From: an uncultured Bacteroidales bacterium
GTDB lineage: Bacteria; Bacteroidota; Bacteroidia; Bacteroidales; UBA932
DNA length: 64,000 nucleotides
Assembly (NCBI GenBank): GCA_905235995.1
Contig: CAJONI010000052.1
Location: forward strand, 6,107 to 70,106
Direction: 5' to 3'
Part shown: one piece after another, positions 1 through 64,000 of the stretch
How the letters are laid out: each line of letters opens with the position of its first letter
Numbering within the stretch: the first letter of the stretch is position 1
Position numbers and translations under genes: made by a program
The notes under the pieces: generated by a model
What the model saw: the letters and a program-made list of their open reading frames with translations, nothing else
Database searches by the model: none
What the model was told of the DNA's origin: nothing

Positions 1-497
1 TGAACTACGGCACCGAACTCTGGTATGTCGACACCGACGGCTGCCTCGTCTGCGAGAGCGGACCCGACAAGGGCTACGGCTACTTTGCCACTGACAAATA
101 TTACAACGACTTCGACCTCTCGCTCGAGTTCATGCAGGAGGCCGACGGCAACTCAGGCGTGTTCATCCGCTCCACGGTCGAAGGCACGACGGTGCGCGGC
201 TGGCAGGTGGAGGTGGCGCCCAAGGGCAGCGACACGGGCGGCATCTACGAGTCCTACGGACGCGGCTGGCTGGTGCAGATTCCCGATGAGAAGGAGGAAA
301 TCCTGAAGGAAGGGGAGTGGAACACCCTGCGCATACTCTGCCAGGGCGACCGGGTGCAGACCTGGCTCAACGGTGAGCCCATGGTCGACCTCACCGACGA
401 AGCCATCGGCGCGGGCAACGGGCGCATTGCCCTGCAGATCCACGACGGCGGCGGGATCAAGGTCCGCTGGCGGAATCTGCACGTGAAGACGCTGTAG
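1..497 (+). CDS. DUF1080 / 3-keto-disaccharide hydrolase family protein (PF06439-like), C-terminal part; the 5' end lies outside the window
   Basis: Frame 3 is open from base 3 to the TAG at 495-497. The translation NYGTELWYVDTDGCLVCES...YYNDFDLSLEFMQEADGNSGVFIRS...NGRIALQIHDGGGIKVRWRNLHVKTL shows the typical DUF1080 pattern (FxLxxEF...GNSGxxxR ... GxIxLQxH...VxxRNxxxKxL). Confidence 0.8.
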   Translation, partial: NYGTELWYVDTDGCLVCESGPDKGYGYFATDKYYNDFDLSLEFMQEADGNSGVFIRSTVEGTTVRGWQVEVAPKGSDTGGIYESYGRGWLVQIPDEKEEILKEGEWNTLRILCQGDRVQTWLNGEPMVDLTDEAIGAGNGRIALQIHDGGGIKVRWRNLHVKTL

Positions 498-509
498 GGT
501 CTTTGGATC

Positions 510-1517
510 TTAGGCCTCGTTCCCGACCTTCCTGGCCCGTTTGGGCTTGTCGAGGTTGATGCCGTCGGCGCTGGCGATCTCAACGAGGACGTTCCAGCCT
601 GCGCAGAGGAACACGTAGGCCTGCAAGTCACCGGCTTCCGGAACCACCACGGTGGTGAAGGGAGTCGGTTTCGTGTCTATGGCCACCACGTGGACGTTGG
701 CGCCTGAGAACACTGCCTTGTATTTCTCGTATTCACTTTCGACGGGGGCGACCACGAACACTATGTCGCCGTCTTCCATCACCTCCTCGGGGCCGTGGAG
801 GGCGTAGGTGCCTTCGAGGAAGTCGCTCTTGCGGCGGGTGATCTCGTTGGTCTTGAGGGTGAGTTCCTCGGTCACTCCGTCGTTGAGGCCGGCGAAGTAG
901 ATGGTCCTGGCCTTGCGGGCCCAGTCGACCACTTCGGCGGGAATCCGGAGGGTGAGGGCCTCCTCGGCCTTGGCGGCGAGGGCGTCGAGTTCGGGGGCTA
1001 TGTCCTTGCCTGCGAGCTTCCAGATCACCGTCTCGAAGAGGAGGGTCTGTTCGACCACGCTCTTGGTGGCGGCGACGGCCTGTTCCCAGCCGCATTTGAG
1101 GACATGGGTCCTGATGCAGACTTCCTCTAGGGGAGTGCCGGGGTTGGCGGTCACGCCGAAAAATTCCTCATGGCCTTCGGCCTTGAGTTTCTTCGCCAGG
1201 GTGAGGGTTTCCTTGGTGCGGCCGGAGTTCGAATCGAGCAGCACGGTATAGCCTTTGAGGTCGTACTCGCAGGCCTGGTGGGAGCCTTCGGTATGGGCGA
1301 TGGTGGGGATGCCCCAGCGGAGGGCCTTGCGGATGGCGTTCTTTGCGGGCATGATACGGCTTGAGCCTTCACCGGAGAAGAGGATGTGTCCGGTCTTCCT
1401 TGCGGAGTCGACGATGAAGTCGGCGTCGGCGGGGTTGAACTTGCGGATGGTCTCCACCGTATCCATCATCTCCTGTACGAGATGATACTGTGCGTACTTT
1501 TGATCTTTGAGATTCAT
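510..1517 (-). CDS. SIS-domain sugar-phosphate isomerase/deaminase-like protein (GlmS-C / AgaS / FrlB-like)
   Basis: This is the 510-1616 ORF trimmed to the ATG at 1517 (MNLKDQKYAQYHL...), because the upstream extension runs through tRNA-Val. It has the two-lobed SIS pattern (ILFSGEGSSRIMPAKNA..., TIYFAGLNDGVTEELTLKTNE...). A TATCTTTG -7 box lies 22 nt upstream. Confidence 0.75.
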   Translation of the reverse strand: MNLKDQKYAQYHLVQEMMDTVETIRKFNPADADFIVDSARKTGHILFSGEGSSRIMPAKNAIRKALRWGIPTIAHTEGSHQACEYDLKGYTVLLDSNSGRTKETLTLAKKLKAEGHEEFFGVTANPGTPLEEVCIRTHVLKCGWEQAVAATKSVVEQTLLFETVIWKLAGKDIAPELDALAAKAEEALTLRIPAEVVDWARKARTIYFAGLNDGVTEELTLKTNEITRRKSDFLEGTYALHGPEEVMEDGDIVFVVAPVESEYEKYKAVFSGANVHVVAIDTKPTPFTTVVVPEAGDLQAYVFLCAGWNVLVEIASADGINLDKPKRARKVGNEA

Positions 1518-1539
1518 GTCGGATGAGCTTGTTTCGAAG

Positions 1540-1547
1540 CAAAGATA
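1540..1547 (-). promoter_or_regulatory. Candidate Bacteroidota -7 promoter box (TATCTTTG) for the SIS gene
   Basis: The reverse complement of caaagata is TATCTTTG, which matches the TAnnTTTG consensus. It lies 22 nt upstream of the ATG at 1517. Confidence 0.35.
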
Positions 1548-1548
1548 C

Positions 1549-1576
1549 AAAAAAAAGCCGAAGAACTCGGCTTTTT
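1549..1576 (-). terminator. Intrinsic terminator hairpin downstream of tRNA-Val, with a bidirectional look
   Basis: Stem gccga/tcggc (1557-1561 with 1567-1571) with a 5-nt loop. It is flanked by A8 (1549-1556, which is T8 on the minus strand) and T5 (1572-1576). Confidence 0.6.
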
Positions 1577-1580
1577 CGTG

Positions 1581-1655
1581 TAGGGACGATCGGATTCGAA
1601 CCGATGACCTCTTCAATGTGACTGAAGCGCTCTAAACCAGCTGAGCTACGCCCCT
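1581..1655 (-). tRNA. tRNA-Val (anticodon CAC)
   Basis: The reverse complement reads AGGGGCG-TA-GCTCAGCTGGTTTAGAGC-G-CTTCA-GTCACAT-TGAAG-AGGTC-ATCGG-TTCGAAT-CCGAT-CGTCCCT-A. This gives a full cloverleaf with a canonical D arm and T-loop. The anticodon loop is gT-CAC-at. No CCA is encoded. Confidence 0.8.
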
Positions 1656-1741
1656 GTCCGTTTCGGGACTGCAAAGATGAAAAAAAATCCGGCAACCGCC
1701 AAATTTTTTTAAGTCAAAGTCGCCATCAGGCGACCGCCGGA

Positions 1742-1807
1742 GGCCGGTACTTTTGCAGCAAATATTCGCACCTGCAGAGACCCTCGCATAGCAAAAGTAC
1801 TAAGGCC
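1742..1807. repeat. Imperfect palindrome/hairpin of about 66 nt in the tRNA-Gly / tRNA-Val spacer
   Basis: ggccggtacttttgc (1742-1756) pairs with gcaaaagtactaaggcc (1791-1807). There is a perfect 10-bp core gtacttttgc/gcaaaagtac plus a ggcc/ggcc extension across a small bulge. Further partial inner pairing is cgaata/tatgcg. Each arm carries TACTTTTG, a TAnnTTTG match, on opposite strands. Confidence 0.6.
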
Positions 1808-1847
1808 GGGAGGCGCGGGGTTTGGGGCGGAGCCCCAGTAAAACAGG

Positions 1848-1920
1848 AGCAGTAGACGAGTCTCGAACTCGCGACCTTCGGCTTGGGAAGCCAACGCTCT
1901 ACCAACTGAGCTACTACTGC
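1848..1920 (-). tRNA. tRNA-Gly (anticodon CCC)
   Basis: The reverse complement reads GCAGTAG-TA-GCTCAGTTGGTAGAGC-G-TTGGC-TTCCCAA-GCCGA-AGGTC-GCGAG-TTCGAGA-CTCGT-CTACTGC-T. The acceptor stem is a perfect 7 bp. The discriminator is U73, as is typical for Gly. The anticodon loop is tT-CCC-aa. Confidence 0.85.
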
Positions 1921-1924
1921 AAGT

Positions 1925-1971
1925 GCCCGCAAAGGTAGCGATATTTTTTAAATCGCCAAGCCCTTGCGGGC
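1925..1971 (-). terminator. Stem-loop between the stop of the AP/PA14 gene and tRNA-Gly; possible terminator or insulator
   Basis: gcccgcaaagg (1925-1935) pairs with cccttgcgggc (1961-1971) with one mismatch. An inner gcgat/atcgc stem (1938-1942 with 1952-1956) surrounds an A/T loop. No clear U-tract follows on the minus strand. Confidence 0.35.
1930..1937 (-). promoter_or_regulatory. Candidate -7 promoter box (TACCTTTG) for tRNA-Gly
   Basis: The reverse complement of caaaggta is TACCTTTG, a TAnnTTTG match. It ends 9 nt upstream of the mature tRNA 5' end at 1920. Confidence 0.45.
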
Positions 1972-1983
1972 ATAAGTCAACGG

Positions 1984-3540
1984 CTATTCGTGGAAGAGCA
2001 TGCTGGCCGGCAGGTTGTCCACCAGGATGCCGGGCCCTTCGAGCCCCACCTCGATGCTGTCGTCGCCGTAGTTCTCGAAATAGTCGGCCTTGATGCGGTG
2101 GTATCCCTTGGCAAGGTTGACCCAGGCATCGCTGATGCCGCCGCCGTCGCGGTCGACGTCGCATATCAGCTGTCCGTCGATCCAGAGCCTGGCTCCGTCG
2201 TCGGAAGAGAAGGAAAGCAGGTAGAGTCCGTCCTGGTCTATCTTGAGCAGGCCTTCGAACTGGAAGCCGAAGTGGTCCTCACGCATCTTCCTCGCCGTGG
2301 AGAATGTCGAAGAGAGGCCGCGGGCCTTGACCGGCGCCGCGACTACCTCGGCAGTGCTCATGAAATCGCCTTCTTTGTAGGCGTAACGGATACCCTGGCC
2401 CTTGGGCGAGACATTCACGGCCTCGAACCTGGGAGCCGTGGAAGCATCGGGACGGCCGTCGCCGCCGTACCATTCGGGGTCGTAGGGCTCGCACTTCTCG
2501 CCGTTGCCGGGCGTGAAGTCAACCCCGGTGAGAGAGGCTATCATGGCCGCCATCTGCTTGTTGTAGTAAGGGCCGTTGTGCTTCGTCTCGCCCATTGCCG
2601 GCATGCCCGCTCCGAAAGCGAAGAGGAAGGTCTCCTCGGAGCCGCGGAGGTTGGCGCCGTGGCCCGTGTAGTTTTCGCCGCGTCCACGCCCGTGGTCGGT
2701 CGACACTAGATAGGTGGTCTTTCCTTTGTAGAAGGGATCGCTCTCGCAGTATTCCACTATGTCGCGGATGAACCTGTCGGTCTCAAGGGTGATGTCGAGA
2801 TAACGGTCGTAGCGGCGGTCGTGCCCGAACTCGTCGGTGTCGCCCAGGCCCACGTAGAACACCTTCGGATGGTCTTTCTTCAGGGTCTCCATGGCGTAGG
2901 CCATCGTGAAGGCGTCGTAGCGTTCTTCGCCCCAGATCTTCGGCATCGCTTCCTGCATGCGGTCGATCACCTTCGTGGTCGGGGTGTCGGAGAGGCCCGG
3001 CTCATACTTGGCGCTGCCCGGGAAGCCCCCGCGTTCGTTGTTGACCGCGTAGCGTATCGACTCCCAGGAGGCGTACATCATCACCCTGCCCTTGTAGCGC
3101 GGGTCCTGGTTGACCACTTCCAGCACGCTGACGTTGGGATTGCCCACCGGGTCGTTGTTGTTGACCTTCTCATCCACGAAGCCGCAGAAGAGCTCGCTGT
3201 AGCCAGGGTAGGAGAAACGGTAGGGGTTTGCCACCTGCACACGGCTCTCCAGGTTGCGGTTGCCCAGGACGTAGCCGTGCTCAGGCACGTAGCTCCAGAG
3301 GAAGGGGAGGAGCGCCTCGCGCCTTTCTTCGGGCGTATCGCGCCAGAACTTCGCCTTGGTGGCGGGAATGTCGCGCACGTGCGCGGGATTGTTTATAAGT
3401 GCTTCGTCGGCGCCGGTGAAGACTTCCTGCCAGCGCAGGCCGTCGAGCGTGATGACGATGACTTTCCTGTCATTGTCCCTGCTGCAGGAAGCAAGGCACA
3501 AAAGTGCCGTGCAGAATGCAAATAAAATGGTTTTCTTCAT
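1984..3540 (-). CDS. Lipoprotein: alkaline-phosphatase-superfamily phosphoesterase with a C-terminal PA14 domain
   Basis: The ORF is trimmed to the ATG at 3540 (MKKTILFAFCTALLCLASCSRD, a lipobox). AP-superfamily metal-site blocks are VIVITLDGLRWQEVF, LGDTDEFGHDRRY and LVSTDHGRG. The C-terminal 135 aa or so (about 1987-2395) is PA14-like (HFGFQFEGLLKIDQDGLYLLSFSSDDGARLWIDGQLI...YFENYGDDSIEVGLEGPG). It is transcribed divergently from susC. Confidence 0.8.
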   Translation of the reverse strand: MKKTILFAFCTALLCLASCSRDNDRKVIVITLDGLRWQEVFTGADEALINNPAHVRDIPATKAKFWRDTPEERREALLPFLWSYVPEHGYVLGNRNLESRVQVANPYRFSYPGYSELFCGFVDEKVNNNDPVGNPNVSVLEVVNQDPRYKGRVMMYASWESIRYAVNNERGGFPGSAKYEPGLSDTPTTKVIDRMQEAMPKIWGEERYDAFTMAYAMETLKKDHPKVFYVGLGDTDEFGHDRRYDRYLDITLETDRFIRDIVEYCESDPFYKGKTTYLVSTDHGRGRGENYTGHGANLRGSEETFLFAFGAGMPAMGETKHNGPYYNKQMAAMIASLTGVDFTPGNGEKCEPYDPEWYGGDGRPDASTAPRFEAVNVSPKGQGIRYAYKEGDFMSTAEVVAAPVKARGLSSTFSTARKMREDHFGFQFEGLLKIDQDGLYLLSFSSDDGARLWIDGQLICDVDRDGGGISDAWVNLAKGYHRIKADYFENYGDDSIEVGLEGPGILVDNLPASMLFHE

Positions 3541-3587
3541 GATTGAACCTGAACTAAATATTGCTTGCAAATGTATCAAAATTGTTG

Positions 3588-3595
3588 TAAATTTG
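3588..3595 (+). promoter_or_regulatory. Candidate -7 promoter box (TAAATTTG) upstream of the susC-like gene
   Basis: TAAATTTG matches TAnnTTTG. It sits in the 93-bp A/T-rich divergent intergenic region, 38 nt upstream of the ATG at 3634. Confidence 0.35.
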
Positions 3596-3633
3596 TTTAA
3601 ATGTTTGCCTTTTTAAGGCGGCATTGAGTAGCT

Positions 3634-6600
3634 ATGAAAACCTACAAACTTTTTACTCTATTACCTAACATTATGATTTCCAAAAAACTGTTTGGATTGC
3701 TCGCCGCACTGGTGTGCCTGGCGATGCCGTTCGGGGCTTCGGCCCAGAACGTGACAGTGCGCGGAACCGTAACCGACGCAGTCGGCCCCGTGGTAGGAGC
3801 CGTAGTGATGTCGGGCGACGCGCATGCTATCACAGACGCTGATGGTGCTTATACCATCACCGTTCCGTCCAATGCGGTCCTCGAAGTCACCTGCATTGGC
3901 TACAAGACCCAGGAGGCCCAGGTTGCCGGACGTGCGGTAATCAACTTCATCCTGGCCGAAGACGTCGAAATGCTGGGCGAGTCAGTCGTCCTGGGTTACG
4001 GCGCCCAGACGAAGAAAAAGGACCTGTCCGCTTCCGTGGGTATCGTTGGTGATCCCGACAAGATTGCCGAACGTCCGGTCCAGTCTATCACCCACATGCT
4101 GCAGGGCCAGATCCCTGGTGTCGTCGTTTCCAACAACGGCGGTAACCCCAACAGCGGCGCCAGCCTGCTCATCCGTGGTCAGGGATCCCGCAACGGTGAC
4201 TCCGTGCTGTGGGTTGTGGACGGTGTCCCCGGTGCTTCCGTCTATTCCATGAATGACATCGAGAGCATAGTCGTCCTCAAGGACGCTGCTTCCGCTGCTA
4301 TCTATGGTGCAACCTCCGGTGCTGGCGGTGTAATCCTGGTAACCACCAAGAAGGCCAACAAGGGTATCCATGTGGAATACGATGTGGTAGCGGGTGTCCG
4401 CGCCGCCTCCAATCTTCCGGAGCCCCTCACCGCCGAGGAAGAGATACTGATGAAGACCATCTCCCACCAGAACGCCGGTCTTTCCCTGCCTACCGGTTGG
4501 GATACCACCATCAACCCCTGGGTGGGTGTGCAGCGCACCAACTGGATGGATGAAGTGTTCCGTACAGCTCCTTATCAGCGCCACTCCGTCACCCTCAACT
4601 ACGGTACGGACGTGTTCAAGAGCCGTCTCACCTTCTCCTATCAGGACAACCAGGGTGTTCTGAACAACACGTACAAAAAGAATCTGGCCGTCCGTTTCAA
4701 CGGTGAATACCAGATGAACAAGTGGCTCAAGATTACGGAGGTATTATCCTACGACGACGGTTTCGGCCGTTCCGTGGACGATAGCTCGGCCCACACCGGT
4801 GTCCTGCTCTCCGCACTTTGGATGCCGCCGTCCGCCGAGGCTTATGCATCGGCCGGACCTTACGCCGGCTCTTTTGGCGGTACTACCACCGAGGATCCTG
4901 AATACATTGCCAAGTACGGTTCCAACTTCGCCGATATCCACGGTGACGTGGTGAACCCTCTCCGTATGCTGTATGCCAGCACCCAGTGGGGCCACAACGT
5001 GGATTTCTGGAATACCACCGGTATTCACATCACGCCGGTCAAGGGCCTCAAGATATCCAGCGTCTTCTCCATGGATATCAACAATGCCAACTCCAAGAGC
5101 TTCAGCCCCGCCCGTCGCGAGGTAGGTAAGCCCGATATCTCCAATGGCCTCAGCCTGAGTGCTTCCCGCGCTTTCAAGTGGCGCAGTGAAAGCACCGTCA
5201 CCTATGACCGTACCTTTGGTAAGCACACGGTGGGAGCCCTGGCCGCTTTCACCATGGACCACTGGGAGAGGCGGGGTTTTGGCGGCAGTGCTTCCGGATT
5301 TGAGAACGAAGACGAAAACTATCAGTTCCTCAAGTTCTCCACCACCACCAACTTCAACAGCGACTATTTCGACGGCCCGGACCGCAACATCGCTTTCGTG
5401 GCCCGTGCTTCCTACAGCTACGACGACCGTTACTTCGTCACTGCCTCCTGGCGTCGTGACTATGCCGGCCGTCTGCCCAACGACCACAACTCCGGTGACT
5501 TCCCGGCCGTGACCGGTGCCTGGAAGGCTTCCAGCGAACCGTTCTTCCCCAAGAACGACGTCGTGAACCTCCTCAAGGTCCGTGCTTCCTGGGGTCGTGT
5601 AGGTAACCTGGGCTCCATCGGCATGAACTATAAGTCCAACACCCTGAGCAGCAGCAACTGGAACGAGGCCCCCAACTACGGTATCGATAAAGGCACCGTC
5701 TTCGGAACCTTCTGGTATGCAGCCAACTCCATCAATAATGCGCTGACCTGGGAAACTTCCGAACAGTTCGACGCCGGTATCGATATGGATATGTTCACCG
5801 ACCGCCTGTCCATGTCGGTGGACTACTATAACAAGCGTACCTTCAACCTCATCCAGGACCAGACCATGGGTTGGCCTGTGACCATCGGCCGTAACCCCAT
5901 GAAGGTGAACCAGGGTGAGATCAACAACTCCGGTGTGGAAATCCTGGTGAACTGGAAAGACAGGGTCGGCAAGGATTTCAACTACTATGTGAGCGCTAAC
6001 TTCGCCTACAACAAGAACGTTGTGGTCTCTACCGGTTTGCTGGACGACCAGGGCAATCCTGGCAAGTGGACCGGTGGCGGTGACTGGGGTGGCGTGCCGT
6101 GGCTCTATCAGAGCGAACCCGGCCAGCCGCTGAACTCCTTCTTCGTGATCAAGACCGCCGGCATCTTCCAGAGCGTCGAGGATATCTATGACCACCAGAA
6201 GGACGGCAAGCTCATCCAGCCCAACGCCCAGCCCGGTGACCTCAAGTTCATTGACTTCAACAACGATGGAAAGATCGATACCAACGACCGTCAGTATGTA
6301 GGCTCCGCCATGCCTAAGCAGACCTTCGCATTCAGCGGCGGTTTCAACTGGAAAGGCTTCTATGCAGACATCATGTTCCAGGGCGTAGCCGGCAACAAGA
6401 TTGCATATGTGGGTAAGTCCCGTATCCTCTCCGACGTGGAAGGCAACTTCTCCCGTGCCAAGGAAATCTTCAATTCCTGGAGCCCCGAGAACCCGCACAC
6501 CTATCTGCCTCGCCTTTCCACCAACGACCCGAACGGCAACTACTCCCAGCCCTCCGATTTCTATATCGAGGATGGCAGTTATCTGCGTCTGAAGAACTTC

Positions 6601-6804
6601 ACCATCGGTTACGACTTTACGAGCCTCCTCCAGAAGCTCCCTCATTTCGCGCAGCGCGCCAGCACTTGCCGCGTTTACTTCTCCGGTGAGAATCTCCTTA
6701 CTTTCACCAAGTACTCCGGCATGGATCCGGAAGTGGGCGGCTACGATACTATCAAGTATCCTGTTTCCCGTATTTTCACCATTGGTGTGAAGATCAACTA
6801 TTAA
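3634..6804 (+). CDS. SusC/RagA-family TonB-dependent outer-membrane transporter
   Basis: There is a signal peptide; an alternative start MISKKLFGLL lies at 3673. A CarboxypepD_reg-like domain follows it directly (NVTVRGTVTDAVGPVVGAVVM), with no STN domain. Also present are a TonB-box/plug region (ESVVLGYGAQTKKKDLSASVG...LLIRGQGS), a long beta-barrel and a C-terminal aromatic residue (...IGVKINY). The gene is immediately followed by a SusD-like gene. Confidence 0.93.
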   Translation: MKTYKLFTLLPNIMISKKLFGLLAALVCLAMPFGASAQNVTVRGTVTDAVGPVVGAVVMSGDAHAITDADGAYTITVPSNAVLEVTCIGYKTQEAQVAGRAVINFILAEDVEMLGESVVLGYGAQTKKKDLSASVGIVGDPDKIAERPVQSITHMLQGQIPGVVVSNNGGNPNSGASLLIRGQGSRNGDSVLWVVDGVPGASVYSMNDIESIVVLKDAASAAIYGATSGAGGVILVTTKKANKGIHVEYDVVAGVRAASNLPEPLTAEEEILMKTISHQNAGLSLPTGWDTTINPWVGVQRTNWMDEVFRTAPYQRHSVTLNYGTDVFKSRLTFSYQDNQGVLNNTYKKNLAVRFNGEYQMNKWLKITEVLSYDDGFGRSVDDSSAHTGVLLSALWMPPSAEAYASAGPYAGSFGGTTTEDPEYIAKYGSNFADIHGDVVNPLRMLYASTQWGHNVDFWNTTGIHITPVKGLKISSVFSMDINNANSKSFSPARREVGKPDISNGLSLSASRAFKWRSESTVTYDRTFGKHTVGALAAFTMDHWERRGFGGSASGFENEDENYQFLKFSTTTNFNSDYFDGPDRNIAFVARASYSYDDRYFVTASWRRDYAGRLPNDHNSGDFPAVTGAWKASSEPFFPKNDVVNLLKVRASWGRVGNLGSIGMNYKSNTLSSSNWNEAPNYGIDKGTVFGTFWYAANSINNALTWETSEQFDAGIDMDMFTDRLSMSVDYYNKRTFNLIQDQTMGWPVTIGRNPMKVNQGEINNSGVEILVNWKDRVGKDFNYYVSANFAYNKNVVVSTGLLDDQGNPGKWTGGGDWGGVPWLYQSEPGQPLNSFFVIKTAGIFQSVEDIYDHQKDGKLIQPNAQPGDLKFIDFNNDGKIDTNDRQYVGSAMPKQTFAFSGGFNWKGFYADIMFQGVAGNKIAYVGKSRILSDVEGNFSRAKEIFNSWSPENPHTYLPRLSTNDPNGNYSQPSDFYIEDGSYLRLKNFTIGYDFTSLLQKLPHFAQRASTCRVYFSGENLLTFTKYSGMDPEVGGYDTIKYPVSRIFTIGVKINY

Positions 6805-6817
6805 TCTGACTGTGCAT

Positions 6818-8479
6818 ATGAAAAAGTATATTTCTATTGCTATTGCAGCCCTTTGCGCTCTCAGCTTCTCTTCCTGCAGCAATTTCCTGGATTATACATC
6901 CAAGGGTTTCTATACTGAGGATACGTTCTTCCAGAATGACCAGCAGGCCATGGATGCTGTCAAGAGCATCTATGCCCGTCTTCCTCAGGAAAGCCTGATG
7001 GGCCGCGAACTCTATTGGGAGCAGGCGGTTGCCTGTGACATCGTGTGGGGTAAGACCCGTTCCTTCAATACTATCGCCACCTACGAATACACCGGTGACG
7101 AGAGTGTGATTGTGGGAGTTTTCAAGAACTGCTACAATGAAGGCATGAACCGTTGCAACTGGATCATCAACAGCCTTCTCAAGAAGCAGGAGACTACTCC
7201 TCTTACCGCTATTGAAACCCGCAGTCTGGGTGAAGCATACTTTATGCGCGCCCATTACCACTTCATCATCGCCTACCGTTATGGTACCGACAAGCTGGGC
7301 GTTCCCTTCGTGGCCTACGAAGATGTGGAAGGTGGTTACAACAATGAGATTCCTCCGCAGTTGCCCACCGTCATGGACAACTATGCGTATATCGTGTCCG
7401 ACCTCAAGAAAGCCGAAGAGCTTCTGCCGCGTGTAGTTGACTACAGTGACGACGACAAGGGTCGTGCATGCAAGGAAAGCGCCGCTGCCATGATGGCCAA
7501 GGCTTATGCCTACTGGGCCACCTGGGACAAGAGTCAGTGGCCTAACGTGATCACCTGTGTGGACAGGCTGGAGAACAGCTACGGCCGTGCCCTGCACCCG
7601 GTGTTTACCGACCTCTTCGCCCCCGATGTGAGCAAGTTCTTCACCAATGAGTACTGCTGGGGTTATCCTTCCCGTGGCGGTACAGCCAAGGGCGGCTCTG
7701 TCGAGTTCCCGGGCATCTCCCTGGAAGACAAGGGATGGGGTAAGTACAACGGCTGGGGCCAGTTCAAGCCCACCCTGGATATCTACGAAGAAATGGCGAA
7801 GGACAATGTTGACGGTGTGAAGAACGAACGTCTTGCCGCAACCATCCTGGAATATGGCGACGAGTTCGAATTCTTCGGAGAGACCCGCAGGTTCTGGTCG
7901 GCTGTGAACGTGGAAGCCGGTTTCCAGATCTACAAGTTCCTGCAGCCGTTCGCTCCGGCCGACTGTCAGGAAAGAGGCTGGGTCCTGAACAACCCCGACT
8001 GGCCTTGCACCCTCATCAACTGGCCCATCGTCCGCTTCGCCGACTGCTTGCTCCTCCGCGCCGAGGCCAATCTCGTTGCCGGTAACGGAGCCGCTGCCGC
8101 TGCGGACATCAACAAGATCCGCCTGCGTTCCCATCTGCAGCCCCTGCCCGGCGCTATCGCCACCTGGACCGACCTCTATCACGAGCGTCGCTGCGAACTG
8201 GCCTTCGAGATGGCCAACGACCACGCCTATGACTGCAAGCGCTGGGCCTATTCCGGTGCACCCGAGATCAAGGCTCTTGCAGAAAAAGAACTGAATTCCC
8301 GTCCCCGCATCCGTAAATACGAAGACCGTATGGATCCCGATTCTCCTTGGGTAGAGGCTCTCTATGAGGACTATGTGAACAAGCTGCCTTGGAATGTCAA
8401 GTACATGACCTTCCCTTATCCTTCCGAACAGATCAACAAGTCTGCCGGCATGCTTCAGAACCCTCCGTCCTGGCAGTAA
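6818..8479 (+). CDS. SusD/RagB-family nutrient-binding outer-membrane lipoprotein
   Basis: The ATG is at 6818; the ORF-track start at 6812 is a GTG. The lipobox is MKKYISIAIAALCALSFSSCSN. SusD-type TPR-like helices are present (GEAYFMRAHYHFIIAYRYG, ADCLLLRAEANLVAG, LYHERRCELAFEM). It lies 13 nt after the susC stop. Confidence 0.9.
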   Translation: MKKYISIAIAALCALSFSSCSNFLDYTSKGFYTEDTFFQNDQQAMDAVKSIYARLPQESLMGRELYWEQAVACDIVWGKTRSFNTIATYEYTGDESVIVGVFKNCYNEGMNRCNWIINSLLKKQETTPLTAIETRSLGEAYFMRAHYHFIIAYRYGTDKLGVPFVAYEDVEGGYNNEIPPQLPTVMDNYAYIVSDLKKAEELLPRVVDYSDDDKGRACKESAAAMMAKAYAYWATWDKSQWPNVITCVDRLENSYGRALHPVFTDLFAPDVSKFFTNEYCWGYPSRGGTAKGGSVEFPGISLEDKGWGKYNGWGQFKPTLDIYEEMAKDNVDGVKNERLAATILEYGDEFEFFGETRRFWSAVNVEAGFQIYKFLQPFAPADCQERGWVLNNPDWPCTLINWPIVRFADCLLLRAEANLVAGNGAAAAADINKIRLRSHLQPLPGAIATWTDLYHERRCELAFEMANDHAYDCKRWAYSGAPEIKALAEKELNSRPRIRKYEDRMDPDSPWVEALYEDYVNKLPWNVKYMTFPYPSEQINKSAGMLQNPPSWQ

Positions 8480-8487
8480 ACCTTTAA

Positions 8488-10227
8488 ATGATTTCCGAAA
8501 TGAAAAAGATATTGTTTGCACTTGTCGGTATCGCTTTTCTGGTCGCATCCTGCGCCGATACGGACCGTTACATTGAGCAGCTTCCCTACAGGGTAATCGT
8601 CGACTACACGCCTTCGACGTTCAATATGGACGTGCCTGGCGATCTGACCCCCGATGCACTCTATCCCTGGATCTCCTACAACGGCAACGGCTCCTTTACC
8701 GTGCGCCGCAACACTTCCGGCGTTATCCGCCGCGCCGAATTCTCCATCTCTGGCAGCAAGTACAAATGCATCATCAACCAGAAGGCCCATGGCCTGGATG
8801 CAAAGGTCAATTCTGCCATGACCAAGAAGGATGCTGACGCGCAGACGGCCGAAATGAAGGTTTCGTTCTCCACTTCCTTCGACGATGACTATGCGTCATG
8901 GGGCTATATCTTCGGCACCAACCCGGATATGGGCGCCAACAAGGATTTTGAACAGGGCAGTTTTACGCCTGGTGACAAGTCCATCGTTCTGTCCGACGTG
9001 GACCCTGAGACCAACTATTACTTCTGGTCTTACATCGTCTCCACCGAAGGTGACAAGATTTATTCTTCTGTCGTGGGTATCTCCAAGCCTGTCCTCGTGA
9101 GGAAGGGTGAGAGCCTCCAGGCAGCCATCGACGCAGCTCCGGAATTCGCAGAGGTGCGTGTCGAAGGCGGCCAGACCTACGAAGGCACCATCAAGCTCCG
9201 TGACAACGTGACCGTGAGCGGTGGCTGGGACAGCAACTTCGAGACCCAGGATATGAACAACCGTACCGTGATCGATGGTAAGGACAAGAAGCTCTGCGTG
9301 GAATCGAAGGTCGGTGCCACTAATGCCAAGATCAATGGCTTTGACATTATCCGTGGCTCCTCTTCCGGCATCGTGTTCAACGGCAATCTCACCGTGGAAT
9401 GGTGCCGCGTGGCCTTCTGCGTAAACAGCGGCCAGGGCGGCGCCATCTGCTGCACCGAGCAGAAGGGTGACAACCTGATTCTCGCGAACAGCATCATCGA
9501 GTACAACAAGGCCGACGCACACGGCGGCGGTATCGCCATCAACGGTGCCGGCACCTCCGTGAAGGTCATCAACTGCCTGTTCCGCGGCAACGCCTCCATC
9601 GCCCAGTACGGTTACACCGGCGCCATCCACGGCCAGGCCGGCGTTCAGGCCTATGTGGTGAACTCCACCTTTGTGGAGAACGTGAACTGGCGTGACGGTA
9701 GCTCCGCGACCTCTTCTCCTTGGAGCGCCGTGATGTTCCGTAACGGCGGTACTCACATCGAGTTCGTGAACAACATCGTGGCAGGCAACTGGTACTTCCT
9801 GCCGGGTGTGGCCGACAAGCCCGAAGAGCATCCCGACCGTTATGACATGCCCATCAAGCCCATGTTCCTCCTGGAGATGCAGGTCCGCGTTGCCGACTTC
9901 AACGAAATCGGTGGTTCCGATGCCAATTATATCGTCCGTAGCAACATCCTGGGCGGTGTGAATGAGAGCGAAGCCATCCACCGTGCAGGCAGTGACGCTG
10001 CCCGCGCCGCCGCGATTGCCGCTTGTACCTTCGTTCCCAACAACGAATTCCACACCCTCTTCGTGAATGCCGCCGCCGGTGACTTCCACCCGGCCGGAGC
10101 TGCGCTCACCACCGGCGAGAACACGTCCAAGACGTCTGATCTCCTTGGTTCCTACACCACCGACCTCGACGGTAATCCCCGTATCGTAGGCGGCAAGATC
10201 AACGCCGGTTGCTACCAGGCTCAGTAA
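8488..10227 (+). CDS. Surface lipoprotein with BACON/Ig-like N-terminal modules, a right-handed parallel beta-helix and a choice-of-anchor-Q-like C-terminus; candidate surface glycan-binding protein or enzyme
   Basis: The lipobox is (MISE)MKKILFALVGIAFLVASCAD, with an alternative ATG at 8500. PbH1-type repeats are present (GGAICCTEQKGDNLILANSIIEYNKADAHGGGIAINGAGTSVKVINCLFRGNAS...VVNSTFVENV). The tail DLDGNPRIVGGKINAGCYQAQ is typical of choice-of-anchor Q domains. The gene occupies the position usual for SGBPs, directly after susD. Confidence 0.7.
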   Translation: MISEMKKILFALVGIAFLVASCADTDRYIEQLPYRVIVDYTPSTFNMDVPGDLTPDALYPWISYNGNGSFTVRRNTSGVIRRAEFSISGSKYKCIINQKAHGLDAKVNSAMTKKDADAQTAEMKVSFSTSFDDDYASWGYIFGTNPDMGANKDFEQGSFTPGDKSIVLSDVDPETNYYFWSYIVSTEGDKIYSSVVGISKPVLVRKGESLQAAIDAAPEFAEVRVEGGQTYEGTIKLRDNVTVSGGWDSNFETQDMNNRTVIDGKDKKLCVESKVGATNAKINGFDIIRGSSSGIVFNGNLTVEWCRVAFCVNSGQGGAICCTEQKGDNLILANSIIEYNKADAHGGGIAINGAGTSVKVINCLFRGNASIAQYGYTGAIHGQAGVQAYVVNSTFVENVNWRDGSSATSSPWSAVMFRNGGTHIEFVNNIVAGNWYFLPGVADKPEEHPDRYDMPIKPMFLLEMQVRVADFNEIGGSDANYIVRSNILGGVNESEAIHRAGSDAARAAAIAACTFVPNNEFHTLFVNAAAGDFHPAGAALTTGENTSKTSDLLGSYTTDLDGNPRIVGGKINAGCYQAQ

Positions 10228-10269
10228 ACGCTGAGATTCCCGGTCAATCCCGGAATGATTTAAAATTTT

Positions 10270-10305
10270 CAGGGCGAAGCCATTCGGCTCCGCCCTGTTT
10301 TTTTT
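10270..10305 (+). terminator. Rho-independent terminator after the susC-susD-lipoprotein unit
   Basis: cagggcg (10270-10276) ... cgccctg (10291-10297), with inner agcc/ggct pairing, followed by T8 (10298-10305). It lies in the convergent gap before the minus-strand GH27 gene. Confidence 0.75.
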
Positions 10306-10317
10306 ATGTCCTATGGA

Positions 10318-12498
10318 TTATCTGCTCTGGACTCTTACATACAGCACCCCATGGGGAGGGATGAGATATTCGGAGTCGGTTTCGATGTCTTTCTGGCGCC
10401 AGAGGTCGCGGGCTTTTTCGGCTTTCAGGCCGATTTTGGCAAGAGCGCCATCGAGCCTTACGGGGACTGAGACCTCGTTAAGGTTGAAGATTCCCACTGC
10501 GTACGAGCCGTCGTACAGGTCACGGCTCCAGATCTGCATCCCGTCCTCCACGACGTCCTGATGGGCCTGATGGCCCAGGGTGTCCTGGTTTACGGCGTTC
10601 ACCTCGTTGTTGCACAGAAGATTGAAGGTGAAGTCGTCGATCTGCGACAGGTCGCAGCCTATGAGCATGTTGGCGGCCAGCAGCGACCACAGGGAGATAT
10701 GGGTGTACTGTTCGTCCGGGGTCAGCCGGCTGTCGCGCAGGCTGCTGCTCCAGCCCACCTTGCCCACGATGAGCATGTCGGGATCGTTCCAATGGCCGGG
10801 GCCGGCATAGGGGTGGAGCCCAAGCTGCCGCTCAAAACCATTATCATAGAGTGACTCCCAGGAATCATTGATGTCGTGGGAGGTTCGCCAGGAATTGGCG
10901 TCGATGAAGGCTCCCCATTCCCAAACCCTGCCCCAGCCATACTGGCAAAGGGAATAGAAGATGTCCCTGGGCTGCTCCCTGAGGAACTGCTGCATTTTCA
11001 GATATGGGCGGATGAAGGCCGCCTCTGACTTGTCCCGGCCGGCCTCAAAGATCTTGTTGTAGCCGCACCAGTCGTATTTGAGGTAGTCCACTCCCCAGCT
11101 GTTCCAGACTTCGGCGTCCTGCCGTTCATGGTCGAGCGAGCCGGGATAACCGCCGCATGTGAAGTCTCCCGGGCTGGAATAGATGCCGAACTTGAGGCCG
11201 TTGGAATGGAGCCAGTCACCCAGAGCCTTCATGTCCGGGAACTTCTCATTTGCCTCGATGCGCCCGTCCGGAGTCCGCTCTTCTGCCTCCCAGGCATCGT
11301 CGATGTTGATGTAGCTGTAGCCGTAGTCGGCCAGCCCGCGGTTGATCATGGCTGCGGCTGACGCCATCACCTTCTCCTGGCTCACGCTCAGGGCCCAGCA
11401 GTTCCAGCTGTTCCAGCCCATGGGCGGAGTGAGACCTATCTGTTCGCCTACCTTCAGGGTGAAGCAGGCCTTTGCGCTACCCTTGTCGTTGGTCGCGGTG
11501 AACACCAGCGGGTAGTCGCCCGCCTGGGAGCAGCTGCCGCTCAGGACGCCCTTTTCGGGGTCGAGCACAACTCCTTCCGGAAGGCCCTCCACGGCGTATT
11601 TCATGGGCTTGTCGCCCGAGAAGGCAAGGCGGAAGATCACCGGTGAACCGGGACGCACTCCGAATACCAGGGGGCCGTTGTAACGCGGTTCAGCAGGTGC
11701 GGGAGGCGTAAGGATATAGGGTGCGCAGACCTCTGCCTCCAGGATTTCATCAAACCGGGGATCGGTATAAGTAAGTTTCAGGCGCTTCTGCGGAGCCAGC
11801 GGGTAGAGAAGCTGCTTCTCCTTCCATGCTCCTACGGTGACTTTCTGCTTTCTGGACACCTCCGGAGTACCGGTCATAACGTCCGTAATGCTTATGTCCA
11901 GTGTGCCGGAGGTCTTCACGGACGAGGCCAGGACTGCCTTGTAGCCGCCCTGATCCGCCACCAGGGAGAGTTTCGCGAAATCTTTCAGGCTGGGCTTGAC
12001 CAGATTGAAGGCGCCCCGGTAGAATCCTCCAGGATCGCCGAAGTTGTACACACGCACGGCGATCACGTTGTCCTGGTCCCAGCGCACCCATCTGGGGTCA
12101 ACGATGTAGTAGCGCCGTTTCCCATATTCGCTGGAATATCCGCCCGGATCTTCCGGGAAGGTCCCGGTCTTTCCCACAGGGTGGCCGTTGATCCAGGTCT
12201 GGTCGGAATCGTCGATTGCCCCCATGTCCAGCATGATGGCTTCCACGACGCCTTTTTTGAGCGAAGAAGGAATCACGACATGGATGCGGTACCAGCCGAT
12301 GCCGTTCACTCGCTCCAGTCCCAGCGTTTCCCAGGCCTGGTCGAAGGAAACCTCCAGCCACGAGCTGTCATCAAAACCATACTCACTCCATGCGGGGTCG
12401 TCCCCCTTCTGGAAACGTCCGCCCCCTACGGTTGCGACCTGGGCTGCCAACGAAAGGGAAACCAACAATAAGGATAAGAGAATCAAAGCTTTATTCAT
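10318..12498 (-). CDS. GH27-family glycosidase (alpha-galactosidase / alpha-GalNAc-ase / beta-L-arabinopyranosidase type) with an N-terminal galactose-binding-like domain and an Ig-like (He_PIG) domain; copy a
   Basis: Signal peptide MNKALILLSLLLVSLSLAAQ. GH27 hallmarks are LTPPMGWNSWNCW, YINIDDAWE, VDYLKYDWCG (nucleophile region) and NSWRTSHDINDSW (acid/base region). It is a paralog of 32904-35081. Confidence 0.88.
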   Translation of the reverse strand: MNKALILLSLLLVSLSLAAQVATVGGGRFQKGDDPAWSEYGFDDSSWLEVSFDQAWETLGLERVNGIGWYRIHVVIPSSLKKGVVEAIMLDMGAIDDSDQTWINGHPVGKTGTFPEDPGGYSSEYGKRRYYIVDPRWVRWDQDNVIAVRVYNFGDPGGFYRGAFNLVKPSLKDFAKLSLVADQGGYKAVLASSVKTSGTLDISITDVMTGTPEVSRKQKVTVGAWKEKQLLYPLAPQKRLKLTYTDPRFDEILEAEVCAPYILTPPAPAEPRYNGPLVFGVRPGSPVIFRLAFSGDKPMKYAVEGLPEGVVLDPEKGVLSGSCSQAGDYPLVFTATNDKGSAKACFTLKVGEQIGLTPPMGWNSWNCWALSVSQEKVMASAAAMINRGLADYGYSYINIDDAWEAEERTPDGRIEANEKFPDMKALGDWLHSNGLKFGIYSSPGDFTCGGYPGSLDHERQDAEVWNSWGVDYLKYDWCGYNKIFEAGRDKSEAAFIRPYLKMQQFLREQPRDIFYSLCQYGWGRVWEWGAFIDANSWRTSHDINDSWESLYDNGFERQLGLHPYAGPGHWNDPDMLIVGKVGWSSSLRDSRLTPDEQYTHISLWSLLAANMLIGCDLSQIDDFTFNLLCNNEVNAVNQDTLGHQAHQDVVEDGMQIWSRDLYDGSYAVGIFNLNEVSVPVRLDGALAKIGLKAEKARDLWRQKDIETDSEYLIPPHGVLYVRVQSR

Positions 12499-12527
12499 AA
12501 GGATGTTCTATAAGGGATACAATTTTA

Positions 12528-12535
12528 CAAATATA
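12528..12535 (-). promoter_or_regulatory. Candidate -7 promoter box (TATATTTG) for GH27 copy a
   Basis: The reverse complement of caaatata is TATATTTG, a TAnnTTTG match. It lies 29 nt upstream of the ATG at 12498, in an A/T-rich divergent region. Confidence 0.35.
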
Positions 12536-12656
12536 CTCATTCTTTCTCTTAATCATTACTCGTTACGGCGCTTGACGTTCTTGGAAAAAATAATTATTTT
12601 TAACAAAAAAATGGGCCCCCGTAGCCCTCATGGAGACTGAATCATTTGCGACTGTC

Positions 12657-15600
12657 ATGAAAAAGTGCTCTCTTTTTGTTCTGTTGGGAATGCTGGTGAT
12701 GCTGGCCGGCTGCCAGAAAGGGCCCTGGAAGGGGCTGGAGAAAGGTTTTGTCGCACCGCCTGATTCGGTGCGGGTGGCCGCGTACTGGTACTGGCTCGAC
12801 AATCATATCTCAAAGGAAGGTGTAGTCAAGGATCTTGAGGCCATGAAACGCGTGGGGATCACCCGCGCATTTATCGGCAACCAGGGCGTTGACGAATGCG
12901 ACGGCCCGGTGAAGCTCTTCTCCGACGAATGGTGGGACATCACCCGTCAGGCCATGAAGACGGCAGGGGAGCTCGGGATCGAGATAGGCATGTTCAACTG
13001 TCCCGGCTGGAGCCAGTCCGGCGGACCGTGGATCACCCCGGAGCAGAGCATGAAATATGTGGAAGGCCATTTCCAGGAAGTGGAGGGCAACGGCGCCGAG
13101 CAGCTCATAGAACTTCCTGACTTCGCACCCGGAAGCCTTATTGCCGTCCAGGCATACCCTACGGTGAAAGGTTCTTCCGTCAGCCGCACGCTCAAGACAC
13201 GCAGCGGCATTCCTTCTGCCATCAGGATAAACGTCCCCTTCACCGTACGTTCGCTCGTGATCGAGAGCGACGGTGAGCAGTGGACCCCCGTGACCCTCAC
13301 TCAGGGCGGGAAGGAGCTTCTCTCGTTTACCTACGACCGTCACAATCTCGGCCTTAACGTAGGCTTCAAGCCCCTCGCACCCTGGGTGGAAGCCCTGCAC
13401 GAGACCCCGGCCGGAGAGTACACCCTGCGCTTCGAGGAGCCTTCCGACGGCACGATAACCGTCACTTTCTCAGAGATTGCCTACATGCCGCGCTACGCGG
13501 AGAAATCCCTGGCCAAGATGTACCAGGAGCCCCTGCCCATGTGGGATGCCTACATGTGGGACACGCCGCAGTATGTAAACTTCCGCTATATGGTGGACCT
13601 TATCTTCCTGCAGGACCTGACCGGCAGGGTGAAGGACGGGAAGCTGTCCTGGAAGGTGCCCGACGGCAAATGGACCATTCTGACGAGCTACATGCAGAGC
13701 ACCGGCGTGACCAACGGCCCGGCGGTGCCTGAAGGCACGGGCCTGGAGGTCGACAAGATGAGCCGCAAACACATCGCCCGGCACTACGACGCCTTCGTAG
13801 GCGAGCTGCTGCGCCGCATCCCGCCCGAGGACCGCAAGACCTGGAAGGTGGTGGTGGAGGACAGCTACGAGACCGGCGGCCAGAACTGGACCGACGACAT
13901 GGTGGAAGTATTCAGGAAGACCTACGGTTACGATCCCGTCCAGTATCTTCCCGTTCTTCAGGGCAGGGCGGTGAGCACCATGGAGGAGAGCGAGCGCTTC
14001 CTCTGGGACGTCAGGCGCCTGGTGGCCGACCGCGTGGCTTACGACTACGTCGGTGGCCTGCGCCAGAAGGCCAATGCCGACGGCCTGGAGACCTGGCTGG
14101 AATGCTACGGCCACTGGGGCTTCCCCGGCGAGTTCCTGCTCTACGGCGGCCAGAGCGACCAGATCGCGGGCGAGTTCTGGAGTGAGGGCAGCCTTGGCGA
14201 CATAGAGAACCGCGCCGCGTCTTCCTGCGGCCATATCTACGGCAAGAACCGTATCTGGGCTGAGTCGTGCACCGCGGGCGGCCCGCCGTACAGCCGTTAT
14301 CCGCGCCTTATGAAGCAGCGCGTGGACCGTTTCTTCTCGGAAGGCATCAATGCCACCCTGCTGCACCTGTACATCCAGCAGCCCGACGACCGCAAGCCCG
14401 GCCGCGCCGCATGGTTCGGCAACGAGTTCAACCGCAACAATGCATGGTTCGACGGCATGAAGCCCTTCATCGACTACCTTCGCCGCTGCAACTTCATGCT
14501 GCAGCAGGGACGCTATGTGGCCGACGTGGCGTATTTCATCGGCGAGGACGTTCCCAAGATGACGGGCGTCTGCGACCCGCCGCTGCCCAAGGGCTACAGT
14601 TTCGACTACATAAATGCCGATGTGCTGCGCAATCATGCCAGGGTGCGTGATGGCCGTCTGGTGCTCGACAGCGGCATGGAATACCGCCTGCTGGTGCTGC
14701 CGCGCCAGGATTCGATGCGTCCCGAGGTGCTGGAGGTGATCGCCGGCTTCGTGAAGGAGGGCCTTTCCATCATAGGCCCGGCCCCGGTGCGTTCGCCCAG
14801 CAAGCAGCACGACATATTCACTTCCGACGAGAAGGTGAAGGATCTTGCCGAAAAGATATGGAACGGCAGTGGCAAGGGTCTGGCTTATCCCGACGGCACT
14901 CCTTTGGAACAGGCCTTCGACGACCTGGGTGTGGAGCCTGATTTCTCCTACGATGGAGAAGCCGACATCCTCTTCATCCACAGGACTCTCGGAGCCGACG
15001 GCGACATCTTTTTCGTGTCGAACCAGGAGGATTCACTGATTACGCTCGTCCCGCATTTCCGGGTCGATCCGCGCATGCAGGCGGAGCTTTGGGATCCTGT
15101 GTCCGGAACGCGTCGTGCCTGGGCAGGGGAGTCGTTCGAGATGGCTCCGCTCCAGAGTTTCTTCGTGATATTCAGGGCGAAGGCTACGGCGCCTGCGCAG
15201 GCTGTCCTGCAGGAGTCTCTCACGCTTGACGGCCCCTGGGCGGTGGAGTTCGCCGAGTCGGCGGGCAATCCGGCCTTCACCCGCAGTTTCGACTCGCTGG
15301 CCGACTGGAGCCTGAGCGACGACCCTGAGGTGAAATACTATTCCGGGGCTGCGACCTACCGCAAGGAGTTCACGATGCCGGCGTTATCGCAGGCGGTGCT
15401 CGACCTGGGAGAGGCGATGGTGCTTGCCACGGTGAGGGTGAACGGGCATGAGGTCGGCGGTGCATGGACTTTCCCGTACGGCATGGAAATAGGCAAGTGG
15501 CTCAGGGAAGGGGAGAACGTGCTTGAGGTCACGGTCTACAACAACTGGCAGAACCGTCTGATCGGCGACGAGGGTCTCCCGGCCTCCGACCGCAGGACCT

Positions 15601-15683
15601 GGACCAACCACCAGCCCTTCTCCGCCGACGCACCCCTGCAACCCTCCGGCCTCCTCGGCCCCGTCTCCATCTCCTACCGCTAA
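12657..15683 (+). CDS. GH106-like glycosidase (PF17132 alpha-L-rhamnosidase family, glycosylhydrolase-like jelly-roll C-terminus); copy a
   Basis: The lipobox start MKKCSLFVLLGMLVMLAGCQ is at 12657; a longer ATG lies at 12630. The family N-terminus is YWYWLDNHISKEGVVKDLEAMKRVGITRAFIGN ... FNCPGWSQSGGPWITPEQSMKY. The typical C-terminus is LDLGEAMVLATVRVNGHEVGGAW...VTVYNNWQNRLIGDE...PSGLLGPVSISY. Confidence 0.8.
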   Translation: MKKCSLFVLLGMLVMLAGCQKGPWKGLEKGFVAPPDSVRVAAYWYWLDNHISKEGVVKDLEAMKRVGITRAFIGNQGVDECDGPVKLFSDEWWDITRQAMKTAGELGIEIGMFNCPGWSQSGGPWITPEQSMKYVEGHFQEVEGNGAEQLIELPDFAPGSLIAVQAYPTVKGSSVSRTLKTRSGIPSAIRINVPFTVRSLVIESDGEQWTPVTLTQGGKELLSFTYDRHNLGLNVGFKPLAPWVEALHETPAGEYTLRFEEPSDGTITVTFSEIAYMPRYAEKSLAKMYQEPLPMWDAYMWDTPQYVNFRYMVDLIFLQDLTGRVKDGKLSWKVPDGKWTILTSYMQSTGVTNGPAVPEGTGLEVDKMSRKHIARHYDAFVGELLRRIPPEDRKTWKVVVEDSYETGGQNWTDDMVEVFRKTYGYDPVQYLPVLQGRAVSTMEESERFLWDVRRLVADRVAYDYVGGLRQKANADGLETWLECYGHWGFPGEFLLYGGQSDQIAGEFWSEGSLGDIENRAASSCGHIYGKNRIWAESCTAGGPPYSRYPRLMKQRVDRFFSEGINATLLHLYIQQPDDRKPGRAAWFGNEFNRNNAWFDGMKPFIDYLRRCNFMLQQGRYVADVAYFIGEDVPKMTGVCDPPLPKGYSFDYINADVLRNHARVRDGRLVLDSGMEYRLLVLPRQDSMRPEVLEVIAGFVKEGLSIIGPAPVRSPSKQHDIFTSDEKVKDLAEKIWNGSGKGLAYPDGTPLEQAFDDLGVEPDFSYDGEADILFIHRTLGADGDIFFVSNQEDSLITLVPHFRVDPRMQAELWDPVSGTRRAWAGESFEMAPLQSFFVIFRAKATAPAQAVLQESLTLDGPWAVEFAESAGNPAFTRSFDSLADWSLSDDPEVKYYSGAATYRKEFTMPALSQAVLDLGEAMVLATVRVNGHEVGGAWTFPYGMEIGKWLREGENVLEVTVYNNWQNRLIGDEGLPASDRRTWTNHQPFSADAPLQPSGLLGPVSISYR

Positions 15684-15834
15684 TCCACGCCTGCTGGCTT
15701 CGCGGCTCTGGCTTTTGTCCCGCTCGCAGAAAAAATGCTCGCGGCTCCAAAAGCCACCCGCGCCTTGGCGCAAGCGCAGCTATTTTGGATGATTTTTCGG
15801 GGAGGATTGGGGATTTTTTTGTAAATTTAAGGTC

Positions 15835-18642
15835 ATGAAAAAATCTCTGCTTCTCCTCGCAATTTTATGCCTGGCTGCCCTGAGCGGATGCCAGAAGAGC
15901 ACGCCCGTCAGCCCCATAGATCAAGTACATGTTTTCAATGGCACCGGCTTCCACGGCCATACCTATCCCGGCGCCACGACCCCCTATGGCCTCGTCCAGC
16001 TCAGCCCCGATACCCGGACCTACGGCTGGGACGGAAGCTCCGGCTACCACTACAGCGACAGCGCCATCCTGGGCTTCAGCCATACCCACCTCTCCGGTAC
16101 CGGCTGCGCCGACCTCGGCGACTTCCTCGTGACCCCCGGACTGGGCACAGTCGAGCCACTGCAATTCAGCCATGACGACGAATACGCCCGTCCCGGCTAC
16201 TATAAGGTGGATTTCCCCGCCGGCATCACAGCCGAACTCACCGCCGCACCCCATACCGGCGTCCACCGCTATACCTTCAGCGGTGAAGGCCCCCGCAGGA
16301 TACTTGTCGACGCCCTCCACGGCATAGGCGACGAAACCCACGCCACCCAGGCCAGCCTCCAGGCAGTGGCCCACGACGAGATCAAGGGCCACCGCAGGGT
16401 GGACGGATGGATCAGGGACAGGGACATCTACCTCTCAGCGAAATTCTCAGTGCCCTTCCTCGACGCCGTCCAGCCAGTTCCGGGCAAACTCCTGCTCAGC
16501 TTCGCCGACGACGTGAGAGAAATCACCATCTACGCCGGCATCTCCTATACCGGAGCGGAGGCCGCCAAGGGCAACCGCGTCGTGGAGACCCGGGGCCGCA
16601 GCTTCGACGAAGTCTGCGCCATCACCACCGACGACTGGAGCAGCTCCCTCGGCAGCATTGTCGTGGAAGGCGGCCCCACGGAGCAGTTCTACACCTGCTT
16701 CTACCATACCCTCGTGTGCCCCAACAACATAGCCGACACAGGCCAGCCCCCGTACTATTCCACGCTCTCCCTTTGGGACACTTTCCGCAGCTGGAACCCA
16801 CTCCAGACCATCATCAATCCCGGCCTCGTGGGCGACATGGCCTCCAGCATGCTCAAGATGTACCACGACTGGGGCGAACTTCCCATCTGGCCGCTGGCAT
16901 ATGGCGAGACAGGATGCATGATAGGATACCACAGCGTCAGCGTACTGGCCGACGCCTGGCTCCGCGGCATACGCAGCTTCGACGGCAAGGATGCCCTGAC
17001 GGCGATGGTCGCGTCGTCGAACAAGAACAAGCAGCCCGCTTCCGAACTCTATGTGAAATATGGCTATATACCCGCCGACCGCATGGCCCAGTCGGTGTCG
17101 CAGACCCTCGAGTTCGCCTATGACGACTGGTGCATAGCCCGCATGGCAGAGAGCCTGGGCCTCAATGATATAGCAGCGGAATACGACCGCCGGGCCCAGA
17201 GCTGGCGCAACGTGTTCGATCCCGCCACCGGCTTCATGCGCGGCCACCGCAGCGACGGCTCATGGATGACTCCATTCGACCCGATAGGCAGTACACGCGA
17301 ATATACCGAAGCCATCCCCTGGCAGTCCCGCTTCTTTGTGCCGCACGACCCTGCAGGACACGCCGAAATGATGGGCGGCCGCGACGCCATGCTCGCCGCC
17401 CTCGACTCGCTCTTCACTTTCGAAGACCGCAGTGCCGAGGTGAGGGTGTCCGACATCACCGGTCTCAAGGGCCAGTATGCCCACGGCAATGAGCCCAGCC
17501 ACCATATGGCCTGGCTCTACAACTGGTACGGCAAGCCCTCGATGAGCCAGAAGGTGGTCCGCGAACTGCTCGGTGAGATGTACGACATCACTCCTGAAGG
17601 CGTGTGCGGCAACGAGGACTGCGGCCAGATGAGCGCCTGGTATGTGCTCGCGTCGCTGGGCATCTATCCCGCATGCCCGGGGACGGGAGAATATGTCCTG
17701 GCCGCGCCTTTGTTCAGGAAAGCCGCCATAGCCCTCGGCAACGGCAACGCCCTTACGATCACGGCAGACCACCCGGGCCGCCCGTATGTCTCCGACGTGA
17801 AGCTCAACGGCAGGACGCTGCCCTGCAACTATATCACCTACGACGAGATAATGGCCGGGGGCAAGCTTGAGTTCTCCCTCTCCTCGAAGCCGGTGAAATC
17901 GCGTGAGGACCTGCCCGCCCCGTATTCGATGAGCACGCATTCCATGGTCTCGACTCCCGCGGTCCTGGGCGACATCGACCTCTTCCGCGACAGGACCGAA
18001 ATCACGCTGGCTACCCGCACCGAAGGCGCCGCCATCCACTATACCCTCGACGGCAGCGAACCCACGCAGCAGAGCCCGGTTTACACCGGACCCTTCACCC
18101 TCGAAGAGACCACCCGCATCCGCGCCCGCGCCTGGAAGGAAGGCTGCGAAGCTTCGCCGGAGGCCTCCATCCCCGTGGTCAAGGCCTTCTTCCAGCCCGC
18201 CGACGATGTGACGGGGCTGGGACACGGCTGCAGCTATACATATCACCGGGGTGTCTTCACATGTACTGCAGACGTGCTGGCGAGCCCGGTCGTGTCCCGA
18301 GGCACCTTGCCAATGCCCTCGATCGACCAGGCCCCGGATGAAGACCACTTCGGCTACGTGTTCACGGGCTGGATAGACGTTCCGGAAGACGGCATCTGGA
18401 GCTTCGCCCTCATGAGCGACGACGGCTCCGTGCTCGACATCGACGGGGTGAGGGTGGTCGACAACGACGGTTCCCACTCCGCAATCGTGGCGACGGGCCG
18501 CATCCCCCTGCTGAAAGGCCTGCACCCCTACAGGCTAGTCTATCTCGAAGACTATGAGGGCAATTCGCTCCGCTGGGCCTGGAAAGCCGAGGGAGAAGCC
18601 CGCTTCAAACCCATCGACGTTGATTATCTGTATCGCAAATAG
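15835..18642 (+). CDS. GH92 alpha-mannosidase with a C-terminal CHB_HEX_C-like domain and a PA14 domain; copy a
   Basis: Lipobox LAALSGCQ. GH92 signatures are FHGHTYPGATTPYGLVQLSPDT, GQYAHGNEPSHHMAWLYNW and CGNEDCGQMSAWYVL. These are followed by AAIHYTLDGSEPTQQSPVYTGPF...RARAWKEG (chitobiase/hexosaminidase C-like) and a PA14-like end (about 18226-18639; HFGYVFTGWIDVPEDGIWSFALMSDDGSVLDIDG). Confidence 0.9.
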   Translation: MKKSLLLLAILCLAALSGCQKSTPVSPIDQVHVFNGTGFHGHTYPGATTPYGLVQLSPDTRTYGWDGSSGYHYSDSAILGFSHTHLSGTGCADLGDFLVTPGLGTVEPLQFSHDDEYARPGYYKVDFPAGITAELTAAPHTGVHRYTFSGEGPRRILVDALHGIGDETHATQASLQAVAHDEIKGHRRVDGWIRDRDIYLSAKFSVPFLDAVQPVPGKLLLSFADDVREITIYAGISYTGAEAAKGNRVVETRGRSFDEVCAITTDDWSSSLGSIVVEGGPTEQFYTCFYHTLVCPNNIADTGQPPYYSTLSLWDTFRSWNPLQTIINPGLVGDMASSMLKMYHDWGELPIWPLAYGETGCMIGYHSVSVLADAWLRGIRSFDGKDALTAMVASSNKNKQPASELYVKYGYIPADRMAQSVSQTLEFAYDDWCIARMAESLGLNDIAAEYDRRAQSWRNVFDPATGFMRGHRSDGSWMTPFDPIGSTREYTEAIPWQSRFFVPHDPAGHAEMMGGRDAMLAALDSLFTFEDRSAEVRVSDITGLKGQYAHGNEPSHHMAWLYNWYGKPSMSQKVVRELLGEMYDITPEGVCGNEDCGQMSAWYVLASLGIYPACPGTGEYVLAAPLFRKAAIALGNGNALTITADHPGRPYVSDVKLNGRTLPCNYITYDEIMAGGKLEFSLSSKPVKSREDLPAPYSMSTHSMVSTPAVLGDIDLFRDRTEITLATRTEGAAIHYTLDGSEPTQQSPVYTGPFTLEETTRIRARAWKEGCEASPEASIPVVKAFFQPADDVTGLGHGCSYTYHRGVFTCTADVLASPVVSRGTLPMPSIDQAPDEDHFGYVFTGWIDVPEDGIWSFALMSDDGSVLDIDGVRVVDNDGSHSAIVATGRIPLLKGLHPYRLVYLEDYEGNSLRWAWKAEGEARFKPIDVDYLYRK

Positions 18643-18645
18643 ATC

Positions 18646-20574
18646 ATGAAAAAAGCATTGCTTTTCCTGGCAGTATTGCTGCCGACACTCGCCGCGGCCC
18701 AGTTCCCGGTCATATTGCATTCCCACAACGACTATGAGCGCACGGCCCCCTTCTGGGAGGCCTACTCGCAGCACTGCACCTCTATCGAGGCCGACGTGTT
18801 CCTGGTGGACGGCCAGCTGCTAGTGGGCCACGACAGGCGTGACCTCCGGCCCGAACGCAGTTTCGAGGCCATGTATGTCAAGCCTATCGTACAGATGTTC
18901 CGCGCCAACGGCGGCCGTGCCTGGAAACGTAGCGACGCCCGCCTGCAGCTGATGGTGGAGCTCAAGAGCGACACGGAGCCCGAGCTCTCCGCCGTGATAG
19001 CGCTGCTTCAGCAGTATCCCGACGTGTTCTGCAGCGACAACGGGGTGAAGGTAGTCATCACGGGTAACACGCCGGACAAGGCACAGTTCGCCGACTATCC
19101 CGCATTCGTGAGTTTCGACGGCGACCTGCGCGAGGACTACACTCCCGAGCAACTCGCCCGCATCGGCCTGTTCAGCAACAATTTCCGCCTCTACTCCGCA
19201 CACTGGAACGGCAAGGGACGCATGATGGTGCCCGAGCTCGATGCAGTTGAGAAAGCCATAGCCAGGGCCCACGCCGCCGGAAAGCCAATACGCTTCTGGA
19301 ACAGTCCCGAGAGCGTTACGACCTATTTCACTTTCTGGAAACTCGGCGTCGACATCATCAACACTGACCATCCGGCAGCCGCGGCACAGTTCTTCGAGAA
19401 CTGGGGCAACAAGAACTTCATCATGGGCGAGCACGCCACCGCTTCCGGGGTGACAGGCACCAGGCGCCTCGACCGCGCGACCCGCGACTTCTCCGGCTTC
19501 CAGAACGAGAAGATGAAGATTTCCAAGCCCATAGAGACTTACACCCCGAGCTACCGCAGCGACAACGCCTCGCCGAAGAAGATCAGGAACGTGATCTTCC
19601 TCATCGGCGACGGCATGGGCTTCAACCACGTGATGGCTGCGGCCTACGCCAACGGCCTCGAACTTTCCATGCTCAAGATGAAGGCCACCGGCATACAGGT
19701 CTACAATCCTCAGGACGACTTCATCGGCGACTCGGCAGGCGGCGGAAGCAGCCTTGCCACGGGCGAACCCTCATGGACCCGCCACATCTCCTCCAACTGG
19801 GACGGCTCCGAGCCGATACCCTCGATGACCGACCTCTTCGGCTCGATGGGCAAGTCGACCGGTGTGCTGACCCTCGGCGACGTGGCCGACGCCACTCCGG
19901 CAGCCTACTTCGCACATTGCTCCGAGCGTGACAGCCTCGAACACATCACTTCCTACTGGCTGACTTCCAAGGTCGACCTGATCTGCGGCAGCGGCCGCGA
20001 CTACGTGGAAGGCCGCCGCTCCGACGGCATCGACATGCTCAAGGGTGTCAAGGACAATGGCTACAGCTATATCACTGACGTCAAGGGGATAGACTCCACC
20101 CCTGGCAAGGTGCTCTGCATCGACGACAAGCTCGGCCGCTCGGCCGAGGAAGCCAACCTCGACCTGCTGGCCGAAGCCACCCGCCGCTCCATAGCCATGC
20201 TGCAGAAACGCTCCGACAAGGGCTTCTTCCTCATGGTGGAAGGAGCCAAGATCGACTACGCCGGCCACGCCAAGACCGTCCCTGCGGCTATCATCGAGAC
20301 CTTCAGCTTCGACCTGGCGGTGGCTGAGGCCATGCGCTTCGCCGACGCCGACGGCCAGACCCTCGTCATCGTGACCGCCGACCACGAGACCGGCGGCCTG
20401 ACCCTGCTCGACGGCGACCTTTCGACCGGACACGTGCTGGCGACCTTCGTCTCCGACGACCACACCCCTTCGGTGGTGCCCGTCTTCGCCTACGGCCCCG
20501 GCTCCTACGCCTTCTGCGGCACCTACCGCAACTACGAACTGACCCGCATACTCAAGAGCCTCGTGACAAAATGA
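18646..20574 (+). CDS. Fusion protein: PLC-like phosphodiesterase (AIM6/GDPD_2-type TIM barrel) at the N-terminus and a PhoA-type alkaline phosphatase at the C-terminus
   Basis: There is a signal peptide. The N-terminal half, HSHNDYERTAPFWEAYSQHCTSIEADVFLVDGQLLVGHD, has the H-x-H-N-D-Y ... E-x-D ... VGHD pattern of the PLC-like PDE superfamily. The C-terminal half (from about 19580) has PhoA blocks VIFLIGDGMG, IGDSAGGGSSLATGE, ADATPAAYFAH, MVEGAKIDYAGHA, VTADHETGG and DDHTPSVVPVFAYGPGS. Confidence 0.82.
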   Translation: MKKALLFLAVLLPTLAAAQFPVILHSHNDYERTAPFWEAYSQHCTSIEADVFLVDGQLLVGHDRRDLRPERSFEAMYVKPIVQMFRANGGRAWKRSDARLQLMVELKSDTEPELSAVIALLQQYPDVFCSDNGVKVVITGNTPDKAQFADYPAFVSFDGDLREDYTPEQLARIGLFSNNFRLYSAHWNGKGRMMVPELDAVEKAIARAHAAGKPIRFWNSPESVTTYFTFWKLGVDIINTDHPAAAAQFFENWGNKNFIMGEHATASGVTGTRRLDRATRDFSGFQNEKMKISKPIETYTPSYRSDNASPKKIRNVIFLIGDGMGFNHVMAAAYANGLELSMLKMKATGIQVYNPQDDFIGDSAGGGSSLATGEPSWTRHISSNWDGSEPIPSMTDLFGSMGKSTGVLTLGDVADATPAAYFAHCSERDSLEHITSYWLTSKVDLICGSGRDYVEGRRSDGIDMLKGVKDNGYSYITDVKGIDSTPGKVLCIDDKLGRSAEEANLDLLAEATRRSIAMLQKRSDKGFFLMVEGAKIDYAGHAKTVPAAIIETFSFDLAVAEAMRFADADGQTLVIVTADHETGGLTLLDGDLSTGHVLATFVSDDHTPSVVPVFAYGPGSYAFCGTYRNYELTRILKSLVTK

Positions 20575-22181
20575 AAATTCTCCGCCTTGCCGCAACTGCG
20601 GTTCTGACGCTGCTTTCCGCAGGACTGCTTCAGGCCCAGGGCCTGACGAGCGGCCCCTATGAGCTGCCCTACAAGAACACTTACGTGAAGAACCTCTTCG
20701 TGTCCGAGAATCCATACCGGACCATGAAGATGGAGACTCTCAAGCCGAAGAGCTTCGCCGAGGCAAAGAAGATTCTCCCCGCGCCCTTCTGGGAGGGGCA
20801 TGAGAAGGAAGTGGAGATGTACTGGCACGCCTGGCAGATAGCCGTGGGCAACATACGCCAGCCGCAGGAAGGTTCGGGCTTCGTGAGCCCTTTTCTCGAC
20901 GTGGCCTACAACGGCAACATCTTCATGTGGGACGATTCCTTCATGATGCTCTTCGCCCGCTACGGCTACCGCTTTTTCCCCTTCCAGCGAACTCTCGACA
21001 ACTTCTACGCGAAGCAGCACCAGGACGGCTTCATCTGCCGCGAGATCCGCTCCGACGGCAGCGACTGCTTCGAGCGCTACGACCCCACGTCCACGGGGCC
21101 GAACCTTCTTCCCTGGGCCGAACTCCTGTACTACAAGCAGTTCGGCGACATCGACCGCCTGCACCGCGTGTTTCCGGCCCTGGTGGCCTATGCACAGTGG
21201 TGGAAGCTCAACCGCACCTGGAAGGACGGCACCTACTGGAGCTCCGGGTGGGGGACAGGCATGGACAACCTGCCGCGCGTGGAGGAAGGCTACAACCAGA
21301 TCTTCTCCAACGGACACATGACCTGGCTCGACACCAACCTCCAGCAGTATCTCGTCAACGACTGCCTGATGCAGATAGGCTTCTACATCGAGCGCTGGCA
21401 GGAGATCGAGGAGATGGAAGACGAGATGAAGTTCCTCAAGGCCTGGATCAACGACAACATGTGGGACCCTGACACGCGCTTCCTATACGACGTCTACGCC
21501 GACGGCTCGCGCTCCAAGGTGAAGGGAATCTCGGCTTTCTGGGCACTCCAGACCGACGTGCTCGAGGGCGAGAGGCTGGACGCGCTGGTGGAGCACCTGC
21601 GCGACACCGCGGAGTTCAACCGCCCGCACCGCGTGCCCTCGCTGAGCGCCGACCATAAGAAATACAATCCCAACGGACGCTACTGGCAGGGCGGAATCTG
21701 GCCCGGAGCCAACTACATGGTGATTGACGGCCTGTGGAAGAGGGGGTACCGCGAGCTCTGCCGCGAGGTGGCCGACAACCACTTCGGCGGGGTGTTCCAG
21801 GTGTGGAAAGACACCGGCACCTTCTGGGAATACTACGCGCCGGAGCGCATCGAGCCCGGCTTCATGGCCCGCAGGGACTTCGTGGGCTGGGCGGGACTGC
21901 CGCCCATCGCGGAGTTCATCGAATGCATCCTGGGCATACGTTCCGACTTCGCCGGGGGCAAGGTGGAGTGGGACCTCCGGCAGACCGAGGCCCACGGCAT
22001 TGAGCGCTATCCATTCGGTCCGGAGGGAGTGCTGGGACTCAAGGTCGCCAGGCGCGCCTCTGCGGAAGCGAAGCCCGAGATCACAGTGACCACCAACGTC
22101 CCCTTCGACCTTACGGTCCTCTGGGGTGACGGCCAGAGCGCCACGGTGCACGTTGACAAGAGTGGAAAGATCAAACTTTAA
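20571..22181 (+). CDS. (alpha/alpha)6-barrel glycoside hydrolase, GH63 / MGH1-like (trehalase-fold)
   Basis: The start overlaps the upstream stop (ATGA at 20571-20574). There is a signal peptide. Motifs FMWDDSFMMLFARYG, SGWGTGMDNLPR and YWQGGIWPGANYMVIDGLWKRGY are typical of the GH63/GH37-fold family. Confidence 0.7.
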   Translation: MKILRLAATAVLTLLSAGLLQAQGLTSGPYELPYKNTYVKNLFVSENPYRTMKMETLKPKSFAEAKKILPAPFWEGHEKEVEMYWHAWQIAVGNIRQPQEGSGFVSPFLDVAYNGNIFMWDDSFMMLFARYGYRFFPFQRTLDNFYAKQHQDGFICREIRSDGSDCFERYDPTSTGPNLLPWAELLYYKQFGDIDRLHRVFPALVAYAQWWKLNRTWKDGTYWSSGWGTGMDNLPRVEEGYNQIFSNGHMTWLDTNLQQYLVNDCLMQIGFYIERWQEIEEMEDEMKFLKAWINDNMWDPDTRFLYDVYADGSRSKVKGISAFWALQTDVLEGERLDALVEHLRDTAEFNRPHRVPSLSADHKKYNPNGRYWQGGIWPGANYMVIDGLWKRGYRELCREVADNHFGGVFQVWKDTGTFWEYYAPERIEPGFMARRDFVGWAGLPPIAEFIECILGIRSDFAGGKVEWDLRQTEAHGIERYPFGPEGVLGLKVARRASAEAKPEITVTTNVPFDLTVLWGDGQSATVHVDKSGKIKL

Positions 22182-22192
22182 AATAGCATGAT

Positions 22193-23044
22193 ATGAAGAA
22201 ACTGTTCCTTATTCCCCTGGCTCTTTGCCTGGCAGCCCTGACGCTGCTGCCTGCGGGCTGCAAGGCCCAGAAAGATGAGCCGCTCAAGGTAATGTCGTAC
22301 AACATCCGCTACGGAACCGCCGACGACGGCGACTTCGTGTGGGAAAACCGCCGCGAAGCCGCGGCCGCCATGGTCCAGGACCAGCGCCCGGCCGTGTTCG
22401 GCGTGCAGGAAGCCCTTGACTTCCAGCTCACTTACCTCGAGGAGAACTGCCCCGGCTACAAGTACGTCGGCGTAGGCCGCGAGGACGGCGTGCACGACGG
22501 CGAGCACATGGCCGTGTTCTACGACACGGAGCGCGTGGAACTCGAGGACTGGGGAACCTATTGGCTCTCCGAGACGCCCGATGTGCCTTCTTTCGGTTGG
22601 GATGCCGCCTGCAAGCGTACCGCCACCTGGACGCTCATGCATGACAAGAAGACCGACAGGCACTTCTATTTCGTGAACACCCATCTCGACCATGTAGGCC
22701 GTGAGGCCCGCCGCAATGGCCTGGCACTCGTAGTCGACCGTATCGCCGCCATGAATCCCGATGGCTACCCGATGGTGCTCTGCGGCGACTTCAACGTCAC
22801 TCCCGACAACCCCTGCCTCAACGACCTCCGCGGAATGATGCAGGATGCCCGTGAAACGGCTCCCGTGACCGACTACCAGGTGACCTGGCACGACTGGGGC
22901 AAGGTGAAGGGCACAAAGCCCATCGACTTCATCTTCTACAGCGGCTTCTCCGGCTGCAGCGAGTTCGCCCGCGTGACCCAGCCCTACCTTGGCTGCCCCT
23001 ATGTCTCCGACCACTATCCCGTGACCGCCATCCTGCAATATTAA
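22193..23044 (+). CDS. Endonuclease/exonuclease/phosphatase (EEP) family lipoprotein
   Basis: Lipobox LLPAGCKAQ. EEP blocks are LKVMSYNIRYG, AVFGVQEAL, FVNTHLDH, CGDFN and the terminal SDHYPV. Confidence 0.85.
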   Translation: MKKLFLIPLALCLAALTLLPAGCKAQKDEPLKVMSYNIRYGTADDGDFVWENRREAAAAMVQDQRPAVFGVQEALDFQLTYLEENCPGYKYVGVGREDGVHDGEHMAVFYDTERVELEDWGTYWLSETPDVPSFGWDAACKRTATWTLMHDKKTDRHFYFVNTHLDHVGREARRNGLALVVDRIAAMNPDGYPMVLCGDFNVTPDNPCLNDLRGMMQDARETAPVTDYQVTWHDWGKVKGTKPIDFIFYSGFSGCSEFARVTQPYLGCPYVSDHYPVTAILQY

Positions 23045-23056
23045 AGTCTTAAAGAT

Positions 23057-23950
23057 ATGAAATTCAGAACATTATTCCTTGCCGCAGCGGCCGGCCTGCT
23101 TATCTTTTCCGGATGCTGCAGCAAGAAGTCACATGAAGTTGAACACGTATTCTACATCGGTCTTGACGGCTGGGGCGCGTACAGCGTGGAGAAGTCCGAG
23201 ATGATCCACGCCAAGCAGATGATGGCCAAGGGCGCCTATACCCTCAAGAAGCGTACGGTACTGCCTTCTAGCAGCGCCGGCAACTGGGAATCCATGTTCA
23301 CCGGCGTGGGTCCCGAGGTTCACGGCTTCTTCGAGTGCTGCTCTCAGACTCCCGACCTCGAGCCCCGTCTGATCCATCGCAACGGACTGTTTCCCAATAT
23401 TTTCCAGCTGCTGCGCGATAAGGAACCCGACGCCGAGACCGGCGTGATCCACCAGTGGAGCGGCATCAAGTACCTGGTCGACACGCTCTCTCTGAGCTAT
23501 CACGCCCATGTGCCTCAGTACGAGCTCTGCGAGGTCGCATGCAACTATATCAAGGAAAAGAAACCCCGCCTGGCAGCTATCATCTGGGACGAACCCGACG
23601 GTGTCGGCCATGGAGCAGGACATGACACACCTGCCTACTACGAGAAGATCAAGGAACTTGACGCCTGGGTCGGCGAAGTTCTGAAGGCCATAGACGAGGC
23701 CGGAATCCTCGACAAATCCGTCATCATCCTGACCTCCGACCACGGCGGAATAGACCATGGCCATGGCGGACGCACGATGATGGAGATGGAGACCCCGCTC
23801 ATCATCACGGGCAAGGGCATAAAGAAAGGCTACTGCTTCGACGACCTGAGTGTCATGCAGTATGACGTCGCTGCCATCATGGCCGACCTCCTCGGCGTCG
23901 AACCGCACCGCGCCTGGTTCGGCCGTACTATCCCCGAAATCTTTGAATAG
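23057..23950 (+). CDS. Alkaline-phosphatase-superfamily enzyme, type I phosphodiesterase / nucleotide pyrophosphatase (NPP)-like lipoprotein
   Basis: Lipobox LIFSGCCS. Motifs are FYIGLDGWG, LPSSSAGNWESMFTGVGPEVHGF (nucleophile plus TGxxPExHG block), WDEPDGVGHGAGH and ILTSDHGG. Confidence 0.8.
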   Translation: MKFRTLFLAAAAGLLIFSGCCSKKSHEVEHVFYIGLDGWGAYSVEKSEMIHAKQMMAKGAYTLKKRTVLPSSSAGNWESMFTGVGPEVHGFFECCSQTPDLEPRLIHRNGLFPNIFQLLRDKEPDAETGVIHQWSGIKYLVDTLSLSYHAHVPQYELCEVACNYIKEKKPRLAAIIWDEPDGVGHGAGHDTPAYYEKIKELDAWVGEVLKAIDEAGILDKSVIILTSDHGGIDHGHGGRTMMEMETPLIITGKGIKKGYCFDDLSVMQYDVAAIMADLLGVEPHRAWFGRTIPEIFE

Positions 23951-23959
23951 ACTCAAGCA

Positions 23960-26539
23960 ATGAAAGCGAAATTCATACTGCTGGCGGCCGTCGCCGCCAT
24001 GCTGACGGCCTGCGTGAGGCAGGCGCCCGTCGAAGTCGGTGTACGCACCGGCTCTCTCAATGGTTCCGCATGGGAGGCTTCCCAGTGGATATCCGTGGTA
24101 GACGCTCCCATAGCGGACGGACCCGCAAAAGAGGTGTACCGCAGCGCCGACGGTGCGAGCTGGTTCGTCGCCGAAGTCACCAATGCAAAGAAAGTGAAGA
24201 AAGCCGTATGGATGGCCACCAGCCTGGGCGTCCACGACATCTTCATCAACGGGAAGCTGATAGGCAAGGAGGTGCTCAAGCCCGGCTTCACCCACTTCGC
24301 CAAGACCAAGCGTTCCTTCACCTACGACATCACCGACGTCTTCAACAGGAAGGCCGGCGCTGTCAACCAGCTGTCCGCGCAGGTGACCCCCGGCTGGTGG
24401 GCCGACAAGATCGTCACCGATGGCGGCATGGAGACCATGCAGGGCAAGAAGTGCGCCTTCCGCGGCGTGCTGGAGCTCACCTATGCCGATGGCAGTACCG
24501 AACTCTTCGGTACCGACACCGAGCACTGGACCGCCGGCATCGCCGGCCCCGTGAAGCATGCCGGCATCTTCGACGGCGAGGAATACGACGCCCGCTGCCT
24601 GCCCGGCTACGCCACTCCGGAACTGCTCAAGACCCCCGAGGTCAACACTGAGTTCGCGGGCGAGATCCTGCCCTCCGAAGGAGCCGAAATCTATCAGCGA
24701 GAGGATCTTACGCTTCTTCCCGTGAAGATTTACGTGTGGGAGGGAGTTACCGGTGCGGTGGAATCGGAGAAGGAAGAGGAAGTGGAGCATGGCACAGTGG
24801 TCGTCAAGCGCAGCTACGCCGACGGCGAAGTGATCGAGCTCAACCCCGGCGAGACGCTGGTGGTCGACTTCGGGCAGAACGCCGCCGCAGTGCCCCAGTT
24901 CTGCTTCAAGGCCGATGAGGGCACCTATCTCATCTGCCATCCCGCCGAGATAGTCAACGACGGCAACGGCGCCGAGAGCCGCGGCATGGACGGCCCCGAG
25001 GGCAGCGCCCACAGGCGCAACCTCCGCGTGGATCCCGACGAGATATGGATGACCTATACCTTCGGCCCTGCCGGAGACTTCGTGGACTACAGGCCCCGCG
25101 CATCCTTCTGGGGTTACCGCTTCATCTCCGTGACCGCGGACGCTCCCGTACAGTTCAGGAGCATTGCCTCGGTTCCCGTGACTTCCATAGCAAAGAACCT
25201 GGAAACCGGCAAGATAGAAACCGGTGATGAATCCATCAACAGGCTGATAGCCAATGCTTATTGGGGACAGCTCTCCAACTATCTCTCCGTGCCTACCGAC
25301 TGCCCGCAGCGCAATGAGCGCCTGGGCTGGACCGCCGACACGCAGGTCTTCACAGAGACCGGAACCTTCTTCGCCAACACCGACGGCTTCTTCCACAAAT
25401 GGATGCGCGACATGCGCGACTCCCAGAGCGAGACCGGCGGCTTCCCTGGCGTGGCCCCGAAGGCACAGTACGGCAACGAGATGATGCGTCTGGGCTGGGC
25501 CGATGCCGGCGTGATCGTGCCCTGGACGGTCTGGAAGCAGTTCGGCGACAAGAGCCTGGTCGACGAGAACTGGGAAGCCATGGAGAAGTTCATGGACCAT
25601 GTGGCCGAGACCAAGTACGACCATGTCGCCCTGAAAGATGAGAACCGCAACTACCAGTGGGCTGACTGGGTGGGCTATGAGCCCCTCGAGAGCTGCAGCG
25701 GCCGCGCTTTCATCGATGCCGCGACCCGCCGCCAGGCCGAGCAGTACTGGTGCTATCTCGGAGCGTCCTACTGGGCCCTCGACGCAGGCATGATGCGTGA
25801 CATGGCGCTCTCCACCGGCCGCGACGCAGCCAAGTACGAGGCCATGCAGCAGGAAGCCCGCGACTATATCCGCACGAAGTTCATGAATCCTGACGGAACC
25901 TTCAAGCTCGCCATACTCAACACCATGCAGACCCCGGCTCTTTTCGCGCTGAAGAACCGCCTGGTCGAGGGCGAGGCGAAGGAGGCCATGTGCGCCCGTC
26001 TCCGCCAGAACTTCGCCGACCACGACGGCTGCCTCCAGACCGGCTTCCTCGGCACGTCCATCCTGATGACGACCCTGACCGAGAACGGCATGGCCGACGT
26101 GGCCTGGGACCTCCTCTTCCAGAGGAAGAACCCCAGCTGGCTCTACTCCGTGGACAACGGCGCCACCACCATCTGGGAGCGCTGGAACAGCTACATGGCC
26201 GACAAGGGCATGGGCCCGAGCGGCATGAACAGCTTCAACCACTACGCATACGGCTGTGTGGGCCAGTGGATCTGGGAATGCGCCGCCGGCATAGCCGCCG
26301 ACACTGCCGATCCCGGCTTCCGCCACATCATCATGAAGCCCGTGCCCGACAAGCGCCTCGGCTACCTGGACGCCTCCTTCCAATCGGCGGCCGGCCTGAT
26401 CAGGAGCTGCTGGAAGTACGACGGCGACGACTGCACCTGGACCTTCACCATCCCTGAAGGCGCGACTGCCACCGTCACCCTGCCGGGTTCCGATGAGCCG
26501 AAAGACTATGAGGCAGGCACTTATACCGTAACCTTATGA
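23960..26539 (+). CDS. GH78 alpha-L-rhamnosidase
   Basis: Lipobox AMLTACV. The GH78 core signature is VPTDCPQRNERLGWTADTQVF. Other family blocks are IVPWTVWKQFGD, GATTIWERWNSY and SFNHYAYGCVGQWIWE. Confidence 0.9.
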   Translation: MKAKFILLAAVAAMLTACVRQAPVEVGVRTGSLNGSAWEASQWISVVDAPIADGPAKEVYRSADGASWFVAEVTNAKKVKKAVWMATSLGVHDIFINGKLIGKEVLKPGFTHFAKTKRSFTYDITDVFNRKAGAVNQLSAQVTPGWWADKIVTDGGMETMQGKKCAFRGVLELTYADGSTELFGTDTEHWTAGIAGPVKHAGIFDGEEYDARCLPGYATPELLKTPEVNTEFAGEILPSEGAEIYQREDLTLLPVKIYVWEGVTGAVESEKEEEVEHGTVVVKRSYADGEVIELNPGETLVVDFGQNAAAVPQFCFKADEGTYLICHPAEIVNDGNGAESRGMDGPEGSAHRRNLRVDPDEIWMTYTFGPAGDFVDYRPRASFWGYRFISVTADAPVQFRSIASVPVTSIAKNLETGKIETGDESINRLIANAYWGQLSNYLSVPTDCPQRNERLGWTADTQVFTETGTFFANTDGFFHKWMRDMRDSQSETGGFPGVAPKAQYGNEMMRLGWADAGVIVPWTVWKQFGDKSLVDENWEAMEKFMDHVAETKYDHVALKDENRNYQWADWVGYEPLESCSGRAFIDAATRRQAEQYWCYLGASYWALDAGMMRDMALSTGRDAAKYEAMQQEARDYIRTKFMNPDGTFKLAILNTMQTPALFALKNRLVEGEAKEAMCARLRQNFADHDGCLQTGFLGTSILMTTLTENGMADVAWDLLFQRKNPSWLYSVDNGATTIWERWNSYMADKGMGPSGMNSFNHYAYGCVGQWIWECAAGIAADTADPGFRHIIMKPVPDKRLGYLDASFQSAAGLIRSCWKYDGDDCTWTFTIPEGATATVTLPGSDEPKDYEAGTYTVTL

Positions 26540-28245
26540 GACGTTTCATATTTTTCGCAGCCCTGCTGGCCCTGACTCTGTCCTGCGAGAAGCAGGAAGA
26601 GCGGGTCACCGCCGGTTCGGGCGAGATAGTCAGCGAATACCTGACCCCCACCCGTGTCGTGCTCGCGAGAGGCGCGGTGGAGAACGCGGAGCACCTTACC
26701 GAGCCCTATGCCGGCCAGGTGTCTACCGACGAACCCGGAGTGACGGTCTTTTCCAAAGGCGGCTCGGTACTGCTCGACTTCGGGCGCGAGATACAGGGCG
26801 GCATACAGATAGTCCGTGCCATTGACGGCGACCATAGGGCCGCACGCTTCCGGCTCTGCCTCGGCGAGTCGGTGAGCGAGGCTCTGAGCAGCGTCGAGGC
26901 CAAGGGTTCAACCGCGACCAACGACCACTCGGTCAGGGACTTCGAGATATCGGTTCCCTGGCTGGGCTGCGTTGAGGTGGGCAACAGTGGCTTCCGCTTC
27001 GCCCGCCTCGACCTGCTCGACGCCGGCTGGGAAGTTCCCGTTGTCGCTGTGCGGGCCATCTCGAAATACCGCGACCTGCCGTACCTGGGCTCCTTCCGCT
27101 GCAGCGACCAGCGCCTGACCGATATCTGGAATACCGGTGCCTACACGGTACATCTCTGCATGCAGGAGTACCTCTGGGACGGCATCAAGCGCGACCGCCT
27201 GGTGTGGCTGGGCGACATGCATCCCGAGGTGATGGCCGTCAACACGGTGTTCGGCGACCAGGAGGTCGTCCGCAAGAGCCTCGACTATGTGCGCGCCAAG
27301 ACCCCGCCTACTGAGTGGATGAACGGCATGTGCTCCTATTCTCTCTGGTGGATCATCATCCAGGAACATCTGTACAAATGGTACGGGGACAAGGAATACC
27401 TTGAGGCCCAGCACGCATACCTGAAGGAACTGCTGCACACCGTCATGGGACAGATGGACGGCTGCCGCGAGGCCTTCGAGGAGGGACGTTTCCTCGACTG
27501 GCCTACGAACGACCAGCCTGAAGCCATACATGCCGGCCTGCAGGCCCTCTCGGTGATGGCGCTCGACGCCGGAGCCGGACTCGCCAACGCCCTCGGCGAC
27601 ACGGCGCTTGAGGAGGAATGCTCCCGCGTGGCCGCGGAACTCAGGACCTACGTGCCCGATCCGGCAGGCAGCGGCCAGGCTGCTGCGCTGCTCGCGCTGG
27701 CAGGCCTGCTCGATCCCGCCGAAGCGGCCGGGGTGGTGGAGTGGAACGGCCCCTATGGCTGCACCTCCTTCATGGGCTACTACATGCTCGAGGCCATGGC
27801 CGCCGCGGGCCACTACATAGAAGCCCTGCACCTTATGTCCGACTACTGGGGCGGCATGCTCGACCTCGGTGCCACTACTTTCTGGGAAGACTTCAACTAC
27901 CATGACGGGCAGAACGCTGCCCGCATTGACGAAGTCGTCCCCGAAGGCAAGTTCGACATCCACGCCGACGGCGGGGCCTGGTGCTACGTGGGCCTTCGCC
28001 ACAGCTTCTGCCACGGCTGGGCCTCGGGCCCGACTACCTGGCTCAGCCGCCATGTACTCGGCATCGAGCCCGTGGGCGTGGGCTTCAGCGAAGTGCGCAT
28101 CGAGCCGCAGCTCGGCGACCTCGAATGGGCGGAAGGCAGCTTCCCTACGCCATATGGACTCATAGAGGTTTCGCACCATCGCACGCCCGACGGCAGCATC
28201 ACCTCCGAGATCAAGGTCCCCAAGGGTATCAAACTTGTCAAATAG
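26536..28245 (+). CDS. GH78-related six-hairpin glycosidase (short alpha-L-rhamnosidase-like protein)
   Basis: The start overlaps the upstream stop (ATGA). Lipobox ALTLSCE. Motifs are YLWDGIKRDRLVWLGDMHPE (DGxKRDRxxWxGD, the equivalent of the GH78 core), TTFWEDF and SFCHGWASGPTTWL. Confidence 0.72.
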   Translation: MRRFIFFAALLALTLSCEKQEERVTAGSGEIVSEYLTPTRVVLARGAVENAEHLTEPYAGQVSTDEPGVTVFSKGGSVLLDFGREIQGGIQIVRAIDGDHRAARFRLCLGESVSEALSSVEAKGSTATNDHSVRDFEISVPWLGCVEVGNSGFRFARLDLLDAGWEVPVVAVRAISKYRDLPYLGSFRCSDQRLTDIWNTGAYTVHLCMQEYLWDGIKRDRLVWLGDMHPEVMAVNTVFGDQEVVRKSLDYVRAKTPPTEWMNGMCSYSLWWIIIQEHLYKWYGDKEYLEAQHAYLKELLHTVMGQMDGCREAFEEGRFLDWPTNDQPEAIHAGLQALSVMALDAGAGLANALGDTALEEECSRVAAELRTYVPDPAGSGQAAALLALAGLLDPAEAAGVVEWNGPYGCTSFMGYYMLEAMAAAGHYIEALHLMSDYWGGMLDLGATTFWEDFNYHDGQNAARIDEVVPEGKFDIHADGGAWCYVGLRHSFCHGWASGPTTWLSRHVLGIEPVGVGFSEVRIEPQLGDLEWAEGSFPTPYGLIEVSHHRTPDGSITSEIKVPKGIKLVK

Positions 28246-28281
28246 CAGTAAATCAATATAATAACCTAAATATTTCCCGAA

Positions 28282-29628
28282 ATGAAAAGAAGAGATTTCC
28301 TCCGTTATTCCGCTCTCGGCGCAGCTGCGACCGTAGTTCCGTTCCAGCTTGCCGGCGCCGCTCCCGCTGCCCCGGCTGCCAAGGCAAAGTCGAAGAACGC
28401 CAAGGTCCAGATGGGCTTCATCGGCCTGGGCCAGCAGGCCATGTACCTGCTAAGCGGCTTCATGTCGATGGACGACGTTCGCGTGGTGGCTGGCTGCGAC
28501 GTGTACGACATCAAGCGAGATCGTTTCGCGCGCCGCGTGAAGGAGCACTACCAGTCCAAGGGCGAGAAGAAGGTGAAGGTCGACATGTATGAGGACTATC
28601 AGGACCTCCTGGCTCGTCCCGACATCGACGCCGTGGTCATCGCTGTGCCCGACCACCAGCATGCCGTCATCGCCATCGCCGCCTGCAAGGCCGGCAAGGA
28701 CATCTACCTTGAGAAACCCATGACCCTGACCATCTACGAGGGCCAGCAGCTGGTGAAAGCCGTGCGCAAGTACAACCGCATCCTGCAGGTCGGTTCGCAG
28801 CAGCGTTCCAGCGAGGAGTTCATCCACGCCGCGACCCTGGCGCGCGAGGGCGAACTGGGCCGGATACGCAAGCTGAAGGTGTACGTGGGCCGCAACGACG
28901 TGAACCCCGTGACCGCCGCTCCCGTGCCCTGCAATCTTCCGCGCATGGAAGTCCCCGCAGGACTCAACTGGGACAAGTGGCTCGGCCCCCTGCCCGAATG
29001 GGTGTACTACCACTCCGACCTCGACCCGGTCATCACTCCCGAGCAGAACGAGCAGCTGTGGGGTGCCTGGCGCTGGTACAAGCCCATGGGCGGCGGCCTG
29101 ATGACCGACTGGGGCGCCCATATGTTCGACATCGCGCAGTGGGCCCTTGGCAAGGACGGCAGCGGCCCCGTGGAGGTGATCCCTCCGGGCTACAGCTTCT
29201 ACGACGCCCTGACCTTCAAGTATGACAACGGTGTGATAGTCTCCGAAGAGCCGTTCGACGGCAGCACGCCGGGCGTGCAGATCTACGGCGACGACGGCTG
29301 GGTGAAGGTGAGCCGCGGCCAGTTCGAGGCCTCGAATCCTGCCTGGAACATGCCTGAGACCAAGAACGACGACGACGTGCCCTACGAGACCAAGGTGGGC
29401 CATCACCGCACCTTTGTCGAGTCGGTGCTCAGCCGCCACGACCCGAATGTGCCCGTGGAAGTGGGCCACTCTTCATGCACCGTCTGCAATCTCGGCAACA
29501 TCGCCATGGAGCTCGGACGCCCCGTGGTCTGGAACCCGATAGTGCAGAAGTTCATGCACGATCCTGAAGCCACGAAACTGCTTCAGTATAAGTATCGTGA
29601 GGGTTTTGAACACGCCCTTGAGGTATGA
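28282..29628 (+). CDS. TAT-exported Gfo/Idh/MocA-family NAD(P)-dependent oxidoreductase
   Basis: Twin-arginine signal MKRRDFLRYSALGAAATVVPF. Rossmann start VQMGFIGLGQQAMY, and AVVIAVPDHQHAVIAIAACKAGKDIYLEKPMT (EKP motif). Confidence 0.88.
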   Translation: MKRRDFLRYSALGAAATVVPFQLAGAAPAAPAAKAKSKNAKVQMGFIGLGQQAMYLLSGFMSMDDVRVVAGCDVYDIKRDRFARRVKEHYQSKGEKKVKVDMYEDYQDLLARPDIDAVVIAVPDHQHAVIAIAACKAGKDIYLEKPMTLTIYEGQQLVKAVRKYNRILQVGSQQRSSEEFIHAATLAREGELGRIRKLKVYVGRNDVNPVTAAPVPCNLPRMEVPAGLNWDKWLGPLPEWVYYHSDLDPVITPEQNEQLWGAWRWYKPMGGGLMTDWGAHMFDIAQWALGKDGSGPVEVIPPGYSFYDALTFKYDNGVIVSEEPFDGSTPGVQIYGDDGWVKVSRGQFEASNPAWNMPETKNDDDVPYETKVGHHRTFVESVLSRHDPNVPVEVGHSSCTVCNLGNIAMELGRPVVWNPIVQKFMHDPEATKLLQYKYREGFEHALEV

Positions 29629-32600
29629 GAAGGCTTTTCGCTTTAACCATTGCGCTTGTCGTGCTCTCCGCCTGTGGCGGCGGGCACGACGCCGCTTTCG
29701 GCCCTGCCGACGAGGCGGCGTTCCTGCAGCCTCCCAAGGACAACTACCCCGAGACCTGGTTCCATTTCATCGGCGGCAACGTCTCGAAGGAGGGCATAGA
29801 CGCCGACCTTGAGGCCATCGCCGGGGCCGGTATTTCCGGCATCCACTGGTTCCATGGCTATTTCGGCGGCCCCTGGCCTGCCACGGGACATCAGCTGACC
29901 ACCCTCAGCCCCGAGTGGGAGGACATGGTGAGCTATCTCGGCCGCAGGGCCGACAGCCTTGGCCTGAGGCTCACGATACAGACCTGCCCCGGCTGGTCCA
30001 TGGCCGGCGGGCCCTGGATCACGCCCGAGGAGGCCATGCGGATGCTTGTCTGGTCGCGTACCGACATTCCCGCAGGGAGCAGTGCCGTCGCGCCGCTGCC
30101 CGTCGGCGAGCCTTCCTCCGAGGAGTGGCGTGACTACCGCGACATCTCCGTGCTGGCCTTTCCCACGCCGCTCGGCGATACGGGAGAGCCGCTGAGACCC
30201 ATTGTCACCGAGGCTTCCGATCCGCACTGGAAGGCGCTGCTGGAAGGCAGTCTGCCCGGGGGGCTCGATATAAAGGCGGGCTCCACCGCGCGGGTGGCGT
30301 TTACTCTTCCAGAGGGTACGGTGGTCCGTACGCTTCAACTGCCGCCCATCGGCGCCATCTCACACGCCTAGGTCTACGACCCCGGTATCAAGGTCCGTCT
30401 TACGGCGGAGACTTCCGATGGGGAAGCGGTGCTGGTCGATGCGGCCCTGCCCATGGGCAACTGGCAGGACGGCAGCCCTGCCGACTTCGAGTTCGCCTGC
30501 AATGAAGCATTTGACGTTCAGCGCTATGTGCTGACCTTGACCAATGCCCATCCGGGCCATATAGAAGCGATACGCCTCTTCTCTGCCGCGCGCAAGAACA
30601 GCTGGCGGGGCGAGGCGGGCTGGACGCTGACCGGAAAGGAACTGTATCAGGAGCACACTGTGCAGGACCCCAGGGCTTTCGTGCAGCTTGAAAACGTGCT
30701 CGACCTGAGCGACTGCCTCCTGGCCGACGGCACTCTCGACTGGACTGCACCGGACGGCGATCTGCCGCAAGGAAGCTGGACGGTGCTCCGCATCGGCCAC
30801 GTCAACTCCGGACGGCAGAACGGTCCGGCACCTCCCGAGGCCACGGGCTGGGAATGCAACAAGTTCGACCCTGCAGGGGCCGAGAGCCAGTTCTCGCACT
30901 ATGTGGGCATGCTGCAGGACGGGCCGCTGGGCGGTCTTGCCGGAGGCATGCTCATGGACAGCTGGGAGTGCAAGACCCAGACCTGGACCGTTGGGATGGA
31001 AGACGAATTCGCCGACGCCGCGGGCTACGAACTCTCCCGCAGGCTGCCTGCGCTGATGGGCTATGTGATTGACAGCCAGGAGGCTACGAGCCGTTTCCTG
31101 ACCGACTGGCGCCGTACCGTGAACTTCCTGTACTGCGAGTATTTCTTCCGTCTCATGACCGACATGGCCCACGAGAAGGGCATGAGGGTGGAATATGAGA
31201 CGGCTGGCGGAGACGTGGTGACCATGGACCCTCTGGAATACTTCAAGTATGCCGACATACCCATGTGCGAATTCTGGCAGCCCTTCTCCGAGGGTTATGT
31301 GGGCGATCTGGATTTCAAGCCCATACGTCCCACTGCCTCGGCAGCGCACATCTACGGCAAGCGCCGCGTGGACGCCGAGAGCTTCACCAGTTTCTCACTC
31401 ACCTGGGACGAACACTGGCAGATGCTCCGCGAGGTGGCTTCGTTCAACATGGCTCAGGGCGTGACGCACAACGTGTTCCATACCTATACCCACAATCCTC
31501 AGATTGGCTTCCTGCCTCCGGGGACAAGTTTCGGCAACGGCATCGGGTCGCCGTTCCTGCGTGGCCAGACCTGGTGGAAGTACATGCACGAATTTACGGA
31601 CTGCCTGGCGCGCATGAGCTACATGCTGGAGCGCGGCCTGCCCGTGAAAGACGTGCTCTGGTACCTCGGCGACGAGGTGGGACACAAGCCATTCCAGTAC
31701 ACGGGCAGCGGCGCCCGCCAGTCGGGCGACATCCGTTTCCCGGAGGGCTTCGACTACGACTACTGCAATCCCGACGTGCTGATCAACAGGCTGAGTGTCA
31801 AGGACGGACGTCTGTTTACGCCTGAAGGGATCTCGTATTCCGTGCTCTGGATTCCGGAGAACGAGCGCATGCTGCCCGAGACCGTGGAAAGGCTCTACGA
31901 GCTGATCTATGACGGTGCGCGGGTCATTGCCGCTCCGCCCGTGGCTCCCGCGACACTGCGGCCCGGAGTGGAGGACCGTTTCGAGAGAGCTGTCGAATCG
32001 GTATGGGGCGAGGCAGAGGCCGGCTCCATAAGCTCTCTCGGAAAAGGCCGGCTTGCCGTCGGCACAGGCCTCGACGAGGCCCTCGTCGCTTTCGGCCTGC
32101 AGCCGCACTTCGCCGATGGCGGCGCTGAACTGTCGTGGTGCGAACGCGAGGCTCCCGGCGCCCGCTGGTTCTTCATTGCCCCCGCGCCTGGACGTGGTTT
32201 CACCGGGACGGTGCAGCTGCGAGGGGAGGGGACTCCCTGCTGGTGGGATCCGGTCGACGGAAGCATAGGCTCGTTGGAGTTCGTCCGCGAAGGCTCGATG
32301 GTTCAGGTCGCTCTCGACCTGGCCAGGGCCCAGAGCGGTTTCGTGGTGCTTCGCGATGAGGTCTCGGACAGCCTGAAGCCGGCGTTTCCCGTGCTTTCCG
32401 CTGAGAATGGGATCGTTCCCGAAGGATGGAAGCTCAGTTTCCCCATGGGTTGGGGAGCTCCTTCCGGTCCTGTCGCCCTGGAGCGGCTCGTTCCCTGGAT
32501 GGATCTTCCGATAGGTAAGGAGGGACGCGCCTTCTCCGGCACGGCGACCTACGAGGCGTCGTTTGTCGTTCCGGAGGGACAGGCCGACGCCGACATGGTG

Positions 32601-32882
32601 CTCGACCTTGGCGTGGTCGACATGATCGCTGAAGTTGAGGTCAATGGCCGGCCTGCGGGTGTCGTATGGTGCGAGCCATATCGTCTGCCCTTGGAGGGCC
32701 TTCTGAAAGAAGGATCCAACAGCCTGACAGTCAAGGTGACAAGCACCTGGTACAACCGTCTGGCCTACGATGCGTCCCTTCCGGAGCAGCAGCGAAAGAC
32801 CTGGACCATCGCCGGTCCCGCCCCAGGCAGCCCTCTCCGCCCCTCCGGCCTCTTGGGCCCTGTGGTGATACACGATCCGTAG
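29625..32882 (+). pseudogene. GH106-like glycosidase gene (copy b) interrupted by one in-frame TAG at 30369-30371
   Basis: The reading frame is the same on both sides of the stop: ...LQLPPIGAISHA*VYDPGIKVRLTAETSDGEAVLVDAALPMGNWQDG.... The N-terminal part has family blocks WFHFIGGNVSKEGIDADLEAIAGAGISGIHWF and QTCPGWSMAGGPWITPEEAM. The C-terminal part ends with the family tail LDLGVVDMIAEVEVNGRPAGVVW...VTSTWYNRLAYD...PSGLLGPVVIHD. The ORF-track fragments are 29625-30371 and 30429-32882, the latter beginning at an internal GTG. The start overlaps the upstream stop (ATGA). Confidence 0.7.
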
Positions 32883-32903
32883 ATTATTAAATGAGATAAA
32901 ACC

Positions 32904-35081
32904 ATGAAAAGACCGTTTCTCGCACTCCTGCTGCTTGCAGGCATATCCTTTAGCCTGTCCGCACAGGATGTATATGTGGCGGAAGGCCGTTTCTGCGCCG
33001 GCGACGACACTGCCTGGGCGGCGCCCGGCTTCGACGACAGTGCGTGGCAGATACTTGGCTTCGAGAAGGACTGGAGTCTCCAGGGCATCGATCTGACCAA
33101 TGGCTTCGGCTGGTACAGATTACATGTGGTGATTCCGTCGAGCCTGAAGAAAGGCGTCACCGACAAGCTGCTCCTCGACCTTGGTCCCATCGACGACACC
33201 GACGAGACCTTCCTCAACGGCGTCCTGGTGGGAAAGACCGGCCGCGACGGCACCGATCCCGCTGGATTCTACGAGATGTGGGAGGAGCCGCGACGATACG
33301 TCGTCGACCCTGGTCTGGTGAACTGGGACGGCGAGAATGTGATAGCGGTACGCGTCTACAACGGCGCCGGGGAGGGAGGCTTTTACGCTGGTGCGGCGCG
33401 CATCGGGAAGCCCGTCCTCTCCGATTTCGTGACCATGACCGTGAAGCGGACTCCCAATTCCTTCGAGACGGTTTTCTCCAGTCTGACGAAGACTCAGGGA
33501 ACGCTGGAAGTAGTTGTGGAAGATGTATTTACGAACAAGGAAACTTCTCATGAGACCCGTACTGTCAAGCTTTCCCCCAAGAAGGAAACCCGCCTTGGCC
33601 GGGCCACAGGCCAAAACACCCGCGTGAGGGTGAAATACAGTGATTCCAGGTTCGGAGAGGAACTTGCCGAAATTTTCAGCATGCCCTACATCCTCACTCC
33701 CAAGGCTCCCGCAACCCCGCGCTACAACGGCCCGCTGGTGTTCGGGGTGAGGCCCGGTTCGCCGGTGATCTTCCGTCTGGCATTCTCTGGCGAGCGGCCC
33801 ATGGTCTTTGACGCCGAAGGTCTGCCTGAAGGCGTGGTACTCAACCCTGAGGATGGTGTGCTGGGCGGCAGCGTATCCGAGGCCGGCGACTATCCCGTGG
33901 TGTTCACGGCGACCAACGCTCTCGGCTCCGCCAGCGTGGAATTCACGCTCAAAGTGGGCGAGACCATCGCCCTCACCCCGCCCATGGGCTGGAATTCCTG
34001 GAACTGCTGGGGCACCAGCGTCTCCCAGGAGAAGGTGATGGCCTCGGCGGCGGCCCTGGTCAACCGCGGCCTGGCCGACTACGGCTACAGCTACATCAAC
34101 ATCGACGATGCCTGGGAGGCCGATGAAAGGGCCGCCGACGGCAGCATACTCACCAATTCCAAGTTCCCCGACATGAAGGCGCTGGGCGACTGGCTCCATT
34201 CGCGCGGGCTGCGGCTGGGCATCTACTCCAGCCCGGGCGACCTCACCTGCGGCGGCTATCTCGGGACCCTGGGCCACGAGGCTCAGGACGCCGCGACCTG
34301 GAACGAATGGGGAGTGGACTACCTCAAATACGACTGGTGCGGCTATTCAAAGGTCTACAATGCCCAGAACGACCATTCCACCGCTTCCTACGTGCGTCCT
34401 TACCTTAAGATGCAGGAGTATCTGCGCCAGCAGCCCCGCGACATCTTCTATTCGCTGTGCCAGTACGGCATGGCCGAGGTATGGACCTGGGGGCACGCCG
34501 TGGATGCGAACTCATGGCGCACTACCGGTGACATCAGTGATACCTGGGAATCGGTCCGCACCATCGGTTTCGCTCTCCAGAAGGAGCTTTATCCCTACGC
34601 CGGTCCGGGACATTGGAACGACCCTGACATGCTGGTGGTGGGCAAGGTGGGCTGGGGCGAAAGGCTCCACGACAGCCGCCTGACTCCCGACGAGCAGTAC
34701 AGCCACATCAGCCTCTGGTCGCTGCTGGCGTCCAACATGCTGATAGGCTGCCCTATCGACCAGATAGACGACTTCACCTTCAACCTGCTGTGCAACAACG
34801 AAGTGAATGCCGTGAACCAGGACATCCTCGGCAGGCAGGCGCGTTGTCTGGTGGAGGAGGACGGGTTCCAGATCTGGGCCAGGGAGCTCTCCGACGGAGG
34901 CACTGCCGTCGGCATCTTCAATCTCAATGAAGACGCTGCGCCGGTCGACCTGGCGGGTTGTCTGGCAAAGATAGGCATAGAGGGTGTCGACACTGTCCGC
35001 GACCTGTGGCGCCAGCAGGACATCCCCATGGGCACCTACGTAATCGCCCCCCACGGCGTCCGCTACGTAAAGGTAAGATAG
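32904..35081 (+). CDS. GH27-family glycosidase with an N-terminal galactose-binding-like domain and an Ig-like domain; copy b
   Basis: The architecture and motifs match 10318-12498: LTPPMGWNSWNCW, YINIDDAWE, VDYLKYDWCGY and NSWRTTGDISDTW. There is a signal peptide, MKRPFLALLLLAGISFSLSAQ. Confidence 0.88.
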   Translation: MKRPFLALLLLAGISFSLSAQDVYVAEGRFCAGDDTAWAAPGFDDSAWQILGFEKDWSLQGIDLTNGFGWYRLHVVIPSSLKKGVTDKLLLDLGPIDDTDETFLNGVLVGKTGRDGTDPAGFYEMWEEPRRYVVDPGLVNWDGENVIAVRVYNGAGEGGFYAGAARIGKPVLSDFVTMTVKRTPNSFETVFSSLTKTQGTLEVVVEDVFTNKETSHETRTVKLSPKKETRLGRATGQNTRVRVKYSDSRFGEELAEIFSMPYILTPKAPATPRYNGPLVFGVRPGSPVIFRLAFSGERPMVFDAEGLPEGVVLNPEDGVLGGSVSEAGDYPVVFTATNALGSASVEFTLKVGETIALTPPMGWNSWNCWGTSVSQEKVMASAAALVNRGLADYGYSYINIDDAWEADERAADGSILTNSKFPDMKALGDWLHSRGLRLGIYSSPGDLTCGGYLGTLGHEAQDAATWNEWGVDYLKYDWCGYSKVYNAQNDHSTASYVRPYLKMQEYLRQQPRDIFYSLCQYGMAEVWTWGHAVDANSWRTTGDISDTWESVRTIGFALQKELYPYAGPGHWNDPDMLVVGKVGWGERLHDSRLTPDEQYSHISLWSLLASNMLIGCPIDQIDDFTFNLLCNNEVNAVNQDILGRQARCLVEEDGFQIWARELSDGGTAVGIFNLNEDAAPVDLAGCLAKIGIEGVDTVRDLWRQQDIPMGTYVIAPHGVRYVKVR

Positions 35082-35107
35082 GCCCGGGCCGTATCCGCTT
35101 GCTTTTC

Positions 35108-35740
35108 CTACGGGATCGAGGTGCCGTGGAATTCGGTGGCGTGGGTTGCGGCGAGCAGGGCGGGGAGATTGTGGGGCTTGACGCCGGAGCCCGGCATGAC
35201 GATCAGGCGGCCGCCGGCCTGGTCGACCAGCCGCGCTATCAGGTCGCGGCCCTCCCATGCCGTAGCCTCCTTCCCGGATGTCAGCAGGCGCTCGCATCCC
35301 AGGCCTATGATGGCTTCCAGGGCTTCTGAAGCATCCTGGGTGGAGACATCGAAGGCACGGTGGAAAGTGACCGACAGGGGCCGGGCGGCTGCAATCATTC
35401 GCCTCATCGCCTCCATGTCTATGCTGCCGTCAGGGTTAAGCGCACCTATCACCACTCCGGCGGCACCGTACTTCCTGCACCATCCTATCTCCTCCACCAT
35501 GCGTCCCACAGTCTCGTCGTCGTAGACGAAATCGGCGGTCGAGAACTCCCTGGCAGTGGTGCGGATGAGCACGTTGACGGGAATGGAACAGGCACCGACC
35601 ACATCCTGAATGAGTTCCGGTGGGGGAGTCGTTCCTCCGACGGCCAGGTTTACGCAGAGTTCGATACGGGAAGTGCCGCGGGCCTGGGCGGCAAGAGCCT
35701 CCTCCAGGGTGGTGCAACAGGTTTCTGTGAAAATCTTCAT
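35108..35740 (-). CDS. cutC: CutC-family TIM-barrel protein (annotated 'copper homeostasis'; true role uncertain)
   Basis: The ATG is at 35740: MKIFTETCCTTLEEALAAQARGTSRIELCVNLAVGGTTPP...FHRAFD...GCERLLTSG...IMPGSGV, which is the CutC (PF03932) pattern. No signal peptide is present. This gene and the GH27 copy-a gene (10318-12498) are the only minus-strand genes between 8.5 and 62.3 kb. Confidence 0.8.
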   Translation of the reverse strand: MKIFTETCCTTLEEALAAQARGTSRIELCVNLAVGGTTPPPELIQDVVGACSIPVNVLIRTTAREFSTADFVYDDETVGRMVEEIGWCRKYGAAGVVIGALNPDGSIDMEAMRRMIAAARPLSVTFHRAFDVSTQDASEALEAIIGLGCERLLTSGKEATAWEGRDLIARLVDQAGGRLIVMPGSGVKPHNLPALLAATHATEFHGTSIP

Positions 35741-35800
35741 GGGACAAAAGTACAAAAAGTATTTCCCCGTCAGGACAAAAATGGCTAACTTTATGATGCA

Positions 35801-38122
35801 ATGAAAAGACGTGTGGACTTCTGCTTTCTCCCATGGGTACTGGCCTTTCTCGCGCTTTGCTCGTGCAGTTCAGGCGGGGAGGGTGTCGTAGGGAAGGAGT
35901 TTCCCCTCAAGGAGGCGAACCCCGGGAATTCACTGATGGCAAGATGGGCGGGGAAGGAGGTGCTTGAATCCAGGGTGATCGACGATATGGAGGGAAAAGG
36001 CAATTGGGTCGTACGTGAAGGCTCGCCCAGTGTCGGGTACACGCGGGAGAATTACAAGTACGGCACCCAGGCCCTGAGGCAGCGGGTGTCGATGGTCGAC
36101 AGCGCGCATATCCTCTCGCCCGCAAACCGCAGCGAATGGGGGAGTTTCAACGCTGACCAGGGCGGCTGGACCTGCGTGGCGCTGGAGTTCGATGAGCCGC
36201 AGGACTGGTCGGAGTGGAACCGTATCTCCCTGTGGGTCTACATCCATCCTTCCAGAAATCCCAACGTGAGTTTCGCCCTCGACCTGGTTGACGCCGCAAC
36301 CCATGATTCCGTGCTCGATCCGGGCCGGGAAACCAATGTCGACATACCCCAGGGAGAATGGACCCAGATGCTATGGGAGATAGACTATTACCCGCGCGAG
36401 AGCATACTCCGCCTCGAAATCTGCCAGACCATGACGGGATTCGACCGGGAGATCGGGGAGCAGTACGTGACCATCGACTTCGACCGGCTGGAACTGCAGA
36501 AGGTCGAGCCCGACCACTACGAGGGCTGGGACATACCCGAAGGGGAATTCGCCTTTTCCCACGTCGGCTACCGGCCTGGCGACAGTAAAGTCGCTTTGGC
36601 TTGCTACGACGCCGGTGTCAAGGCTTTCCAGCTGCTGGACGGCAGGGGAAATGCTGTCTTCACCGGAACCCCGGCCAGAAGCACCAACCGGGGAAACGAC
36701 TTCGCGGTGCTGGATTTCAGCGACTTCCGCAGTTCCGGCAGCTACTCCCTGAAATACGGCGAAGCCGTGTCCAGACCTTTTCCAATCGATGAGGACGTCT
36801 GGCTCGAACCCATGTACGCCGCACTCAACTTCTATTTCTGCCAGCGCTGCGGCTACCCCGTTCCGGGTATCCACGGCGTGTGCCATGAGGACGTGCAGGG
36901 ATTCCACGGGGATGTACGGAAGAGCGTCAACGGGGGCTGGCACGACGCCGGCGACCTTTCGCAGGGGACCTGGCGCACGGCCTATGCCTGTTTTGCGCTC
37001 CTGAACGCAGTGGAGGCTGCTCCTGGGTTCGCCACAAAGCTGCAGGAGGAGGCATCATGGGGAGTGGACTGGCTCCTCAAGACCCGTTTCGGCGACGGCT
37101 TCCATCAGAGCTGGTCCACTGTGCGCATTTTTTCCGACGGCATAACCGGCACTTGCGACGATATAGTAACTCCCGCGTCCTATGTCCCCTGGGAGCTCTT
37201 CCTGACCTCCGCCGTGTTCCTGAGGTCCGGCCACCCCGACGAGGCGTGCGAGGACTGGGAATTCGCCATGCGGAAAGCAGATGGCGGCAACTACCTTGAG
37301 GCTTCCTGGGGAGCCCTGGCCTCCGCACTTCTTTACCAGCGTTCCGGAGAGCGGAAGTACAGGGACGCCGCCCTGAATTTCGGGCGCAGGCTCATGCTCT
37401 GCCAGGAGCAGGGAAAGGTGCACGGAATCCCGTATCACGGCTATTTCTATACCGATACCACCCGCAGGGCCATCCTTCACGACTGCCACGCGGCCTTCAA
37501 CGAAGCGCCCATGCTGGCCCTTGGCACCTTGTGCCGTGTCTTCCCGGAAGAAGCGGCGCCTTTCCTTGAGGCGGCGCGGCTTTACGCCGGCTACCTGAAG
37601 GACGGCAGCGCAATCTCGGCCCCGTACAATCTCCCGCCGGCAGGCATCTTCCGGCGCAGGGACATGCTCTCTGCTTCCGACCTCGCCCAGTATGAGGCAG
37701 GCACGCAGATCAACGGTGAGTATGCCATACGCACCTTCCCGGTCTGGAAGGACCACATCTTTCACGGAAGCACCCACTTCCACCTTTCCGAAGCCTGGGC
37801 GCTGGCCGAGGCGGCGGTGCTCCTGGACGACAGCGAGGCCATGTCGCTGGTGCAGCGGCAGCTGGAATGGACCCTGGGCCGCAACCCCTTCGGGATGAGC
37901 CTCATGTACGGAGTGGGCTACAACTACGCCCCGCTCTTCGCCTACTGCACGCACAACATAGTCGGAGCCCTTCCTGTCGGCATGGACTGCTTCCACGACG
38001 ACGAGCCCTTCTGGAACGGCAGCGCCTGTGCCACCTCGAAGGAAATCTGGGTCGAACCCGTCAGCCGCTTCCTGGGAGCGCTGTCGCATTTTATTTTGTA
38101 TGAATCTCCCGTTCGGGATTAA
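35801..38122 (+). CDS. GH9-like (alpha/alpha)6-barrel glycoside hydrolase with a CelD_N-type Ig-like N-terminal domain
   Basis: Lipobox FLALCSCSS. The Ig-like segment is FAFSHVGYRPGDSKVALA...FAVLDFSDFRSSGSYSLKYG. The barrel start is ALNFYFCQRCG...VNGGWHDAGDLSQGT (GH9 has GGWxDAGD). A late block is LGRNPFGMSLMYGVGYNYAP. Confidence 0.6.
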   Translation: MKRRVDFCFLPWVLAFLALCSCSSGGEGVVGKEFPLKEANPGNSLMARWAGKEVLESRVIDDMEGKGNWVVREGSPSVGYTRENYKYGTQALRQRVSMVDSAHILSPANRSEWGSFNADQGGWTCVALEFDEPQDWSEWNRISLWVYIHPSRNPNVSFALDLVDAATHDSVLDPGRETNVDIPQGEWTQMLWEIDYYPRESILRLEICQTMTGFDREIGEQYVTIDFDRLELQKVEPDHYEGWDIPEGEFAFSHVGYRPGDSKVALACYDAGVKAFQLLDGRGNAVFTGTPARSTNRGNDFAVLDFSDFRSSGSYSLKYGEAVSRPFPIDEDVWLEPMYAALNFYFCQRCGYPVPGIHGVCHEDVQGFHGDVRKSVNGGWHDAGDLSQGTWRTAYACFALLNAVEAAPGFATKLQEEASWGVDWLLKTRFGDGFHQSWSTVRIFSDGITGTCDDIVTPASYVPWELFLTSAVFLRSGHPDEACEDWEFAMRKADGGNYLEASWGALASALLYQRSGERKYRDAALNFGRRLMLCQEQGKVHGIPYHGYFYTDTTRRAILHDCHAAFNEAPMLALGTLCRVFPEEAAPFLEAARLYAGYLKDGSAISAPYNLPPAGIFRRRDMLSASDLAQYEAGTQINGEYAIRTFPVWKDHIFHGSTHFHLSEAWALAEAAVLLDDSEAMSLVQRQLEWTLGRNPFGMSLMYGVGYNYAPLFAYCTHNIVGALPVGMDCFHDDEPFWNGSACATSKEIWVEPVSRFLGALSHFILYESPVRD

Positions 38123-38131
38123 GCATATGCC

Positions 38132-40012
38132 ATGAGGAAATCTTTCATCGCACTCGCAGCCATCGCGCTGGCTTTTTTCGCATCCTGCAGTACTGAAACA
38201 ATCCCGGAGGATCCTTCGGACCTGATGAGCGACACCTGGGTTGCGACCGACGCCCTGGGGCGGCAGATGCCGCTGCAGGATGCTGTCGGCCCCGTCAGGG
38301 ACGGGCGGCACTTCACCGGCATCTTCTACATCACCTGGCACGGCGCCGGATGCCATAACATCCCCGGTCCGTACACCGACGTCACGAAGATACTGGAAGC
38401 TGACCCGCAGGCAAGGCTCGACGCGCACCATCCCCTCTGGAAATACGGCTCATACCACTGGGGCGAGCCTGAGGCCGGCTATTTCCTCAGCCAGGACACC
38501 TGGCTCATGCGCCGCGACCTCTCCATGCTGCAGGACGCCGGAATCGACGTGCTGATACTCGACGTGACCAACGGCGTCTGCTACTGGGATGAATGGGAGC
38601 TGCTCTTCTCCACCATGGAACAGATGCGCTCCGAAGGCAACCGCACACCGCAGTTCTGCTTCTGGTCGTTCAACAACGGGCCGGTGCGCGTGGTGAAGGA
38701 GCTCTACGAGCGCTATTACAAGCCGGAGAGATTCACGGACCTCTGGTTCCATTGGGACGGAAAGCCGCTGCTGCTCTACAATGCCAACCCTTCACAGGAC
38801 GCCAACGGCAGCTATGAGGCGACAGCCGCCGACTATCCCCAGGAAATCCTGGACTTCTTCACCCTGCGCAACATGTGGTGGGGTTACTATACCTGGGGTA
38901 ATGATCATGAATATGACGACACTCGCTACATAGGTACCGAGGACAACTGGAGTTTCGGCTACAGCATGGACGACGAAAGGATCAAGGCCATGAGCCCTGA
39001 AGAACTGGCTTCCAAGCACCTCGGGAAAGTGGAGGAGTGCGCGGTCACCCCTGCGCAGCATCCACTGGGCATGAAGGGTGTACCCATGGGCGTGGGCAAG
39101 TCCTGGACCAGGGCTTCCGGCGAGCCTGCGCTGAACGAGCGCGACATGCCCGAGGGAGGGCTTTCCGCCCTTGGCCTGTATTTCCAGGAACGCTGGGACG
39201 ACGCCCTGGCCGTGGACCCGCCCTTCATCTACCTGAACGACTGGAACGAGTGGACGGCCGGCAAATACAACTTCGGAGATACCTGGTTCCTGGGCAGGGA
39301 GAACAGTCCCTTCGCCTTCGTGGACCAGTACAATGCCGAGTTCAACCGCACCATCCAGCCCATGAAGGGAGGCTATACCGACAACTACTACATGCAGATG
39401 GCGCAGAACATACGCCGCTACAAGGGCGTGCGGCAGATTCCCGTCAACAGGGGCTATAGGAAGACAACTGTCGACGGCTCGTTCGGGGACTGGGAGAAGG
39501 TAAGGATTGAATACCGCGACACCCGCGGCGACACCGCCTGGCGCGACGCCGACGGCTATGCCGGCCTGCACTACACTGACAACAGCGGCAGGAACGACAT
39601 AGTCGTGGCGAAAGTCGCCGTCGACCGCAATGGTTCCGTGGACTTCTATGTGAAGACCGCCGCCCCACTTACGCCGCCCGCCGGACCAGACTGGATGATG
39701 CTCCTGATAGACGCCGACCGGGACGCCTCCACGGGCTGGCACGGCTATGACCTCGTGGTCAACAAAGAACTTGGGAAGCTGATGGCATATGGCGCAGATG
39801 GCTGGAATCCAGTCGCTGAGATCAGCTATGCAGCGGATGGCAACGAGCTTGAACTTGCGATACCGGTCTCGCTTCTGCAACGGGAAGGGAAGGACATCTG
39901 CTTCGATTTCAAATGGGCGGACAACTGCGGCGGCCTGGAAGACCCGATGTTCCTCCTGGGCGACACCGCTCCCAACCGACGCTTCAATTATCGTTTTATC
40001 TGGAGACCATAG
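38132..40012 (+). CDS. Lipoprotein of unknown function; probable TIM-barrel glycosidase-like fold with a C-terminal beta-sandwich
   Basis: Lipobox LAFFASCST. The strand/helix-alternating N-terminal 400 aa or so has blocks GIFYITWHG, LQDAGIDVLILDVTNG and PPFIYLNDWNEWTAGK. The NEW segment resembles the NSWNEWTE of the WbsX/GH99-like protein at 45076. I could not recognise a confident family. Confidence 0.4.
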   Translation: MRKSFIALAAIALAFFASCSTETIPEDPSDLMSDTWVATDALGRQMPLQDAVGPVRDGRHFTGIFYITWHGAGCHNIPGPYTDVTKILEADPQARLDAHHPLWKYGSYHWGEPEAGYFLSQDTWLMRRDLSMLQDAGIDVLILDVTNGVCYWDEWELLFSTMEQMRSEGNRTPQFCFWSFNNGPVRVVKELYERYYKPERFTDLWFHWDGKPLLLYNANPSQDANGSYEATAADYPQEILDFFTLRNMWWGYYTWGNDHEYDDTRYIGTEDNWSFGYSMDDERIKAMSPEELASKHLGKVEECAVTPAQHPLGMKGVPMGVGKSWTRASGEPALNERDMPEGGLSALGLYFQERWDDALAVDPPFIYLNDWNEWTAGKYNFGDTWFLGRENSPFAFVDQYNAEFNRTIQPMKGGYTDNYYMQMAQNIRRYKGVRQIPVNRGYRKTTVDGSFGDWEKVRIEYRDTRGDTAWRDADGYAGLHYTDNSGRNDIVVAKVAVDRNGSVDFYVKTAAPLTPPAGPDWMMLLIDADRDASTGWHGYDLVVNKELGKLMAYGADGWNPVAEISYAADGNELELAIPVSLLQREGKDICFDFKWADNCGGLEDPMFLLGDTAPNRRFNYRFIWRP

Positions 40013-40047
40013 GTTCTTTGACCAAAAATCGTTATCTTTAAGGTTCT

Positions 40048-40671
40048 ATGAGAATCCGATTCATCCTACTGCTGCTTTTCCTGCTTCCTGTGCCGCTTTT
40101 CGCACAGGAAGAGGTGGACGACAGGACCTTCGGCGGATGGGAATTCTTTGAGGTCACCAAAGACTTCGGCAGTTCGCCGATATATGCCAGCTTCTATTAC
40201 GAGCACGACAATATCCAATACCGCCGCCTGGACAACTGGTATACCCGCAGCACACTGGGCGCGAAGGTGTTTACCTGGTTGAAGGCCGCCATGCTCTACG
40301 ACTTCATGAAGGAGCCGTCCCGCGAGACCCATCACGCAATGTTCGACCTGATCGGGACCCTGAAGCCTGGCAACTTCACCATCTCCCTGCGTGAGCGCTA
40401 CCGTCACAGCTGGGATCCTTCCGCAGGCACGCAGTCCGACGAAATCCGCTCCCGCCTGAAGGTCCAGTATGCCATTCCGGGCAGCCGCTTCAGCCCCTAC
40501 GTGGCCATAGAACCGATAACCTGGACGCATTGGATCAAGACACGCCACTATGTAGCCTGCAATTACAACATCACCGACTGGTTCCAGCTGGAAGCCTATT
40601 ACCTTTATTACACCTACAGGTCGCGTCCTGACATGCATGTCATTGGCCTCGGGGCCAATTTTTACCTTTGA
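40048..40671 (+). CDS. DUF2490-like small secreted or outer-membrane beta-rich protein
   Basis: Signal peptide MRIRFILLLLFLLPVPLFAQ. The sequence shows an alternating aromatic/polar beta-strand pattern and ends in ...VIGLGANFYL (C-terminal aromatic-x motif). Its length and composition fit DUF2490. Confidence 0.5.
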   Translation: MRIRFILLLLFLLPVPLFAQEEVDDRTFGGWEFFEVTKDFGSSPIYASFYYEHDNIQYRRLDNWYTRSTLGAKVFTWLKAAMLYDFMKEPSRETHHAMFDLIGTLKPGNFTISLRERYRHSWDPSAGTQSDEIRSRLKVQYAIPGSRFSPYVAIEPITWTHWIKTRHYVACNYNITDWFQLEAYYLYYTYRSRPDMHVIGLGANFYL

Positions 40672-40676
40672 GTATC

Positions 40677-43600
40677 ATGAAAAGAGCCTTTTACCTGCTG
40701 TTCCTTCTCCTGCCTGCCGCCTGTACGGCCCCGCAGGACAAGCCGCTCGCCTGGCAACTGCCGGTTGACGAGCAGATAAGCGTCGCAAATACCCTGGGCT
40801 GCGCCGAAGCCTCCGCGGAGCCGAACCAGTGGCTGGCTTTCCGCAGGGATGTGACGCTGGACGCGGCGCCTTCCTCGGCCAAGGCCCGCATAGCTGTCGA
40901 CAGCAAGTACTGGCTCTGGGTCAACGGACGCTCCGTGGTGTTCGAGGGAGGGCTCAAGAAAGGCCCTAATCCCCGCGACAGCTATTTCGACGAGGTGGAA
41001 CTCGCTCCCTACCTGCAGAAGGGAGAGAACCGGATCGCCCTGCTGCTCTGGTACTTCGGCAAGGACGGCTTCTCGCATCTGGGCAGCGGCCAGCCTCAGC
41101 TCTGGTTCGATTGTCCGGAGCTGGGCGATGCGCCCTGGCTTTGCCGCGTGCATCCAGCCTACGGCACTGCGGCAGATCTCCCTGAGCCGAACTACCGTCT
41201 TCCCGAATCGAGCCTGGCCTTCGACGCCCGGCAGGACATCGAGGGCTGGCAGACCGGCCCGCTCGTCGGCTTTTCGCCTGCAGTCGTGCTGGAGAGTACC
41301 CTCGGGACCCTGCATTCCCGCCCCATCCCGCAGTGGAAGGACTTCGGTGTCAAGGAAGTGGCCTTCGAGACCCGCAGCGGCGCCGAGGCCGACACGCTGG
41401 TAGCCAGGCTGCCGCGCAATATGCAGATGACGCCCATACTCAGCGTCGAGGACTCGGATGGAGGGCACCGCATCGTCATCGAGACCGACCATGCGAAGGT
41501 CGGGGAGGAGTGCCTGAGGGCCGAATACATCACCGCCCCCGGCACGCGCGAATACGAATCCCTGGGCTGGCTCAACGGCCAGCGCATCATCCTGACCGTG
41601 GAGCACGGAGCAGCAGTGAAGGCACTGAAGTACCGTGAGACTGGTTACGACACCGCTCCCGACGGCAGTTTCTCCTGCAGCGACCCCTTCTTCAACCGCT
41701 TCTGGGAGAAGGGAGTGCGGACGATCTACGTCAATGCCAGGGACAACTTCTTCGACTGCCCGGACCGCGAGCGCGGGCAGTGGTGGGGCGACATAGTCAC
41801 CATTCTGGGTGAAAGCTTCTATACCTATACTCCTTCGCTGTACCTGCTGATCCGCAAGGGAATACGCGAGCTGGCCGACTGGCAGCGCCCCGATGACAGG
41901 CTCTTCTCGCCAATCCCCGGCAACTACGGGGTGGAACTGCCCTGCCAGATGCTGGCGGCGGTTGGCCGCTACGGTTTCTGGACCTACTACATGAACACCG
42001 GCGACCTTGAGACCATAGCCCACGTCTACCCGGCCGTCAAGCGTTACCTGGCCACCTATGAAAAGGGCCCCGACGGCCTGATGGCCTGGCACGACGGCGA
42101 CTGGAACTGGGGCGACTGGGGCGACAACCGCGACATGCGCCTTCTGCAGAACATATGGTATGTGCTTGCGCTTCAGGGCGTTTCCGACATGGCCGACCTC
42201 GTGGGCGCGGAGGGGGAAGGCAGTGCCTACTGGGCGCAGATGTGCGAGCTCCGCGAGGCGATCGACAGGGTGGCCTGGATCGGTAGCTGCTACCGGCATC
42301 CCGAATACAGGGGCGAGACCGACGACCGGGTGAACGCCCTGGCTGTGCTCGCGGGAGTCGCATCCCGCGACAAATACGATGCGATCTTCGAAGTGCTCAA
42401 AAAGGAAGAGCACTCGAGTCCGTATATGGAAAAATATGTGATGGAGGCCCTCTTCGCCATAGGGCAGGGAGAGTATGCCCTGGAGAGGGAGCACAGGCGC
42501 TACGCCTTCATGGTCGACCATCCCGACTTCGACACCCTTTTCGAAAACTGGAACGTGGGTGTGGACGGCGACTGGGACTGCGGCAGCGTCAACCATGCCT
42601 GGAGCGGCGGCCCGCTGGCCGTCTTCCCGACCCGCATGTTCGGCGTGGTGCCCACCGAGCCGGGCTGGAAGGTATTCTCCGTCAGGCCCGACAAGGCCAT
42701 CTTCGACAAGGCTGCCATCTCTTTCCCGACGGTCCTCGGTACCGTTTCCCTGGATTACGACGCCTCAGCCCGTACGCTTGCGGTGGAAGTGCCGGAAGGC
42801 TCGAGGGCCGAGGTCGACATCCCCTGGGCGCATACCAGCTGCACGCTCGGCCCAGGCAGGCATGTGGTGAAGCTGCAGGACAAGCCCGAACCGGTGGCCG
42901 GCGATTTCGCCTTCCGTGACCCCGGGCAGCCCGTGGAAAAGCGCGTGAAGGACCTGATGAAACGCATGAGCCTTGAGGAAAAGGTGGCGCAGATAAGCGC
43001 CCAGCTGCTCTTCATGGACGAATACTACGACAGGCGCGATTATACCGCCGGCCATGTACGCAACGTAGGGCATTTCCTGCCTGACGGCGGGTTGAGCAAC
43101 GATCCCGCGTCCGTGGCCCGGGCCATCAACGAAGATACCCGCCGCTCCATCGAGGCCAGCCGCTGGGGGATCCCCGTGCTTCAGCACGGCGAGGCCCTGC
43201 ACGGCGCCCAGTGGGGCAATGCGACCTGCTTCCCGCAGAGCATAGCCTTCGGCGCCGCTTTCGATGAGGATCTGTACTACCGTGTGGGTCAGGTCGTTGC
43301 CGAGGAGCTTCGGGCGGTGGGGGTGCGCCAGGTCTATGCCCCCGTGATCAATATCACACGCGACCAGCGCTGGGGCCGTGGCCAGGAAAGCTACGGCGAA
43401 GACGTGCTGCTCAATTCCCGCATGGGAGTGGCCTATGTGAAGGCCCTGGAGGAAGGCGGCGTGGTGGCCACGCCCAAGCACTTCGTCGACAACTACGGCG
43501 AGGGCGGACACGATTCCTTCGCTTCCATCACGTCGTGGCGGGAGCTTCGGGAAGTGTATCTCGAACCTTTCCGCGCCTGCATAGAGGAAGGTGGCGCAAG

Positions 43601-45059
43601 GGGCGTGATGAGCGCCTACAATGCTGTCGACGGAGTGCCTGCCAGCTGCAACCCGGTCCTGCTCCGGGACATCCTGAAGAAGGAATGGGGCTTCGGCGGC
43701 ATAGTCGTCTCCGACTACGGGGCTGTGGAGATTGTACACAGCAACCATAACCTGGCCCCGAGCGACGAGGACGCGCTGGCCATGTGCCTGGAAAACGGCC
43801 TTGACCTTCAGCTCCATACGACCAGCAGGAGCCTGCTGGGCCTGGTGGAAAGCGGGAAGGTCTCGCGCAAGACGCTCGACGAGGCTGTGAGGCGTGTCCT
43901 GCGTATAAAGTTCGAACTGGGGCTCTTCGACGAGCCCTTCGTGGATCCGGAACAGGCTGCAGTGACCGTTCGTTGCGAAGAGCACCGGCAGCTCGCCTAC
44001 GAGGCGGCGGTCAAGGCCATGACCCTGCTCAAGAACGACGGCATCCTGCCCCTCAGACCCGGCAGCGTGCGCCGTATAGGAGTTTTCGGCCCGGCGGCCG
44101 ATGCCCTGAACCTGGGCGACTACAGCGGTGGCCGCGGCGGCTGGAAGGGAGAGGGAGGAGTGACCCCCTATGAAGGTCTGAAGAAAGCCTTTGCGGGAAG
44201 CTCCACCGAAATACTGCTCAACCGTCCCGGCGACGTCAATATCTTTTTCCCCACCATCACTGAAGAGGAGGGGAGCGACCGCAGCAGCTTCCTGCTGCCT
44301 TCCGCGCATGAGATGCGGTACAGGGAGCAGACTGGCGCGATAATCATAGCCGACCAGCAGCAGACGAACATCAGGATCGACCAGGAGAAGATGGTGCGCG
44401 AGCTTATCGCAAGCGGCAGACCGCTGATAGTGGTGCTGCACAACGGCAGCGTGGTCGACATCTCCGGCTGGGTCGACGGGGCTGCAGCGGTGCTCGAGGC
44501 CTGGTATTCCGGCGAGCAGGGCGGCAGGGCCATCGCCGACATCCTTACCGGGGCCCGCAATCCCGGCGGACGCCTGCCCTTCAGCTGGGCGCGTTCCATA
44601 GGCCAGAATCCCATCTATTATTCCATAAAGCCCAGTGGGAGAGGCTACGGCTATGTGGAGAACGACGGTTCGCCGCTCTATCCCTTCGGATGGGGGCTCA
44701 GCTATACTACATTTGAATACGGCGACCTGCGCATGCCTGAAAGCCTTGGGAAAGGCGAGCCGCTGAAGCTCTGCGTCACGGTGACCAATACCGGTGCCGT
44801 GGAAGGTGACGAAGTGGTGCAGCTCTACGCTCACGACGAACTTGCCTCAGTGGTACGGCCCATGAAGGAACTGGTGGCGTTCAAGCGTGTGACGCTGGCG
44901 CCGGGCGAGAGCCGGGAAGTGGAGATTGAAGTCCCATACATGCGTTTCTCCCTATGGGACAGGAACCTGGTCCGGCGCGTGGAGGAAGGTTGGTTCGAGC
45001 TCTGGCTCGGACGCAATTCCAGCGAGAGGATCCTTAGTGGAAGAGTATATGTAAAATAA
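40677..45059 (+). CDS. Fusion protein: GH78-type alpha-L-rhamnosidase-like N-terminal half and a GH3 beta-glycosidase C-terminal half
   Basis: The ATG is at 40677; the ORF-track start at 40668 is a TTG overlapping the upstream stop. Lipobox LLLPAACT. The N-terminal half has FFDCPDRERGQWWGDIV (GH78 core) and SVNHAWSGGP. From about 42900 the GH3 blocks begin: MSLEEKVAQI, ALHGAQWGNATCFPQ, RWGRGQESYGED, KHFVDNYGEGG, GFGGIVVSDYGAV (nucleophile region), VLEAWYSGEQGG and FGWGLSYTTF. Confidence 0.85.
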   Translation: MKRAFYLLFLLLPAACTAPQDKPLAWQLPVDEQISVANTLGCAEASAEPNQWLAFRRDVTLDAAPSSAKARIAVDSKYWLWVNGRSVVFEGGLKKGPNPRDSYFDEVELAPYLQKGENRIALLLWYFGKDGFSHLGSGQPQLWFDCPELGDAPWLCRVHPAYGTAADLPEPNYRLPESSLAFDARQDIEGWQTGPLVGFSPAVVLESTLGTLHSRPIPQWKDFGVKEVAFETRSGAEADTLVARLPRNMQMTPILSVEDSDGGHRIVIETDHAKVGEECLRAEYITAPGTREYESLGWLNGQRIILTVEHGAAVKALKYRETGYDTAPDGSFSCSDPFFNRFWEKGVRTIYVNARDNFFDCPDRERGQWWGDIVTILGESFYTYTPSLYLLIRKGIRELADWQRPDDRLFSPIPGNYGVELPCQMLAAVGRYGFWTYYMNTGDLETIAHVYPAVKRYLATYEKGPDGLMAWHDGDWNWGDWGDNRDMRLLQNIWYVLALQGVSDMADLVGAEGEGSAYWAQMCELREAIDRVAWIGSCYRHPEYRGETDDRVNALAVLAGVASRDKYDAIFEVLKKEEHSSPYMEKYVMEALFAIGQGEYALEREHRRYAFMVDHPDFDTLFENWNVGVDGDWDCGSVNHAWSGGPLAVFPTRMFGVVPTEPGWKVFSVRPDKAIFDKAAISFPTVLGTVSLDYDASARTLAVEVPEGSRAEVDIPWAHTSCTLGPGRHVVKLQDKPEPVAGDFAFRDPGQPVEKRVKDLMKRMSLEEKVAQISAQLLFMDEYYDRRDYTAGHVRNVGHFLPDGGLSNDPASVARAINEDTRRSIEASRWGIPVLQHGEALHGAQWGNATCFPQSIAFGAAFDEDLYYRVGQVVAEELRAVGVRQVYAPVINITRDQRWGRGQESYGEDVLLNSRMGVAYVKALEEGGVVATPKHFVDNYGEGGHDSFASITSWRELREVYLEPFRACIEEGGARGVMSAYNAVDGVPASCNPVLLRDILKKEWGFGGIVVSDYGAVEIVHSNHNLAPSDEDALAMCLENGLDLQLHTTSRSLLGLVESGKVSRKTLDEAVRRVLRIKFELGLFDEPFVDPEQAAVTVRCEEHRQLAYEAAVKAMTLLKNDGILPLRPGSVRRIGVFGPAADALNLGDYSGGRGGWKGEGGVTPYEGLKKAFAGSSTEILLNRPGDVNIFFPTITEEEGSDRSSFLLPSAHEMRYREQTGAIIIADQQQTNIRIDQEKMVRELIASGRPLIVVLHNGSVVDISGWVDGAAAVLEAWYSGEQGGRAIADILTGARNPGGRLPFSWARSIGQNPIYYSIKPSGRGYGYVENDGSPLYPFGWGLSYTTFEYGDLRMPESLGKGEPLKLCVTVTNTGAVEGDEVVQLYAHDELASVVRPMKELVAFKRVTLAPGESREVEIEVPYMRFSLWDRNLVRRVEEGWFELWLGRNSSERILSGRVYVK

Positions 45060-45075
45060 TATAAATCAGTGATAT

Positions 45076-46275
45076 ATGAAAAGGATTTGCGTCTTTTTGG
45101 CCCTGTGCATCGCCTTGTTCGGAACCAGCGCACAGGCCCAGCCGAAAAAGCAGGCCAAGGAAGGCCCGAAATACGATGTTGCAGCATATCTCTATCCCGC
45201 CTATGCAACGGGCGACCCGCGCCTGAGGCCTTTCTGGCCCACGGGGATGGGCGAGTGGGAGACCGTGCTGACCATGCAGCAGCGATATCCACGACACGAC
45301 TGGAACCGCCATCCCCTCTGGGGCTACATCAACGAAGCTGACCCGGCCGTGATGGAGATGGAGATCGACCAGGCCACCCGGCACGGAGTCAACGTGTTCA
45401 TCTTCGACTGGTACTGGTATGACGGTCGTCCCTGGATGGAAACCACGCTCACGGAAGGCTTCCTCAAGGCCCGCAACCGCGACAAGATGCAGTTCTACCT
45501 CATGTGGGCCAATCACAATGTCGGCAACGACTGGGACACCCGCATCTCGCATCTGTGGGAATCCAACATAGTCTATCGCGGCGGAATCGACAGGGACGAG
45601 TTCGAGAAGATATGCAGGCGCAACATCGAGCTGTTTTTCAAGCAGCCCAACTACTACAAGATCGACGGCAAGCCCGTGTTCATGATCTATGAGGTTACTA
45701 CGTTCATCGAAGGCATGGGCGGCGTGGATGCGGCCGTAGACGCCCTGAAATGGTTCAGGAACGAGGTGAAGAAGGCCGGTTTCCCCGACCTGGAACTCCA
45801 GATGGCGATGTGGGACAGCCAGTTCAACTACAGCGGAGTGGACGGGGCCAAGGTCCAGGCGGGCCGTCCCAGGAACGACTTCGCCAGGAAGCTGGGCTTC
45901 AACAGCATGTCCCACTATCAGTTCTGCCACTACATCTGGATGGACGACGAGTACGACAACATCCTTTCCAGGGCCTACGAGGAGTGGGACAAGCTGGATG
46001 CCGAGTTCGACATTCCCTACTATCCGCACGTATCCATCGGCTGGGACAACAGCCCCCGCTTCGGAGAGAGCGCCGTGGTGAAGAACAACACCCCCGACCG
46101 CTTCGAGGGCGCGCTTCGCAAGGCCAGGGCATGGCTGGACGCCCGTCCGAATATGCACAGGCTCATCACCGTCAACTCCTGGAACGAGTGGACCGAGACC
46201 AGCTACCTTCAGCCCGACGACGTATTCGGCTATGGCTATCTCGAAGCCGTGAAGAAGGTATTTGTGGATGAATAA
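45076..46275 (+). CDS. GH99-like / WbsX-family (PF14307) glycoside hydrolase-like protein
   Basis: There is a signal peptide. Blocks are YDVAAYLYPAY..., HPLWGYINEADPAVMEMEIDQATRHGVNVFIFDWYWYDG, FYLMWANHN and ITVNSWNEWTETSYLQPD, which is the typical WbsX-domain pattern. Confidence 0.75.
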   Translation: MKRICVFLALCIALFGTSAQAQPKKQAKEGPKYDVAAYLYPAYATGDPRLRPFWPTGMGEWETVLTMQQRYPRHDWNRHPLWGYINEADPAVMEMEIDQATRHGVNVFIFDWYWYDGRPWMETTLTEGFLKARNRDKMQFYLMWANHNVGNDWDTRISHLWESNIVYRGGIDRDEFEKICRRNIELFFKQPNYYKIDGKPVFMIYEVTTFIEGMGGVDAAVDALKWFRNEVKKAGFPDLELQMAMWDSQFNYSGVDGAKVQAGRPRNDFARKLGFNSMSHYQFCHYIWMDDEYDNILSRAYEEWDKLDAEFDIPYYPHVSIGWDNSPRFGESAVVKNNTPDRFEGALRKARAWLDARPNMHRLITVNSWNEWTETSYLQPDDVFGYGYLEAVKKVFVDE

Positions 46276-46287
46276 ACCCTACGCGAG

Positions 46288-49200
46288 ATGAAAAGAAGCC
46301 TGATCATCGCCCTGGCTCTGGCCGCTGCCGCCTGCTCCGGTTCCGAGGGGAACGGCGGTATCCGGAAGCAGATGGAGCTTGTGCCGTTCTCCCAGGTGCG
46401 GATAGACGACTCTTTCTGGTCGCCGAGGCTTGACGCCCACAAGGACGTGACCCTGGCAGTGTGCATCGACCAGATAGAGAACCAGACCGGACGTATCCTG
46501 AATTTCGAACGCGCGGCGCTTGGAAGGGGCAGCCATTCCGGCATCTTTTTCGACGATTCCGACGTCTACAAGGCCCTGGAGGGGATGGCCTATTCCCTGC
46601 AGAACCATCCGGATCCGGCGCTCGAGGCCAAGTGCGACGAATGGATAGACAAGTTCGCCGCGGCGCAGCAGCCCGACGGCTATATCAACACCTACTATAC
46701 ACTGACCGGCCTGGAGAACCGCTGGAAGGACATGGACAGGCACGAGATGTACTGCGCCGGCCACATGATCGAGGCTGCGGTGGCATACTACCAGGCCACC
46801 GGCAAGCGCAAGCTGCTTTATATGGGTATGCGCATGGCCGACCACATGATGAGCGTCTTCGGGCCTGAAGGACGCCACTGGATCCCCGGACATGAAGAGA
46901 TAGAGCTGGCCCTGGTGAAGCTCTACGGGGTGACGGGGGAGAAGAAATACCTCGACTTCGCCCATTGGCTGCTGGAGGAGCGCGGACATGGCCATGGCTC
47001 CTATGGCGACGGGCGTACCTGGCCTGCCCACTACTACCAGGACGAGCTGCCGGTGCGGGAGATGACCGACATTTCCGGACATGCAGTGCGTTCCATGTAC
47101 CTGTTCTGCGGCATGGCCGACGTAGCTGCGCTGACCGGTGACCGGGGCTATATGGACGCTCTCGACAGGGTCTGGGACGACGTGGTGCTGAGAAACATGT
47201 ACCTGACGGGCGGGATAGGGCAGACCTCCGCCAACGAGGGCTTCTCTACCGACTATAGCCTGCCCAACCTGAGCGCCTACTGCGAGACCTGCGCTTCCGT
47301 CGGAATGGTGCTATGGAACGCCCGCATGGCCCAGCTGAAAGGCGACGGCCGGTACTTCGACGTGCTGGAGCGCGCCATGTACAACGGCGCGCTGGCCGGT
47401 ATCTCCCTGGCGGGCGACCGCTTCTTCTATGTCAACCCGCTGGAATCCAGAGGTGACCATCACCGCCAGGAATGGTACGGCTGCGCCTGCTGTCCAAGCC
47501 AGATCTGCCGTTTCCTGCCCTCGATAGGCAACTATGTCTACGGAGTGTCTGACGATGCGCTCTGGGTGAACCTCTACATTGGCGGCGAGGCGAAGCTGGA
47601 GCTGAGCCACAAGCCCGTCACAGTCCGTCAGGAGACCGGCTATCCATGGGACGGAACGGTGAAGCTTACCCTCGGGCTCGTAAAACCCGTCAGGTCGGAG
47701 ATACGCCTGCGCATTCCCGACTGGTGCCCCGGTTTCACGGTTTGGGTGAACGGTGATGATTACACACCTGAAGTCGAGAAGGGCTATGCGGTGCTCGAAA
47801 AGCGCTGGAGGGACGGCGACGAGATCGTCCTGCAGCTGGAGATGGATCCGAAGCTGGTCCAGGCCGACCCGCGTGTGCTGGAAGATGCAGGGATGCGCGC
47901 GGTGCAGCGCGGACCGCTGGTGTACTGCATCGAAGAAGCCGACAACAGGGAGGGTTTCGACGCGCTCGCGCTGCGCGAAGATGCGGCGCTTTCCTGCCGC
48001 TTCAACCCCGGGAAACTCGGCGGAATCGTGGAGATTACCGCCGAAGGCGTGGAGAAACCCCTGCATTTCATTCCCTACTATGCCTGGGACAACCGTGAGG
48101 CGGGCAGGATGAAGGTGTGGGTGCCTCTCGAGGAAGCCGACCCCTTCGTGGGGACCGGCGGCGTGGGTCACACCTATCCCGGAGCCACCGCGCCTTTCGG
48201 GCTGGTGCAGCTAAGCCCCGATACCCACAACACCGGATGGGAAGGGGCCTCCGGATACCGGGACGAAGACAGGACCGTCATGGGCTTCTCACACACCCAT
48301 CTCAGCGGTACGGGCGGCTGCGACCTTGGCGACTTCCTCTTTACACCTGCACAGGGTGAAGTGGAGCTCACGGACGCCGGGTACCGGATTCCGCCGCTCG
48401 AATTCTCCAAGGACGGCGAAGCGGCCTACCCCGGCTTCTATGCCGTCAGGTTCAGTGACATCACCGCCGAGATGACGGCCCTTCCCCATACCGGCTGCCA
48501 TCGCTACACCTTCCTCGGGGAAGGGGAGAAGCGCATACTTGTGGACCTCCGCCACAATATCGGCGAAACCCGTCCGGGAGATATCTCCTTCCGTCAGGTT
48601 TCCAACCGGTGCATTGAAGGCGGCAGGCACACTTCAGGCTGGGCCAGGGACAGGGCAATGTACTTCAGCGCCTGGTTCTCAGTTCCTTTCACCTCGTGCG
48701 AGAGCGACGGCCACGACCGCTGGCTGCTCAGCTTCCCTTCCTGGACCCGCGAAGTGACGGTCACCGTGGGCCTGTCGACCCGCGACGCCAGGCATGCGCG
48801 CCGCAACCGTATCGCCGAGGCTCCCGTATGCGATTTCAACTCCGTGCTGGCGAATTCCCGGGCCCTGTGGAAGGAGCAGATGGACAAGGTCAAAGTCGAG
48901 GGGGGAACCGCCGTGCAGCGCAGGATCTTCAGCACTTCCCTCTACCATTGCCTCGTCGCGCCCAACATCCTGAGCGATGTGGGAGTGACGCCTTTCTACT
49001 CCACGCTCTCCCTCTGGGATACCTTCCGTGCCTGGAATCCCCTCCAGACCATAATCAACCCGGAACTGGTCAATGACATGGCAGGCAGCATGCTGGAGAT
49101 GTACGACCGCGACGGCAAGCTGCCCCTCTGGGCGCTTGGCGGGGAGGACGTAGACTGCATGATAGGATACCATTCCGTGTCCGTGATAGCCGACGCGTGG

Positions 49201-50883
49201 CTGCGCGGCATAAGGGGCTTCGACGGGGAGAAGGCTCTCAAGGCGATGGTGGCCTCATCCAATCTCGATCCCGCTTCCGCATGGTACGACGAATACGGCT
49301 ACGTGCCCAGCGACCTTACGCCGGAATCCGTGTCCAAGACCCTGGAGTTCTGCTACGATGACTGGTGCATCGCCCGCATGGCAGAAGCTCTCGGCCACGA
49401 CGACATCGCCGCCCGATACGACGAGCGTGCGCTGCGCTACCGTAATCTCTTCGATCCTGCCTCAGGCTTTTTCCGTGGCAAGGAGTCGATCGGCAACTGG
49501 CGTACCTACTTCACCACCACGGGATCGTCGCGCGACTACACCGAGGCCTGCGCCTGGCAGTACAGGCACTTCGTGCCGCACGACATGGCCGGCTATACTG
49601 CCCTGATGGGCGGCGCCGCCGCCGTCCGCGCCTCGCTCGACTCGCTCTTCAACTACGACTACAGGGATCCGGAAATGAACTACGACGGCAATGTGACGGG
49701 CCTCATGGGCCAGTACGCCCATGGCAACGAGCCCAGCCATGCCAGTGCCTACCTGTATTCCTGTGTGGGCGACCCTTCCTCCACCCAGGCCCGGGTGAGG
49801 CGGATACTCGGTGAGATGTACTCCCTTACCCCGGACGGCCTCTGCGGCAACGAGGATTGCGGCCAGATGAGTGCCTGGTATGTGCTCTCGGCCATGGGCC
49901 TCTATCCCGTCTGCCCCGGCACCGGCGAATTCGTTTTCACTGCCCCCATCTTCAACAGGATCACCCTTGCCCTTCCCGAAGGGAAGCAGCTTGTCATAAG
50001 CGCCGACCATCCTGAGTTCCCCTATGTCAAGGATGTGGTTTTCAATGGGGAACGCATCGAAGCCCAGTTCATTGGCTATGACGCCCTGATGCAGGGCGGC
50101 AAACTCGAATTCGTGCTGTCCGCCAGCCCCTGCCACGAGCGCGACGGCTTCGAGGCCCCTTACTCCCTTACCGACGGCAGTCTTGTGTCCACGCCCATCA
50201 TCAACAGGGATCCCCGCTTCTTCGACAGGCGTTTCGAGGCCCGCCTGCGCAGCCGGACTCCCGGTGCGACCTTGCGTTACACCTTGGATGGCAGCGAGCC
50301 CACGGAAGCATCTCCGCTCTATGAAGGACCTTTCGAGATAAGTGAGGAATGCGTGCTGAAGGCGAGGGCGTTCAAGGAAGGATGCTCCTCCAGCCCCCTG
50401 CTTGGCATGAAGGCCTTTCCTCTCGAGTATCTGCCTCCGCTCTCCGCCACCGGCCTGCAGCATGGCTGCAGCTACAACTATTACGTCGGCAGGTTCAAGT
50501 GGACCGAAGAACTGGATTCCGCACCTGTGGCCGCAAGTGGCGTGATGGCCGTTCCGTCGATTGCCGGAGCGCCTGAAGACGACTACTTCGGCTTCGTGTT
50601 CACCGGTTTCCTGGACGTGCCCGAAGAGGGCGTCTGGGAGTTTGCCGTGACCAGCGACGACGGTGCCGTGCTCGAGATCGACGGAGAGCTTGTGGTCAAC
50701 GGCGACGGCTCCCACGGCAACTACATGGCCACCGGCAACGTGGCGCTCAGCCGCGGACTCCATGTCTTCTGCCTCAAGTATTTCGAAAACTTCGATGGCC
50801 AGAACCTCTCGTGGGCCTGGCGGGCGCCTTCGGCTCCGAAACTCTCACCCATACCTCCTGCCTCGATCTATTACCGACCCTGA
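46288..50883 (+). CDS. Giant fusion protein: GH127 (beta-L-arabinofuranosidase family, DUF1680) + GH92 alpha-mannosidase + CHB_HEX_C-like + PA14
   Basis: Lipobox LAAAACSGS. The GH127 part (to about 48135) has SQVRIDDSFWSPRLD, YKALEGMAYSL, YCAGHMIEAAVAYYQATGK, GHEEIELALVKLY and YCETCASVGMVLWNARM. The GH92 part (from about 48140) has GVGHTYPGATAPFGLVQLSPDT, GQYAHGNEPSHASAYLY and CGNEDCGQMSAWYVL. Then follow ATLRYTLDGSEPTEASPLYEGPF and a PA14 end (about 50464-50880). Confidence 0.88.
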   Translation: MKRSLIIALALAAAACSGSEGNGGIRKQMELVPFSQVRIDDSFWSPRLDAHKDVTLAVCIDQIENQTGRILNFERAALGRGSHSGIFFDDSDVYKALEGMAYSLQNHPDPALEAKCDEWIDKFAAAQQPDGYINTYYTLTGLENRWKDMDRHEMYCAGHMIEAAVAYYQATGKRKLLYMGMRMADHMMSVFGPEGRHWIPGHEEIELALVKLYGVTGEKKYLDFAHWLLEERGHGHGSYGDGRTWPAHYYQDELPVREMTDISGHAVRSMYLFCGMADVAALTGDRGYMDALDRVWDDVVLRNMYLTGGIGQTSANEGFSTDYSLPNLSAYCETCASVGMVLWNARMAQLKGDGRYFDVLERAMYNGALAGISLAGDRFFYVNPLESRGDHHRQEWYGCACCPSQICRFLPSIGNYVYGVSDDALWVNLYIGGEAKLELSHKPVTVRQETGYPWDGTVKLTLGLVKPVRSEIRLRIPDWCPGFTVWVNGDDYTPEVEKGYAVLEKRWRDGDEIVLQLEMDPKLVQADPRVLEDAGMRAVQRGPLVYCIEEADNREGFDALALREDAALSCRFNPGKLGGIVEITAEGVEKPLHFIPYYAWDNREAGRMKVWVPLEEADPFVGTGGVGHTYPGATAPFGLVQLSPDTHNTGWEGASGYRDEDRTVMGFSHTHLSGTGGCDLGDFLFTPAQGEVELTDAGYRIPPLEFSKDGEAAYPGFYAVRFSDITAEMTALPHTGCHRYTFLGEGEKRILVDLRHNIGETRPGDISFRQVSNRCIEGGRHTSGWARDRAMYFSAWFSVPFTSCESDGHDRWLLSFPSWTREVTVTVGLSTRDARHARRNRIAEAPVCDFNSVLANSRALWKEQMDKVKVEGGTAVQRRIFSTSLYHCLVAPNILSDVGVTPFYSTLSLWDTFRAWNPLQTIINPELVNDMAGSMLEMYDRDGKLPLWALGGEDVDCMIGYHSVSVIADAWLRGIRGFDGEKALKAMVASSNLDPASAWYDEYGYVPSDLTPESVSKTLEFCYDDWCIARMAEALGHDDIAARYDERALRYRNLFDPASGFFRGKESIGNWRTYFTTTGSSRDYTEACAWQYRHFVPHDMAGYTALMGGAAAVRASLDSLFNYDYRDPEMNYDGNVTGLMGQYAHGNEPSHASAYLYSCVGDPSSTQARVRRILGEMYSLTPDGLCGNEDCGQMSAWYVLSAMGLYPVCPGTGEFVFTAPIFNRITLALPEGKQLVISADHPEFPYVKDVVFNGERIEAQFIGYDALMQGGKLEFVLSASPCHERDGFEAPYSLTDGSLVSTPIINRDPRFFDRRFEARLRSRTPGATLRYTLDGSEPTEASPLYEGPFEISEECVLKARAFKEGCSSSPLLGMKAFPLEYLPPLSATGLQHGCSYNYYVGRFKWTEELDSAPVAASGVMAVPSIAGAPEDDYFGFVFTGFLDVPEEGVWEFAVTSDDGAVLEIDGELVVNGDGSHGNYMATGNVALSRGLHVFCLKYFENFDGQNLSWAWRAPSAPKLSPIPPASIYYRP

Positions 50884-50912
50884 AATCCCCCCTGATACCA
50901 ACCCCATATGCC

Positions 50913-52448
50913 ATGAGAAGACCGTCAGCCATCCTCCTTTGCGCATTGTTCACGGCCGTGATGTTCCCGGCCCTGGCGCAGAATCCCTATCTCCCCCTGT
51001 GGGAGCACATCCCGGACGGAGAGCCCCATGTCTTCGAGGATCCTGACCGCCCGGGCTGCTACCGGGTATATGTCTATGGCTCCCATGACAACCTGATCAC
51101 GGAGTATTGCGGCCGGGACCAGGTGGTATGGTCGGCCCCGGTTGACGACCTCACCGCCTGGCGGCTCGACGGGGTGATCTTCGAGCACGAAGGCAACGTG
51201 CTCTACGCCCCGGACGTATGCGAGGTCAAGGACCCCGTTACCGGGAAGAAAACGTATTACCTGTATCCCAATAACCAGAATAATATGGGCATGATAGCCC
51301 GCTCCGACAGGCCTGACGGGCCTTTCCGCCCCTGCAACCTGAAGGAGGGCAGGCCCTGGGAGACCTACGGGGTCACCGGTTTCGACCCCGCGGTGCTGGT
51401 GGATGACGACGGTCGAGTGTATGCCTATTGGGGCTTCGGGCATTCCTTCGCCGCCGAAATGGACCCTGCCACCATGTGTACCGTGAAGCCCGGGACAGAG
51501 ATAGTGGACGGCATGGTTTCCGGCCATCAGGAGCCCGGGATATTCCGTTTCTTCGAGGCTTCATCCATACGTAAGATAGGGGACAAGTATGTCTTCATCT
51601 ACAGCCGTGTGACCGAGGATGGCGAATTCGGCCTGGGATCCACCAACGGAACCCTGGCCTATGCGTACGGCGACCATCCGCTTGGTCCATTCACCTATGG
51701 CGGGACCATCATCGATGCCCGCGCGAGGGAGACTGACGAGGCCGGGAATCCTGTCTTTACGACCATTCCCAACGGAAATACCCACGGAAGCCTTGCGGAG
51801 ATAGGGGGGAAGTGGTATGTGTTCTACCATCGCCACACCGGTACCGACGAATACTCACGCCAGGCGATGGTTGCGCCCGTAAGCGTTTCCTATGAGGAAG
51901 GTCCTGGAGGCAGGGTGTCCATCTCCGAGGGGGAATACACCTCAGAGGGCTTCCGGACCGAAGGCCTGGACCCTTTGACGCGCTGGTCCGCCGGCATAGC
52001 CTGCTGGACCACCGGTCCGGAGCCGGCCAGGCAGGAGTGGCCAAAGGTTTACTATCCGGGCTCGCACGTGGCAGTGCAGAGGGAAGTCGGACTGGACCAT
52101 AATCCCGTGATAAACAATACCGACGGCTCCATCGTGGGCTACAGGTACTTCAACTTCGACGCCGTCGACGGCCCGGCGACGCTCTGCCTTGAGATAGTGC
52201 CTGAAGGTGTGGACGGCAGCATCGAAATCATGGCCGACAGCCCATGGGAGAGCCGGGGTGGCATGAAGCTTGGCGGCGTCGCGGTCAGCGCCGCCAGCCC
52301 GAAACAGCTGACGACCTTGAAAGTGCCGGTCCCCGCCGTTGCAGGGCTTAGCGGCAAGCACGCCCTTTACCTTGTCTTCAATGCCGATAAACCCGCCGCT
52401 TCCCTCTGCGAGCTGCACTACCTTCAGTTCATGCCTGGAATCCGGTAG
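50913..52448 (+). CDS. GH43-family glycosidase (arabinofuranosidase/xylosidase-type five-bladed propeller) with a C-terminal beta-sandwich (CBM6-like)
   Basis: The ATG is at 50913 (MRRPSAILLCALFTAVMFPALAQ). Blocks are NPYLPLWEHIPDGEPHVFEDPD...YRVYVYGSHD, LYAPDVCEV, YYLYPN and GFDPAVLVDDDGRVYAYWG. The C-terminal 130 aa or so has the form YRYFNFD...LEIVPEG...IEIMADSPW. Confidence 0.8.
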   Translation: MRRPSAILLCALFTAVMFPALAQNPYLPLWEHIPDGEPHVFEDPDRPGCYRVYVYGSHDNLITEYCGRDQVVWSAPVDDLTAWRLDGVIFEHEGNVLYAPDVCEVKDPVTGKKTYYLYPNNQNNMGMIARSDRPDGPFRPCNLKEGRPWETYGVTGFDPAVLVDDDGRVYAYWGFGHSFAAEMDPATMCTVKPGTEIVDGMVSGHQEPGIFRFFEASSIRKIGDKYVFIYSRVTEDGEFGLGSTNGTLAYAYGDHPLGPFTYGGTIIDARARETDEAGNPVFTTIPNGNTHGSLAEIGGKWYVFYHRHTGTDEYSRQAMVAPVSVSYEEGPGGRVSISEGEYTSEGFRTEGLDPLTRWSAGIACWTTGPEPARQEWPKVYYPGSHVAVQREVGLDHNPVINNTDGSIVGYRYFNFDAVDGPATLCLEIVPEGVDGSIEIMADSPWESRGGMKLGGVAVSAASPKQLTTLKVPVPAVAGLSGKHALYLVFNADKPAASLCELHYLQFMPGIR

Positions 52449-52493
52449 AGTCAGAGCTTTTCCGTTCATTTGAAATATACATCGTACCCCATC

Positions 52494-54749
52494 ATGAACA
52501 GGTTCTCCCATTCTTTTCCCTGCCTCATCCTGCTTGTCACATGTGTCATCCTTGCTGTCGGATGCGGCGGCAGGCATGTGCTCTTCAACGAGGGCAATTC
52601 CGAATACACGATAGTCATAGAACCCGCGGCTCCTGAAACGGAACAGTATGCCGCGGTGGAGCTGCAGACCTGGATAAGGGAAGTCTCCGGAGCGGAGCTT
52701 CCGATAGCCGGCCCCGAGGCCGCCACGGAAGGAAAGCGTCTGGTGGTAGGCTGGCAGCCGCTGACCGCAGAGGCTTTCCCCGATGCCGTAAAGCCGGAAG
52801 ACGGCGACGACTCCTTCACCTGGCGCAGCCATGGCGGCGACATCCATTTCTGGGGAGGCAGCAAGCGCGGGACTCTCTACGCCGTCTATTCCTTCCTTGA
52901 GGAGGCCCTGGGCTGCCGCTGGTATTCCAGCAAGGTGAGCGTAGCCCCGCCGCGCAGCAGCTGGAGCTTCAGGAAACTCGACCACAGCGAGGCCCCAGGC
53001 ATACGCATACGCGACAACTGCGTCCTCGACGTGCGGGTGAATCCAGTGTTCTCGGCGCGTATGCGCAACAATTTCATAAAGGTGCCGGGGCTTGAGCCCG
53101 GAACCACCGTCCCGGGCAGCGCAGAGGGCTACTGGGGCGTGCATGCCCTTGGGTATCATGTCCCCTCCGATGTCCATTTCCACTCCCATCCCGAATACTT
53201 CAGCCTCCGCGACGGAGTCCGTCAGGGCGGATATGCGCAGCCCTGCCTCTCCAATCCCGACGTGCTCGCCATGACCATCGAGAGCGTGAAGAAGGTGATG
53301 CGCGAGCAGCCCGACTACCTCATCTACTCCGTGGAGCAGAATGACAACCAGCTCTTCTGTACCTGCGACGCCTGCCAGGAACTCGCAGAGCGCTACGGCG
53401 GGCAGTCCGGAGTGATGCTCTGGTTCGTCAACCAGGTGGCCGATGCGGTGAAGGACGAGTTCCCCGACAAATACATAGGTACCTTCGCCTACCAGTATAC
53501 GCGCCACGCCCCGAAGGACATAGTCCCGAGAGAGAACGTGGTGGTAAGGCTCTGCAGCATCGAGTGCTGCATGCTTCACGACTATGACGGATGCGAGCAG
53601 AACCTCAGCTTCGCGCAGGACCTCGAGGACTGGGGCGCCATCGCACCGCACCTCTACATCTGGGACTACGTGACCGACTTCGCGCAGTACTGCCTGCCCG
53701 TGGCCAACTGGTGGACGCTGCAGAGCCATATACGCGACTTCCGCGACGCCCATGCAATCGGCATCCTCGAGGAGGGCGACTACCAGACCCCGTCCTGCGA
53801 GCTGAGGGAGATGCGCAGCTGGCTCCTTTCCAAGCTGATGTGGAATCCCGACGCCGATATGGACGAACTCATCCGCGACTTCACCGACGGCTACTACGGT
53901 GCCGCCGGACGCCATGTCCGCGAGTACCTCCGGCTTGAGGACCGCATCCTCCGCCGTGAAGGCATCCACGCCCCATGCTACATCAGCGCAGCCGATACCA
54001 TGTACACCCATGAGTTCATCAGCGAAGGCCGGAAGATCTTCGCCAGGGCGCGCGAGGCGGTGAAAGGCGACGAGGAGCTCCTCAACCGCCTGGAAACCGC
54101 AGAGATGCCGCTGTGCTTCCTGCTTATGGAAAAAGACCCGCCGAAGGGTTTTGAAACGGGCGCCGACGCACTGGTGCGCCGCGTGATAGAGCGTGAAGGC
54201 ATCACCCGCATGACCGAATGGGAGAGAGGCGGCAAGTCCCAGGCAGAGGTGCTTCTGGAAAAATACGAGAACCTGGCCGAAGCGCTGGACAAGGCTCCGC
54301 TGCTGCAGGCTGTCGTAGAGCAGGCTGCCGGCAACGGCGTCTCCTTCACCCGCTACGAAGGTCCTTTCATGAGTACTGCGGAGATGATGGAAAAGGGCAC
54401 AGAGACCGACAGCGGAGCGCTTCCGACGATAAGGATCGAGAAGGAGGAGGAACTGGACCATTTCGGCTACGTGTTCACCACTCTGCTCGAAGCCAGGGAA
54501 GAGGGAATCCATCAGTTCAGCGTCACCTCCGACGACGGCTTCGTGCTCATCCTCGACGGGGAGGAGCTCATCTCGATGGACGGCTCCCACTCTCCTGAAA
54601 TGGCCTGGGCTTTTGCCAATCTGGCAAAGGGACTCCACCGGCTCGAGATCCGCTACTTCGAGGACTGCGAAGGCCAGGTGCTTGACCTTGAATTCCGCAC
54701 TCCGGGCGGCTACATCGGTCCCCTTCCGGAAGACAGACTGTTCAGATGA
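52494..54749 (+). CDS. DUF4838-family (GH20/GH67-N-like) putative glycosidase with a C-terminal PA14 domain
   Basis: The ATG is at 52494; the ORF-track start at 52470 is a TTG. Lipobox ILAVGCGG. The DUF4838 pattern is EYTIVIEPAAPETEQYAAVELQTWIREVSGAELPI, FTWRSHGGDIHFWGGSKRGTLYAVYSFLEE and CLSNPDVLAMTIESVKKVM...QNDNQLFCTCDACQ. The PA14 end is at about 54336-54746. Confidence 0.75.
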   Translation: MNRFSHSFPCLILLVTCVILAVGCGGRHVLFNEGNSEYTIVIEPAAPETEQYAAVELQTWIREVSGAELPIAGPEAATEGKRLVVGWQPLTAEAFPDAVKPEDGDDSFTWRSHGGDIHFWGGSKRGTLYAVYSFLEEALGCRWYSSKVSVAPPRSSWSFRKLDHSEAPGIRIRDNCVLDVRVNPVFSARMRNNFIKVPGLEPGTTVPGSAEGYWGVHALGYHVPSDVHFHSHPEYFSLRDGVRQGGYAQPCLSNPDVLAMTIESVKKVMREQPDYLIYSVEQNDNQLFCTCDACQELAERYGGQSGVMLWFVNQVADAVKDEFPDKYIGTFAYQYTRHAPKDIVPRENVVVRLCSIECCMLHDYDGCEQNLSFAQDLEDWGAIAPHLYIWDYVTDFAQYCLPVANWWTLQSHIRDFRDAHAIGILEEGDYQTPSCELREMRSWLLSKLMWNPDADMDELIRDFTDGYYGAAGRHVREYLRLEDRILRREGIHAPCYISAADTMYTHEFISEGRKIFARAREAVKGDEELLNRLETAEMPLCFLLMEKDPPKGFETGADALVRRVIEREGITRMTEWERGGKSQAEVLLEKYENLAEALDKAPLLQAVVEQAAGNGVSFTRYEGPFMSTAEMMEKGTETDSGALPTIRIEKEEELDHFGYVFTTLLEAREEGIHQFSVTSDDGFVLILDGEELISMDGSHSPEMAWAFANLAKGLHRLEIRYFEDCEGQVLDLEFRTPGGYIGPLPEDRLFR

Positions 54750-55909
54750 TGACCATGCTCCGGAAACTTCTCCTTGCGGCGGTTGCGACCGCCCTGATGG
54801 CATTCTCCTTCGAGGAGGAAATCGTCTACCGTGACGCTTCTGCCTTCCCGCTTTACGGCAAGGCCACCGCCGATACCTACGGACCTTACACCCGCTTCCC
54901 GGCATCTTTCAAGGAAGAAAGCCGTGAGCCGCTCTGGAACCTCTCGCTCAACAGCGCCGGGCTCTACCTGCGCTTCCGCAGCGACGCTCCTTCGATCCAT
55001 GCCAGATGGACCAACACGGGCTACCACATGCCCCATATGACGGACGTCGGAGTAGGGGGCCTGGATCTCTATTCATTCATAGACGGAAAATGGCTCTTCG
55101 TCGGCAGCGGCTTTGACTGGAAGGGCGTCGGCCGGAAATCGCATGAGCGGAGGCTTGTCGGCAACATGGACGGCGAGATGCGCGAATACATGCTCTATCT
55201 TCCGCTATACGACGGTGTGGATTCCCTGGCCATCGGCGTTCCGGCAGGATATACGCTGGAAGGGCCGCGGCTCGAAAGCCCGCAGTCCGATGCTCCCATA
55301 GTATGCTACGGGACCAGCATCCTGCAGGGAGGCTGTGCCTCAAGGCCCGGAATGGCCCACACCGCCATCATCGGGCGCATGCTCGACCGCGAGGTGATCA
55401 ACCTCGGATTCAGCGGCAACGCCCATCTCGACATGGAGGTCGCCCGCCTGATGGCCTCTGTTCCCAATCCCGCAGTCTATGTGATGGACAACCTCCCGAA
55501 CTGCACTCCTCCTATGATCAGGGAGCGGACCAAAGCCTTCGTCGACATACTCCGGAGAGCGCATCCAGGGGTGTCTGTCGTCTTCGTGGAAGACCCCATC
55601 TTTCCCCATTCCATAGTCGACAAGTCCGTCCGTGAAGGAGTCGAATCCAACAACGCGGCCCTGCGGGAAGTCTATGCCAAACTTCTTGCCTCCGGCTACA
55701 GGAACCTGTTCTACGTAGGCGCGGAGGGAATGACGGGCGACGACGGAGAATCCTTCGTCGACGGCGTCCATCTCACCGACCTCGGCATGCTTAGATATGC
55801 CCGCCATGTCGCCCCCGTCCTTAGGGAAGCCATTGCCTGCGATACTCTGGAATGCCTCCCTGAAATCTTCGTCGGGGCTTCGTCTTCTGACATCCGTCTT
55901 GAAAAATAA
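54746..55909 (+). CDS. SGNH/GDSL-type carbohydrate esterase with an N-terminal GxDLY beta-sandwich domain
   Basis: The start overlaps the upstream stop (ATGA). Motifs are GVGGLDLYSF (GxDLY domain), VCYGTSILQGG (block I Ser), GFSGNAHLD (block II/III) and VDGVHLTDLG (block V DxxH). Confidence 0.82.
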   Translation: MMTMLRKLLLAAVATALMAFSFEEEIVYRDASAFPLYGKATADTYGPYTRFPASFKEESREPLWNLSLNSAGLYLRFRSDAPSIHARWTNTGYHMPHMTDVGVGGLDLYSFIDGKWLFVGSGFDWKGVGRKSHERRLVGNMDGEMREYMLYLPLYDGVDSLAIGVPAGYTLEGPRLESPQSDAPIVCYGTSILQGGCASRPGMAHTAIIGRMLDREVINLGFSGNAHLDMEVARLMASVPNPAVYVMDNLPNCTPPMIRERTKAFVDILRRAHPGVSVVFVEDPIFPHSIVDKSVREGVESNNAALREVYAKLLASGYRNLFYVGAEGMTGDDGESFVDGVHLTDLGMLRYARHVAPVLREAIACDTLECLPEIFVGASSSDIRLEK

Positions 55910-55919
55910 CTGATTTAAT

Positions 55920-58445
55920 ATGAAACGATTACTGGTTTTCGCACTTTGCCTGGGCCTCCTGCTTTCCTGTAGTAAGGAGAAACAGGCCTATGTCTTCACC
56001 TATTTCGACAATTCCCGCCAGGATGCGGGCCTGTTCGTAGCCTACAGCTGGGACGGCTACGACTGGACGGCCGTGAACGACGGCGAGCCCATCATGAAGC
56101 CCATCGTGGGGAAAGACAGGATCATGCGCGACCCCAGCATATGCCAGGGCCCCGACGGTACCTTCCATCTTGTCTGGACCATCAGCTGGAACGCCCAAAG
56201 CATAGGCTATGCCTGTTCGAAGGACCTGATCCACTGGAGCGAGCAGAAGATCATTCCCGTGATGGAGATGTTTCCTTCGACCCGGAACACCTGGGCGCCG
56301 GAGCTCTTCTACGAGGCTTCCGAAGACCTCTTCTACATCTTCTGGGCCTCCACCGTTCCGGGCAATCCGGAAGTGTCGACGGATGGCAGCATCAGCGAAG
56401 ACCAGTACAACCACCGCCTCTACTGCACCACCACGCGTGATTTTGAAACCTTCTCTCCTACAAGGCTTTACTTCAATCCGTCCTTCAACGTGATCGACGC
56501 ATGCGTGATGCGGGTTCCCAAGACCGGGGAGCTTCTGATGGCCCTCAAGAACGAGAACCTCAACCCGCCGGAGAAGAACATCCGGCTGACGCGCTCGAGA
56601 AAGATGGCCGACGGTTTCCCCACGGAAGTGTCGGCTCCCATCAGCGGGGAGGAATGGGCCGAAGGGCCTACCCTGATTCCCATCGGCGACGATATACTGG
56701 TCTATTTTGACCAGTTCCGGAAACACAAATATGGCGCTGCGCTCAGCCACGACGGAGGCTGTACCTGGGAGGACGCCACCGACCGGATCAGCGTTCCGGA
56801 AGGCATCAGCCACGGCACCGCCATCGCCGTCCCCGAGCGCTATGTGAAGGCCCTGAGCAAATACGATTTCAAGGCCTGCACGCAGAGCCCCCGCATAGTG
56901 AACATCATCAATTTCATCCGCTACACCGAGCCCCGGGACGATGAGATTACCGAAAAGGTGCTCTACGAGACCGTGCGCTCGCAGGCGGAGGACCTCAGGA
57001 GCAAGGGTCTGGTGGGTACCTACCTTCTTCAGTATGATGCCCTTATCGACACAAGCTACCAGGCTCTGATGAAGGAAGAGATGGCACGCGGTTGCGAGGT
57101 GGGCGCCTGGTGGGAAATTACCCAGCCGCACGTGGAAGATGCAGGGTACACCTGGCGGGGCCGCTACCCCTGGGACTGGTACGCCAACGTGGGCTTCTCA
57201 GTGGGCTATACACCAGCCGAGCGGGAGCACCTTGTGGATGTCTACATGGAGCGCTTCAAGGAGATTTTCGGAGTATATCCCAAGTCGGTGGGCTCCTGGT
57301 TCATAGAGGCCGGAACGCTGGCATATCTGGCGGACAGATACGGCATAGAGGCTTCCTGCAACTGCAGGGACCAGGTGGGGACTGACGGATATACCCTCTG
57401 GGGAGGCTACTGGAACGGTGGCTACTACCCCAGCAGGGAGAATGCCTATATGCCTGCCCAGACTGAGAAAGGGGCTATCGCCCTTCCTGTTTTCCGTATG
57501 CTGGGAAGCGACCCTCTGGACCAGTATGAGGCCGGTGTGGGTGGCGCGGTCCAAAGCGTGGCCACCATGGAGCCGGTGTATGGCAATTACGGCGGCCAGC
57601 CGGAGTGGATAGACTGGTACTTCAAGATGTTCACCACGGAGCCGCACCTGGGCTATGACTATGTGCAGATCGGCCAGGAGAACTCCTTCACCTGGGCCGG
57701 ATTCGCCGAGGGCTTCGTGTACCAGACTGCGCGCCTGGCGGAGTTGAAGGCCGAAGGCAAGGTACGGATTGAAACCCTCTCCGAGACGGGCCGCTGGTTC
57801 AAGGAACAGTATCCTGTTACGCCTCCCACCTCCGTCGTAGCCTCGGAAGACCATCAGGGGAAGGAGCGGAAGACCTTCTGGTTCAACTGCCGGAACTACC
57901 GTGCCAACCTCCTCTGGGAAGGCCCGCGTCTGAAGGTCCGGGACCTGCATCTCTTTGACGAGCGGCTGCGCAGCCCATATCTGGACACCCCGGACACTCT
58001 GCCTGTTTTCCATTACGAGACCCTGCCTCTGGTGGACGGCTGCCTCTGGAGCACGGTAGAGAATATGGCCGGACTGTTTTTCGTGACGCCGGAGTTCAAA
58101 GGCGGGGAGTCCGTCTTCATCCCGGAGGAAGGAAAGCAGAAAGTGGAATGGCTTTCCATCGACGGCAACGGACGCTTTGTCCTCAGCTTCACCGAAGACG
58201 GCATCGAGATATCGTCGATAGGGCTGGTGGGCGGATGGTGCCTGGAGCTGAAAGTGAATCCAGGTACGGAGCTGCCTTTTACGGATGTGGCTGAAAAACA
58301 ACTGAAAGCCCATTATCTTGGCATGGATTACGGGCTTGCACTGGGAAAAGGCCGCTTTGAGGACCTGCGGGGCGAGGGGAGCGGCGAGGTGTTCCGCATT
58401 CTTCCTGAAGGCGACAGTATCACACTCGGTTTTATCCGTTTTTAG
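55920..58445 (+). CDS. Lipoprotein: GH43-like five-bladed beta-propeller N-terminal domain fused to an uncharacterised C-terminal region of about 540 aa
   Basis: Lipobox LLLSCSKE. The propeller-like segment is YVFTYFDNS...FVAYSWDGYDWTAV...IMRDPSICQGPDGTFHLVWT...WAPELFYE...FYIFWAS. From about 56880 onward (INFIRYTEPRDDE...GSWFIEAGTLAYLADRYGIEASCNCRDQ...) I recognise no family with confidence. Confidence 0.5.
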   Translation: MKRLLVFALCLGLLLSCSKEKQAYVFTYFDNSRQDAGLFVAYSWDGYDWTAVNDGEPIMKPIVGKDRIMRDPSICQGPDGTFHLVWTISWNAQSIGYACSKDLIHWSEQKIIPVMEMFPSTRNTWAPELFYEASEDLFYIFWASTVPGNPEVSTDGSISEDQYNHRLYCTTTRDFETFSPTRLYFNPSFNVIDACVMRVPKTGELLMALKNENLNPPEKNIRLTRSRKMADGFPTEVSAPISGEEWAEGPTLIPIGDDILVYFDQFRKHKYGAALSHDGGCTWEDATDRISVPEGISHGTAIAVPERYVKALSKYDFKACTQSPRIVNIINFIRYTEPRDDEITEKVLYETVRSQAEDLRSKGLVGTYLLQYDALIDTSYQALMKEEMARGCEVGAWWEITQPHVEDAGYTWRGRYPWDWYANVGFSVGYTPAEREHLVDVYMERFKEIFGVYPKSVGSWFIEAGTLAYLADRYGIEASCNCRDQVGTDGYTLWGGYWNGGYYPSRENAYMPAQTEKGAIALPVFRMLGSDPLDQYEAGVGGAVQSVATMEPVYGNYGGQPEWIDWYFKMFTTEPHLGYDYVQIGQENSFTWAGFAEGFVYQTARLAELKAEGKVRIETLSETGRWFKEQYPVTPPTSVVASEDHQGKERKTFWFNCRNYRANLLWEGPRLKVRDLHLFDERLRSPYLDTPDTLPVFHYETLPLVDGCLWSTVENMAGLFFVTPEFKGGESVFIPEEGKQKVEWLSIDGNGRFVLSFTEDGIEISSIGLVGGWCLELKVNPGTELPFTDVAEKQLKAHYLGMDYGLALGKGRFEDLRGEGSGEVFRILPEGDSITLGFIRF

Positions 58446-58454
58446 AATTAAGTT

Positions 58455-59486
58455 ATGAAGCGAAGAGATTTTATCAAAGTGTCAGGAGTGGCTGCGGCGG
58501 GAATAGCACTGGGCGGCTGCTCGACCGACAAAGGATCTGCGGAAGGCCCTCTGGTGAAGGAGTGGCCTCAATACCCTGCGCGCATCTCCCGTAATGTGGA
58601 GCCGTTCGCCCCTCTGTATATCAAGGAAATAACCATCGAGGCTGGGGCCACCGAGCCCTTCGACGTGATGCATGTCTCAGACACCCACCTCTCCAGGGCC
58701 GACAGCCGTGACGATGAGAAGAAGATCATGCTGGCCGCCTCCCGCAGCACCTGGATGAATGCCGGAGAGCACTACCTTGACGAAGCCATCCGCATCGCCC
58801 GCGAAAACGGGATGTATCTGATGCACACGGGCGACATGCACGACTTCGTGTCGGAAGCCAACCTTGACGGCGACGCGAAGCATATGATGGAAGGGGACTG
58901 GTTCGTATGTGCCGGAAACCATGAATTCTCACGGTACGTAGGCGAGGCCAGGGAAGATGAGGCCTACAAGGCCGGCAGTTACGATGCCGTCCGCGGCGCG
59001 TTCCCCAACGACCTGTACTTTGCCAGCCGCATAATCAACGGCGTCAACTTCGTGGCAGTGGACGACGTGTATTATAACTTCACTGAGCAGCAGCTGGAAC
59101 TCATGAAGGCCGAGATAGCCAAGGGCCTGCCCGTCATCCTCCTGATCCACGTTCCAATCTACACGCCCGAGTACTACAAAGACGAAATGGAGAGGATGGA
59201 CAACCGCTGCGCATATCTTGCCGGCGTACCCCTGGAGCTCACTGAAACCTACGAACCCGGCGTTACCTATCCGGCCGGGGAGGAGTGGCGCTACCGGAAG
59301 GTGCAGCAGCGGGCCGACGAGCCCACGCTCCGCTTCATCGAATGGCTCCGTGGGCAGCCGCTCCTGAAGGGCATCCTATGCGGCCACATGCACCGCTTCT
59401 TCGAGGAGCGTTTTTCTCCTACTGCCATCCAGTACACTGTCGGCGCCACCTACACCGGCGATGCCCAGGTGATACATTTCAGATAG
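58455..59486 (+). CDS. TAT-signal lipoprotein, calcineurin-like metallophosphoesterase
   Basis: Twin-arginine signal plus lipobox MKRRDFIKVSGVAAAGIALGGCS. Metallophosphoesterase motifs appear in order: VSDTHL (DxH), HTGDMHD (GD), AGNHEF (GNHE) and CGHMHR (GH). Confidence 0.85.
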   Translation: MKRRDFIKVSGVAAAGIALGGCSTDKGSAEGPLVKEWPQYPARISRNVEPFAPLYIKEITIEAGATEPFDVMHVSDTHLSRADSRDDEKKIMLAASRSTWMNAGEHYLDEAIRIARENGMYLMHTGDMHDFVSEANLDGDAKHMMEGDWFVCAGNHEFSRYVGEAREDEAYKAGSYDAVRGAFPNDLYFASRIINGVNFVAVDDVYYNFTEQQLELMKAEIAKGLPVILLIHVPIYTPEYYKDEMERMDNRCAYLAGVPLELTETYEPGVTYPAGEEWRYRKVQQRADEPTLRFIEWLRGQPLLKGILCGHMHRFFEERFSPTAIQYTVGATYTGDAQVIHFR

Positions 59487-59492
59487 TTCGCG

Positions 59493-61376
59493 ATGAAAAG
59501 AATCCTGCTGCTGCTGTCTATTGTATCGTTGGTGGCCTGCACCGAGAAGGAGCCGGAGCTGCGGCTCTTGGAGGAGGGTGCGACGCTTGGTTATCAGGCC
59601 ACTTCGTGGGTCACGATGGTTGTTTCCGGAGGAGACTGGACTCTTTCCCCGGCCGATTCGTATGATTGGATCACCCCTTCAAGGATGCAGGGGTCAGTAG
59701 GGAATATCATCTCTTTCAGGTTGCAGGAAAACCTGACAGGGAGCAGTCGCAGCGCAGATTATCGCGTGCTGTCGGGTTCTCAGGCAAGGGATATCCATCT
59801 GGTTCAGGAAGCGAAGCCCGTGGTGCCTATCCCTGAGTCGAAAGGAGCGTACAAGCATGTGGTGATTTTGGGGGTCGACGGCGGCGGCGCCTTTTTCAAG
59901 GATACTGATACGCCCTGCTGTGACGAGATTTTCAAGGGAGGAGCCTTCACCTACAAGGCCCAGGCCCAGAAACCCACCATCAGCGCGCAGAACTGGGGTT
60001 CCATCCTTCACGGCGTGCTGCCGGAGTTCCACGGACTTACCAATGGAATCGTCGCAAGTCGTCCATACCCGCAGAACAGTCCTTATCCGTCCATCTTCCG
60101 GCTGGTACGTGAAGCCTGGCCCGACGCTGAACTTGCTTCTTTCTGTAATTGGAATCCAATCAATTACGGAATCATCGAGATTGATCTCGGCGTCGTGGAA
60201 GGTACTGGTGACGATCCGTCAGTAACGACGAAGGCTGTCACCTATCTGGACACGCATGCTCCGACGCTACTGTTCATGCAGTTTGACTCGGTGGACGGGG
60301 CCGGCCATGGAAGCGGATACGGCTCTGCACAGCATCTTAAGGCTCTGTCGACAGTTGACGGATATATAGGCCGTATTTATGATAAACTGAAGGACCGTGG
60401 ATTGTTGGACGAAACCCTTTTCATCGTGTGCACGGACCACGGCGGCACGCCCGGTGGCAGCCATGGCGGTGATACCCAGGCCGAACTGGACATTTTCATG
60501 GGAGTGGCCGGAAAGACCGTTGATGGTGAAACCGGCATCCTGGATGCCGAGAACCGCGATATTGCTGCCATCGCGGCTTACGCCCTGGGGCTGGAATATC
60601 CTGAAACCTGGACCGGACATGTGCCAACGGGCGTTTTCCTGGGCGTCGAGGCCGGGGAGCGGAAGGTGGTGGAACTGCCTGTTTCCGAGTATCGCAAGCA
60701 CGAAACGGTCCCTACGCCCGATCTCGCCCGTTTGCAGGCTCTGCTGGATGGACATGAGCTGCTGGCCTATCTCCCTTTGGACGGGAGCGAAGCCGATGCT
60801 TCCGGGAAGGTGGAAACTGCCATGACGGGAAAGATTTACTACTACGACGCTTATTTCGGCCGGGGTGCCGCTTTCGACGACGCCTATGTGACCCTTAAGG
60901 ATGTGGAAGTGGGGAAGGGCTCGTTCTCAGCCGCCTTCTGGATGAAGACCGGCGGGGTGTCCGACGATCCGGCCATCCTTTCCAACAAGAACTGGGATTC
61001 TGGCCTCAACAACGGTTTCGTGCTGTCACTCCGGGATGGTGACATCAAGTTCAACGCCGGGAACGGCGCCAGCTCGAGGATGGACGTGACTGCCTCCCTT
61101 CCGCACGATTACAAGGAGGGTTGGATGCATGTGATACTGGTGGTGGACCGCAGCGCGAATGTGGTCCGCATCTATGAGGACTTTGAAATGCAGGCCGAGG
61201 ACGGTATCCCCGCCTCCCTGCAGACCGTGTCCTTCGATGCACTTCCGCTGAACATCGGCCAGGACGGCAGAGGTCAGTACAAGTACAAACTCGCGGCCCA
61301 GCTCGACGAGTTCCTCCTCACGGCCGATGTGCTGTCGGACGAAGACATCGCCGCACTGAAAGCATATTACGAATAG
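59493..61376 (+). CDS. Surface lipoprotein: BACON domain + alkaline-phosphatase-superfamily (NPP-like) phosphodiesterase + LamG/concanavalin-like C-terminal domain
   Basis: Lipobox SLVACTE. The BACON-like segment is SWVTMVVSGGDWTLSPADSYDWITPS...RSADYRVLSGSQARDIHLVQ. AP/NPP blocks are VVILGVDGGGAFF, PTISAQNWGSILHGVLPEFHG, FDSVDGAGHGSGYGS and VCTDHGGTPGGSHGG. The LamG-like end is FSAAFWMKT...FVLSLRDGDIKFNAG...LDEFLLTADVLSDEDIAAL. Confidence 0.78.
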   Translation: MKRILLLLSIVSLVACTEKEPELRLLEEGATLGYQATSWVTMVVSGGDWTLSPADSYDWITPSRMQGSVGNIISFRLQENLTGSSRSADYRVLSGSQARDIHLVQEAKPVVPIPESKGAYKHVVILGVDGGGAFFKDTDTPCCDEIFKGGAFTYKAQAQKPTISAQNWGSILHGVLPEFHGLTNGIVASRPYPQNSPYPSIFRLVREAWPDAELASFCNWNPINYGIIEIDLGVVEGTGDDPSVTTKAVTYLDTHAPTLLFMQFDSVDGAGHGSGYGSAQHLKALSTVDGYIGRIYDKLKDRGLLDETLFIVCTDHGGTPGGSHGGDTQAELDIFMGVAGKTVDGETGILDAENRDIAAIAAYALGLEYPETWTGHVPTGVFLGVEAGERKVVELPVSEYRKHETVPTPDLARLQALLDGHELLAYLPLDGSEADASGKVETAMTGKIYYYDAYFGRGAAFDDAYVTLKDVEVGKGSFSAAFWMKTGGVSDDPAILSNKNWDSGLNNGFVLSLRDGDIKFNAGNGASSRMDVTASLPHDYKEGWMHVILVVDRSANVVRIYEDFEMQAEDGIPASLQTVSFDALPLNIGQDGRGQYKYKLAAQLDEFLLTADVLSDEDIAALKAYYE

Positions 61377-61399
61377 CATAAATCACATTTCAAAGCATA

Positions 61400-62320
61400 A
61401 TGAGACGCAGAGATTTTATAAAAGTGTCAGGGGTGGCCGCCGCAGGCCTTGCCCTCGCAGGCTGCACACCCAAGACCGGTTTCTGGGGCAAGAAGGACGA
61501 AGAATTGTATGGACCCAGGAAGACAGGGCATTTCTCCCTGATGCAGATTTCGTCGGCAACCAATACCATAGGCAATTCCTATCTCCTGAAGACCTCCGGC
61601 GGAAAGGTGATCATGATGGACGGTGGCTTTGCTTCCGATGCGCCCAAACTGAGGAAGAAACTCTCCGAAGCGGGCAATCACGTGGATCTCTGGTTCATTT
61701 CCCACCCGCATGAGGACCATATGGAGGCCCTTGCCACCATTCTGGATGACCCGCAGGGCATTACCATTGACAAGGTGATCCATTCCCGCCTGCCGGACGC
61801 TTTCCTGGACAACGAACCGCAAAGCGGAGACAATGCCCGCGGCTATTACCGGGTGCTGGACAATACCACAGAGCGTACCGACATCATCAACCTGCACCGG
61901 CCCATGCAACGCTTTGATATAGACGGTATTGGTATCATGGTACTAACCGTGGACCATCCGTCATTCAGGAGCGGCCACTTCAACAACCAGTCCATCATCA
62001 TCCGGGTATGGGACGATGTGAAGAGCGTAGTTTTCCTGGGGGACGCCGAGGAGGAATGCGGCGAAGCGGCACTACGCGAATGCCGCGAGTACCTGGACTG
62101 TGACTACCTGCAGATGGCCCACCACGGGCAGAGCGGCGTGTCGGAGGAGTTCTACAAGACCATCAACTTCCGCGTGTGCCTGTGGCCCACTCCTTCCTGG
62201 GTATGGGAGCCGGGGGAGAATACCTGGCTCAAAACGCTGGACACCCGGCGCTGGATGGACGAGAAAGGCATCACGGAGCATCACGTGAGCTGCCTGGAAG
62301 AGGACTGGGAGTTGCTTTGA
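61400..62320 (+). CDS. TAT-signal lipoprotein, metallo-beta-lactamase-fold hydrolase
   Basis: Signal MRRRDFIKVSGVAAAGLALAGCT. The MBL motif is WFISHPHEDHMEAL (HxHxDH). A later block is VVFLGDAEEE...MAHHGQSG. Confidence 0.8.
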   Translation: MRRRDFIKVSGVAAAGLALAGCTPKTGFWGKKDEELYGPRKTGHFSLMQISSATNTIGNSYLLKTSGGKVIMMDGGFASDAPKLRKKLSEAGNHVDLWFISHPHEDHMEALATILDDPQGITIDKVIHSRLPDAFLDNEPQSGDNARGYYRVLDNTTERTDIINLHRPMQRFDIDGIGIMVLTVDHPSFRSGHFNNQSIIIRVWDDVKSVVFLGDAEEECGEAALRECREYLDCDYLQMAHHGQSGVSEEFYKTINFRVCLWPTPSWVWEPGENTWLKTLDTRRWMDEKGITEHHVSCLEEDWELL

Positions 62321-63546
62321 TTCTTACGGTCGCGGTACTCGGCGGTGGCGGTGAAGAAAGCGTCGCCGCTGGAGTTGAGCGCTGTCTCCACGGAGTCCTG
62401 CACTACGCTGATAATGAAGCCCACGGCCACGGCCTGCATCGCTAAGTCGTTGCCTATGCCCAGGAAGGAGCAGGCCATCGGGATGAGCAGGAGTGACCCT
62501 CCTGCCACTCCCGATGCTCCGCAGGCGCCCAGGGTCGCAATGACGCAAAGGGGCAGGGCGGTGGCGAAACCAACCTCCACGCCCAGGGTATGGGCCACGG
62601 CCATGGTCATCACGGTTATGGTGACGGCAGCCCCGTTCATGTTGATGGTCGCGCCCAGTGGGATGCTGACCGAATAGAAATCCTTGTCCAGTCCCAGCTT
62701 CTCGCATAGGGCCATGTTGATGGGGATGTTGGCCGCCGAGGAGCGCGTGAAGAAGGCGTTCACGCCGCTTTCCTTAAGGCAGGCCCAGAGCAGGGGATAG
62801 GGGTTTCTACGGGTTGCGATGAATGACCAAAGAGGGTTGAGTATCAGCGTATTGAATAGCATGCAGCCCACCAGCATGAGTATGAGCTGGCCGTAGGTTG
62901 TGAAGATGCCCAGGCCGCTCTCCGCGACAGCGGAGAACACCAGGCCCATGATGCCGAACGGGGCGAACTGGATTATCCACTTCACTATGAGCGAGATCAC
63001 GTCGGAGAAATCGGATACCACACTGATGGTCTCCTGGGAGGCGACCATCTTAAGCGCGAAGCCGGCCAGGATGGACCAGAAAAGTATGCCCAGGTAATTG
63101 GCAGAGGTAATCGAGGCCAGAGGATTTGCGACCATGTTGGTCACCAGGTTCTTGAAGACTTCCTTCAGGTCGCTGGGAGCGCTTCCCTGCGCAGCATCCT
63201 GCAGTTCGAGGTTTACCGGGAACAGGGTGCTGCCAATGTATGCGACAAGGGCAGCGGCGAGGGTGCTGACGAGGTAAAGGAGAATGACCGTGCGGAAGCG
63301 GGAACCCAGGCCGTCGTGGGCCTTGGCGATGGAGGCCATCACCAGGACGGCCACCAGCACCGGCGCCACTGCCTTGAGGGCGCTGACGAAGACGTTGCCG
63401 AAGAGGCCTATCCATTTCCATCCCGGTAGCAGGAGCCCCAGGGCCGCACCTATCACCAGGCCTGTGAGTATGCGCAGGACCAGGCTGATGTCGGTCCATT
63501 TCTGAAAGAGCGACACGGATTTCCTGCCGCCGTCAAGCTGCTGCAT
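62281..63546 (-). CDS. sstT: Serine/threonine:sodium symporter SstT-like (DAACS family)
   Basis: MQQLDGGRKSVSLFQKWTDISLVLRILTGLVIGAALGLLLP... is multi-pass hydrophobic. DAACS blocks are FFTRSSAANIPINM and SIPLGATINMNGAA. The 3' end overlaps the convergent MBL gene by 40 nt. Confidence 0.82.
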   Translation of the reverse strand: MQQLDGGRKSVSLFQKWTDISLVLRILTGLVIGAALGLLLPGWKWIGLFGNVFVSALKAVAPVLVAVLVMASIAKAHDGLGSRFRTVILLYLVSTLAAALVAYIGSTLFPVNLELQDAAQGSAPSDLKEVFKNLVTNMVANPLASITSANYLGILFWSILAGFALKMVASQETISVVSDFSDVISLIVKWIIQFAPFGIMGLVFSAVAESGLGIFTTYGQLILMLVGCMLFNTLILNPLWSFIATRRNPYPLLWACLKESGVNAFFTRSSAANIPINMALCEKLGLDKDFYSVSIPLGATINMNGAAVTITVMTMAVAHTLGVEVGFATALPLCVIATLGACGASGVAGGSLLLIPMACSFLGIGNDLAMQAVAVGFIISVVQDSVETALNSSGDAFFTATAEYRDRKNQSNSQSSSRQLT

Positions 63547-63549
63547 GCC

Positions 63550-64000
63550 TTATTTTTTATAGATGATCACGTTCCTGAATTCCATGGGGCCTCCTTCAGA
63601 CTGGAATCCGATATAGCCCTCGGTCGCCTCGCTGACTGCGAGGTTCACGAGCACTCCGTTGAGCCAGGCGCTGATGTGGCCGTCCTTGCAGAAGAACACC
63701 ATCCTGTTCCATTCTCCCACAGGCTTCTCAGGACTCTCTTCCACGATACGGGGCTTGCGGTAGAATGGGCCTTCGACGCCTTCGAGAGGGATGCCGCCCA
63801 TCAGCACGCCCATGTCCTTCGGGGTCATCTGGAGCTGTACGCCCTGCGGCCACACCTTGTCGCCTTCCTGCAGGTAGTTGAAGATGCCGCCGTCGACGCC
63901 CTCGCTGCCGGCCCAGCGCCATTCCAGCTGCAGGACATAGTCGCTGAACTTCTCTTCGGTACGGATGTAGCCGAAAGGCTGGCCGCTGATCTGGAGGATT
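63550..64000 (-). CDS. DUF1080 / 3-keto-disaccharide hydrolase family protein, C-terminal part; the start lies outside the window
   Basis: The minus-strand frame is open from the window edge to the TAA at 63550-63552: ...EEKFSDYVLQLEWRWAGSEGVDGGIFNYLQEGDKVWPQGVQLQM...EWNRMVFFCKDGHISAWLNGVLVNLAVSEATEGYIGFQSEGGPMEFRNVIIYKK. The stop lies 3 nt from the sstT start. Confidence 0.8.
   Translation of the reverse strand, partial: ILQISGQPFGYIRTEEKFSDYVLQLEWRWAGSEGVDGGIFNYLQEGDKVWPQGVQLQMTPKDMGVLMGGIPLEGVEGPFYRKPRIVEESPEKPVGEWNRMVFFCKDGHISAWLNGVLVNLAVSEATEGYIGFQSEGGPMEFRNVIIYKK

Follow-up and report, generated by a model that had tools for sequence, protein, structure and literature searches.

The analyzed DNA, a stretch of 64 kb referred to as the window, derives from an uncultured, high-GC Bacteroidales bacterium of the gut or rumen whose closest relatives are metagenome-assembled genomes (MAGs) from ruminant guts. 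Between positions 1984 and 62320, gene calling and Pfam searches identified one SusC/SusD pair, 17 glycosidase-type domains in 16 genes (an interrupted GH106 was counted as one), and eight phosphoesterase-type domains spread over seven genes. An initial sequence-only reading had put the glycosidase-type domains at more than 20, which proved too high; its count of eight phosphoesterase-type domains was recovered exactly, and the SusC/SusD pair is indeed the only one in the window. Almost every domain listed in that reading was found again at its position; GDPD_2 and Metalloenzyme fell below the Pfam gathering score, and BACON was weak. The glycosidase types present in single copy are GH3, MGH1-like/GH63, CelD_N plus GH9-like, WbsX-like, GH127, GH43, and DUF4838, next to a weak GH43-like N-domain; an SGNH esterase and a GFO/IDH/MocA oxidoreductase are also encoded. 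From 12630 to 62320, all genes except CutC lie on the plus strand, with intergenic gaps of mostly ≤57 nt and one of 151 nt. With CutC again the exception, every product encoded between 1984 and 62320 has a signal peptide, lipobox, or TAT motif at its start, in line with the earlier description of tightly packed genes for secreted proteins and lipoproteins.

The SusC-like TonB-dependent transporter (3634–6804, plus strand; Pfam Plug and CarboxypepD_reg) lacks the STN domain that is present in its Dysgonomonas gadei homolog; it shares 87% identity with its ortholog in the relative L084, 66% with those in L004 and L017, and 44% with that of D. gadei (L010). The adjacent SusD-like lipoprotein (6812–8479, plus strand; SusD_RagB, SusD-like_3) shares 88% identity with its counterpart in L084 and 39% with that of D. 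gadei. It is followed by a 579-aa lipoprotein of no known family (8488–10227, plus strand; no match in Pfam or NCBIfam) at the position expected for a surface glycan-binding protein; relatives keep it downstream of SusD, with identities of 68% (L084), 65% (L004), and 34% (L011).

Four core enzymes, including a phosphodiesterase::alkaline phosphatase fusion described below, are encoded consecutively on the plus strand. The first is a GH92 α-mannosidase with CHB_HEX_C/Fn3_assoc and PA14 domains (15835–18642), whose gene lies in nine relatives upstream of the fusion gene, either immediately or with just the EEP gene in between. Its best PDB matches are 7zgm (4e-146), a plant N-glycan α-1,3-mannosidase from B. 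massiliensis (PMC9522356), and BT3130 (2e-137). CcMan5, the only structurally characterized GH92 that uncaps Man-1-P, is distant (5e-37). The MGH1-like/GH63 (α/α)6 hydrolase (20571–22181; signal peptide, MGH1-like_GH 2.5e-32) is the most conserved core enzyme, with 64–86% identity in all Bacteroidales relatives. It shares the MGH1-like_GH domain, the GH63 C-terminal region, and the single (α/α)6 domain of about 500 aa with mannosylglycerate/glucosylglycerate hydrolases and YgjK; however, the relationship is only distant (YgjK 2e-8, TTHA0978 3e-3, NCBIfam glucosylglycerate hydrolase 28 versus a cutoff of 550 bits), and unlike the characterized MGH1-like members it is a secreted protein encoded within a PUL. 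The EEP-fold lipoprotein (22193–23044; Pfam EEP 43 bits) matched 3g6s (2.6e-43), 3mpr (2e-40), and the ‘mannosyl-6-phosphatase’ 4c1r (3.8e-40), and its catalytic N/E/H/D/N/D-H residues are invariant across seven orthologs. Judged by sequence similarity, it is a clear homolog of BT3783, the mannose-6-phosphatase of a yeast-mannan PUL (E 4e-40).

The remaining core gene encodes a secreted two-domain enzyme (18646–20574, plus strand) composed of a GDPD/SMaseD-like TIM barrel and a C-terminal alkaline phosphatase (AP). The AP domain (Alk_phosphatase 5e-46, 158 bits) has a full PhoA active site and matches TAB5 AP at 2e-44. The GDPD_2 match lies on the last strand of the barrel and is weak (21.8 versus a gathering score of 27 bits); it is backed separately by invariant residues and by a TIM-barrel model. 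Residues H25, H27, E48, D50, and H62 as well as the AP motifs do not vary among 16 homologs, and the His…Glu-x-Asp…His pattern presumably resembles the catalytic/metal site of SMaseD. The model of the N-domain (pLDDT 77) gave its best TM match to the Arcanobacterium haemolyticum PLD 9yd8, a sphingomyelinase-D-type PLD (TMq 0.59), at a weak Foldseek E-value of 3e-3, and generic TIM barrels reached similar scores; no PDB match was found at the sequence level, profile search included. The N-domain is tentatively assigned as a GDPD/SMaseD-like phosphodiesterase, which differs from enzymes such as 9yd8 in being fused to an alkaline phosphatase. A homolog search with the fusion gave 2142 matches at E ≤1e-10, AP-only proteins included, the best 120 of which were full-length. 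The fusion of a phosphodiesterase to a phosphomonoesterase would allow cutting and subsequent dephosphorylation within a single protein.

Five further phosphoesterase genes lie among the glycosidase genes and at the margins of the cluster. An AP-superfamily (NPP-like) lipoprotein with C-terminal PA14 is encoded on the minus strand (1984–3579, likely true start 3540). PA14 was assigned at 4.6e-14 and Metalloenzyme at 1.8e-4 (21.6 versus a cutoff of 24.3 bits); hhalign aligned the protein with the NPP-LamG profile with 77% probability (E 2e-5) including the GDTDEFGH and STDHG metal motifs, and its ortholog in the relative L086 is 60% identical. The others are on the plus strand. A small NPP-type (AP-superfamily) lipoprotein (23057–23950; Phosphodiest 6.1e-23), a putative phosphodiesterase, carries GLDG, SSSAGN, DEPDGVGH, and TSDHGG..HG motifs, and the sulfatase CxPxR motif was not found in it. 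A TAT-exported lipoprotein metallophosphoesterase (58455–59486; Metallophos 3.1e-9, 38 bits; TAT_signal) has complete DTH, GD, GNHE, and GHMH motifs and 71% identity in the relative L083. The following lipoprotein (59493–61376) combines a BACON-like domain (weak, 20.4 bits) with NPP-type and LamG domains; its residues D129, S164, D265, D268, H272, D315, H316, and H324 show no variation among 16 homologs, and its orthologs in L083 and L084 are situated amid glycosidases. The last gene (61400–62320) encodes a TAT-exported MBL-fold hydrolase (Lactamase_B 8.2e-12, 46 bits) with HPHEDH at residue 102 and 83% identity in L083. Loss of catalytic residues had been named as a possible objection; motif inspection and homolog alignments showed them to be retained and invariant in every phosphoesterase domain. 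The association of several of these enzymes with PA14, LamG, or BACON modules suggests that they act on glycans.

Beyond the core, two He_PIG plus GH27 proteins of the α-galactosidase or β-L-arabinopyranosidase type are encoded at 10318–12498 (minus strand; Melibiase_2 3.4e-52; 83% identity in L084) and 32904–35081 (plus strand; 68% identity in L086) and are 63% identical to each other. All following genes are on the plus strand. A GH106 α-L-rhamnosidase (12630–15683; Glyco_hydro_106 7.7e-191) shares 73% identity with orthologs in L083 and L084. A lone in-frame TAG (30369–30371) interrupts the second GH106 (29625–32882), and profile positions 2–138 and 176–741 are found in two ORFs of the same frame with this one stop between them. 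A full GH78-type α-L-rhamnosidase (23960–26539) and a GH78-type protein consisting of the six-hairpin domain only (26536–28245) form a pair with orthologs in L086 (75% identical) and L003 (69%). They are followed by the TAT-exported GFO/IDH/MocA oxidoreductase (28282–29628), predicted to be periplasmic and glycoside 3-dehydrogenase-like (NCBIfam BT_2158_fam 1.1e-32, under cutoff). Further downstream are CelD_N plus GH9-like (35801–38122), a lipoprotein of 626 aa without known family or PDB match (38132–40012), and DUF2490 (40048–40671); the GH9-like and DUF2490 genes are neighbors in L083 (60% identical). A GH78-like six-hairpin domain is fused N-terminally to GH3 (40668–45059), as it is in L084 (77% identity), and a WbsX-like (PF14307) TIM-barrel protein follows (45076–46275; 8.2e-45; 85% identity in L083). 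The product of 46288–50883 combines GH127 with a C-terminal second GH92 plus CHB_HEX_C and PA14; the counterparts in L084 are two adjacent separate genes (67% and 72% identical). The series continues with GH43 plus CBM6-like (50811–52448), DUF4838 plus PA14 (52470–54749), GxDLY plus SGNH esterase (54746–55909), and a lipoprotein of 841 aa whose N-domain weakly resembles GH43 and which has no PDB match (55920–58445); an NCBIfam α-arabinofuranosidase N-domain was detected within 50811–58445 (1.4e-20).

Comparison with related genomes indicates that the cluster represents an expanded form of a compact, uncharacterized core PUL that is widespread. The core gene set comprises SusC/D, GH92 plus PA14, EEP, the GDPD/SMaseD-like::AP fusion, and the GH63/MGH1-like enzyme, joined in closer relatives by the 579-aa protein. 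Its synteny is retained not only in uncultured Bacteroidales and in omasum MAGs from buffalo and goat but also in Alistipes, Ca. Cryptobacteroides, and three genomes of Dysgonomonas. In D. gadei, the core forms a compact PUL regulated by FecR, with only two GHs but four phosphoesterase domains and a ROK kinase; such a sugar kinase follows the GH63-like gene in the gut and rumen lineages. Dysgonomonas and the available 9.6-kb Alistipes contig lack the rhamnosidases, GH27, GH127, and GH43, which are a lineage-specific addition to the core. The metagenome relatives L083, L084, and L086 have orthologs of most window genes at 60–88% identity in shuffled order; six of the seven phosphoesterase genes are among those represented. 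Additional phosphodiesterases of relatives comprise EEP::GDPD fusions (PF03009, 1.5e-34), GDPD plus DUF4996, Metallophos plus PA14, and NPP plus CHB_HEX and PA14. The phosphoesterases are thus conserved as neighbors of GH genes, a point on which the sequence-only reading had made its proposal depend; because divergent genomes show this combination repeatedly, with their genes in shuffled order, chance co-occurrence is not expected.

The nearest precedents are the yeast-mannan PULs of B. thetaiotaomicron and PusCD2-PhoA1 of F. johnsoniae. Like the window, MAN-PUL1/2 of B. thetaiotaomicron combine a SusC/D locus with GH92 α-mannosidases and a secreted EEP-fold sugar phosphatase; their EEP phosphatases are BT2630 and BT3783 (4c1r/3mpr), the latter of which the window EEP matches at about 1e-40. 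BT2629 (GH92) and BT3783 act on phosphorylated high-mannose N-glycan (Cuskin et al. 2015, PMC4978465). GH92 is next to EEP in the core loci of Dysgonomonas and Alistipes, and the locus tags BT2629/BT2630 suggest the same in B. thetaiotaomicron. Common to both systems would be the removal of phosphate so that mannosidases can proceed. In contrast to the yeast-mannan PULs, no Pfam domain of GH76, GH125, or GH38, which define attack on the mannan backbone, was found in the window; it has eight phosphoesterase domains versus one per yeast-mannan PUL, including dedicated phosphodiesterases and the PDE::AP fusion, as well as the GH63-like enzyme and a large Rha/Ara/Gal-active complement. The locus is not unique; it has partial precedents in BT2629/BT2630 and BT3783 as well as, in F. 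johnsoniae, in PhoA1 together with PusCD2.

With a probability that we estimate at roughly 0.6, the region 1984–62320 is one expanded PUL built on a conserved ‘phospho-mannoside’ core, in which the phosphoesterases serve access to carbon rather than phosphate scavenging. In the lineage of the window, the core is supplemented by enzymes removing decorations (GH78, GH106, GH27, GH127, GH43, GH3, DUF4838, SGNH esterase, and oxidoreductase) and by further phosphoesterases (two NPP types, one with BACON and LamG; AP plus PA14; the TAT metallophosphoesterase; and the TAT MBL hydrolase). Exo-glycosidases and the esterase would initially remove Rha, Ara, Gal, and acetyl decorations, and phosphodiesterases would then cleave bridges or caps, e.g. 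of the inositol-P, glycerol-P, ethanolamine/choline-P, or Man-1-P type. The AP domain and EEP would take off the leftover phosphomonoester, e.g. Man-6-P, and the GH92 mannosidases and the GH63-like enzyme, now unblocked, would finish the core. That relatives keep six of the seven phosphoesterase genes together with glycosidase orthologs, and that several of the products carry carbohydrate-binding modules, argues for phosphoesterases integral to glycan breakdown.

The cluster might instead be a mosaic, in which a compact phospho-mannoside PUL lies beside one or two independent pectic/arabinogalactan-type CAZyme clusters and packing creates the illusion of a single-substrate mega-PUL; we regard this as a less probable alternative. 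GH106, GH78, GH127, GH43, and GH27 are families known in pectin and AGP breakdown, but GH28, PL1, GH105, GH95, and GH2, which define pectin PULs, gave no Pfam match in the 64-kb window, which has a single SusC/D pair for all genes. Distant core loci lack rhamnosidases, GH27, and GH127, and the scaffold_641 relative has the gene set distributed over two sub-loci 34 kb apart, so the 60 kb could represent at least two functional units. Against this, phosphoesterases are interspersed within the second cluster, too, in L083 (order: GH9-like, Metallophos, GDPD, WbsX, GH43, MBL, GH43, NPP-LamG, GH106, GH78), a core-type SusC/D occurs in L084 directly with GH27, GH106, NPP-LamG, GH78-like::GH3, GH127, and GH92, and two GH78 genes and one GH27 flank the core enzymes in L086. 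A Pfam search of the 64-kb window detected no regulator that would tie the genes together; this, like the SusC without an STN domain, runs counter to the single expanded PUL.

Organic-phosphorus acquisition of the Pus type, with phosphate supply as the purpose and glycosidases that only expose phosphate esters, appears unlikely. In F. johnsoniae PUSII, PusCD2 (Fjoh_3250/1) adjoins PhoA1 (Fjoh_3249) and is induced with it by phosphate depletion (Lidbury et al. 2021, PMC8115612). PhoA1 shares its two-domain architecture (pf00245 plus pf13653) and its place beside a SusC/D-like pair with the window fusion, and Pedobacter and Chitinophaga homologs of the fusion (35–37% identical) occur in a minimal arrangement as in PUSII, in Pedobacter with FecR, SusC, and SusD. 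This occurrence of the architecture in soil Bacteroidota beside SusC/D and in the absence of CAZymes speaks against a role in carbon access. However, whereas Pus loci are devoid of CAZymes and are induced when phosphate is depleted, gut/rumen-lineage fusions are embedded among 2 to 17 GH domains (17 in the window), a ROK sugar kinase follows the GH63-like gene, and the EEP is of the kind used for carbon access in yeast-mannan PULs. The Pedobacter SusD (SusD-like_2) is of another Pfam type than that of the window, and Pfam revealed no Pst/Pho genes in the 64-kb window. Phosphate is plentiful in rumen and gut contents, and scavenging is therefore an unlikely driver.

That the phosphate theme is a naming artefact, with the AP-superfamily, MBL, metallophosphoesterase, and EEP proteins, all from catalytically promiscuous superfamilies and several with modest Pfam scores (Metallophos 38, Lactamase_B 46, EEP 43 bits), acting on sulfate esters, lactones, nucleic acids, or other non-phosphate bonds, is improbable given an AP domain of 158 bits with a full PhoA active site, an EEP matching a biochemically proven sugar phosphatase at 4e-40, NPP-type proteins with a Ser nucleophile and without the sulfatase C/S-x-P-x-R motif, and true GDPD domains (PF03009, 1.5e-34) fused to EEP orthologs in relatives, so that a shared phosphate-ester theme is the simplest explanation for six independent folds in one locus.

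For the expanded phospho-mannoside PUL, the most likely substrate is a mannose-containing, phosphodiester-substituted glycoconjugate, either glycan or glycolipid. The original proposal of a PUL for a phosphodiester-bridged or phosphorylated hetero-glycan survived the checks on conservation and catalytic residues, and a literature and database search found no characterized orthologous PUL acting on a non-phosphorylated substrate; its list of substrates stays speculative. GPI/GIPC/PIM-type inositol-phospho-glycans, fungal mannosyl-phosphate mannans, and bacterial wall glycopolymers are conceivable candidates, none of them favored by the data. Teichoic-type polymers match the core of GH92 and Man-6-P phosphatase less well than mannose- or inositol-phosphate glycoconjugates.

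The gene content of the window was determined from an ORF listing and Pfam scans of the 33 predicted proteins, which reproduced the gene map of the sequence-only reading nearly gene for gene. The sole SusC/SusD pair is located at 3634-8479, as had been claimed, and comprises a SusC-like protein (3634-6804; Plug and CarboxypepD_reg domains) and an adjacent SusD-like lipoprotein (6812-8479; SusD_RagB and SusD-like_3 domains). All seven phosphoesterase genes with their eight domains were likewise recovered where that reading had placed them: AP+PA14 (1984-3579, minus strand), a two-domain fusion protein (18646-20574), EEP (22193-23044), a small NPP (23057-23950), a metallophosphoesterase (58455-59486), a BACON-NPP-LamG protein (59493-61376), and an MBL protein (61400-62320). 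The more than 20 glycosidase-type domains reported earlier were reduced by the Pfam count to 17, namely two each of GH27, GH106, and GH92, three of GH78 type, and one each of GH3, MGH1-like/GH63, GH9-like, WbsX-like, GH127, GH43, a weak GH43-like N-domain, and DUF4838. The locus additionally encodes a GxDLY/SGNH esterase and a GFO/IDH/MocA oxidoreductase exported by TAT. The genes between 12630 and 62320 are arranged as a co-directional, nearly gap-free array (gaps mostly ≤57 nt), and a cytoplasmic CutC-family gene (35108-35755, minus strand) is the only reversed gene inside these 50 kb. With the exception of CutC, every product of 1984-62320 starts with a signal peptide, lipobox, or TAT motif, and all enzymes of the locus are predicted to be secreted. 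The GC content is approximately 0.60 across the window. The susC/susD pair co-localized with predicted-secreted carbohydrate-active enzymes (the GH-type domains and the SGNH esterase) identifies the locus as a PUL. Pfam analysis revealed no linked sensor/regulator domain (HTCS, ECF-sigma/anti-sigma, or SusR-like) in any window gene, and the window SusC lacks an STN domain, whereas the homologous locus of Dysgonomonas gadei has FecR and an STN-SusC. In an NCBIfam scan of the window proteins, all glycosidases and phosphoesterases stayed below the equivalog cutoffs; thus, there are no specific enzyme names to rely on.

In three related metagenome loci, referred to as L083, L084, and L086, tblastn detected orthologues at 60-88% identity for the majority of window genes. 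Six of the seven phosphoesterase genes were among them; for the small NPP, no orthologue was found in these three loci. The joint conservation of phosphoesterase and glycosidase genes in related genomes, on which the sequence-only reading depended, was thereby observed. The order in L083 is DUF2490, GH9-like, TAT-Metallophos, GDPD/DUF4996, WbsX, GH43, TAT-MBL, GH43, NPP-LamG, GH106, GH78, GFO, 3-keto-disaccharide hydrolase, and GH106. L084 contains SusC, SusD, a 582-aa unknown protein, GH27, GH106, NPP-LamG, GH78-like::GH3, GH20, GH127, and GH92+PA14, and 34 kb further along the same contig L086 follows with GH2, GH78, GH78, GH92+PA14, the fusion, GH63-like, EEP::GDPD, AP+PA14, and GH27. GH127 and GH92+PA14 form a single ORF of 1531 aa in the window (46288-50883) and two neighboring genes in L084 (1-3489; 67% and 72% identity, respectively), and EEP, which stands alone in the window, is fused to GDPD elsewhere. 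A gene set that is conserved despite a shuffled order and such variable fusions bears the classic signature of functional coupling. A mosaic of independent clusters is considered an unlikely explanation of the 60-kb locus.

The C-terminal domain of the fusion protein is an alkaline phosphatase (AP; Alk_phosphatase, PF00245, 157.9 bits versus a gathering threshold of 24.4), which matched TAB5 AP at 2e-44. Its PhoA motifs DGMG, DSAGGGS, DHETGG, and DDHT, including the nucleophilic Ser, were invariant in 16 homologues of 62-93% identity. The N-terminal domain gave no significant match to a family model (GDPD_2, 21.8 bits versus a Pfam cutoff of 27), and a profile search of PDB sequences with this domain retrieved nothing. 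A structure search with the whole fusion gave alkaline phosphatases only, and the N-domain was therefore modeled alone. The model (pLDDT 77) is a β/α barrel with the top TM-score match to 9yd8 (TMq 0.59; weak Foldseek E value of 3e-3), a sphingomyelinase-D-type PLD of Arcanobacterium. A His-x-His...Glu-x-Asp...His set (H25, H27, E48, D50, and H62) was invariant in the 16 homologues, and these residues may correspond to the SMaseD catalytic and metal site. The structural match to a PLD together with the sub-threshold GDPD_2 match makes a PLC-like/GDPD-like phosphodiesterase the probable assignment of the modeled N-domain. A homologue search with the fusion returned 2142 matches at E ≤ 1e-10, AP-only matches included, of which the 120 best were full-length.

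By scanning one genome per GTDB species, full-length copies of the fusion were found in uncultured Bacteroidales, MAGs from buffalo and goat omasum, Alistipes, Ca. Cryptobacteroides, Pedobacter, Chitinophaga, and three Dysgonomonas genomes including D. gadei ATCC BAA-286. When all window proteins were used as tblastn queries, SusC, SusD, GH92+PA14, EEP, the fusion, and the GH63-like protein emerged as a core conserved in most Bacteroidales loci, joined in closer relatives by the 579-aa unknown protein; in its compact form, this core is conserved over gut, termite, and ruminant Bacteroidales. The only SusC/D pair of the window is orthologous to the core pair, at identities of 66%/62% to that of rumen MAGs and 44%/39% to that of D. 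gadei. In D. gadei, the locus lies at approximately 324-346 kb of NZ_GL891979.1 and is a compact PUL (FecR, STN-SusC, SusD, GH92, EEP, fusion, Metallophos+PA14, GH63-like, and ROK kinase) with two glycosidases and four phosphoesterase domains. In the rumen MAGs, EEP and a genuine GDPD domain (PF03009, 1.5e-34) form one protein, and the ROK kinase gene follows the GH63-like gene. This EEP::GDPD arrangement was located in the ruminant relatives L004 (14425-16152), L017 (14455-16179), and L086 (13607-15340), and by its predicted domains it is a second, independent phosphomonoesterase-phosphodiesterase fusion of the same system; in the window, EEP is unfused and the small NPP gene comes next. The GH63/MGH1-like protein (20571-22181) is the most conserved core enzyme. 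Its identity amounts to 80-86% in relatives whose GH92 and fusion reach 55-67%, and to 64-70% even in Dysgonomonas and Alistipes; characterized GH63 members are only remotely related.

In soil Sphingobacteriia and Chitinophagia, the fusion occurs in loci that are free of CAZymes, consisting of FecR, SusC, and SusD followed by the fusion (Pedobacter sp. AW31-3R, L013, 3803-11854; also L012 and L014-L016). These loci match PUSII, the phosphate-starvation-induced phosphate-utilization system (Pus) of Flavobacterium johnsoniae, in which PhoA1 (Fjoh_3249) adjoins PusCD2 and is induced by phosphate depletion (Lidbury 2021, PMC8115612). PhoA1 has the same domain architecture as the window fusion (pf00245 and pf13653), and the window shares with the Pus system a SusC/D-like pair beside phosphomono- and phosphodiesterases. 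A phosphate-scavenging Pus system is nevertheless an improbable explanation of the window, since Pus loci are devoid of CAZymes, whereas 17 GH-type domains are present here. The CAZyme-free PhoA1 and Pedobacter loci, the compact Bacteroidales PUL, and the window thus place the fusion family in three contexts: Pus-type loci of soil Bacteroidota, a compact phospho-mannoside PUL of gut, termite, and rumen Bacteroidales, and the expanded 60-kb form of this lineage.

Canonical catalytic motifs were present in EEP and both NPP-type proteins, in the metallophosphoesterase (DxH, GD, GNHE, and GHxH), and in the MBL protein (HPHEDH). Where orthologues were aligned, the catalytic residues were invariant (7 sequences for EEP, 16 each for NPP-LamG and the fusion), and the loss of catalytic residues that would have spoken against the sequence-only reading was not observed. 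The catalytic half of AP+PA14 aligned with the NPP profile at its metal-binding motifs (hhalign, probability 77%). Catalysts of the phosphodiesterase as well as the phosphomonoesterase type are present and, by their motifs, predicted to be intact. That they are misnamed hydrolases acting on non-phosphate bonds is highly improbable. More than 500 homologues of the BACON-NPP-LamG protein were retrieved; one of these (P0229, 816 aa, 48% identity) is annotated from a Ruminococcaceae MAG, and the family thus crosses phyla within gut communities.

EEP matched the PDB entries 4c1r and 3mpr of BT3783, a 'mannosyl-6-phosphatase', at approximately 1e-40 (4c1r, 3.8e-40). BT2630 and BT3783 have been assayed as sugar phosphatases, and BT2629 (GH92) and BT3783 were applied to phosphorylated high-mannose N-glycan (Cuskin et al. 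2015, PMC4978465). The window shares GH92 (two domains) and the homologue of the EEP sugar phosphatase with the yeast α-mannan PUL (MAN-PUL type), but lacks its backbone and side-chain enzymes: no window protein gave a Pfam match to GH76, GH125, or GH38 at E ≤ 1e-3, and none of these families was seen in the annotated L083, L084, L086, D. gadei, and rumen-MAG loci. The closest PDB matches of one GH92 protein (15835-18642) were 7zgm, a plant-N-glycan α-1,3-mannosidase (PMC9522356), and BT3130/BT3965. A CcMan5-like uncapping of Man-1-P by this protein was not supported; CcMan5 was the weakest PDB match, and the top matches were enzymes of the α-1,3/α-1,4 clade. Thompson et al. 2018 have speculated on a relation between the α-1,4-mannosidases of the BT3965 clade and GPI anchors that carry ethanolamine-phosphate, which is taken here as a lead rather than a test. 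A rhamnogalacturonan-II/pectin PUL was discarded for the absence of the hallmark families: no typical Pfam domain of GH28, PL1, GH105, GH95, GH2, or GH137-143 was seen in the window, which has only the GH78, GH106, GH127, and GH43 types, and the GH127 part scored 430 bits versus the cutoff of 950 for the aceric-acid hydrolase equivalog (NCBIfam). A link to the D-arabinan PUL42 of D. gadei (HMPREF9455_02467-81) was likewise rejected, as PUL42 consists of different genes at a different locus, and its description mentions neither GH92 nor a phosphatase (PMC10115798). The searchable literature yielded no characterized PUL with such a composition. PULs as a kind of system are known, as are individual precedents (BT3783 and PhoA1); what is new here is the core dominated by phosphoesterases, together with its 60-kb expansion.

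Gut Bacteroidota harvest glycans chiefly by means of PULs, and those characterized so far handle glycans decorated with sulfate, acetyl, or methyl groups. For glycolipid head groups and phosphodiester-linked glycans, of which GPI anchors, the GIPCs of plants and fungi, mannosyl-phosphate mannans, and teichoic-type polymers are examples, no PUL is to our knowledge described beyond the one or two phosphatases of yeast-mannan loci. As the single SusC/D pair of the window belongs to the core type, the ligand that is imported probably has the same scaffold as that of the minimal D. gadei PUL, and the extra enzymes would deal with lineage-specific decorations. Glycosyl-inositol-phosphate head groups (GPI, fungal/plant GIPC, or PIM/lipomannan) are our leading candidate for the substrate, with a probability of about 0.3-0.35. 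Fungal mannosyl-phosphate (rhamno/galacto)mannoproteins are a possible, somewhat less favored substrate; glycopolymers of the bacterial wall or capsule that are linked through glycerol-P, choline-P, or sugar-1-P are slightly less likely still, and other classes take up the remainder.

Several phosphoesterases bear carbohydrate-binding modules, and the phosphoesterases are conserved alongside the mannosidases. In the proposed sequence of reactions, decorations would be stripped by the rhamnosidases, GH27, GH127, GH43, GH3, DUF4838, and the esterase, possibly with a 3-keto pathway formed by the TAT-GFO enzyme and by genes resembling DUF1080 at either end of the window. The GDPD-like, NPP, metallophosphoesterase, and MBL enzymes would cut phosphodiester bridges or caps, the AP domain and EEP would take off leftover phosphomonoesters, and GH92 and the GH63-like enzyme would finish hydrolysis; the PDE::AP fusion would couple the two phosphate steps.

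The core, taken here as SusC/D, GH92+PA14, BT3783-like EEP, the fusion, a PA14-bearing metallophosphoesterase or NPP, the GH63/MGH1-like protein, and the ROK kinase, might tentatively represent the first PUL type dedicated to glycosyl-inositol-phospho-lipid head groups, with GPI anchors, fungal or plant GIPCs, and actinobacterial PIM/lipomannan as candidates. With such head groups as substrate, the phosphodiesterases would take off inositol-P-lipid and ethanolamine-P or inositol-P substituents, phosphatases would clear Man-6-P or Ins-P, α-mannose would be trimmed by GH92, and the α-hexosyl-inositol bond would be cleaved by the GH63-like enzyme. In this reading, the rumen version of 60 kb would be an adaptation to richly decorated glycans of plant-type GIPC or of GPI-anchored arabinogalactan-proteins. 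The locus and the compact core from which it derives suggest that an abundant class of phosphorylated substrates has gone unrecognized, and they also point to new enzyme activities (the PDE::AP fusion, phosphodiesterases with carbohydrate-binding modules, and the secreted GH63-like enzyme). Since the cultured D. gadei ATCC BAA-286 carries the minimal version, the question is experimentally tractable and can be tested directly.

The second GH106 gene (29625-32882) contains one in-frame TAG at 30369-30371, and its halves share the reading frame; the interruption may reflect recent pseudogene formation, strain variation, or an assembly error. One further copy of the interrupted gene was found, in L001, but was rejected as independent confirmation; L001 matches the window over 21.9 kb at 100% identity and hence derives from the same assembly or strain. 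The unusual fusion of a GH78-like six-hairpin domain with GH3 (40668-45059, 1463 aa) is, judged from its conservation in L084 (5392-9810, 77% identity), a real architecture. Three large lipoproteins with no or almost no Pfam/NCBIfam match (8488-10227, 579 aa; 38132-40012, 626 aa; 55920-58445, 841 aa) may represent new glycan-binding or catalytic families; a PDB sequence search with the 626-aa and 841-aa proteins gave no match. Downstream of AP+PA14, a SIS-domain protein (510-1616, minus strand) is weakly similar to the GlmS C-domain and NagB-II glucosamine-6-phosphate deaminase and could hint at amino-sugar catabolism; its gene is not kept beside the AP+PA14 orthologue in L086. The TAT-exported GFO oxidoreductase (28282-29628) resembles the glycoside 3-dehydrogenase BT_2158 (1e-32), and the translated sequence revealed partial DUF1080/3-keto-disaccharide-hydrolase-like proteins at both window ends (1-516, plus strand; 63553-64000, minus strand). 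GFO and 3-keto-disaccharide hydrolase genes also occur in L083 and in a further related locus, L003, which adds a xylose-isomerase-like TIM-barrel gene. This gene content suggests that an oxidative glycoside-cleavage module is present and that the locus may run past the window.

Follow-up and report, generated by a model that had tools for sequence, protein, structure and literature searches.

The window, by which we mean the whole stretch of 64,000 nucleotides analysed here, carries genes for a SusC-like transporter and a SusD-like protein and about 15 glycoside hydrolase genes. Judging from this combination of SusC/SusD and glycan-degrading genes, the region is a polysaccharide utilisation locus (PUL). 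Its core holds a gene for a phosphodiesterase fused to an alkaline phosphatase (AP), flanked by two glycosidase genes and followed by two further genes for phosphoesterases (Table 1). The stop codon of the upstream GH92 alpha-mannosidase gene lies 3 nt before the ATG of the fusion gene, and the ATG of the downstream GH63-like gene overlaps the TGA of the fusion gene by 4 nt (ATGA). The EEP-family phosphatase matches PDB entries 4c1r, a 'mannosyl-6-phosphatase' (E = 3.8e-40), and 3mpr (E ~2e-40), which speaks of homology only. The small NPP-type protein adds a further phosphoesterase to the gene string of the fusion.

The nearest solved relatives of the GH92 neighbour are alpha-1,3-mannosidases. 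On this basis we ruled out that it is of the 'uncapping' type represented by CcMan5, a mannose-phosphate-specific GH92 enzyme (PMC9522356).

Table 1. Features of the fusion gene and of the surrounding locus, in window coordinates
Feature	Position	Strand	Basis or remark
SusC-like TonB-dependent transporter	3634-6804	+	Pfam
SusD-like protein	6812-8479	+	Pfam
GH92 alpha-mannosidase with C-terminal CHB_HEX_C and PA14 domains, upstream partner	15835-18642	+	Pfam
Whole gene of the fused GDPD/PLC-like phosphodiesterase and PhoA-type alkaline phosphatase	18646-20574	+	642 aa, stop codon included
Signal peptide, residues 1-19, MKKALLFLAVLLPTLAAAQ	18646-18702	+	Read from sequence; SPase-I type
Predicted TIM-barrel phosphodiesterase domain, residues ~22-252	18709-19401	+	AF2 model, Foldseek, hhalign, conservation
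Inter-domain segment, residues ~253-310	19402-19575	+	Junction DNA, conservation, model confidence
PhoA-type alkaline phosphatase domain, residues ~311-642, compact, TAB5-like	19576-20571	+	Pfam, PDB sequence search, Foldseek, residue map
GH63-like / MGH1-like glycosidase, downstream partner	20571-22181	+	Pfam; distant YgjK/GH63 match
EEP-family phosphatase, BT3783 homologue	22193-23044	+	Pfam; PDB matches
Small NPP-type (type I phosphodiesterase / AP-superfamily) protein	23057-23950	+	Pfam Phosphodiest E = 6e-23; ENPP4/5 matches

Integrity and export of the fusion protein

We confirm that one open reading frame, which runs from ATG to TGA without interruption and encodes 642 amino acids, unites a phosphodiesterase of GDPD/PLC-like type with a complete AP of PhoA type. 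An earlier note on this DNA had read the gene as a single fused polypeptide, with about 250 aa devoted to the first activity and about 340 aa to the second. The continuous frame and the occurrence of full-length homologues across Bacteroidota bear this out; the domain sizes are correct, and all motifs that the note quoted for the two halves are found in the translation. The note had also named, as grounds for refutation, an assembly error such as a frameshift that makes two separate genes look like one. This was ruled out by the presence of the identical 642-aa protein on five independently assembled contigs and by the junction DNA between the domains, which is in frame and free of stop codons and homopolymer runs; the architecture is, moreover, kept in homologues of down to 36% identity.

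The inter-domain segment of about 55 residues carries conserved NKNF, GVTGT, LDxAT and FxGFxNE motifs. Residues 252-287 are modelled with a pLDDT below 50, yet the linker sequence is well conserved. From about residue 274 onward it is common to standalone APs of the same subfamily, and matches to AP-only homologues begin at residues 273-312.

The signal peptide lacks a lipobox cysteine, and the alignment of homologues shows A18 and Q19 to be conserved, with Gln19 nearly invariant. The earlier note had called the protein secreted. Because the signal is of SPase-I type and the fusion protein contains neither a lipoprotein cysteine nor a T9SS domain, we predict instead that it is exported and most likely periplasmic.

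Family assignment of the two domains

The C-terminal half is assigned unambiguously, from its sequence, to the PhoA-type APs and is predicted to be a phosphomonoesterase. It scores 157.9 bits against Pfam Alk_phosphatase (PF00245), for which the cut-off is 24.4 (E = 5e-46, residues 313-587), and a sequence search of the PDB returned TAB5 AP (2w5v) with E = 2e-44. Foldseek comparison with 2w5v, 2w5x and 2iuc gave E ~1e-23 and TM-scores of 0.82-0.84 (normalised to target). The score against the NCBIfam equivalog PRK10518 is 109.9 where 540 is required, so the domain is a member of the PhoA family and not the E. coli PhoA orthologue. Its motifs are DGMG (D322), DSA (S363), DATPAA (D415/T417), EGAKIDYAGH (E532/D537/H541), ADHETGG (D579/H580) and DHT (H606). 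When mapped onto E. coli PhoA, S363 aligns with the nucleophile and R428 with the phosphate-binding residue, and the metal ligands are D322, D415, T417, E532, D537, H541, D579, H580 and H606. PhoA residues D51, S102, D153, T155, R166, E322, D327, H331, D369, H370 and H412 are thus all identical in the fusion, and these catalytic and metal-binding positions are invariant across 36 fusion homologues. The position of PhoA K328 is occupied by Y538.

The N-terminal domain is assigned to the GDPD/PLC-like superfamily, for which the case is weak from the single sequence and strong at the level of the family. The earlier note had assigned the domain as PLC-like; family profiles uphold this transitively, but the window protein itself passes no Pfam cut-off. 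It scores 21.8 bits against GDPD_2 (PF13653; cut-off 27), over residues 214-244 only, and neither the GDPD (PF03009) nor the PI-PLC-X Pfam model matches it. Among its relatives, 66 of 71 have a GDPD_2 match, which was above the cut-off in 13 of the 20 that were examined individually. The strongest PF03009 matches among the relatives (P0158 and P0193) were not counted as evidence; they are separate canonical GDPD domains in tandem with the N-terminal domain.

A fold search with the full-length protein returned APs only, and the N-terminal domain was therefore modelled separately. The AF2 model (pLDDT 83) contains eight beta/alpha repeats. Its best Foldseek matches (1zcc, 4r7o, 3no3, 2pz0, 5t9b, 9f5m, 4rw3 and 9yd8; E = 1e-5 to 1e-3, TM 0.5-0.6) are GDPDs, GlpQ, the GDPD domain of phage K gp155 and GDPD-fold phospholipases D, which is moderate evidence when taken alone because generic TIM barrels also appear among the matches. 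Profile comparisons were made at two depths. A narrow profile of 14 sequences returned nothing relevant from the PDB, and its hhalign probability against single GDPD domains was 1-2%, an underpowered comparison in which the expected motifs were nonetheless paired. It was replaced by a broader profile of 79 sequences, with which GDPDs made up 10 of the 11 hmmsearch matches in the PDB (co-linear, best E = 0.002). Against UgpQ, GlpQ and two further GDPD domains, the same profile reached 94.9% (local) and 96.3% (global) in hhalign, with E = 1.3e-9.

The motifs of the domain read H25-S-H27-N28-D29-Y30, E48-A-D50-V and V-G-H62-D. In the hhalign alignment to UgpQ, H27-N28 is paired with H12-R13, E48 and D50 with E39 and D41, H62 with H54, and E105-x-K107 with IEIK; the Arg of the HRG motif of GDPDs is thus Asn28 here. 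The proposed catalytic and metal-binding set comprises H27-N28, E48, D50, H62, E105 and K107, together with D158, S177, R216 and D241. Among 141 family members, H27, E48, D50, H62, E105 and K107 are 94-100% conserved, and the residues with at least 90% conservation map, for each of the eight predicted barrel strands, to its C-terminal end or directly behind it. We infer that the domain is a metal-dependent TIM-barrel phosphodiesterase of an HxHNDY subfamily, in which H27 and H62 would be the catalytic histidines and N28, E48, D50 and E105 would form the metal site. The family numbers about 2,850 representative clusters, and a search of the literature found no characterised HxHNDY-family member.

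Distribution and conserved gene neighbourhood

The fusion is widespread among Bacteroidota, not rare. Full-length homologues fill over 120 protein clusters and occur in ten species-level genomes, in genera that include Dysgonomonas, Phocaeicola, Sphingobacterium and Chitinophaga. In databases these proteins are labelled simply 'alkaline phosphatase'. The earlier note knew of no characterisation of this domain combination, and we likewise found no characterised example in the literature, nor an activity or substrate for any member; the combination itself, however, is common in databases under that label. The N-terminal domain is elsewhere fused to unrelated phosphomonoesterase folds (PAP2, Metallophos, an AcpA-type phosphoesterase and Y_phosphatase3), which supports a coupling of diesterase to monoesterase. 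P0122, in which the domain is joined to a GH63-like fragment, was rejected as an independent fusion; it looks like the product of a deletion across the AP domain. In a Rosetta-stone test, a separate gene for the N-terminal domain was present within 10 kb at 1 of 70 standalone-AP loci, so the support from this test is weak.

The GH92-fusion-GH63-like core of the window recurs at related loci L001, L002, L004, L005, L007 and L083-L090. In Bacteroidales and Dysgonomonas, the core of GH92 (with PA14), fusion and GH63-like genes is found together with BT3783 homologues, and throughout the clade of the window protein (at least 44% identity) the fusion lies between GH92 and GH63-like genes across many species and rearranged loci. 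In the related loci, the GH63-like partner is 66-88% identical and in every case lies next to the fusion gene or close to it. SusC/SusD genes lie directly upstream in L007, L083 and L089. PA14 carbohydrate-binding domains are present on the neighbouring GH92 enzymes and phosphoesterases, and the regulators at loci with this core are of PUL type (FecR/ECF or AraC-hybrid); neither Pho regulators nor GH38 genes were seen at these loci. A minimal Dysgonomonas PUL holds only two glycosidases, along with four phosphoesterase domains and a ROK kinase. L089 adds a GH125 gene and a second EEP gene, and thereby resembles the BT3781-3784 segment of MAN-PUL2, in which BT3781 is the GH125 enzyme. L007, the locus of D. 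gadei ATCC BAA-286, was considered as the published arabinogalactan PUL42, which was rejected as a different locus.

Other lineages depart from this arrangement. At L006 and L010 the fusion is followed by SusC-SusD-Metallophos, and at L008 its neighbours are genes for FecR, a SusC-like protein, an alpha/beta-hydrolase and a Metallophos protein; none of the three has a glycosidase. L003 and L009 offered no informative context. The loci with SusCD and Metallophos and no glycosidase imply that the chemistry of the fusion is not intrinsically tied to glycan debranching.

Predicted role, alternatives and known systems

On balance, we favour as probable that the fusion is a periplasmic bifunctional phosphoesterase that carries out a two-step removal of phosphodiester-linked groups from imported phosphorylated mannoglycans in the PUL core. 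This reading builds on the architecture, the intact catalytic residues in both halves, the conservation and the synteny described above, and from these it predicts that both domains are active, in what order they act, where the protein resides and what it acts on. SusC/SusD would import oligosaccharides bearing phosphodiester-linked substituents, for which fungal-type glycosyl-1-phosphate-6-mannose bridges and glycerol-, inositol- or ethanolamine-phosphate decorations are candidates. The N-terminal domain would hydrolyse the diester, and the AP domain, helped by the EEP phosphatases, would take the resulting monoester, which may sit on the glycan or on a released small molecule, to free phosphate. 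The GH92, GH63-like and other exo-glycosidases would proceed afterwards. Phosphate stripping ahead of exo-glycosidases had been proposed in the earlier note; it fits the strictly conserved GH92-fusion-GH63-like core and the neighbouring BT3783 homologues.

Several observations weigh against this reading. Mannose-6-phosphate could already be handled by the EEP phosphatases at these loci, so the AP domain may duplicate their role or have another. The GH92 neighbour is closer to alpha-1,3-mannosidases than to CcMan5, and the fusion has no glycosidase neighbours in L006, L010 and L008. A separate N-terminal-domain gene is near a standalone AP at the single locus of 70 noted above, and the window protein falls under the GDPD_2 cut-off with no match to a PI-PLC model.

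An extension of the favoured reading is possible, although we offer it tentatively. The HxHNDY family would be an unrecognised class of glycan phosphodiesterases that cut sugar-1-phosphate-6-mannose or inositol-/glycerol-phosphate bridges at phosphorus. The triad of GH92, fusion and GH63-like genes would then mark a pathway, new and widespread in Bacteroidota, that acts on inositol-phosphate-anchored glycans or on phosphorylated mannoglycans of fungal type and in which the AP fusion would hand the monoester straight to a second active site.

It is somewhat unlikely that the fusion serves general organophosphate scavenging, mineralising small phosphodiesters to free phosphate by the diesterase and then the AP, with its presence in glycan PULs being secondary. 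Substrates might then be glycerophosphocholine, -ethanolamine or -inositol (from deacylated phospholipids) or teichoic-acid fragments. Such a role would agree with the homology of the N-terminal domain to canonical GDPDs, which act on glycerophosphodiesters, with the B. subtilis GlpQ structure 5t9b among its fold matches, and with the glycosidase-free loci L006, L010 and L008. It is at odds with the clade of the window protein, in which the fusion is locked between GH92 and GH63-like genes with tight or overlapping spacing, as well as with the PA14 domains on its neighbours and with the PUL-type rather than Pho regulators.

We regard as improbable, and as speculative, an action on inositol-phosphate-anchored glycans, such as fungal or plant glycosyl-inositol-phosphoceramides, GPI anchors or deacylated phosphatidylinositol mannosides. 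Here the N-terminal domain would act on an inositol-phosphate diester in the manner of PI-PLC or GDPD, the AP would remove inositol phosphate, the GH92 enzyme would trim alpha-mannose, and the MGH1-like GH63 enzyme would cleave the alpha-mannosyl (or glucosaminyl) inositol core. The constellation H-N ... E-x-D ... H ... E, whose counterparts in PLC-delta1 are H311/N312/E341/D343/H356/E390, fits the pattern of Ca2+-dependent PI-PLCs better than the H-R of GDPDs, but a PI-PLC-X Pfam match is absent from the protein and its relatives. The GH63-like partner falls among the mannosylglycerate-hydrolase-like enzymes, whose substrates are alpha-mannosides of small polyol acids, and the minimal Dysgonomonas PUL sets two glycosidases against four phosphoesterase domains and a ROK kinase; against this, lipid-anchored substrates would need cleavage at the surface, whereas the protein appears to be periplasmic, and no inositol-catabolism genes were identified nearby.

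Finally, an artefact of two merged genes, or a degenerate, non-catalytic N-terminal remnant or binding module on an ordinary AP, is scarcely credible: database annotation and precomputed Pfam labels do show 'alkaline phosphatase' only, and the window protein's own GDPD_2 score is under the cut-off, but the first half of this explanation is effectively refuted already by the five contigs, the clean junction and the same continuous architecture in the homologous clusters and genomes, while in a neighbour-joining tree the AP domains of the fusions group together as one clade and the putative N-terminal catalytic residues are 91-100% conserved in 141 diverse members.

On many glycans of microbes and fungi, exo-glycosidases are stopped by phosphodiester bridges or phosphate decorations; examples are yeast phosphomannan, teichoic-acid-like polymers, capsules and the GPI and GIPC anchors. 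To our knowledge, the route through a glycosidase plus an EEP phosphatase is the only one described so far in gut Bacteroides. If the favoured reading is true, the operon-locked fusion of diesterase and monoesterase would represent a second, chemically different route of phosphate removal and would give the first functional handle on the large HxHNDY family. It could also provide tools for the trimming of phosphorylated glycans, for example where mannose-6-phosphate is engineered on therapeutic enzymes. The question can be tested directly in carriers that are in culture, among them Dysgonomonas gadei ATCC BAA-286.

Compared with known enzymes, the C-terminal 330 residues match TAB5 AP (PDB 2iuc/2w5v) and keep every residue that E. 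coli PhoA uses for catalysis and metal binding, including the monoesterase-specific R166, although K328 is replaced by Tyr. The fusion differs from PhoA-family APs in its additional 250-residue N-terminal phosphodiesterase domain, and its AP domains are set apart in their own clade from standalone Bacteroidota APs. With the GDPDs (E. coli UgpQ/GlpQ, B. subtilis GlpQ, T. tengcongensis 2pz0 and P. distasonis 3no3), the N-terminal domain shares the same fold, 96% profile-profile homology across its whole length and, in register, the catalytic His pair, the Glu/Asp/Glu metal site and the ExK motif. Sequence identity is only about 15%, however, and the signature is HxHNDY and not HRG (Arg to Asn, as in PI-PLCs); the domain fails the main GDPD Pfam model and forms a separate family.

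When starved of phosphate, B. subtilis breaks down its wall teichoic acid with GlpQ and PhoD. There, too, a GDPD-fold diesterase and an AP-type enzyme dismantle a phosphodiester-linked glycopolymer and free phosphate, but the two are separate proteins, PhoD lies outside the PhoA family, and the system is regulated by phosphate starvation, outside any SusCD glycan-utilisation locus.

The same logic is seen in the yeast-mannan PULs of B. thetaiotaomicron, in which the Man-1-phosphate linkage is cut by BT3774, a GH38 enzyme, and the phosphate left behind is taken off by the EEP phosphatases BT2630 and BT3783 (Cuskin et al. 2015, PMC4978465). BT3783 is a mannose-6-phosphatase that dephosphorylates phosphorylated yeast N-glycans (PMC4978465). 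Phosphate is uncovered, the glycan is dephosphorylated and exo-mannosidases follow, as proposed here, and BT3783 homologues, GH92 and, once, GH125 are present in the window or related loci. In B. thetaiotaomicron, however, the first step is performed by a glycosidase at the anomeric carbon and not by a phosphodiesterase, whereas the proposed HxHNDY cut would fall at phosphorus, which distinguishes it from the 'uncapping' glycosidases of both GH92 and GH38. GH38 is not seen in the fusion loci, which carry the PLC-like diesterase-AP on top of EEP enzymes.

Integrity and distribution of the fusion protein

The fusion is encoded by an uninterrupted ORF of 642 aa, and all of the motifs cited in the earlier note were found in its translation. 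A frameshift or assembly error, named there as a way in which two genes could have been merged, was checked as its source: the identical protein is encoded by five independently assembled contigs, the DNA joining the two halves is in frame with nothing unusual, and full-length homologues of 62-93% identity make up no fewer than 120 clusters (90% identity threshold). Assemblies sampled at one genome per species show the complete architecture in uncultured Bacteroidales, a Phocaeicola MAG, a Tannerellaceae MAG, Sphingobacterium, Chitinophaga and three species of Dysgonomonas, among them D. gadei ATCC BAA-286. The fusion is widespread and conserved, not rare. Its independent recovery and the retention of the architecture down to 36% identity argue against an artefact, which, like a dead N-domain (the HxHNDY TIM-barrel half), is essentially excluded.

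An exhaustive profile search found the N-domain in 2,850 representative clusters; among the best 150 of these representatives, 41 are joined to an alkaline phosphatase (AP) domain and 88 stand alone, at ~255 aa. A crude neighbor-joining tree placed the AP domain of each of the 11 fused proteins analyzed in a single clade that held none of 70 standalone APs, consistent with a fusion that arose once, long ago. A separate N-domain gene lies near a standalone AP in only 1 of 70 loci. Public databases label the fusion homologues merely 'alkaline phosphatase'.

Catalytic domains

The C-terminal part is beyond doubt a PhoA-family AP, as the earlier note had proposed. Pfam Alk_phosphatase matched residues 313-587 with 157.9 bits (cut-off 24.4), the closest solved structure was the compact TAB5 enzyme (E = 2e-44, residues 311-637), and an AlphaFold2 model of the fusion (pLDDT 78) compared with TAB5 AP gave a target-normalised TM of 0.82-0.84. 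Alignment to E. coli PhoA (MG1655 sequence) paired D322, S363, D415, T417, R428, E532, D537, H541, D579, H580 and H606 with D51, S102, D153, T155, R166, E322, D327, H331, D369, H370 and H412, respectively, and none of these 11 positions varies in 36 full-length fusion homologues. R166 is a marker of monoesterases in the AP superfamily, and its retention argues for monoesterase action by the AP half. K328 is replaced by Tyr.

The PLC-like assignment of the N-terminal half holds at the family level, but is weak for the fusion sequence taken alone, whose 30-residue match to GDPD_2 (21.8 bits) falls under the gathering score of 27. GDPD_2 matched 66 of 71 diverse N-domain members and scored over the cut-off in 13 of 20 inspected one by one. 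The two strongest PF03009 matches were not counted as direct evidence, being separate canonical GDPD domains fused tandemly to the N-domain. As modeled (pLDDT 83, pTM 0.82), residues 1-262 form an eight-fold beta/alpha barrel whose closest PDB folds belong to glycerophosphodiester phosphodiesterases (1zcc, 4r7o, 3no3, 2pz0 and GlpQ 5t9b of B. subtilis), with the phage K gp155 GDPD domain and GDPD-fold phospholipases D also matched; these span E = 1e-5 to 1e-3 and TM 0.5-0.6, and unrelated TIM barrels are listed too. A narrow N-domain profile found no solved relative in the PDB. With a 79-sequence profile (E up to 10), 10 of 11 PDB matches were GDPDs (best E = 0.002), co-linear at xIExDV...HD and GVDxIxTD. 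Using hhalign, this profile aligned to a GDPD alignment (E. coli UgpQ and GlpQ plus those two tandem GDPD domains) with a probability of 94.9% in local mode and, spanning the whole domain, 96.3% in global mode (E = 1.3e-9), pairing H27-N28, E48/D50, H62 and E105-x-K107 with UgpQ H12-R13, E39/D41, H54 and IEIK.

In 141 family members, conservation is 91% or higher at H25, H27, N28, D29, Y30, E48, D50, H62, Y77, D/E105, K107, D158, S177, W187, R216, W218 and D241. In the model, these residues map to the C-terminal end of each of the eight predicted strands or just past it, the canonical active-site face of a TIM barrel. Whereas GDPDs carry His-Arg at H27-N28, the His-Asn ... Glu-x-Asp ... His ... 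Glu pattern is closer to that of Ca2+-dependent PI-PLCs. Because four independent lines agree (model fold, GDPD_2 matches of relatives, PDB profile search and hhalign), we conclude that the N-domain is a GDPD/PLC-like superfamily member, probably active, in a distinct subfamily without a characterised member.

The N-domain is also fused to unrelated phosphomonoesterase folds, namely PAP2, Metallophos, an AcpA-type phosphoesterase (with a lactonase propeller) and Y_phosphatase3. Metallo-beta-lactamase, rhodanese and alginate lyase partners occur as well, as do tandem duplicates (proteins with these other architectures: P0149, P0198, P0199, P0217, P0228, P0141, P0239/P0208 and P0135/P0170). The phosphomonoesterase partners share their chemistry but not their structure, and their recurrence beside the N-domain is the strongest evidence so far that the N-domain product would be a phosphomonoester in need of a second enzyme.

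Operon core and gene content of the window

The fusion holds a fixed operon place between two glycosidases, next to sugar-phosphatase homologues, in the string GH92(+CHB_HEX_C+PA14) - fusion - GH63-like - EEP - NPP, with a 3-nt gap upstream and a 4-nt ATGA overlap downstream. The GH92-fusion-GH63-like core is kept at every Bacteroidales and Dysgonomonas locus examined, including those with rearranged surroundings. The PUL of D. gadei is compact (FecR - SusC - SusD - GH92 - EEP - fusion - Metallophos+PA14 - GH63-like - ROK kinase), and locus L089 reads SusC - SusD - unknown - EEP - GH92 - fusion - GH63-like - EEP - GH125. Between the window and the distant carriers L001, L002, L004, L005 and L007 (D. 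gadei), the GH63-like partner retains 66-88% identity, far more than the fusion (46-67%), GH92 (48-65%) or EEP (35-74%), which suggests that its specificity is strongly constrained.

In L085 and L086 (2430-8948), a gene for a 2172-aa SpvB/Rhs/YD-shell toxin-like protein and a small ORF break the otherwise fixed GH92-fusion adjacency. Another glycosidase-phosphatase fusion of this system, a 985-aa GH27 alpha-galactosidase joined to an EEP phosphatase domain, lies downstream of the fusion homologue, two genes away, in L087 (14384-17341) and L088 (14190-17147).

By gene content, the window represents a PUL-type cluster of very large size, with SusC, SusD, GH27 (two), GH106 (two), several GH78, GH92 (two), GH63-like, GH9, GH3, GH127 and WbsX-like genes. 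At least seven phosphoesterase-type genes (the fusion, EEP, two NPP-type, AP-superfamily+PA14, Metallophos and metallo-beta-lactamase-fold) are unusually dense among these glycosidases, which hints at a heavily phosphorylated target glycan.

Positions of selected genes in the window
Feature	Position	Strand
AP-superfamily+PA14 protein	1984-3540	-
579-aa ORF, no Pfam match (E <= 0.001)	8488-10227	+
GH92 partner	15835-18642	+
Fusion	18646-20574	+
GH63-like partner	20571-22181	+
EEP neighbor	22193-23044	+
Small NPP	23057-23950	+
GH106, ORF 1 (profile positions 2-138)	29625-30371	+
GH106, ORF 2 (profile positions 176-741)	30453-32882	+
626-aa ORF, no Pfam match (E <= 0.001)	38132-40012	+
GH78-like + GH3, 1460 aa	40677-45059	+
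GH127 + GH92, 1531 aa	46288-50883	+
987-aa ORF, no Pfam match (E <= 0.001)	51942-54905	-
TAT-signal Metallophos	58455-59486	+
NPP with BACON and Laminin_G_3 domains	59493-61376	+
TAT-signal metallo-beta-lactamase-fold protein	61400-62320	+

The 579-aa ORF, directly after SusD, may encode a surface glycan-binding protein. One GH106 alpha-L-rhamnosidase is apparently in two ORFs, whose separate profile matches suggest a frameshift, pseudogene or local sequencing error. Two very large polypeptides each carry two catalytic domains; the GH78-GH3 fusion is kept in the related locus L083 (1467 aa), where GH127 and GH92 are separate adjoining genes.

Putative role and comparison with mannan systems

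Judged from sequence, two intact and strongly conserved catalytic domains share a single polypeptide with an export signal. Because this signal is of SPase-I type, ending AAAQ, without a lipobox cysteine, and no C-terminal sorting domain is present, the fusion is predicted to be periplasmic. SusC/SusD would import a mannose-containing glycan decorated with phosphodiesters, which the fusion would hydrolyze sequentially from diester to monoester to free phosphate. Candidate substrates are fungal phosphomannan/heteromannan, inositol-phosphate-anchored glycans and glycerol-phosphate-decorated polymers. We regard such PUL-linked, two-step phosphodiester removal as the probable role, with moderate confidence. 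Outside the window clade, L006 and L010 have the fusion followed by SusC-SusD-Metallophos without a glycosidase, and in Sphingobacterium its neighbors are genes for FecR, a SusC-like protein, an alpha/beta-hydrolase and a Metallophos protein. General organophosphate scavenging by the fusion is considered less likely than the PUL-linked role. The variant in which the substrate is an inositol-phosphate anchor is more doubtful still.

Both halves belong to known superfamilies, and the fusion, conceptually not surprising, is testable in cultured strains. Full-text searches of literature that leaves out most subscription journals yielded no paper on such a fusion or on a characterised HxHNDY subfamily member.

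The EEP neighbor is homologous to BT3783 (PDB 4c1r, deposited under the name mannosyl-6-phosphatase; E = 4e-40), which in B. thetaiotaomicron acts together with mannosidases to strip phosphorylated branches from N-glycans and yeast mannan (PMC4978465). The GH92 neighbor resembles alpha-1,3-mannosidases, and its assignment to the type of the mannose-phosphate-specific CcMan5 (PMC9522356) was rejected. Removal of phosphate before glycosidases act is already known from B. thetaiotaomicron mannan PULs, although these use a different chemistry, in which a glycosidase is followed by an EEP phosphatase.

Follow-up and report, generated by a model that had tools for sequence, protein, structure and literature searches.

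The open reading frame and its predicted modules

Why does an uncultured ruminant-gut member of the Bacteroidales encode two unrelated exo-glycosidases in one lipoprotein? We analysed the locus in a stretch of DNA of 64,000 nucleotides (the window), in which positions 46288-50883 (+) form a single uninterrupted ORF of 1531 aa with an ATG start and, in the ORF list, no internal stops, as the first-pass annotation had described. The module order of the encoded protein is a lipoprotein-type signal, GH127 (aa 36-613), GH92 (aa 618-1278), CHB_HEX_C (aa 1319-1369) and PA14 (aa 1429-1478), and all Pfam domains score far above their gathering thresholds. We consider it likely that the protein arose by a genuine and recent in-frame fusion in one species-level lineage, which gave a single lipid-anchored protein of a large PUL with GH127 and GH92 modules and a CHB_HEX_C/PA14 glycan-binding tail, and that the advantage of the fusion most likely lies in co-localisation.

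The sole export signal recognised by inspection in the whole 1531-aa protein is the N-terminal lipoprotein-type signal peptide, MKRSLIIALALAAAA-C17, at 46288-46338 (+). The N-terminus, MKRSLIIALALAAAAC(17)SGSEG, was judged by inspection alone to have the n-region, h-region and Cys arrangement of a lipoprotein signal, with MKR followed by a hydrophobic stretch and AAA-C17. As to a surface-export signal, only one acidic residue (E21) stands after the putative lipobox Cys. Equivalent lipoboxes, ...L[FL]SC, are found in the stand-alone GH127 orthologs.

The GH127 module occupies 46393-48126 (+). PF07944, PF20736 and PF20737 are all matched and colinear, giving the catalytic domain at aa 36-414 (379.2 bits), GH127M at aa 425-519 (83.2 bits) and GH127C at aa 521-613 (88.6 bits) against cut-offs of ~24; the earlier assignment of the N-terminal half to GH127 agrees with these three domains. 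The half aligns end to end with 6EX6 (E 3e-157) and 4QJY. Alignment to HypBA1 (3WKW) places E317, E333, C335, C401 and C402 opposite Glu322, Glu338, Cys340, Cys417 and Cys418, and the putative acid/base (E317), nucleophile (C401) and Zn ligands (E333, C335, C401 and C402) are all intact. In HypBA1, Cys417 is the nucleophile, Glu322 is the acid/base and Zn is bound in a (Cys)3-Glu site (PMC8106489). The half scored 528 bits against 6EX6 and 277 bits against 5MQO, an entry with the title 'Non-reducing end beta-L-arabinofuranosidase'. We take 6EX6 to be BT3674 and 5MQO to be BT1003. The GH127 family also includes an aceric-acid hydrolase. The equivalog model for that activity (NF049879, BT1003-type) was matched at 430.4 bits, below its cut-off of 950. 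BT3674 is a characterised GH127 beta-L-arabinofuranosidase (PMC10850190). From its family membership, the GH127 module is predicted to be a Cys-nucleophile, Zn-dependent exo-glycosidase whose specificity is probably most like that of the beta-L-arabinofuranosidases.

The GH92 module lies at 48139-50121 (+) and comprises GH92N (PF17678, aa 618-805, 191.9 bits) and the GH92 catalytic domain (PF07971, aa 837-1278, 503.2 bits). It scored 559 with the NCBIfam model TIGR01180 (GH92; cut-off 249.55), aligned end to end with 6F8Z (BT3130, E 2e-145) and 7ZGM (NnGH92), and was also aligned to Bt3990 and Bt2199. The putative general acid E1086 and the putative general base D1190, the latter within the motif 'GNEDCGQMS', are intact and align with Glu533 and Asp644 of Bt3990 and with Glu535 and Asp637 of BT3130 (residue roles from PMC10167667 and PMC5930347). 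The equivalent of Asp642 of Bt3990 is Asn, as in BT3130/NnGH92-type sequences. An inactivating D-to-E change in the motif 'GNDDCGQMS' was considered and rejected: the altered site is equivalent to Glu643 of Bt3990, where the motif is D-E-D, the base Asp is retained, and N-E-D is normal for the clade, with the NED motif present in 115 of the 120 closest homologs of the GH92 half. The module is predicted by family membership to be an exo-alpha-mannosidase of this Ca2+-dependent, inverting family.

The CHB_HEX_C_1/Fn3_assoc module (aa 1319-1369; 50242-50394, +) scored 56.7 bits against a cut-off of 22 and is colinear with a stand-alone GH92 paralog at 15835-18642 (+). It is followed by a carbohydrate-binding-type PA14 module at 50572-50880 (+). 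The Pfam match to PA14 (PF07691, 37.4 bits against a cut-off of 24) has its core at aa 1429-1478 and spans profile positions 41-91 only; the window's four PA14 tails were aligned, and homology with the paralog and three other PA14 tails continues to the C-terminus. The PA14 domain of PDB 6QDI was matched with E 1.7e-7. A complete GH92 followed by CHB_HEX_C-like and PA14 modules had been proposed beforehand, and Pfam and TIGR01180 bear this out.

The junction and the origin of the fusion

The junction consists of four residues, L614-E-E-A617 (48127-48138, +), and reads ...KVWVPLEEAD/PFVGTGG...; it contains neither a linker nor a stop, a start codon or a second signal peptide. The last residue of GH127C is aa 613 (nt 48126) and GH92N begins at aa 618, in agreement with the boundary at about 48135 in the first-pass annotation. 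Stand-alone GH127 orthologs terminate in ...WIPLEEK and a stop codon, and the stand-alone GH92 ortholog P0270 reads ...FLLEEAD/PFIG. The alignment of GH92 to the paralog begins at paralog residue 29, immediately past its signal peptide. In the mechanism that we propose, the fusion would have eliminated the stop codon of GH127 together with the lipoprotein signal peptide of GH92 and joined the natural GH127 C-terminus to the first residues of mature GH92, possibly by a deletion between the 'LEE'-coding microhomologies that occur in both parent types. This simple deletion model may be correct but is without a direct precursor, because separate genes in the ancestral order GH127 to GH92 were not found in the relatives, where the known ones are in the opposite order or unlinked.

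The paralog is a GH92-CHB_HEX_C-PA14 protein of 935 aa with its own lipoprotein signal, and its presence had suggested that the fusion arose inside this locus. That suggestion is right in the broad sense, because the parent genes both belong to the PUL family: the homologous PUL in related species contains orthologs of each half. As the source of the GH92 half, however, the paralog was rejected by sequence identities and trees. The fused GH92 half shares 54% identity with the in-locus paralog versus 64-67% with orthologs in other species, and the trees place the paralog in a different, older orthologous group.

Distribution of the fusion and its genomic context

We found no further GH127-GH92 fusion outside the 97% cluster in a whole-protein word-indexed search, and none in an exhaustive phmmer search with aa 100-1290 against 1.84 billion representatives, in which a fused protein under an unfused 50%-cluster representative would escape. 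The 120 closest homologs of either search, including that with the GH92 half, contained none. A GTDB genome scan also yielded none, its three apparent full-length matches being adjacent genes in the opposite order, and a junction-spanning scan of JGI metagenomes found none elsewhere. Searching the literature for the two families jointly gave CAZyme census papers only, none of them about a fusion. The window's fused protein (P0267) has no entry in the contig index. The fusion is evolutionarily recent and occurs in only a single species-level lineage among the uncultured ruminant-gut Bacteroidales.

In the relatives, both orthologs are separate genes, each with its own lipoprotein signal (loci L002, L004, L053, L003, L005 and L006). 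In three related species (L002, L004 and L053) they are adjacent with their order reversed, in at least two related ruminant-gut Bacteroidales species they lie ~30 kb apart, and in L102/L103 GH127 is ~1.4 kb upstream of a GH92-PA14. GH127 is fused in the databases to at least ten other enzyme families; its partners include GH2, GH3, GH29, GH43, GH76, GH105, GH106, sulfatase and sialidase.

The surrounding PUL is defined by a SusC/SusD pair at 3634-8479 (+; Pfam Plug/CarboxypepD_reg and SusD_RagB). In the fused protein, one ORF of a SusC/SusD locus brings together catalytic modules from different families, as in a multicatalytic PUL-encoded CAZyme, and the protein would act as one of ~25 enzymes of this very large PUL. 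GH127, GH106, GH78 and GH43 are present in the PUL, and a GH140-like module occurs in relatives, for which reason RG-II was considered as the substrate. The PUL appears to break down a complex heteroglycan that is probably phosphorylated and presumably contains rhamnose, mannose, galactose and arabinose. RG-II was rejected as the substrate because the hallmark genes PL1, GH28, GH95 and GH138-143 are absent from the window, and GH92, GH63-like and six phosphoesterase genes are present in it. Most gene pairs of the PUL train are separated by intergenic gaps of -4 to +36 nt. Gene order in the PUL is strongly shuffled between species, and the neighbouring GH78-like and GH3 modules are fused in some species and split in others.

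Recurrent fusions to the GH92-PA14 protein

Members of the same GH92-PA14 sub-clade have independently acquired GH140-like, GH9-like and GH31 modules, each joined at this N-terminal boundary. These proteins are GH140-like-GH92-CHB_HEX_C-PA14 (L002 and P0272-P0274, with 212 member sequences in P0274), GH9-like-GH92-CHB_HEX_C-PA14 (L004) and GH31-GH92-CHB_HEX_C-PA14 (P0282). They share the orthologous GH92-PA14 scaffold with the GH127-GH92 protein and have the same junction, a few residues from the D/N that precedes PF[VI]GTGG; in each, the lipoprotein signal comes from the N-terminal partner, and it is in the identity of this catalytic partner that they differ. There are four independent fusions in one GH92-PA14 sub-clade, against none among 28 paralog-clade clusters. 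The clustering of four fusions at one boundary suggests that joining at this site is tolerated or favoured and is not random.

Why the two enzymes are joined

The fused protein is most likely a bifunctional debranching lipoprotein of the large PUL. Co-localisation, the most likely benefit, would give the two predicted enzymes one anchor, one PA14 tail and a fixed 1:1 stoichiometry on the same polymer; the anchored protein may lie at the surface or in the periplasm. The fusion need not reflect a specific Araf-Man linkage. GH92-PA14 and GH127 each have other partners and their orthologs can be dispersed, and the pairing therefore points to a shared polymer or location and not to a particular linkage.

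A narrower explanation is that a beta-L-Araf-type cap sits directly on alpha-mannosyl residues, so that GH127 would uncap the branch and the tethered GH92 would then take the exposed mannose of that same branch. The two halves have orthologs that lie side by side in L002, L004 and L053, the L102/L103 genes are close together, and BT1020 (GH143+GH142) is a precedent, its two fused modules working on a single RG-II side chain. These points are consistent with a direct cap, but the ~30 kb between the orthologs in at least two other species, the GH140-like, GH9-like or GH31 modules carried by the same GH92-PA14 orthologs in other lineages, and the many other partners of GH127 (GH2, GH3, GH29, GH43 and others) make it improbable, and in BT0996 fused modules can act on different chains. 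As far as we are aware, none of the glycans described so far carries beta-L-Araf on alpha-Man.

We are similarly doubtful of a more far-reaching proposal, in which the GH92-CHB_HEX_C-PA14 lipoprotein would be a recurrent 'acceptor scaffold'. Under selection, an upstream debranching enzyme, be it GH127, GH140-like, GH9-like or GH31, would repeatedly replace its signal peptide, giving lectin-tethered two-enzyme machines for a phosphorylated Rha/Man/Ara/Gal-rich ruminant-gut glycan, and GH127-GH92 would mark a real beta-L-Araf/alpha-Man neighbourhood. If this were true, the glycan would be as yet undescribed.

The same fusion exists as three alleles, 96-98% identical, on 7 contigs. The alleles differ at 26-55 residues, and each has the same 4596-nt ORF without an indel and an identical junction. 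Loci from two samples besides the window's record, ERZ1462739 and ERZ14210016, were also read; their junction and synteny are identical to those of the window. Metagenome assemblies or MAGs are the source of all the related sequences. Between alleles, the GH127 module has a dN/dS of 0.045-0.15 and the GH92 module one of 0.085-0.155. Both modules are under purifying selection, which is seen over a short time span only because divergence since the fusion is small (dS ~0.1).

These values weigh against a neutral or transient fusion, in which the joining would be a by-product of tight packing and rearrangement that brings no benefit, with one module perhaps decaying. The short intergenic gaps, the shuffled gene order with its fused or split GH78-like and GH3, and the restriction of GH127-GH92 to one species-level lineage would all suit such an origin. 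With the catalytic residues intact, dN/dS of ~0.1 in both modules and four independent same-boundary fusions in one sub-clade versus none in 28 paralog clusters, we consider it very unlikely. The least credible explanation, which we dismiss, is that an assembly chimera, or a sequencing error masking a stop or frameshift, merged two genes: the data are all short-read metagenome assemblies and the combination was otherwise unseen in our searches, but three distinct alleles on 7 contigs share the ORF and junction, two loci have different styles of contig name (k81_... versus NODE_..._cov_...), suggestive of different assemblers, the GH92 part lacks its own start codon and signal peptide (its first in-frame Met is inside the conserved domain), and synonymous changes exceed non-synonymous ones on both sides of the junction.

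Significance and comparison with known systems

The fusion reveals no new enzyme family, mechanism or type of system, and the identity of the PUL's target glycan would be a more valuable result. Fused two-enzyme CAZymes are already known and common. No other protein in the collections searched combines GH127 with GH92, which makes this one a ready-made candidate for testing whether a PA14-tethered exo-glycosidase pair degrades a complex glycan better. The fused, adjacent and dispersed versions of both orthologs in sister species form a natural experiment on the formation of multicatalytic CAZymes, to which the three other partners on the same scaffold add.

The GH127 half matches the BT3674-type, Geobacillus and HypBA1-type GH127 enzymes (6EX6, 4QJY and 3WKW) from end to end, and every catalytic and Zn residue is conserved. 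Those enzymes are stand-alone proteins of ~650 aa, whereas the module here is part of a fusion. The best structural matches of the GH92 half are the BT3130/BT3965-clade enzymes (6F8Z and 6F91) and NnGH92 (7ZGM), in which the general acid and base are conserved. The BT3130/BT3965 clade is mostly alpha-1,3-specific or multi-specific, and BT3965 is alpha-1,4 (PMC5930347). In contrast to this clade, the fused GH92 has an added CHB_HEX_C and PA14 tail, and GH127 takes the place of its signal peptide; its motif is N-E-D, compared with N-D-D in the clade and in NnGH92.

PUL enzymes with more than one catalytic module form an established type (PMC8417218, PMC7110780), to which BT0996, BT1013 and BT1020 belong (PMC13501991). 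BT0996 combines a GH137 beta-L-arabinofuranosidase with a GH2 beta-glucuronidase, and BT1013 combines GH78 with a KDO hydrolase (PMC13501991). Both are, like the fused protein, multicatalytic debranching enzymes of a PUL for a very complex glycan, and BT0996 shows that modules joined in one protein may target separate branches of a polymer. They differ in their families and in their substrate, RG-II, whose hallmark genes the window lacks. BT1020 of Bacteroides thetaiotaomicron joins a GH143 DHA-hydrolase to a GH142 beta-L-arabinofuranosidase, both of which act on RG-II chain D (PMC13501991). Like the fused protein, BT1020 unites two unrelated exo-glycosidase modules in a single polypeptide encoded by a PUL; its GH142 module is a beta-L-arabinofuranosidase, the predicted counterpart of which here is GH127. 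BT1020 differs in having GH143 and GH142 in place of GH127 and GH92, in lacking a PA14 tail, in its known substrate and in showing no sequence kinship to either half.

Domain architecture and predicted activities

The GH127-GH92-CHB_HEX_C-PA14 fusion encoded at 46288..50883 (+) is real, recent and species-restricted. It is a single ORF: 1531 codons run from an ATG without an internal stop. Eight colinear Pfam matches were found on its product: the GH127 catalytic (aa 36-414), middle (aa 425-519) and C-terminal (aa 521-613) domains, the GH92 N-terminal (aa 618-805) and catalytic (aa 837-1278) domains, CHB_HEX_C_1 / Fn3_assoc (aa 1319-1369) and PA14 (aa 1429-1478). The gap between the last GH127 and the first GH92 domain is four residues. 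The NCBIfam GH92 model TIGR01180 scored 559 bits (cut-off 249.55). The GH127 structures 6EX6 and 4QJY gave full-length alignments with the N-terminal half, and BT3130 (6F8Z), NnGH92 (7ZGM) and BT3965 (6F91) aligned with the C-terminal part. Every part of the ORF described in the first-pass annotation was located where it had been placed, and Pfam assigned the N-terminal half to GH127, in three domains. By inspection, the first residues of the protein (MKRSLIIALALAAAAC17SGSEG) resemble a lipoprotein signal.

GH127 residue roles were taken from PMC8106489 and transferred through alignment to HypBA1 (3WKW). This placed the acid/base at E317 (HypBA1 Glu322), the nucleophile at C401 (Cys417) and the (Cys)3-Glu zinc site at E333, C335, C401 and C402. 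In the GH92 module, the general acid corresponds to E1086 (Bt3990 Glu533, BT3130 Glu535) and the general base to D1190 (Asp644 and Asp637, respectively). The GH92 motif 'GNEDCGQMS' was initially suspect, the two best references having 'GNDDCGQMS', and was cleared: Bt3990 and Bt2199 read 'GDEDNGQTS', showing that E is native at this position in both. The N-E-D motif is present in 115/120 of the closest GH92 homologs. With the key residues intact and N-E-D the common form, both modules are predicted to be catalytically competent. The GH127 module is closest to β-L-arabinofuranosidases (BT3674-type, Geobacillus), of which BT3674 is characterised (PMC10850190), rather than to the aceric-acid hydrolase, and the NCBIfam equivalog for the latter was sub-threshold (430 bits vs 950). 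The GH92 module groups with the BT3130/BT3965 clade, whose members are mainly α-1,3-specific or multi-specific (PMC5930347). In the setting of its PUL, the most plausible role of the fusion protein is that of a bifunctional debranching enzyme, exo-acting, lipid-anchored and targeted by PA14.

The surrounding PUL

The window is a single very large PUL with SusC/SusD, with intergenic gaps of -4 to +36 nt for most genes. It encodes two GH27 proteins with He_PIG domains, two GH106 (one TAG-interrupted), three GH78-type, GH3, GH9-like, GH43, GH63-like, WbsX-like, DUF4838-PA14 and BT_3657-like proteins, an SGNH esterase and a GFO-type oxidoreductase. A phosphodiester-containing substrate is suggested by six phosphoesterase-type genes (alkaline phosphatase, EEP, two Phosphodiest, Metallophos and MBL). 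These genes lie at 18646-20574, 22193-23950 and 58455-62320; one Phosphodiest has a LamG domain, the Metallophos protein has a TAT signal and another has the MBL fold. The enzyme families present suggest that the target glycan is complex, probably phosphorylated, and contains rhamnose, mannose, galactose and/or arabinopyranose, and L-arabinofuranose. RG-II was rejected as the substrate because its hallmark families are missing from the window.

The second GH106 gene, of α-L-rhamnosidase type (29625-30371 + 30429-32882 (+)), contains one in-frame TAG at 30369-30371 (…AISHA*VYDPG…), which divides it into 248 aa with the signal peptide and 817 aa C-terminal in the same frame; possible explanations are gene decay to a pseudogene, a nonsense mutation specific to this strain, or an error in sequencing. 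Homologous PA14 tails with the shared core DHFG[FY]xF…SDDG…L.[IL]DG occur on four locus proteins (1984-3579 (-), 15835-18642, 46288-50883 and 52470-54749), including a 531-aa protein without other recognised domains and the DUF4838 protein, and the tail appears to serve the whole locus as a targeting device. Two genes upstream of the fusion, 40668-45059 (+) encodes a 1463-aa protein joining a GH78-like six-hairpin domain to a complete GH3 with Fn3-like domain; these form one gene in the homologous loci L001, L002 and L020 (UBA3289) and separate genes in L004, L053 and L022. Window 56890-59438 and L001 20579-20627 differ by a strain-level replacement between contigs 95-98% identical: in L001 a 355-aa GH43-related gene takes the place of the bulk of the 841-aa BT_3657-like gene and of the Metallophos gene. 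The proteins at 8488-10227 and 38132-40012 (+) (579 and 626 aa) had no Pfam match at E<=1e-4; their orthologs in homologous PULs of related MAGs are 55-80% identical.

Distribution and partner exchange

The distribution of the GH127-GH92 fusion is very narrow, and the combination was seen nowhere else in the collections searched. Whole-protein search gave one full-coverage match, P0001, and no second GH127+GH92 protein. None was found by the GH92-half search, by a junction-spanning scan of JGI metagenomes, or by index-free phmmer (aa 100-1290) against 1.84 billion cluster representatives, where top matches covered query 1-515 or 515-1190, never both. Three apparent full-length matches in a scan of GTDB genomes (L002, L004 and L053) were resolved by tblastn of the separate halves into two adjoining genes. 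Their order is GH92-PA14 then GH127, opposite to the fusion; each gene has its own lipoprotein signal, and the GH127 genes end …WIPLEEK*, …WIPLNDE* and …WIPLAD*. Two other contigs (L003+L028; L006+L032) have the orthologs ~30 kb from each other within one PUL. All of the closest relatives are MAGs (RUG, RGIG and UBA3289) of uncultured Bacteroidales living in the rumen or ruminant gut, and the window (GC ~0.60) presumably derives from this group too.

The most interesting by-product is that one GH92-PA14 scaffold repeatedly captures different upstream enzymes. Orthologous GH92-PA14 is fused to DUF5060 plus an apiosidase-like (GH140-type) domain in L002 (8270-12709) and P0272-P0274, P0274 representing 212 member sequences; to CelD_N plus a GH9-like domain in L004 (7592-12736); and to GH31 in P0282. 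The hosts are ruminant-gut Bacteroidales. All join, as GH127 does, within a few residues of one boundary, D/N|PF[VI]GTGG, and in every case the partner's signal replaces the GH92 lipoprotein signal. In a 127-sequence tree, the four fusion types fall in one sub-clade beside stand-alone sisters, and none of the paralog clade's 28 clusters contains a fusion. Both families are promiscuous in fusing generally: GH127 is joined elsewhere in databases to GH2, GH3, GH29, GH43, GH76, GH105, GH106, sulfatase, sialidase, FG-GAP and PA14 modules, and remoter GH92 proteins carry N-terminal BSP peptidase, NanM/Kelch, GH20, GH28 or EEP phosphatase modules. The database GH92 protein P0177 has an EEP domain fused on.

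The first-pass annotation had proposed that GH127 strips an L-Araf-type (or related) cap before GH92 removes α-mannose, the fusion thereby reporting an Araf-Man linkage. The adjoining orthologs in three species lend some weight to a functional link, but we consider this sequence of events improbable, since this scaffold has different partners in different lineages, other species have the two genes far apart, and GH127 is found joined to many families. On these grounds we read the fusion as a sign of 'same polymer, same place' rather than of a particular Araf-Man linkage.

Origin and authenticity of the fusion

The stand-alone paralog at 15835-18642 had also been taken to suggest that the fusion arose inside this locus. 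The fused GH92-CHB_HEX_C-PA14 half aligns end to end with this paralog, beginning exactly past its signal peptide, at 54% identity, compared to 64-67% with orthologs of other species; in trees it joins these orthologs and the paralog joins its own. The duplication is thus old, and no recent copy of the paralog was recruited into the fusion. The junction reads …KVWVPLEEAD|PFVGTGG…; stand-alone GH127 orthologs terminate …PLEEK*, and the stand-alone GH92 ortholog P0270 reads …FLLEEAD|PFIG. Were a GH127 -> GH92 gene pair to undergo a deletion between its two 'LEE'-coding stretches, exactly this junction would result. As this precursor order of separate genes was found in no relative, we only infer this mechanism.

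The 90%-identity cluster holds three distinct 1531-aa sequences (the window's, P0001 and P0268), which differ pairwise by 26-55 residues and were found on seven contigs. Two fusion loci were read beyond the window, L001 (ENA sample ERZ1462739, contig name k81_...) and L159 (ERZ14210016, NODE_..._cov_...), and in both the upstream neighbour is a WbsX-like gene, while GH43 followed by DUF4838-PA14 lies downstream. An assembly chimera or hidden stop is very unlikely given these distinct alleles and shared neighbours, three ORFs of 4596 nt without indels and with an invariant junction peptide, low pairwise dN/dS in both modules (GH127, 0.045-0.15; GH92, 0.085-0.155) and a GH92 part without its own start codon or signal peptide. 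The observation of a genuine fusion is thus confirmed, and its earlier interpretation is partly supported.

The fusion protein is one of the multicatalytic PUL enzymes, which are a well-known kind (PMC8417218, PMC7110780). Two from the Bacteroides thetaiotaomicron RG-II PUL are instructive: BT1020 (GH143+GH142), whose two actions are both on chain D, is a precedent for sequential removal, and BT0996 (GH137+GH2), acting on chains B and A, is one for co-localisation (PMC13501991).
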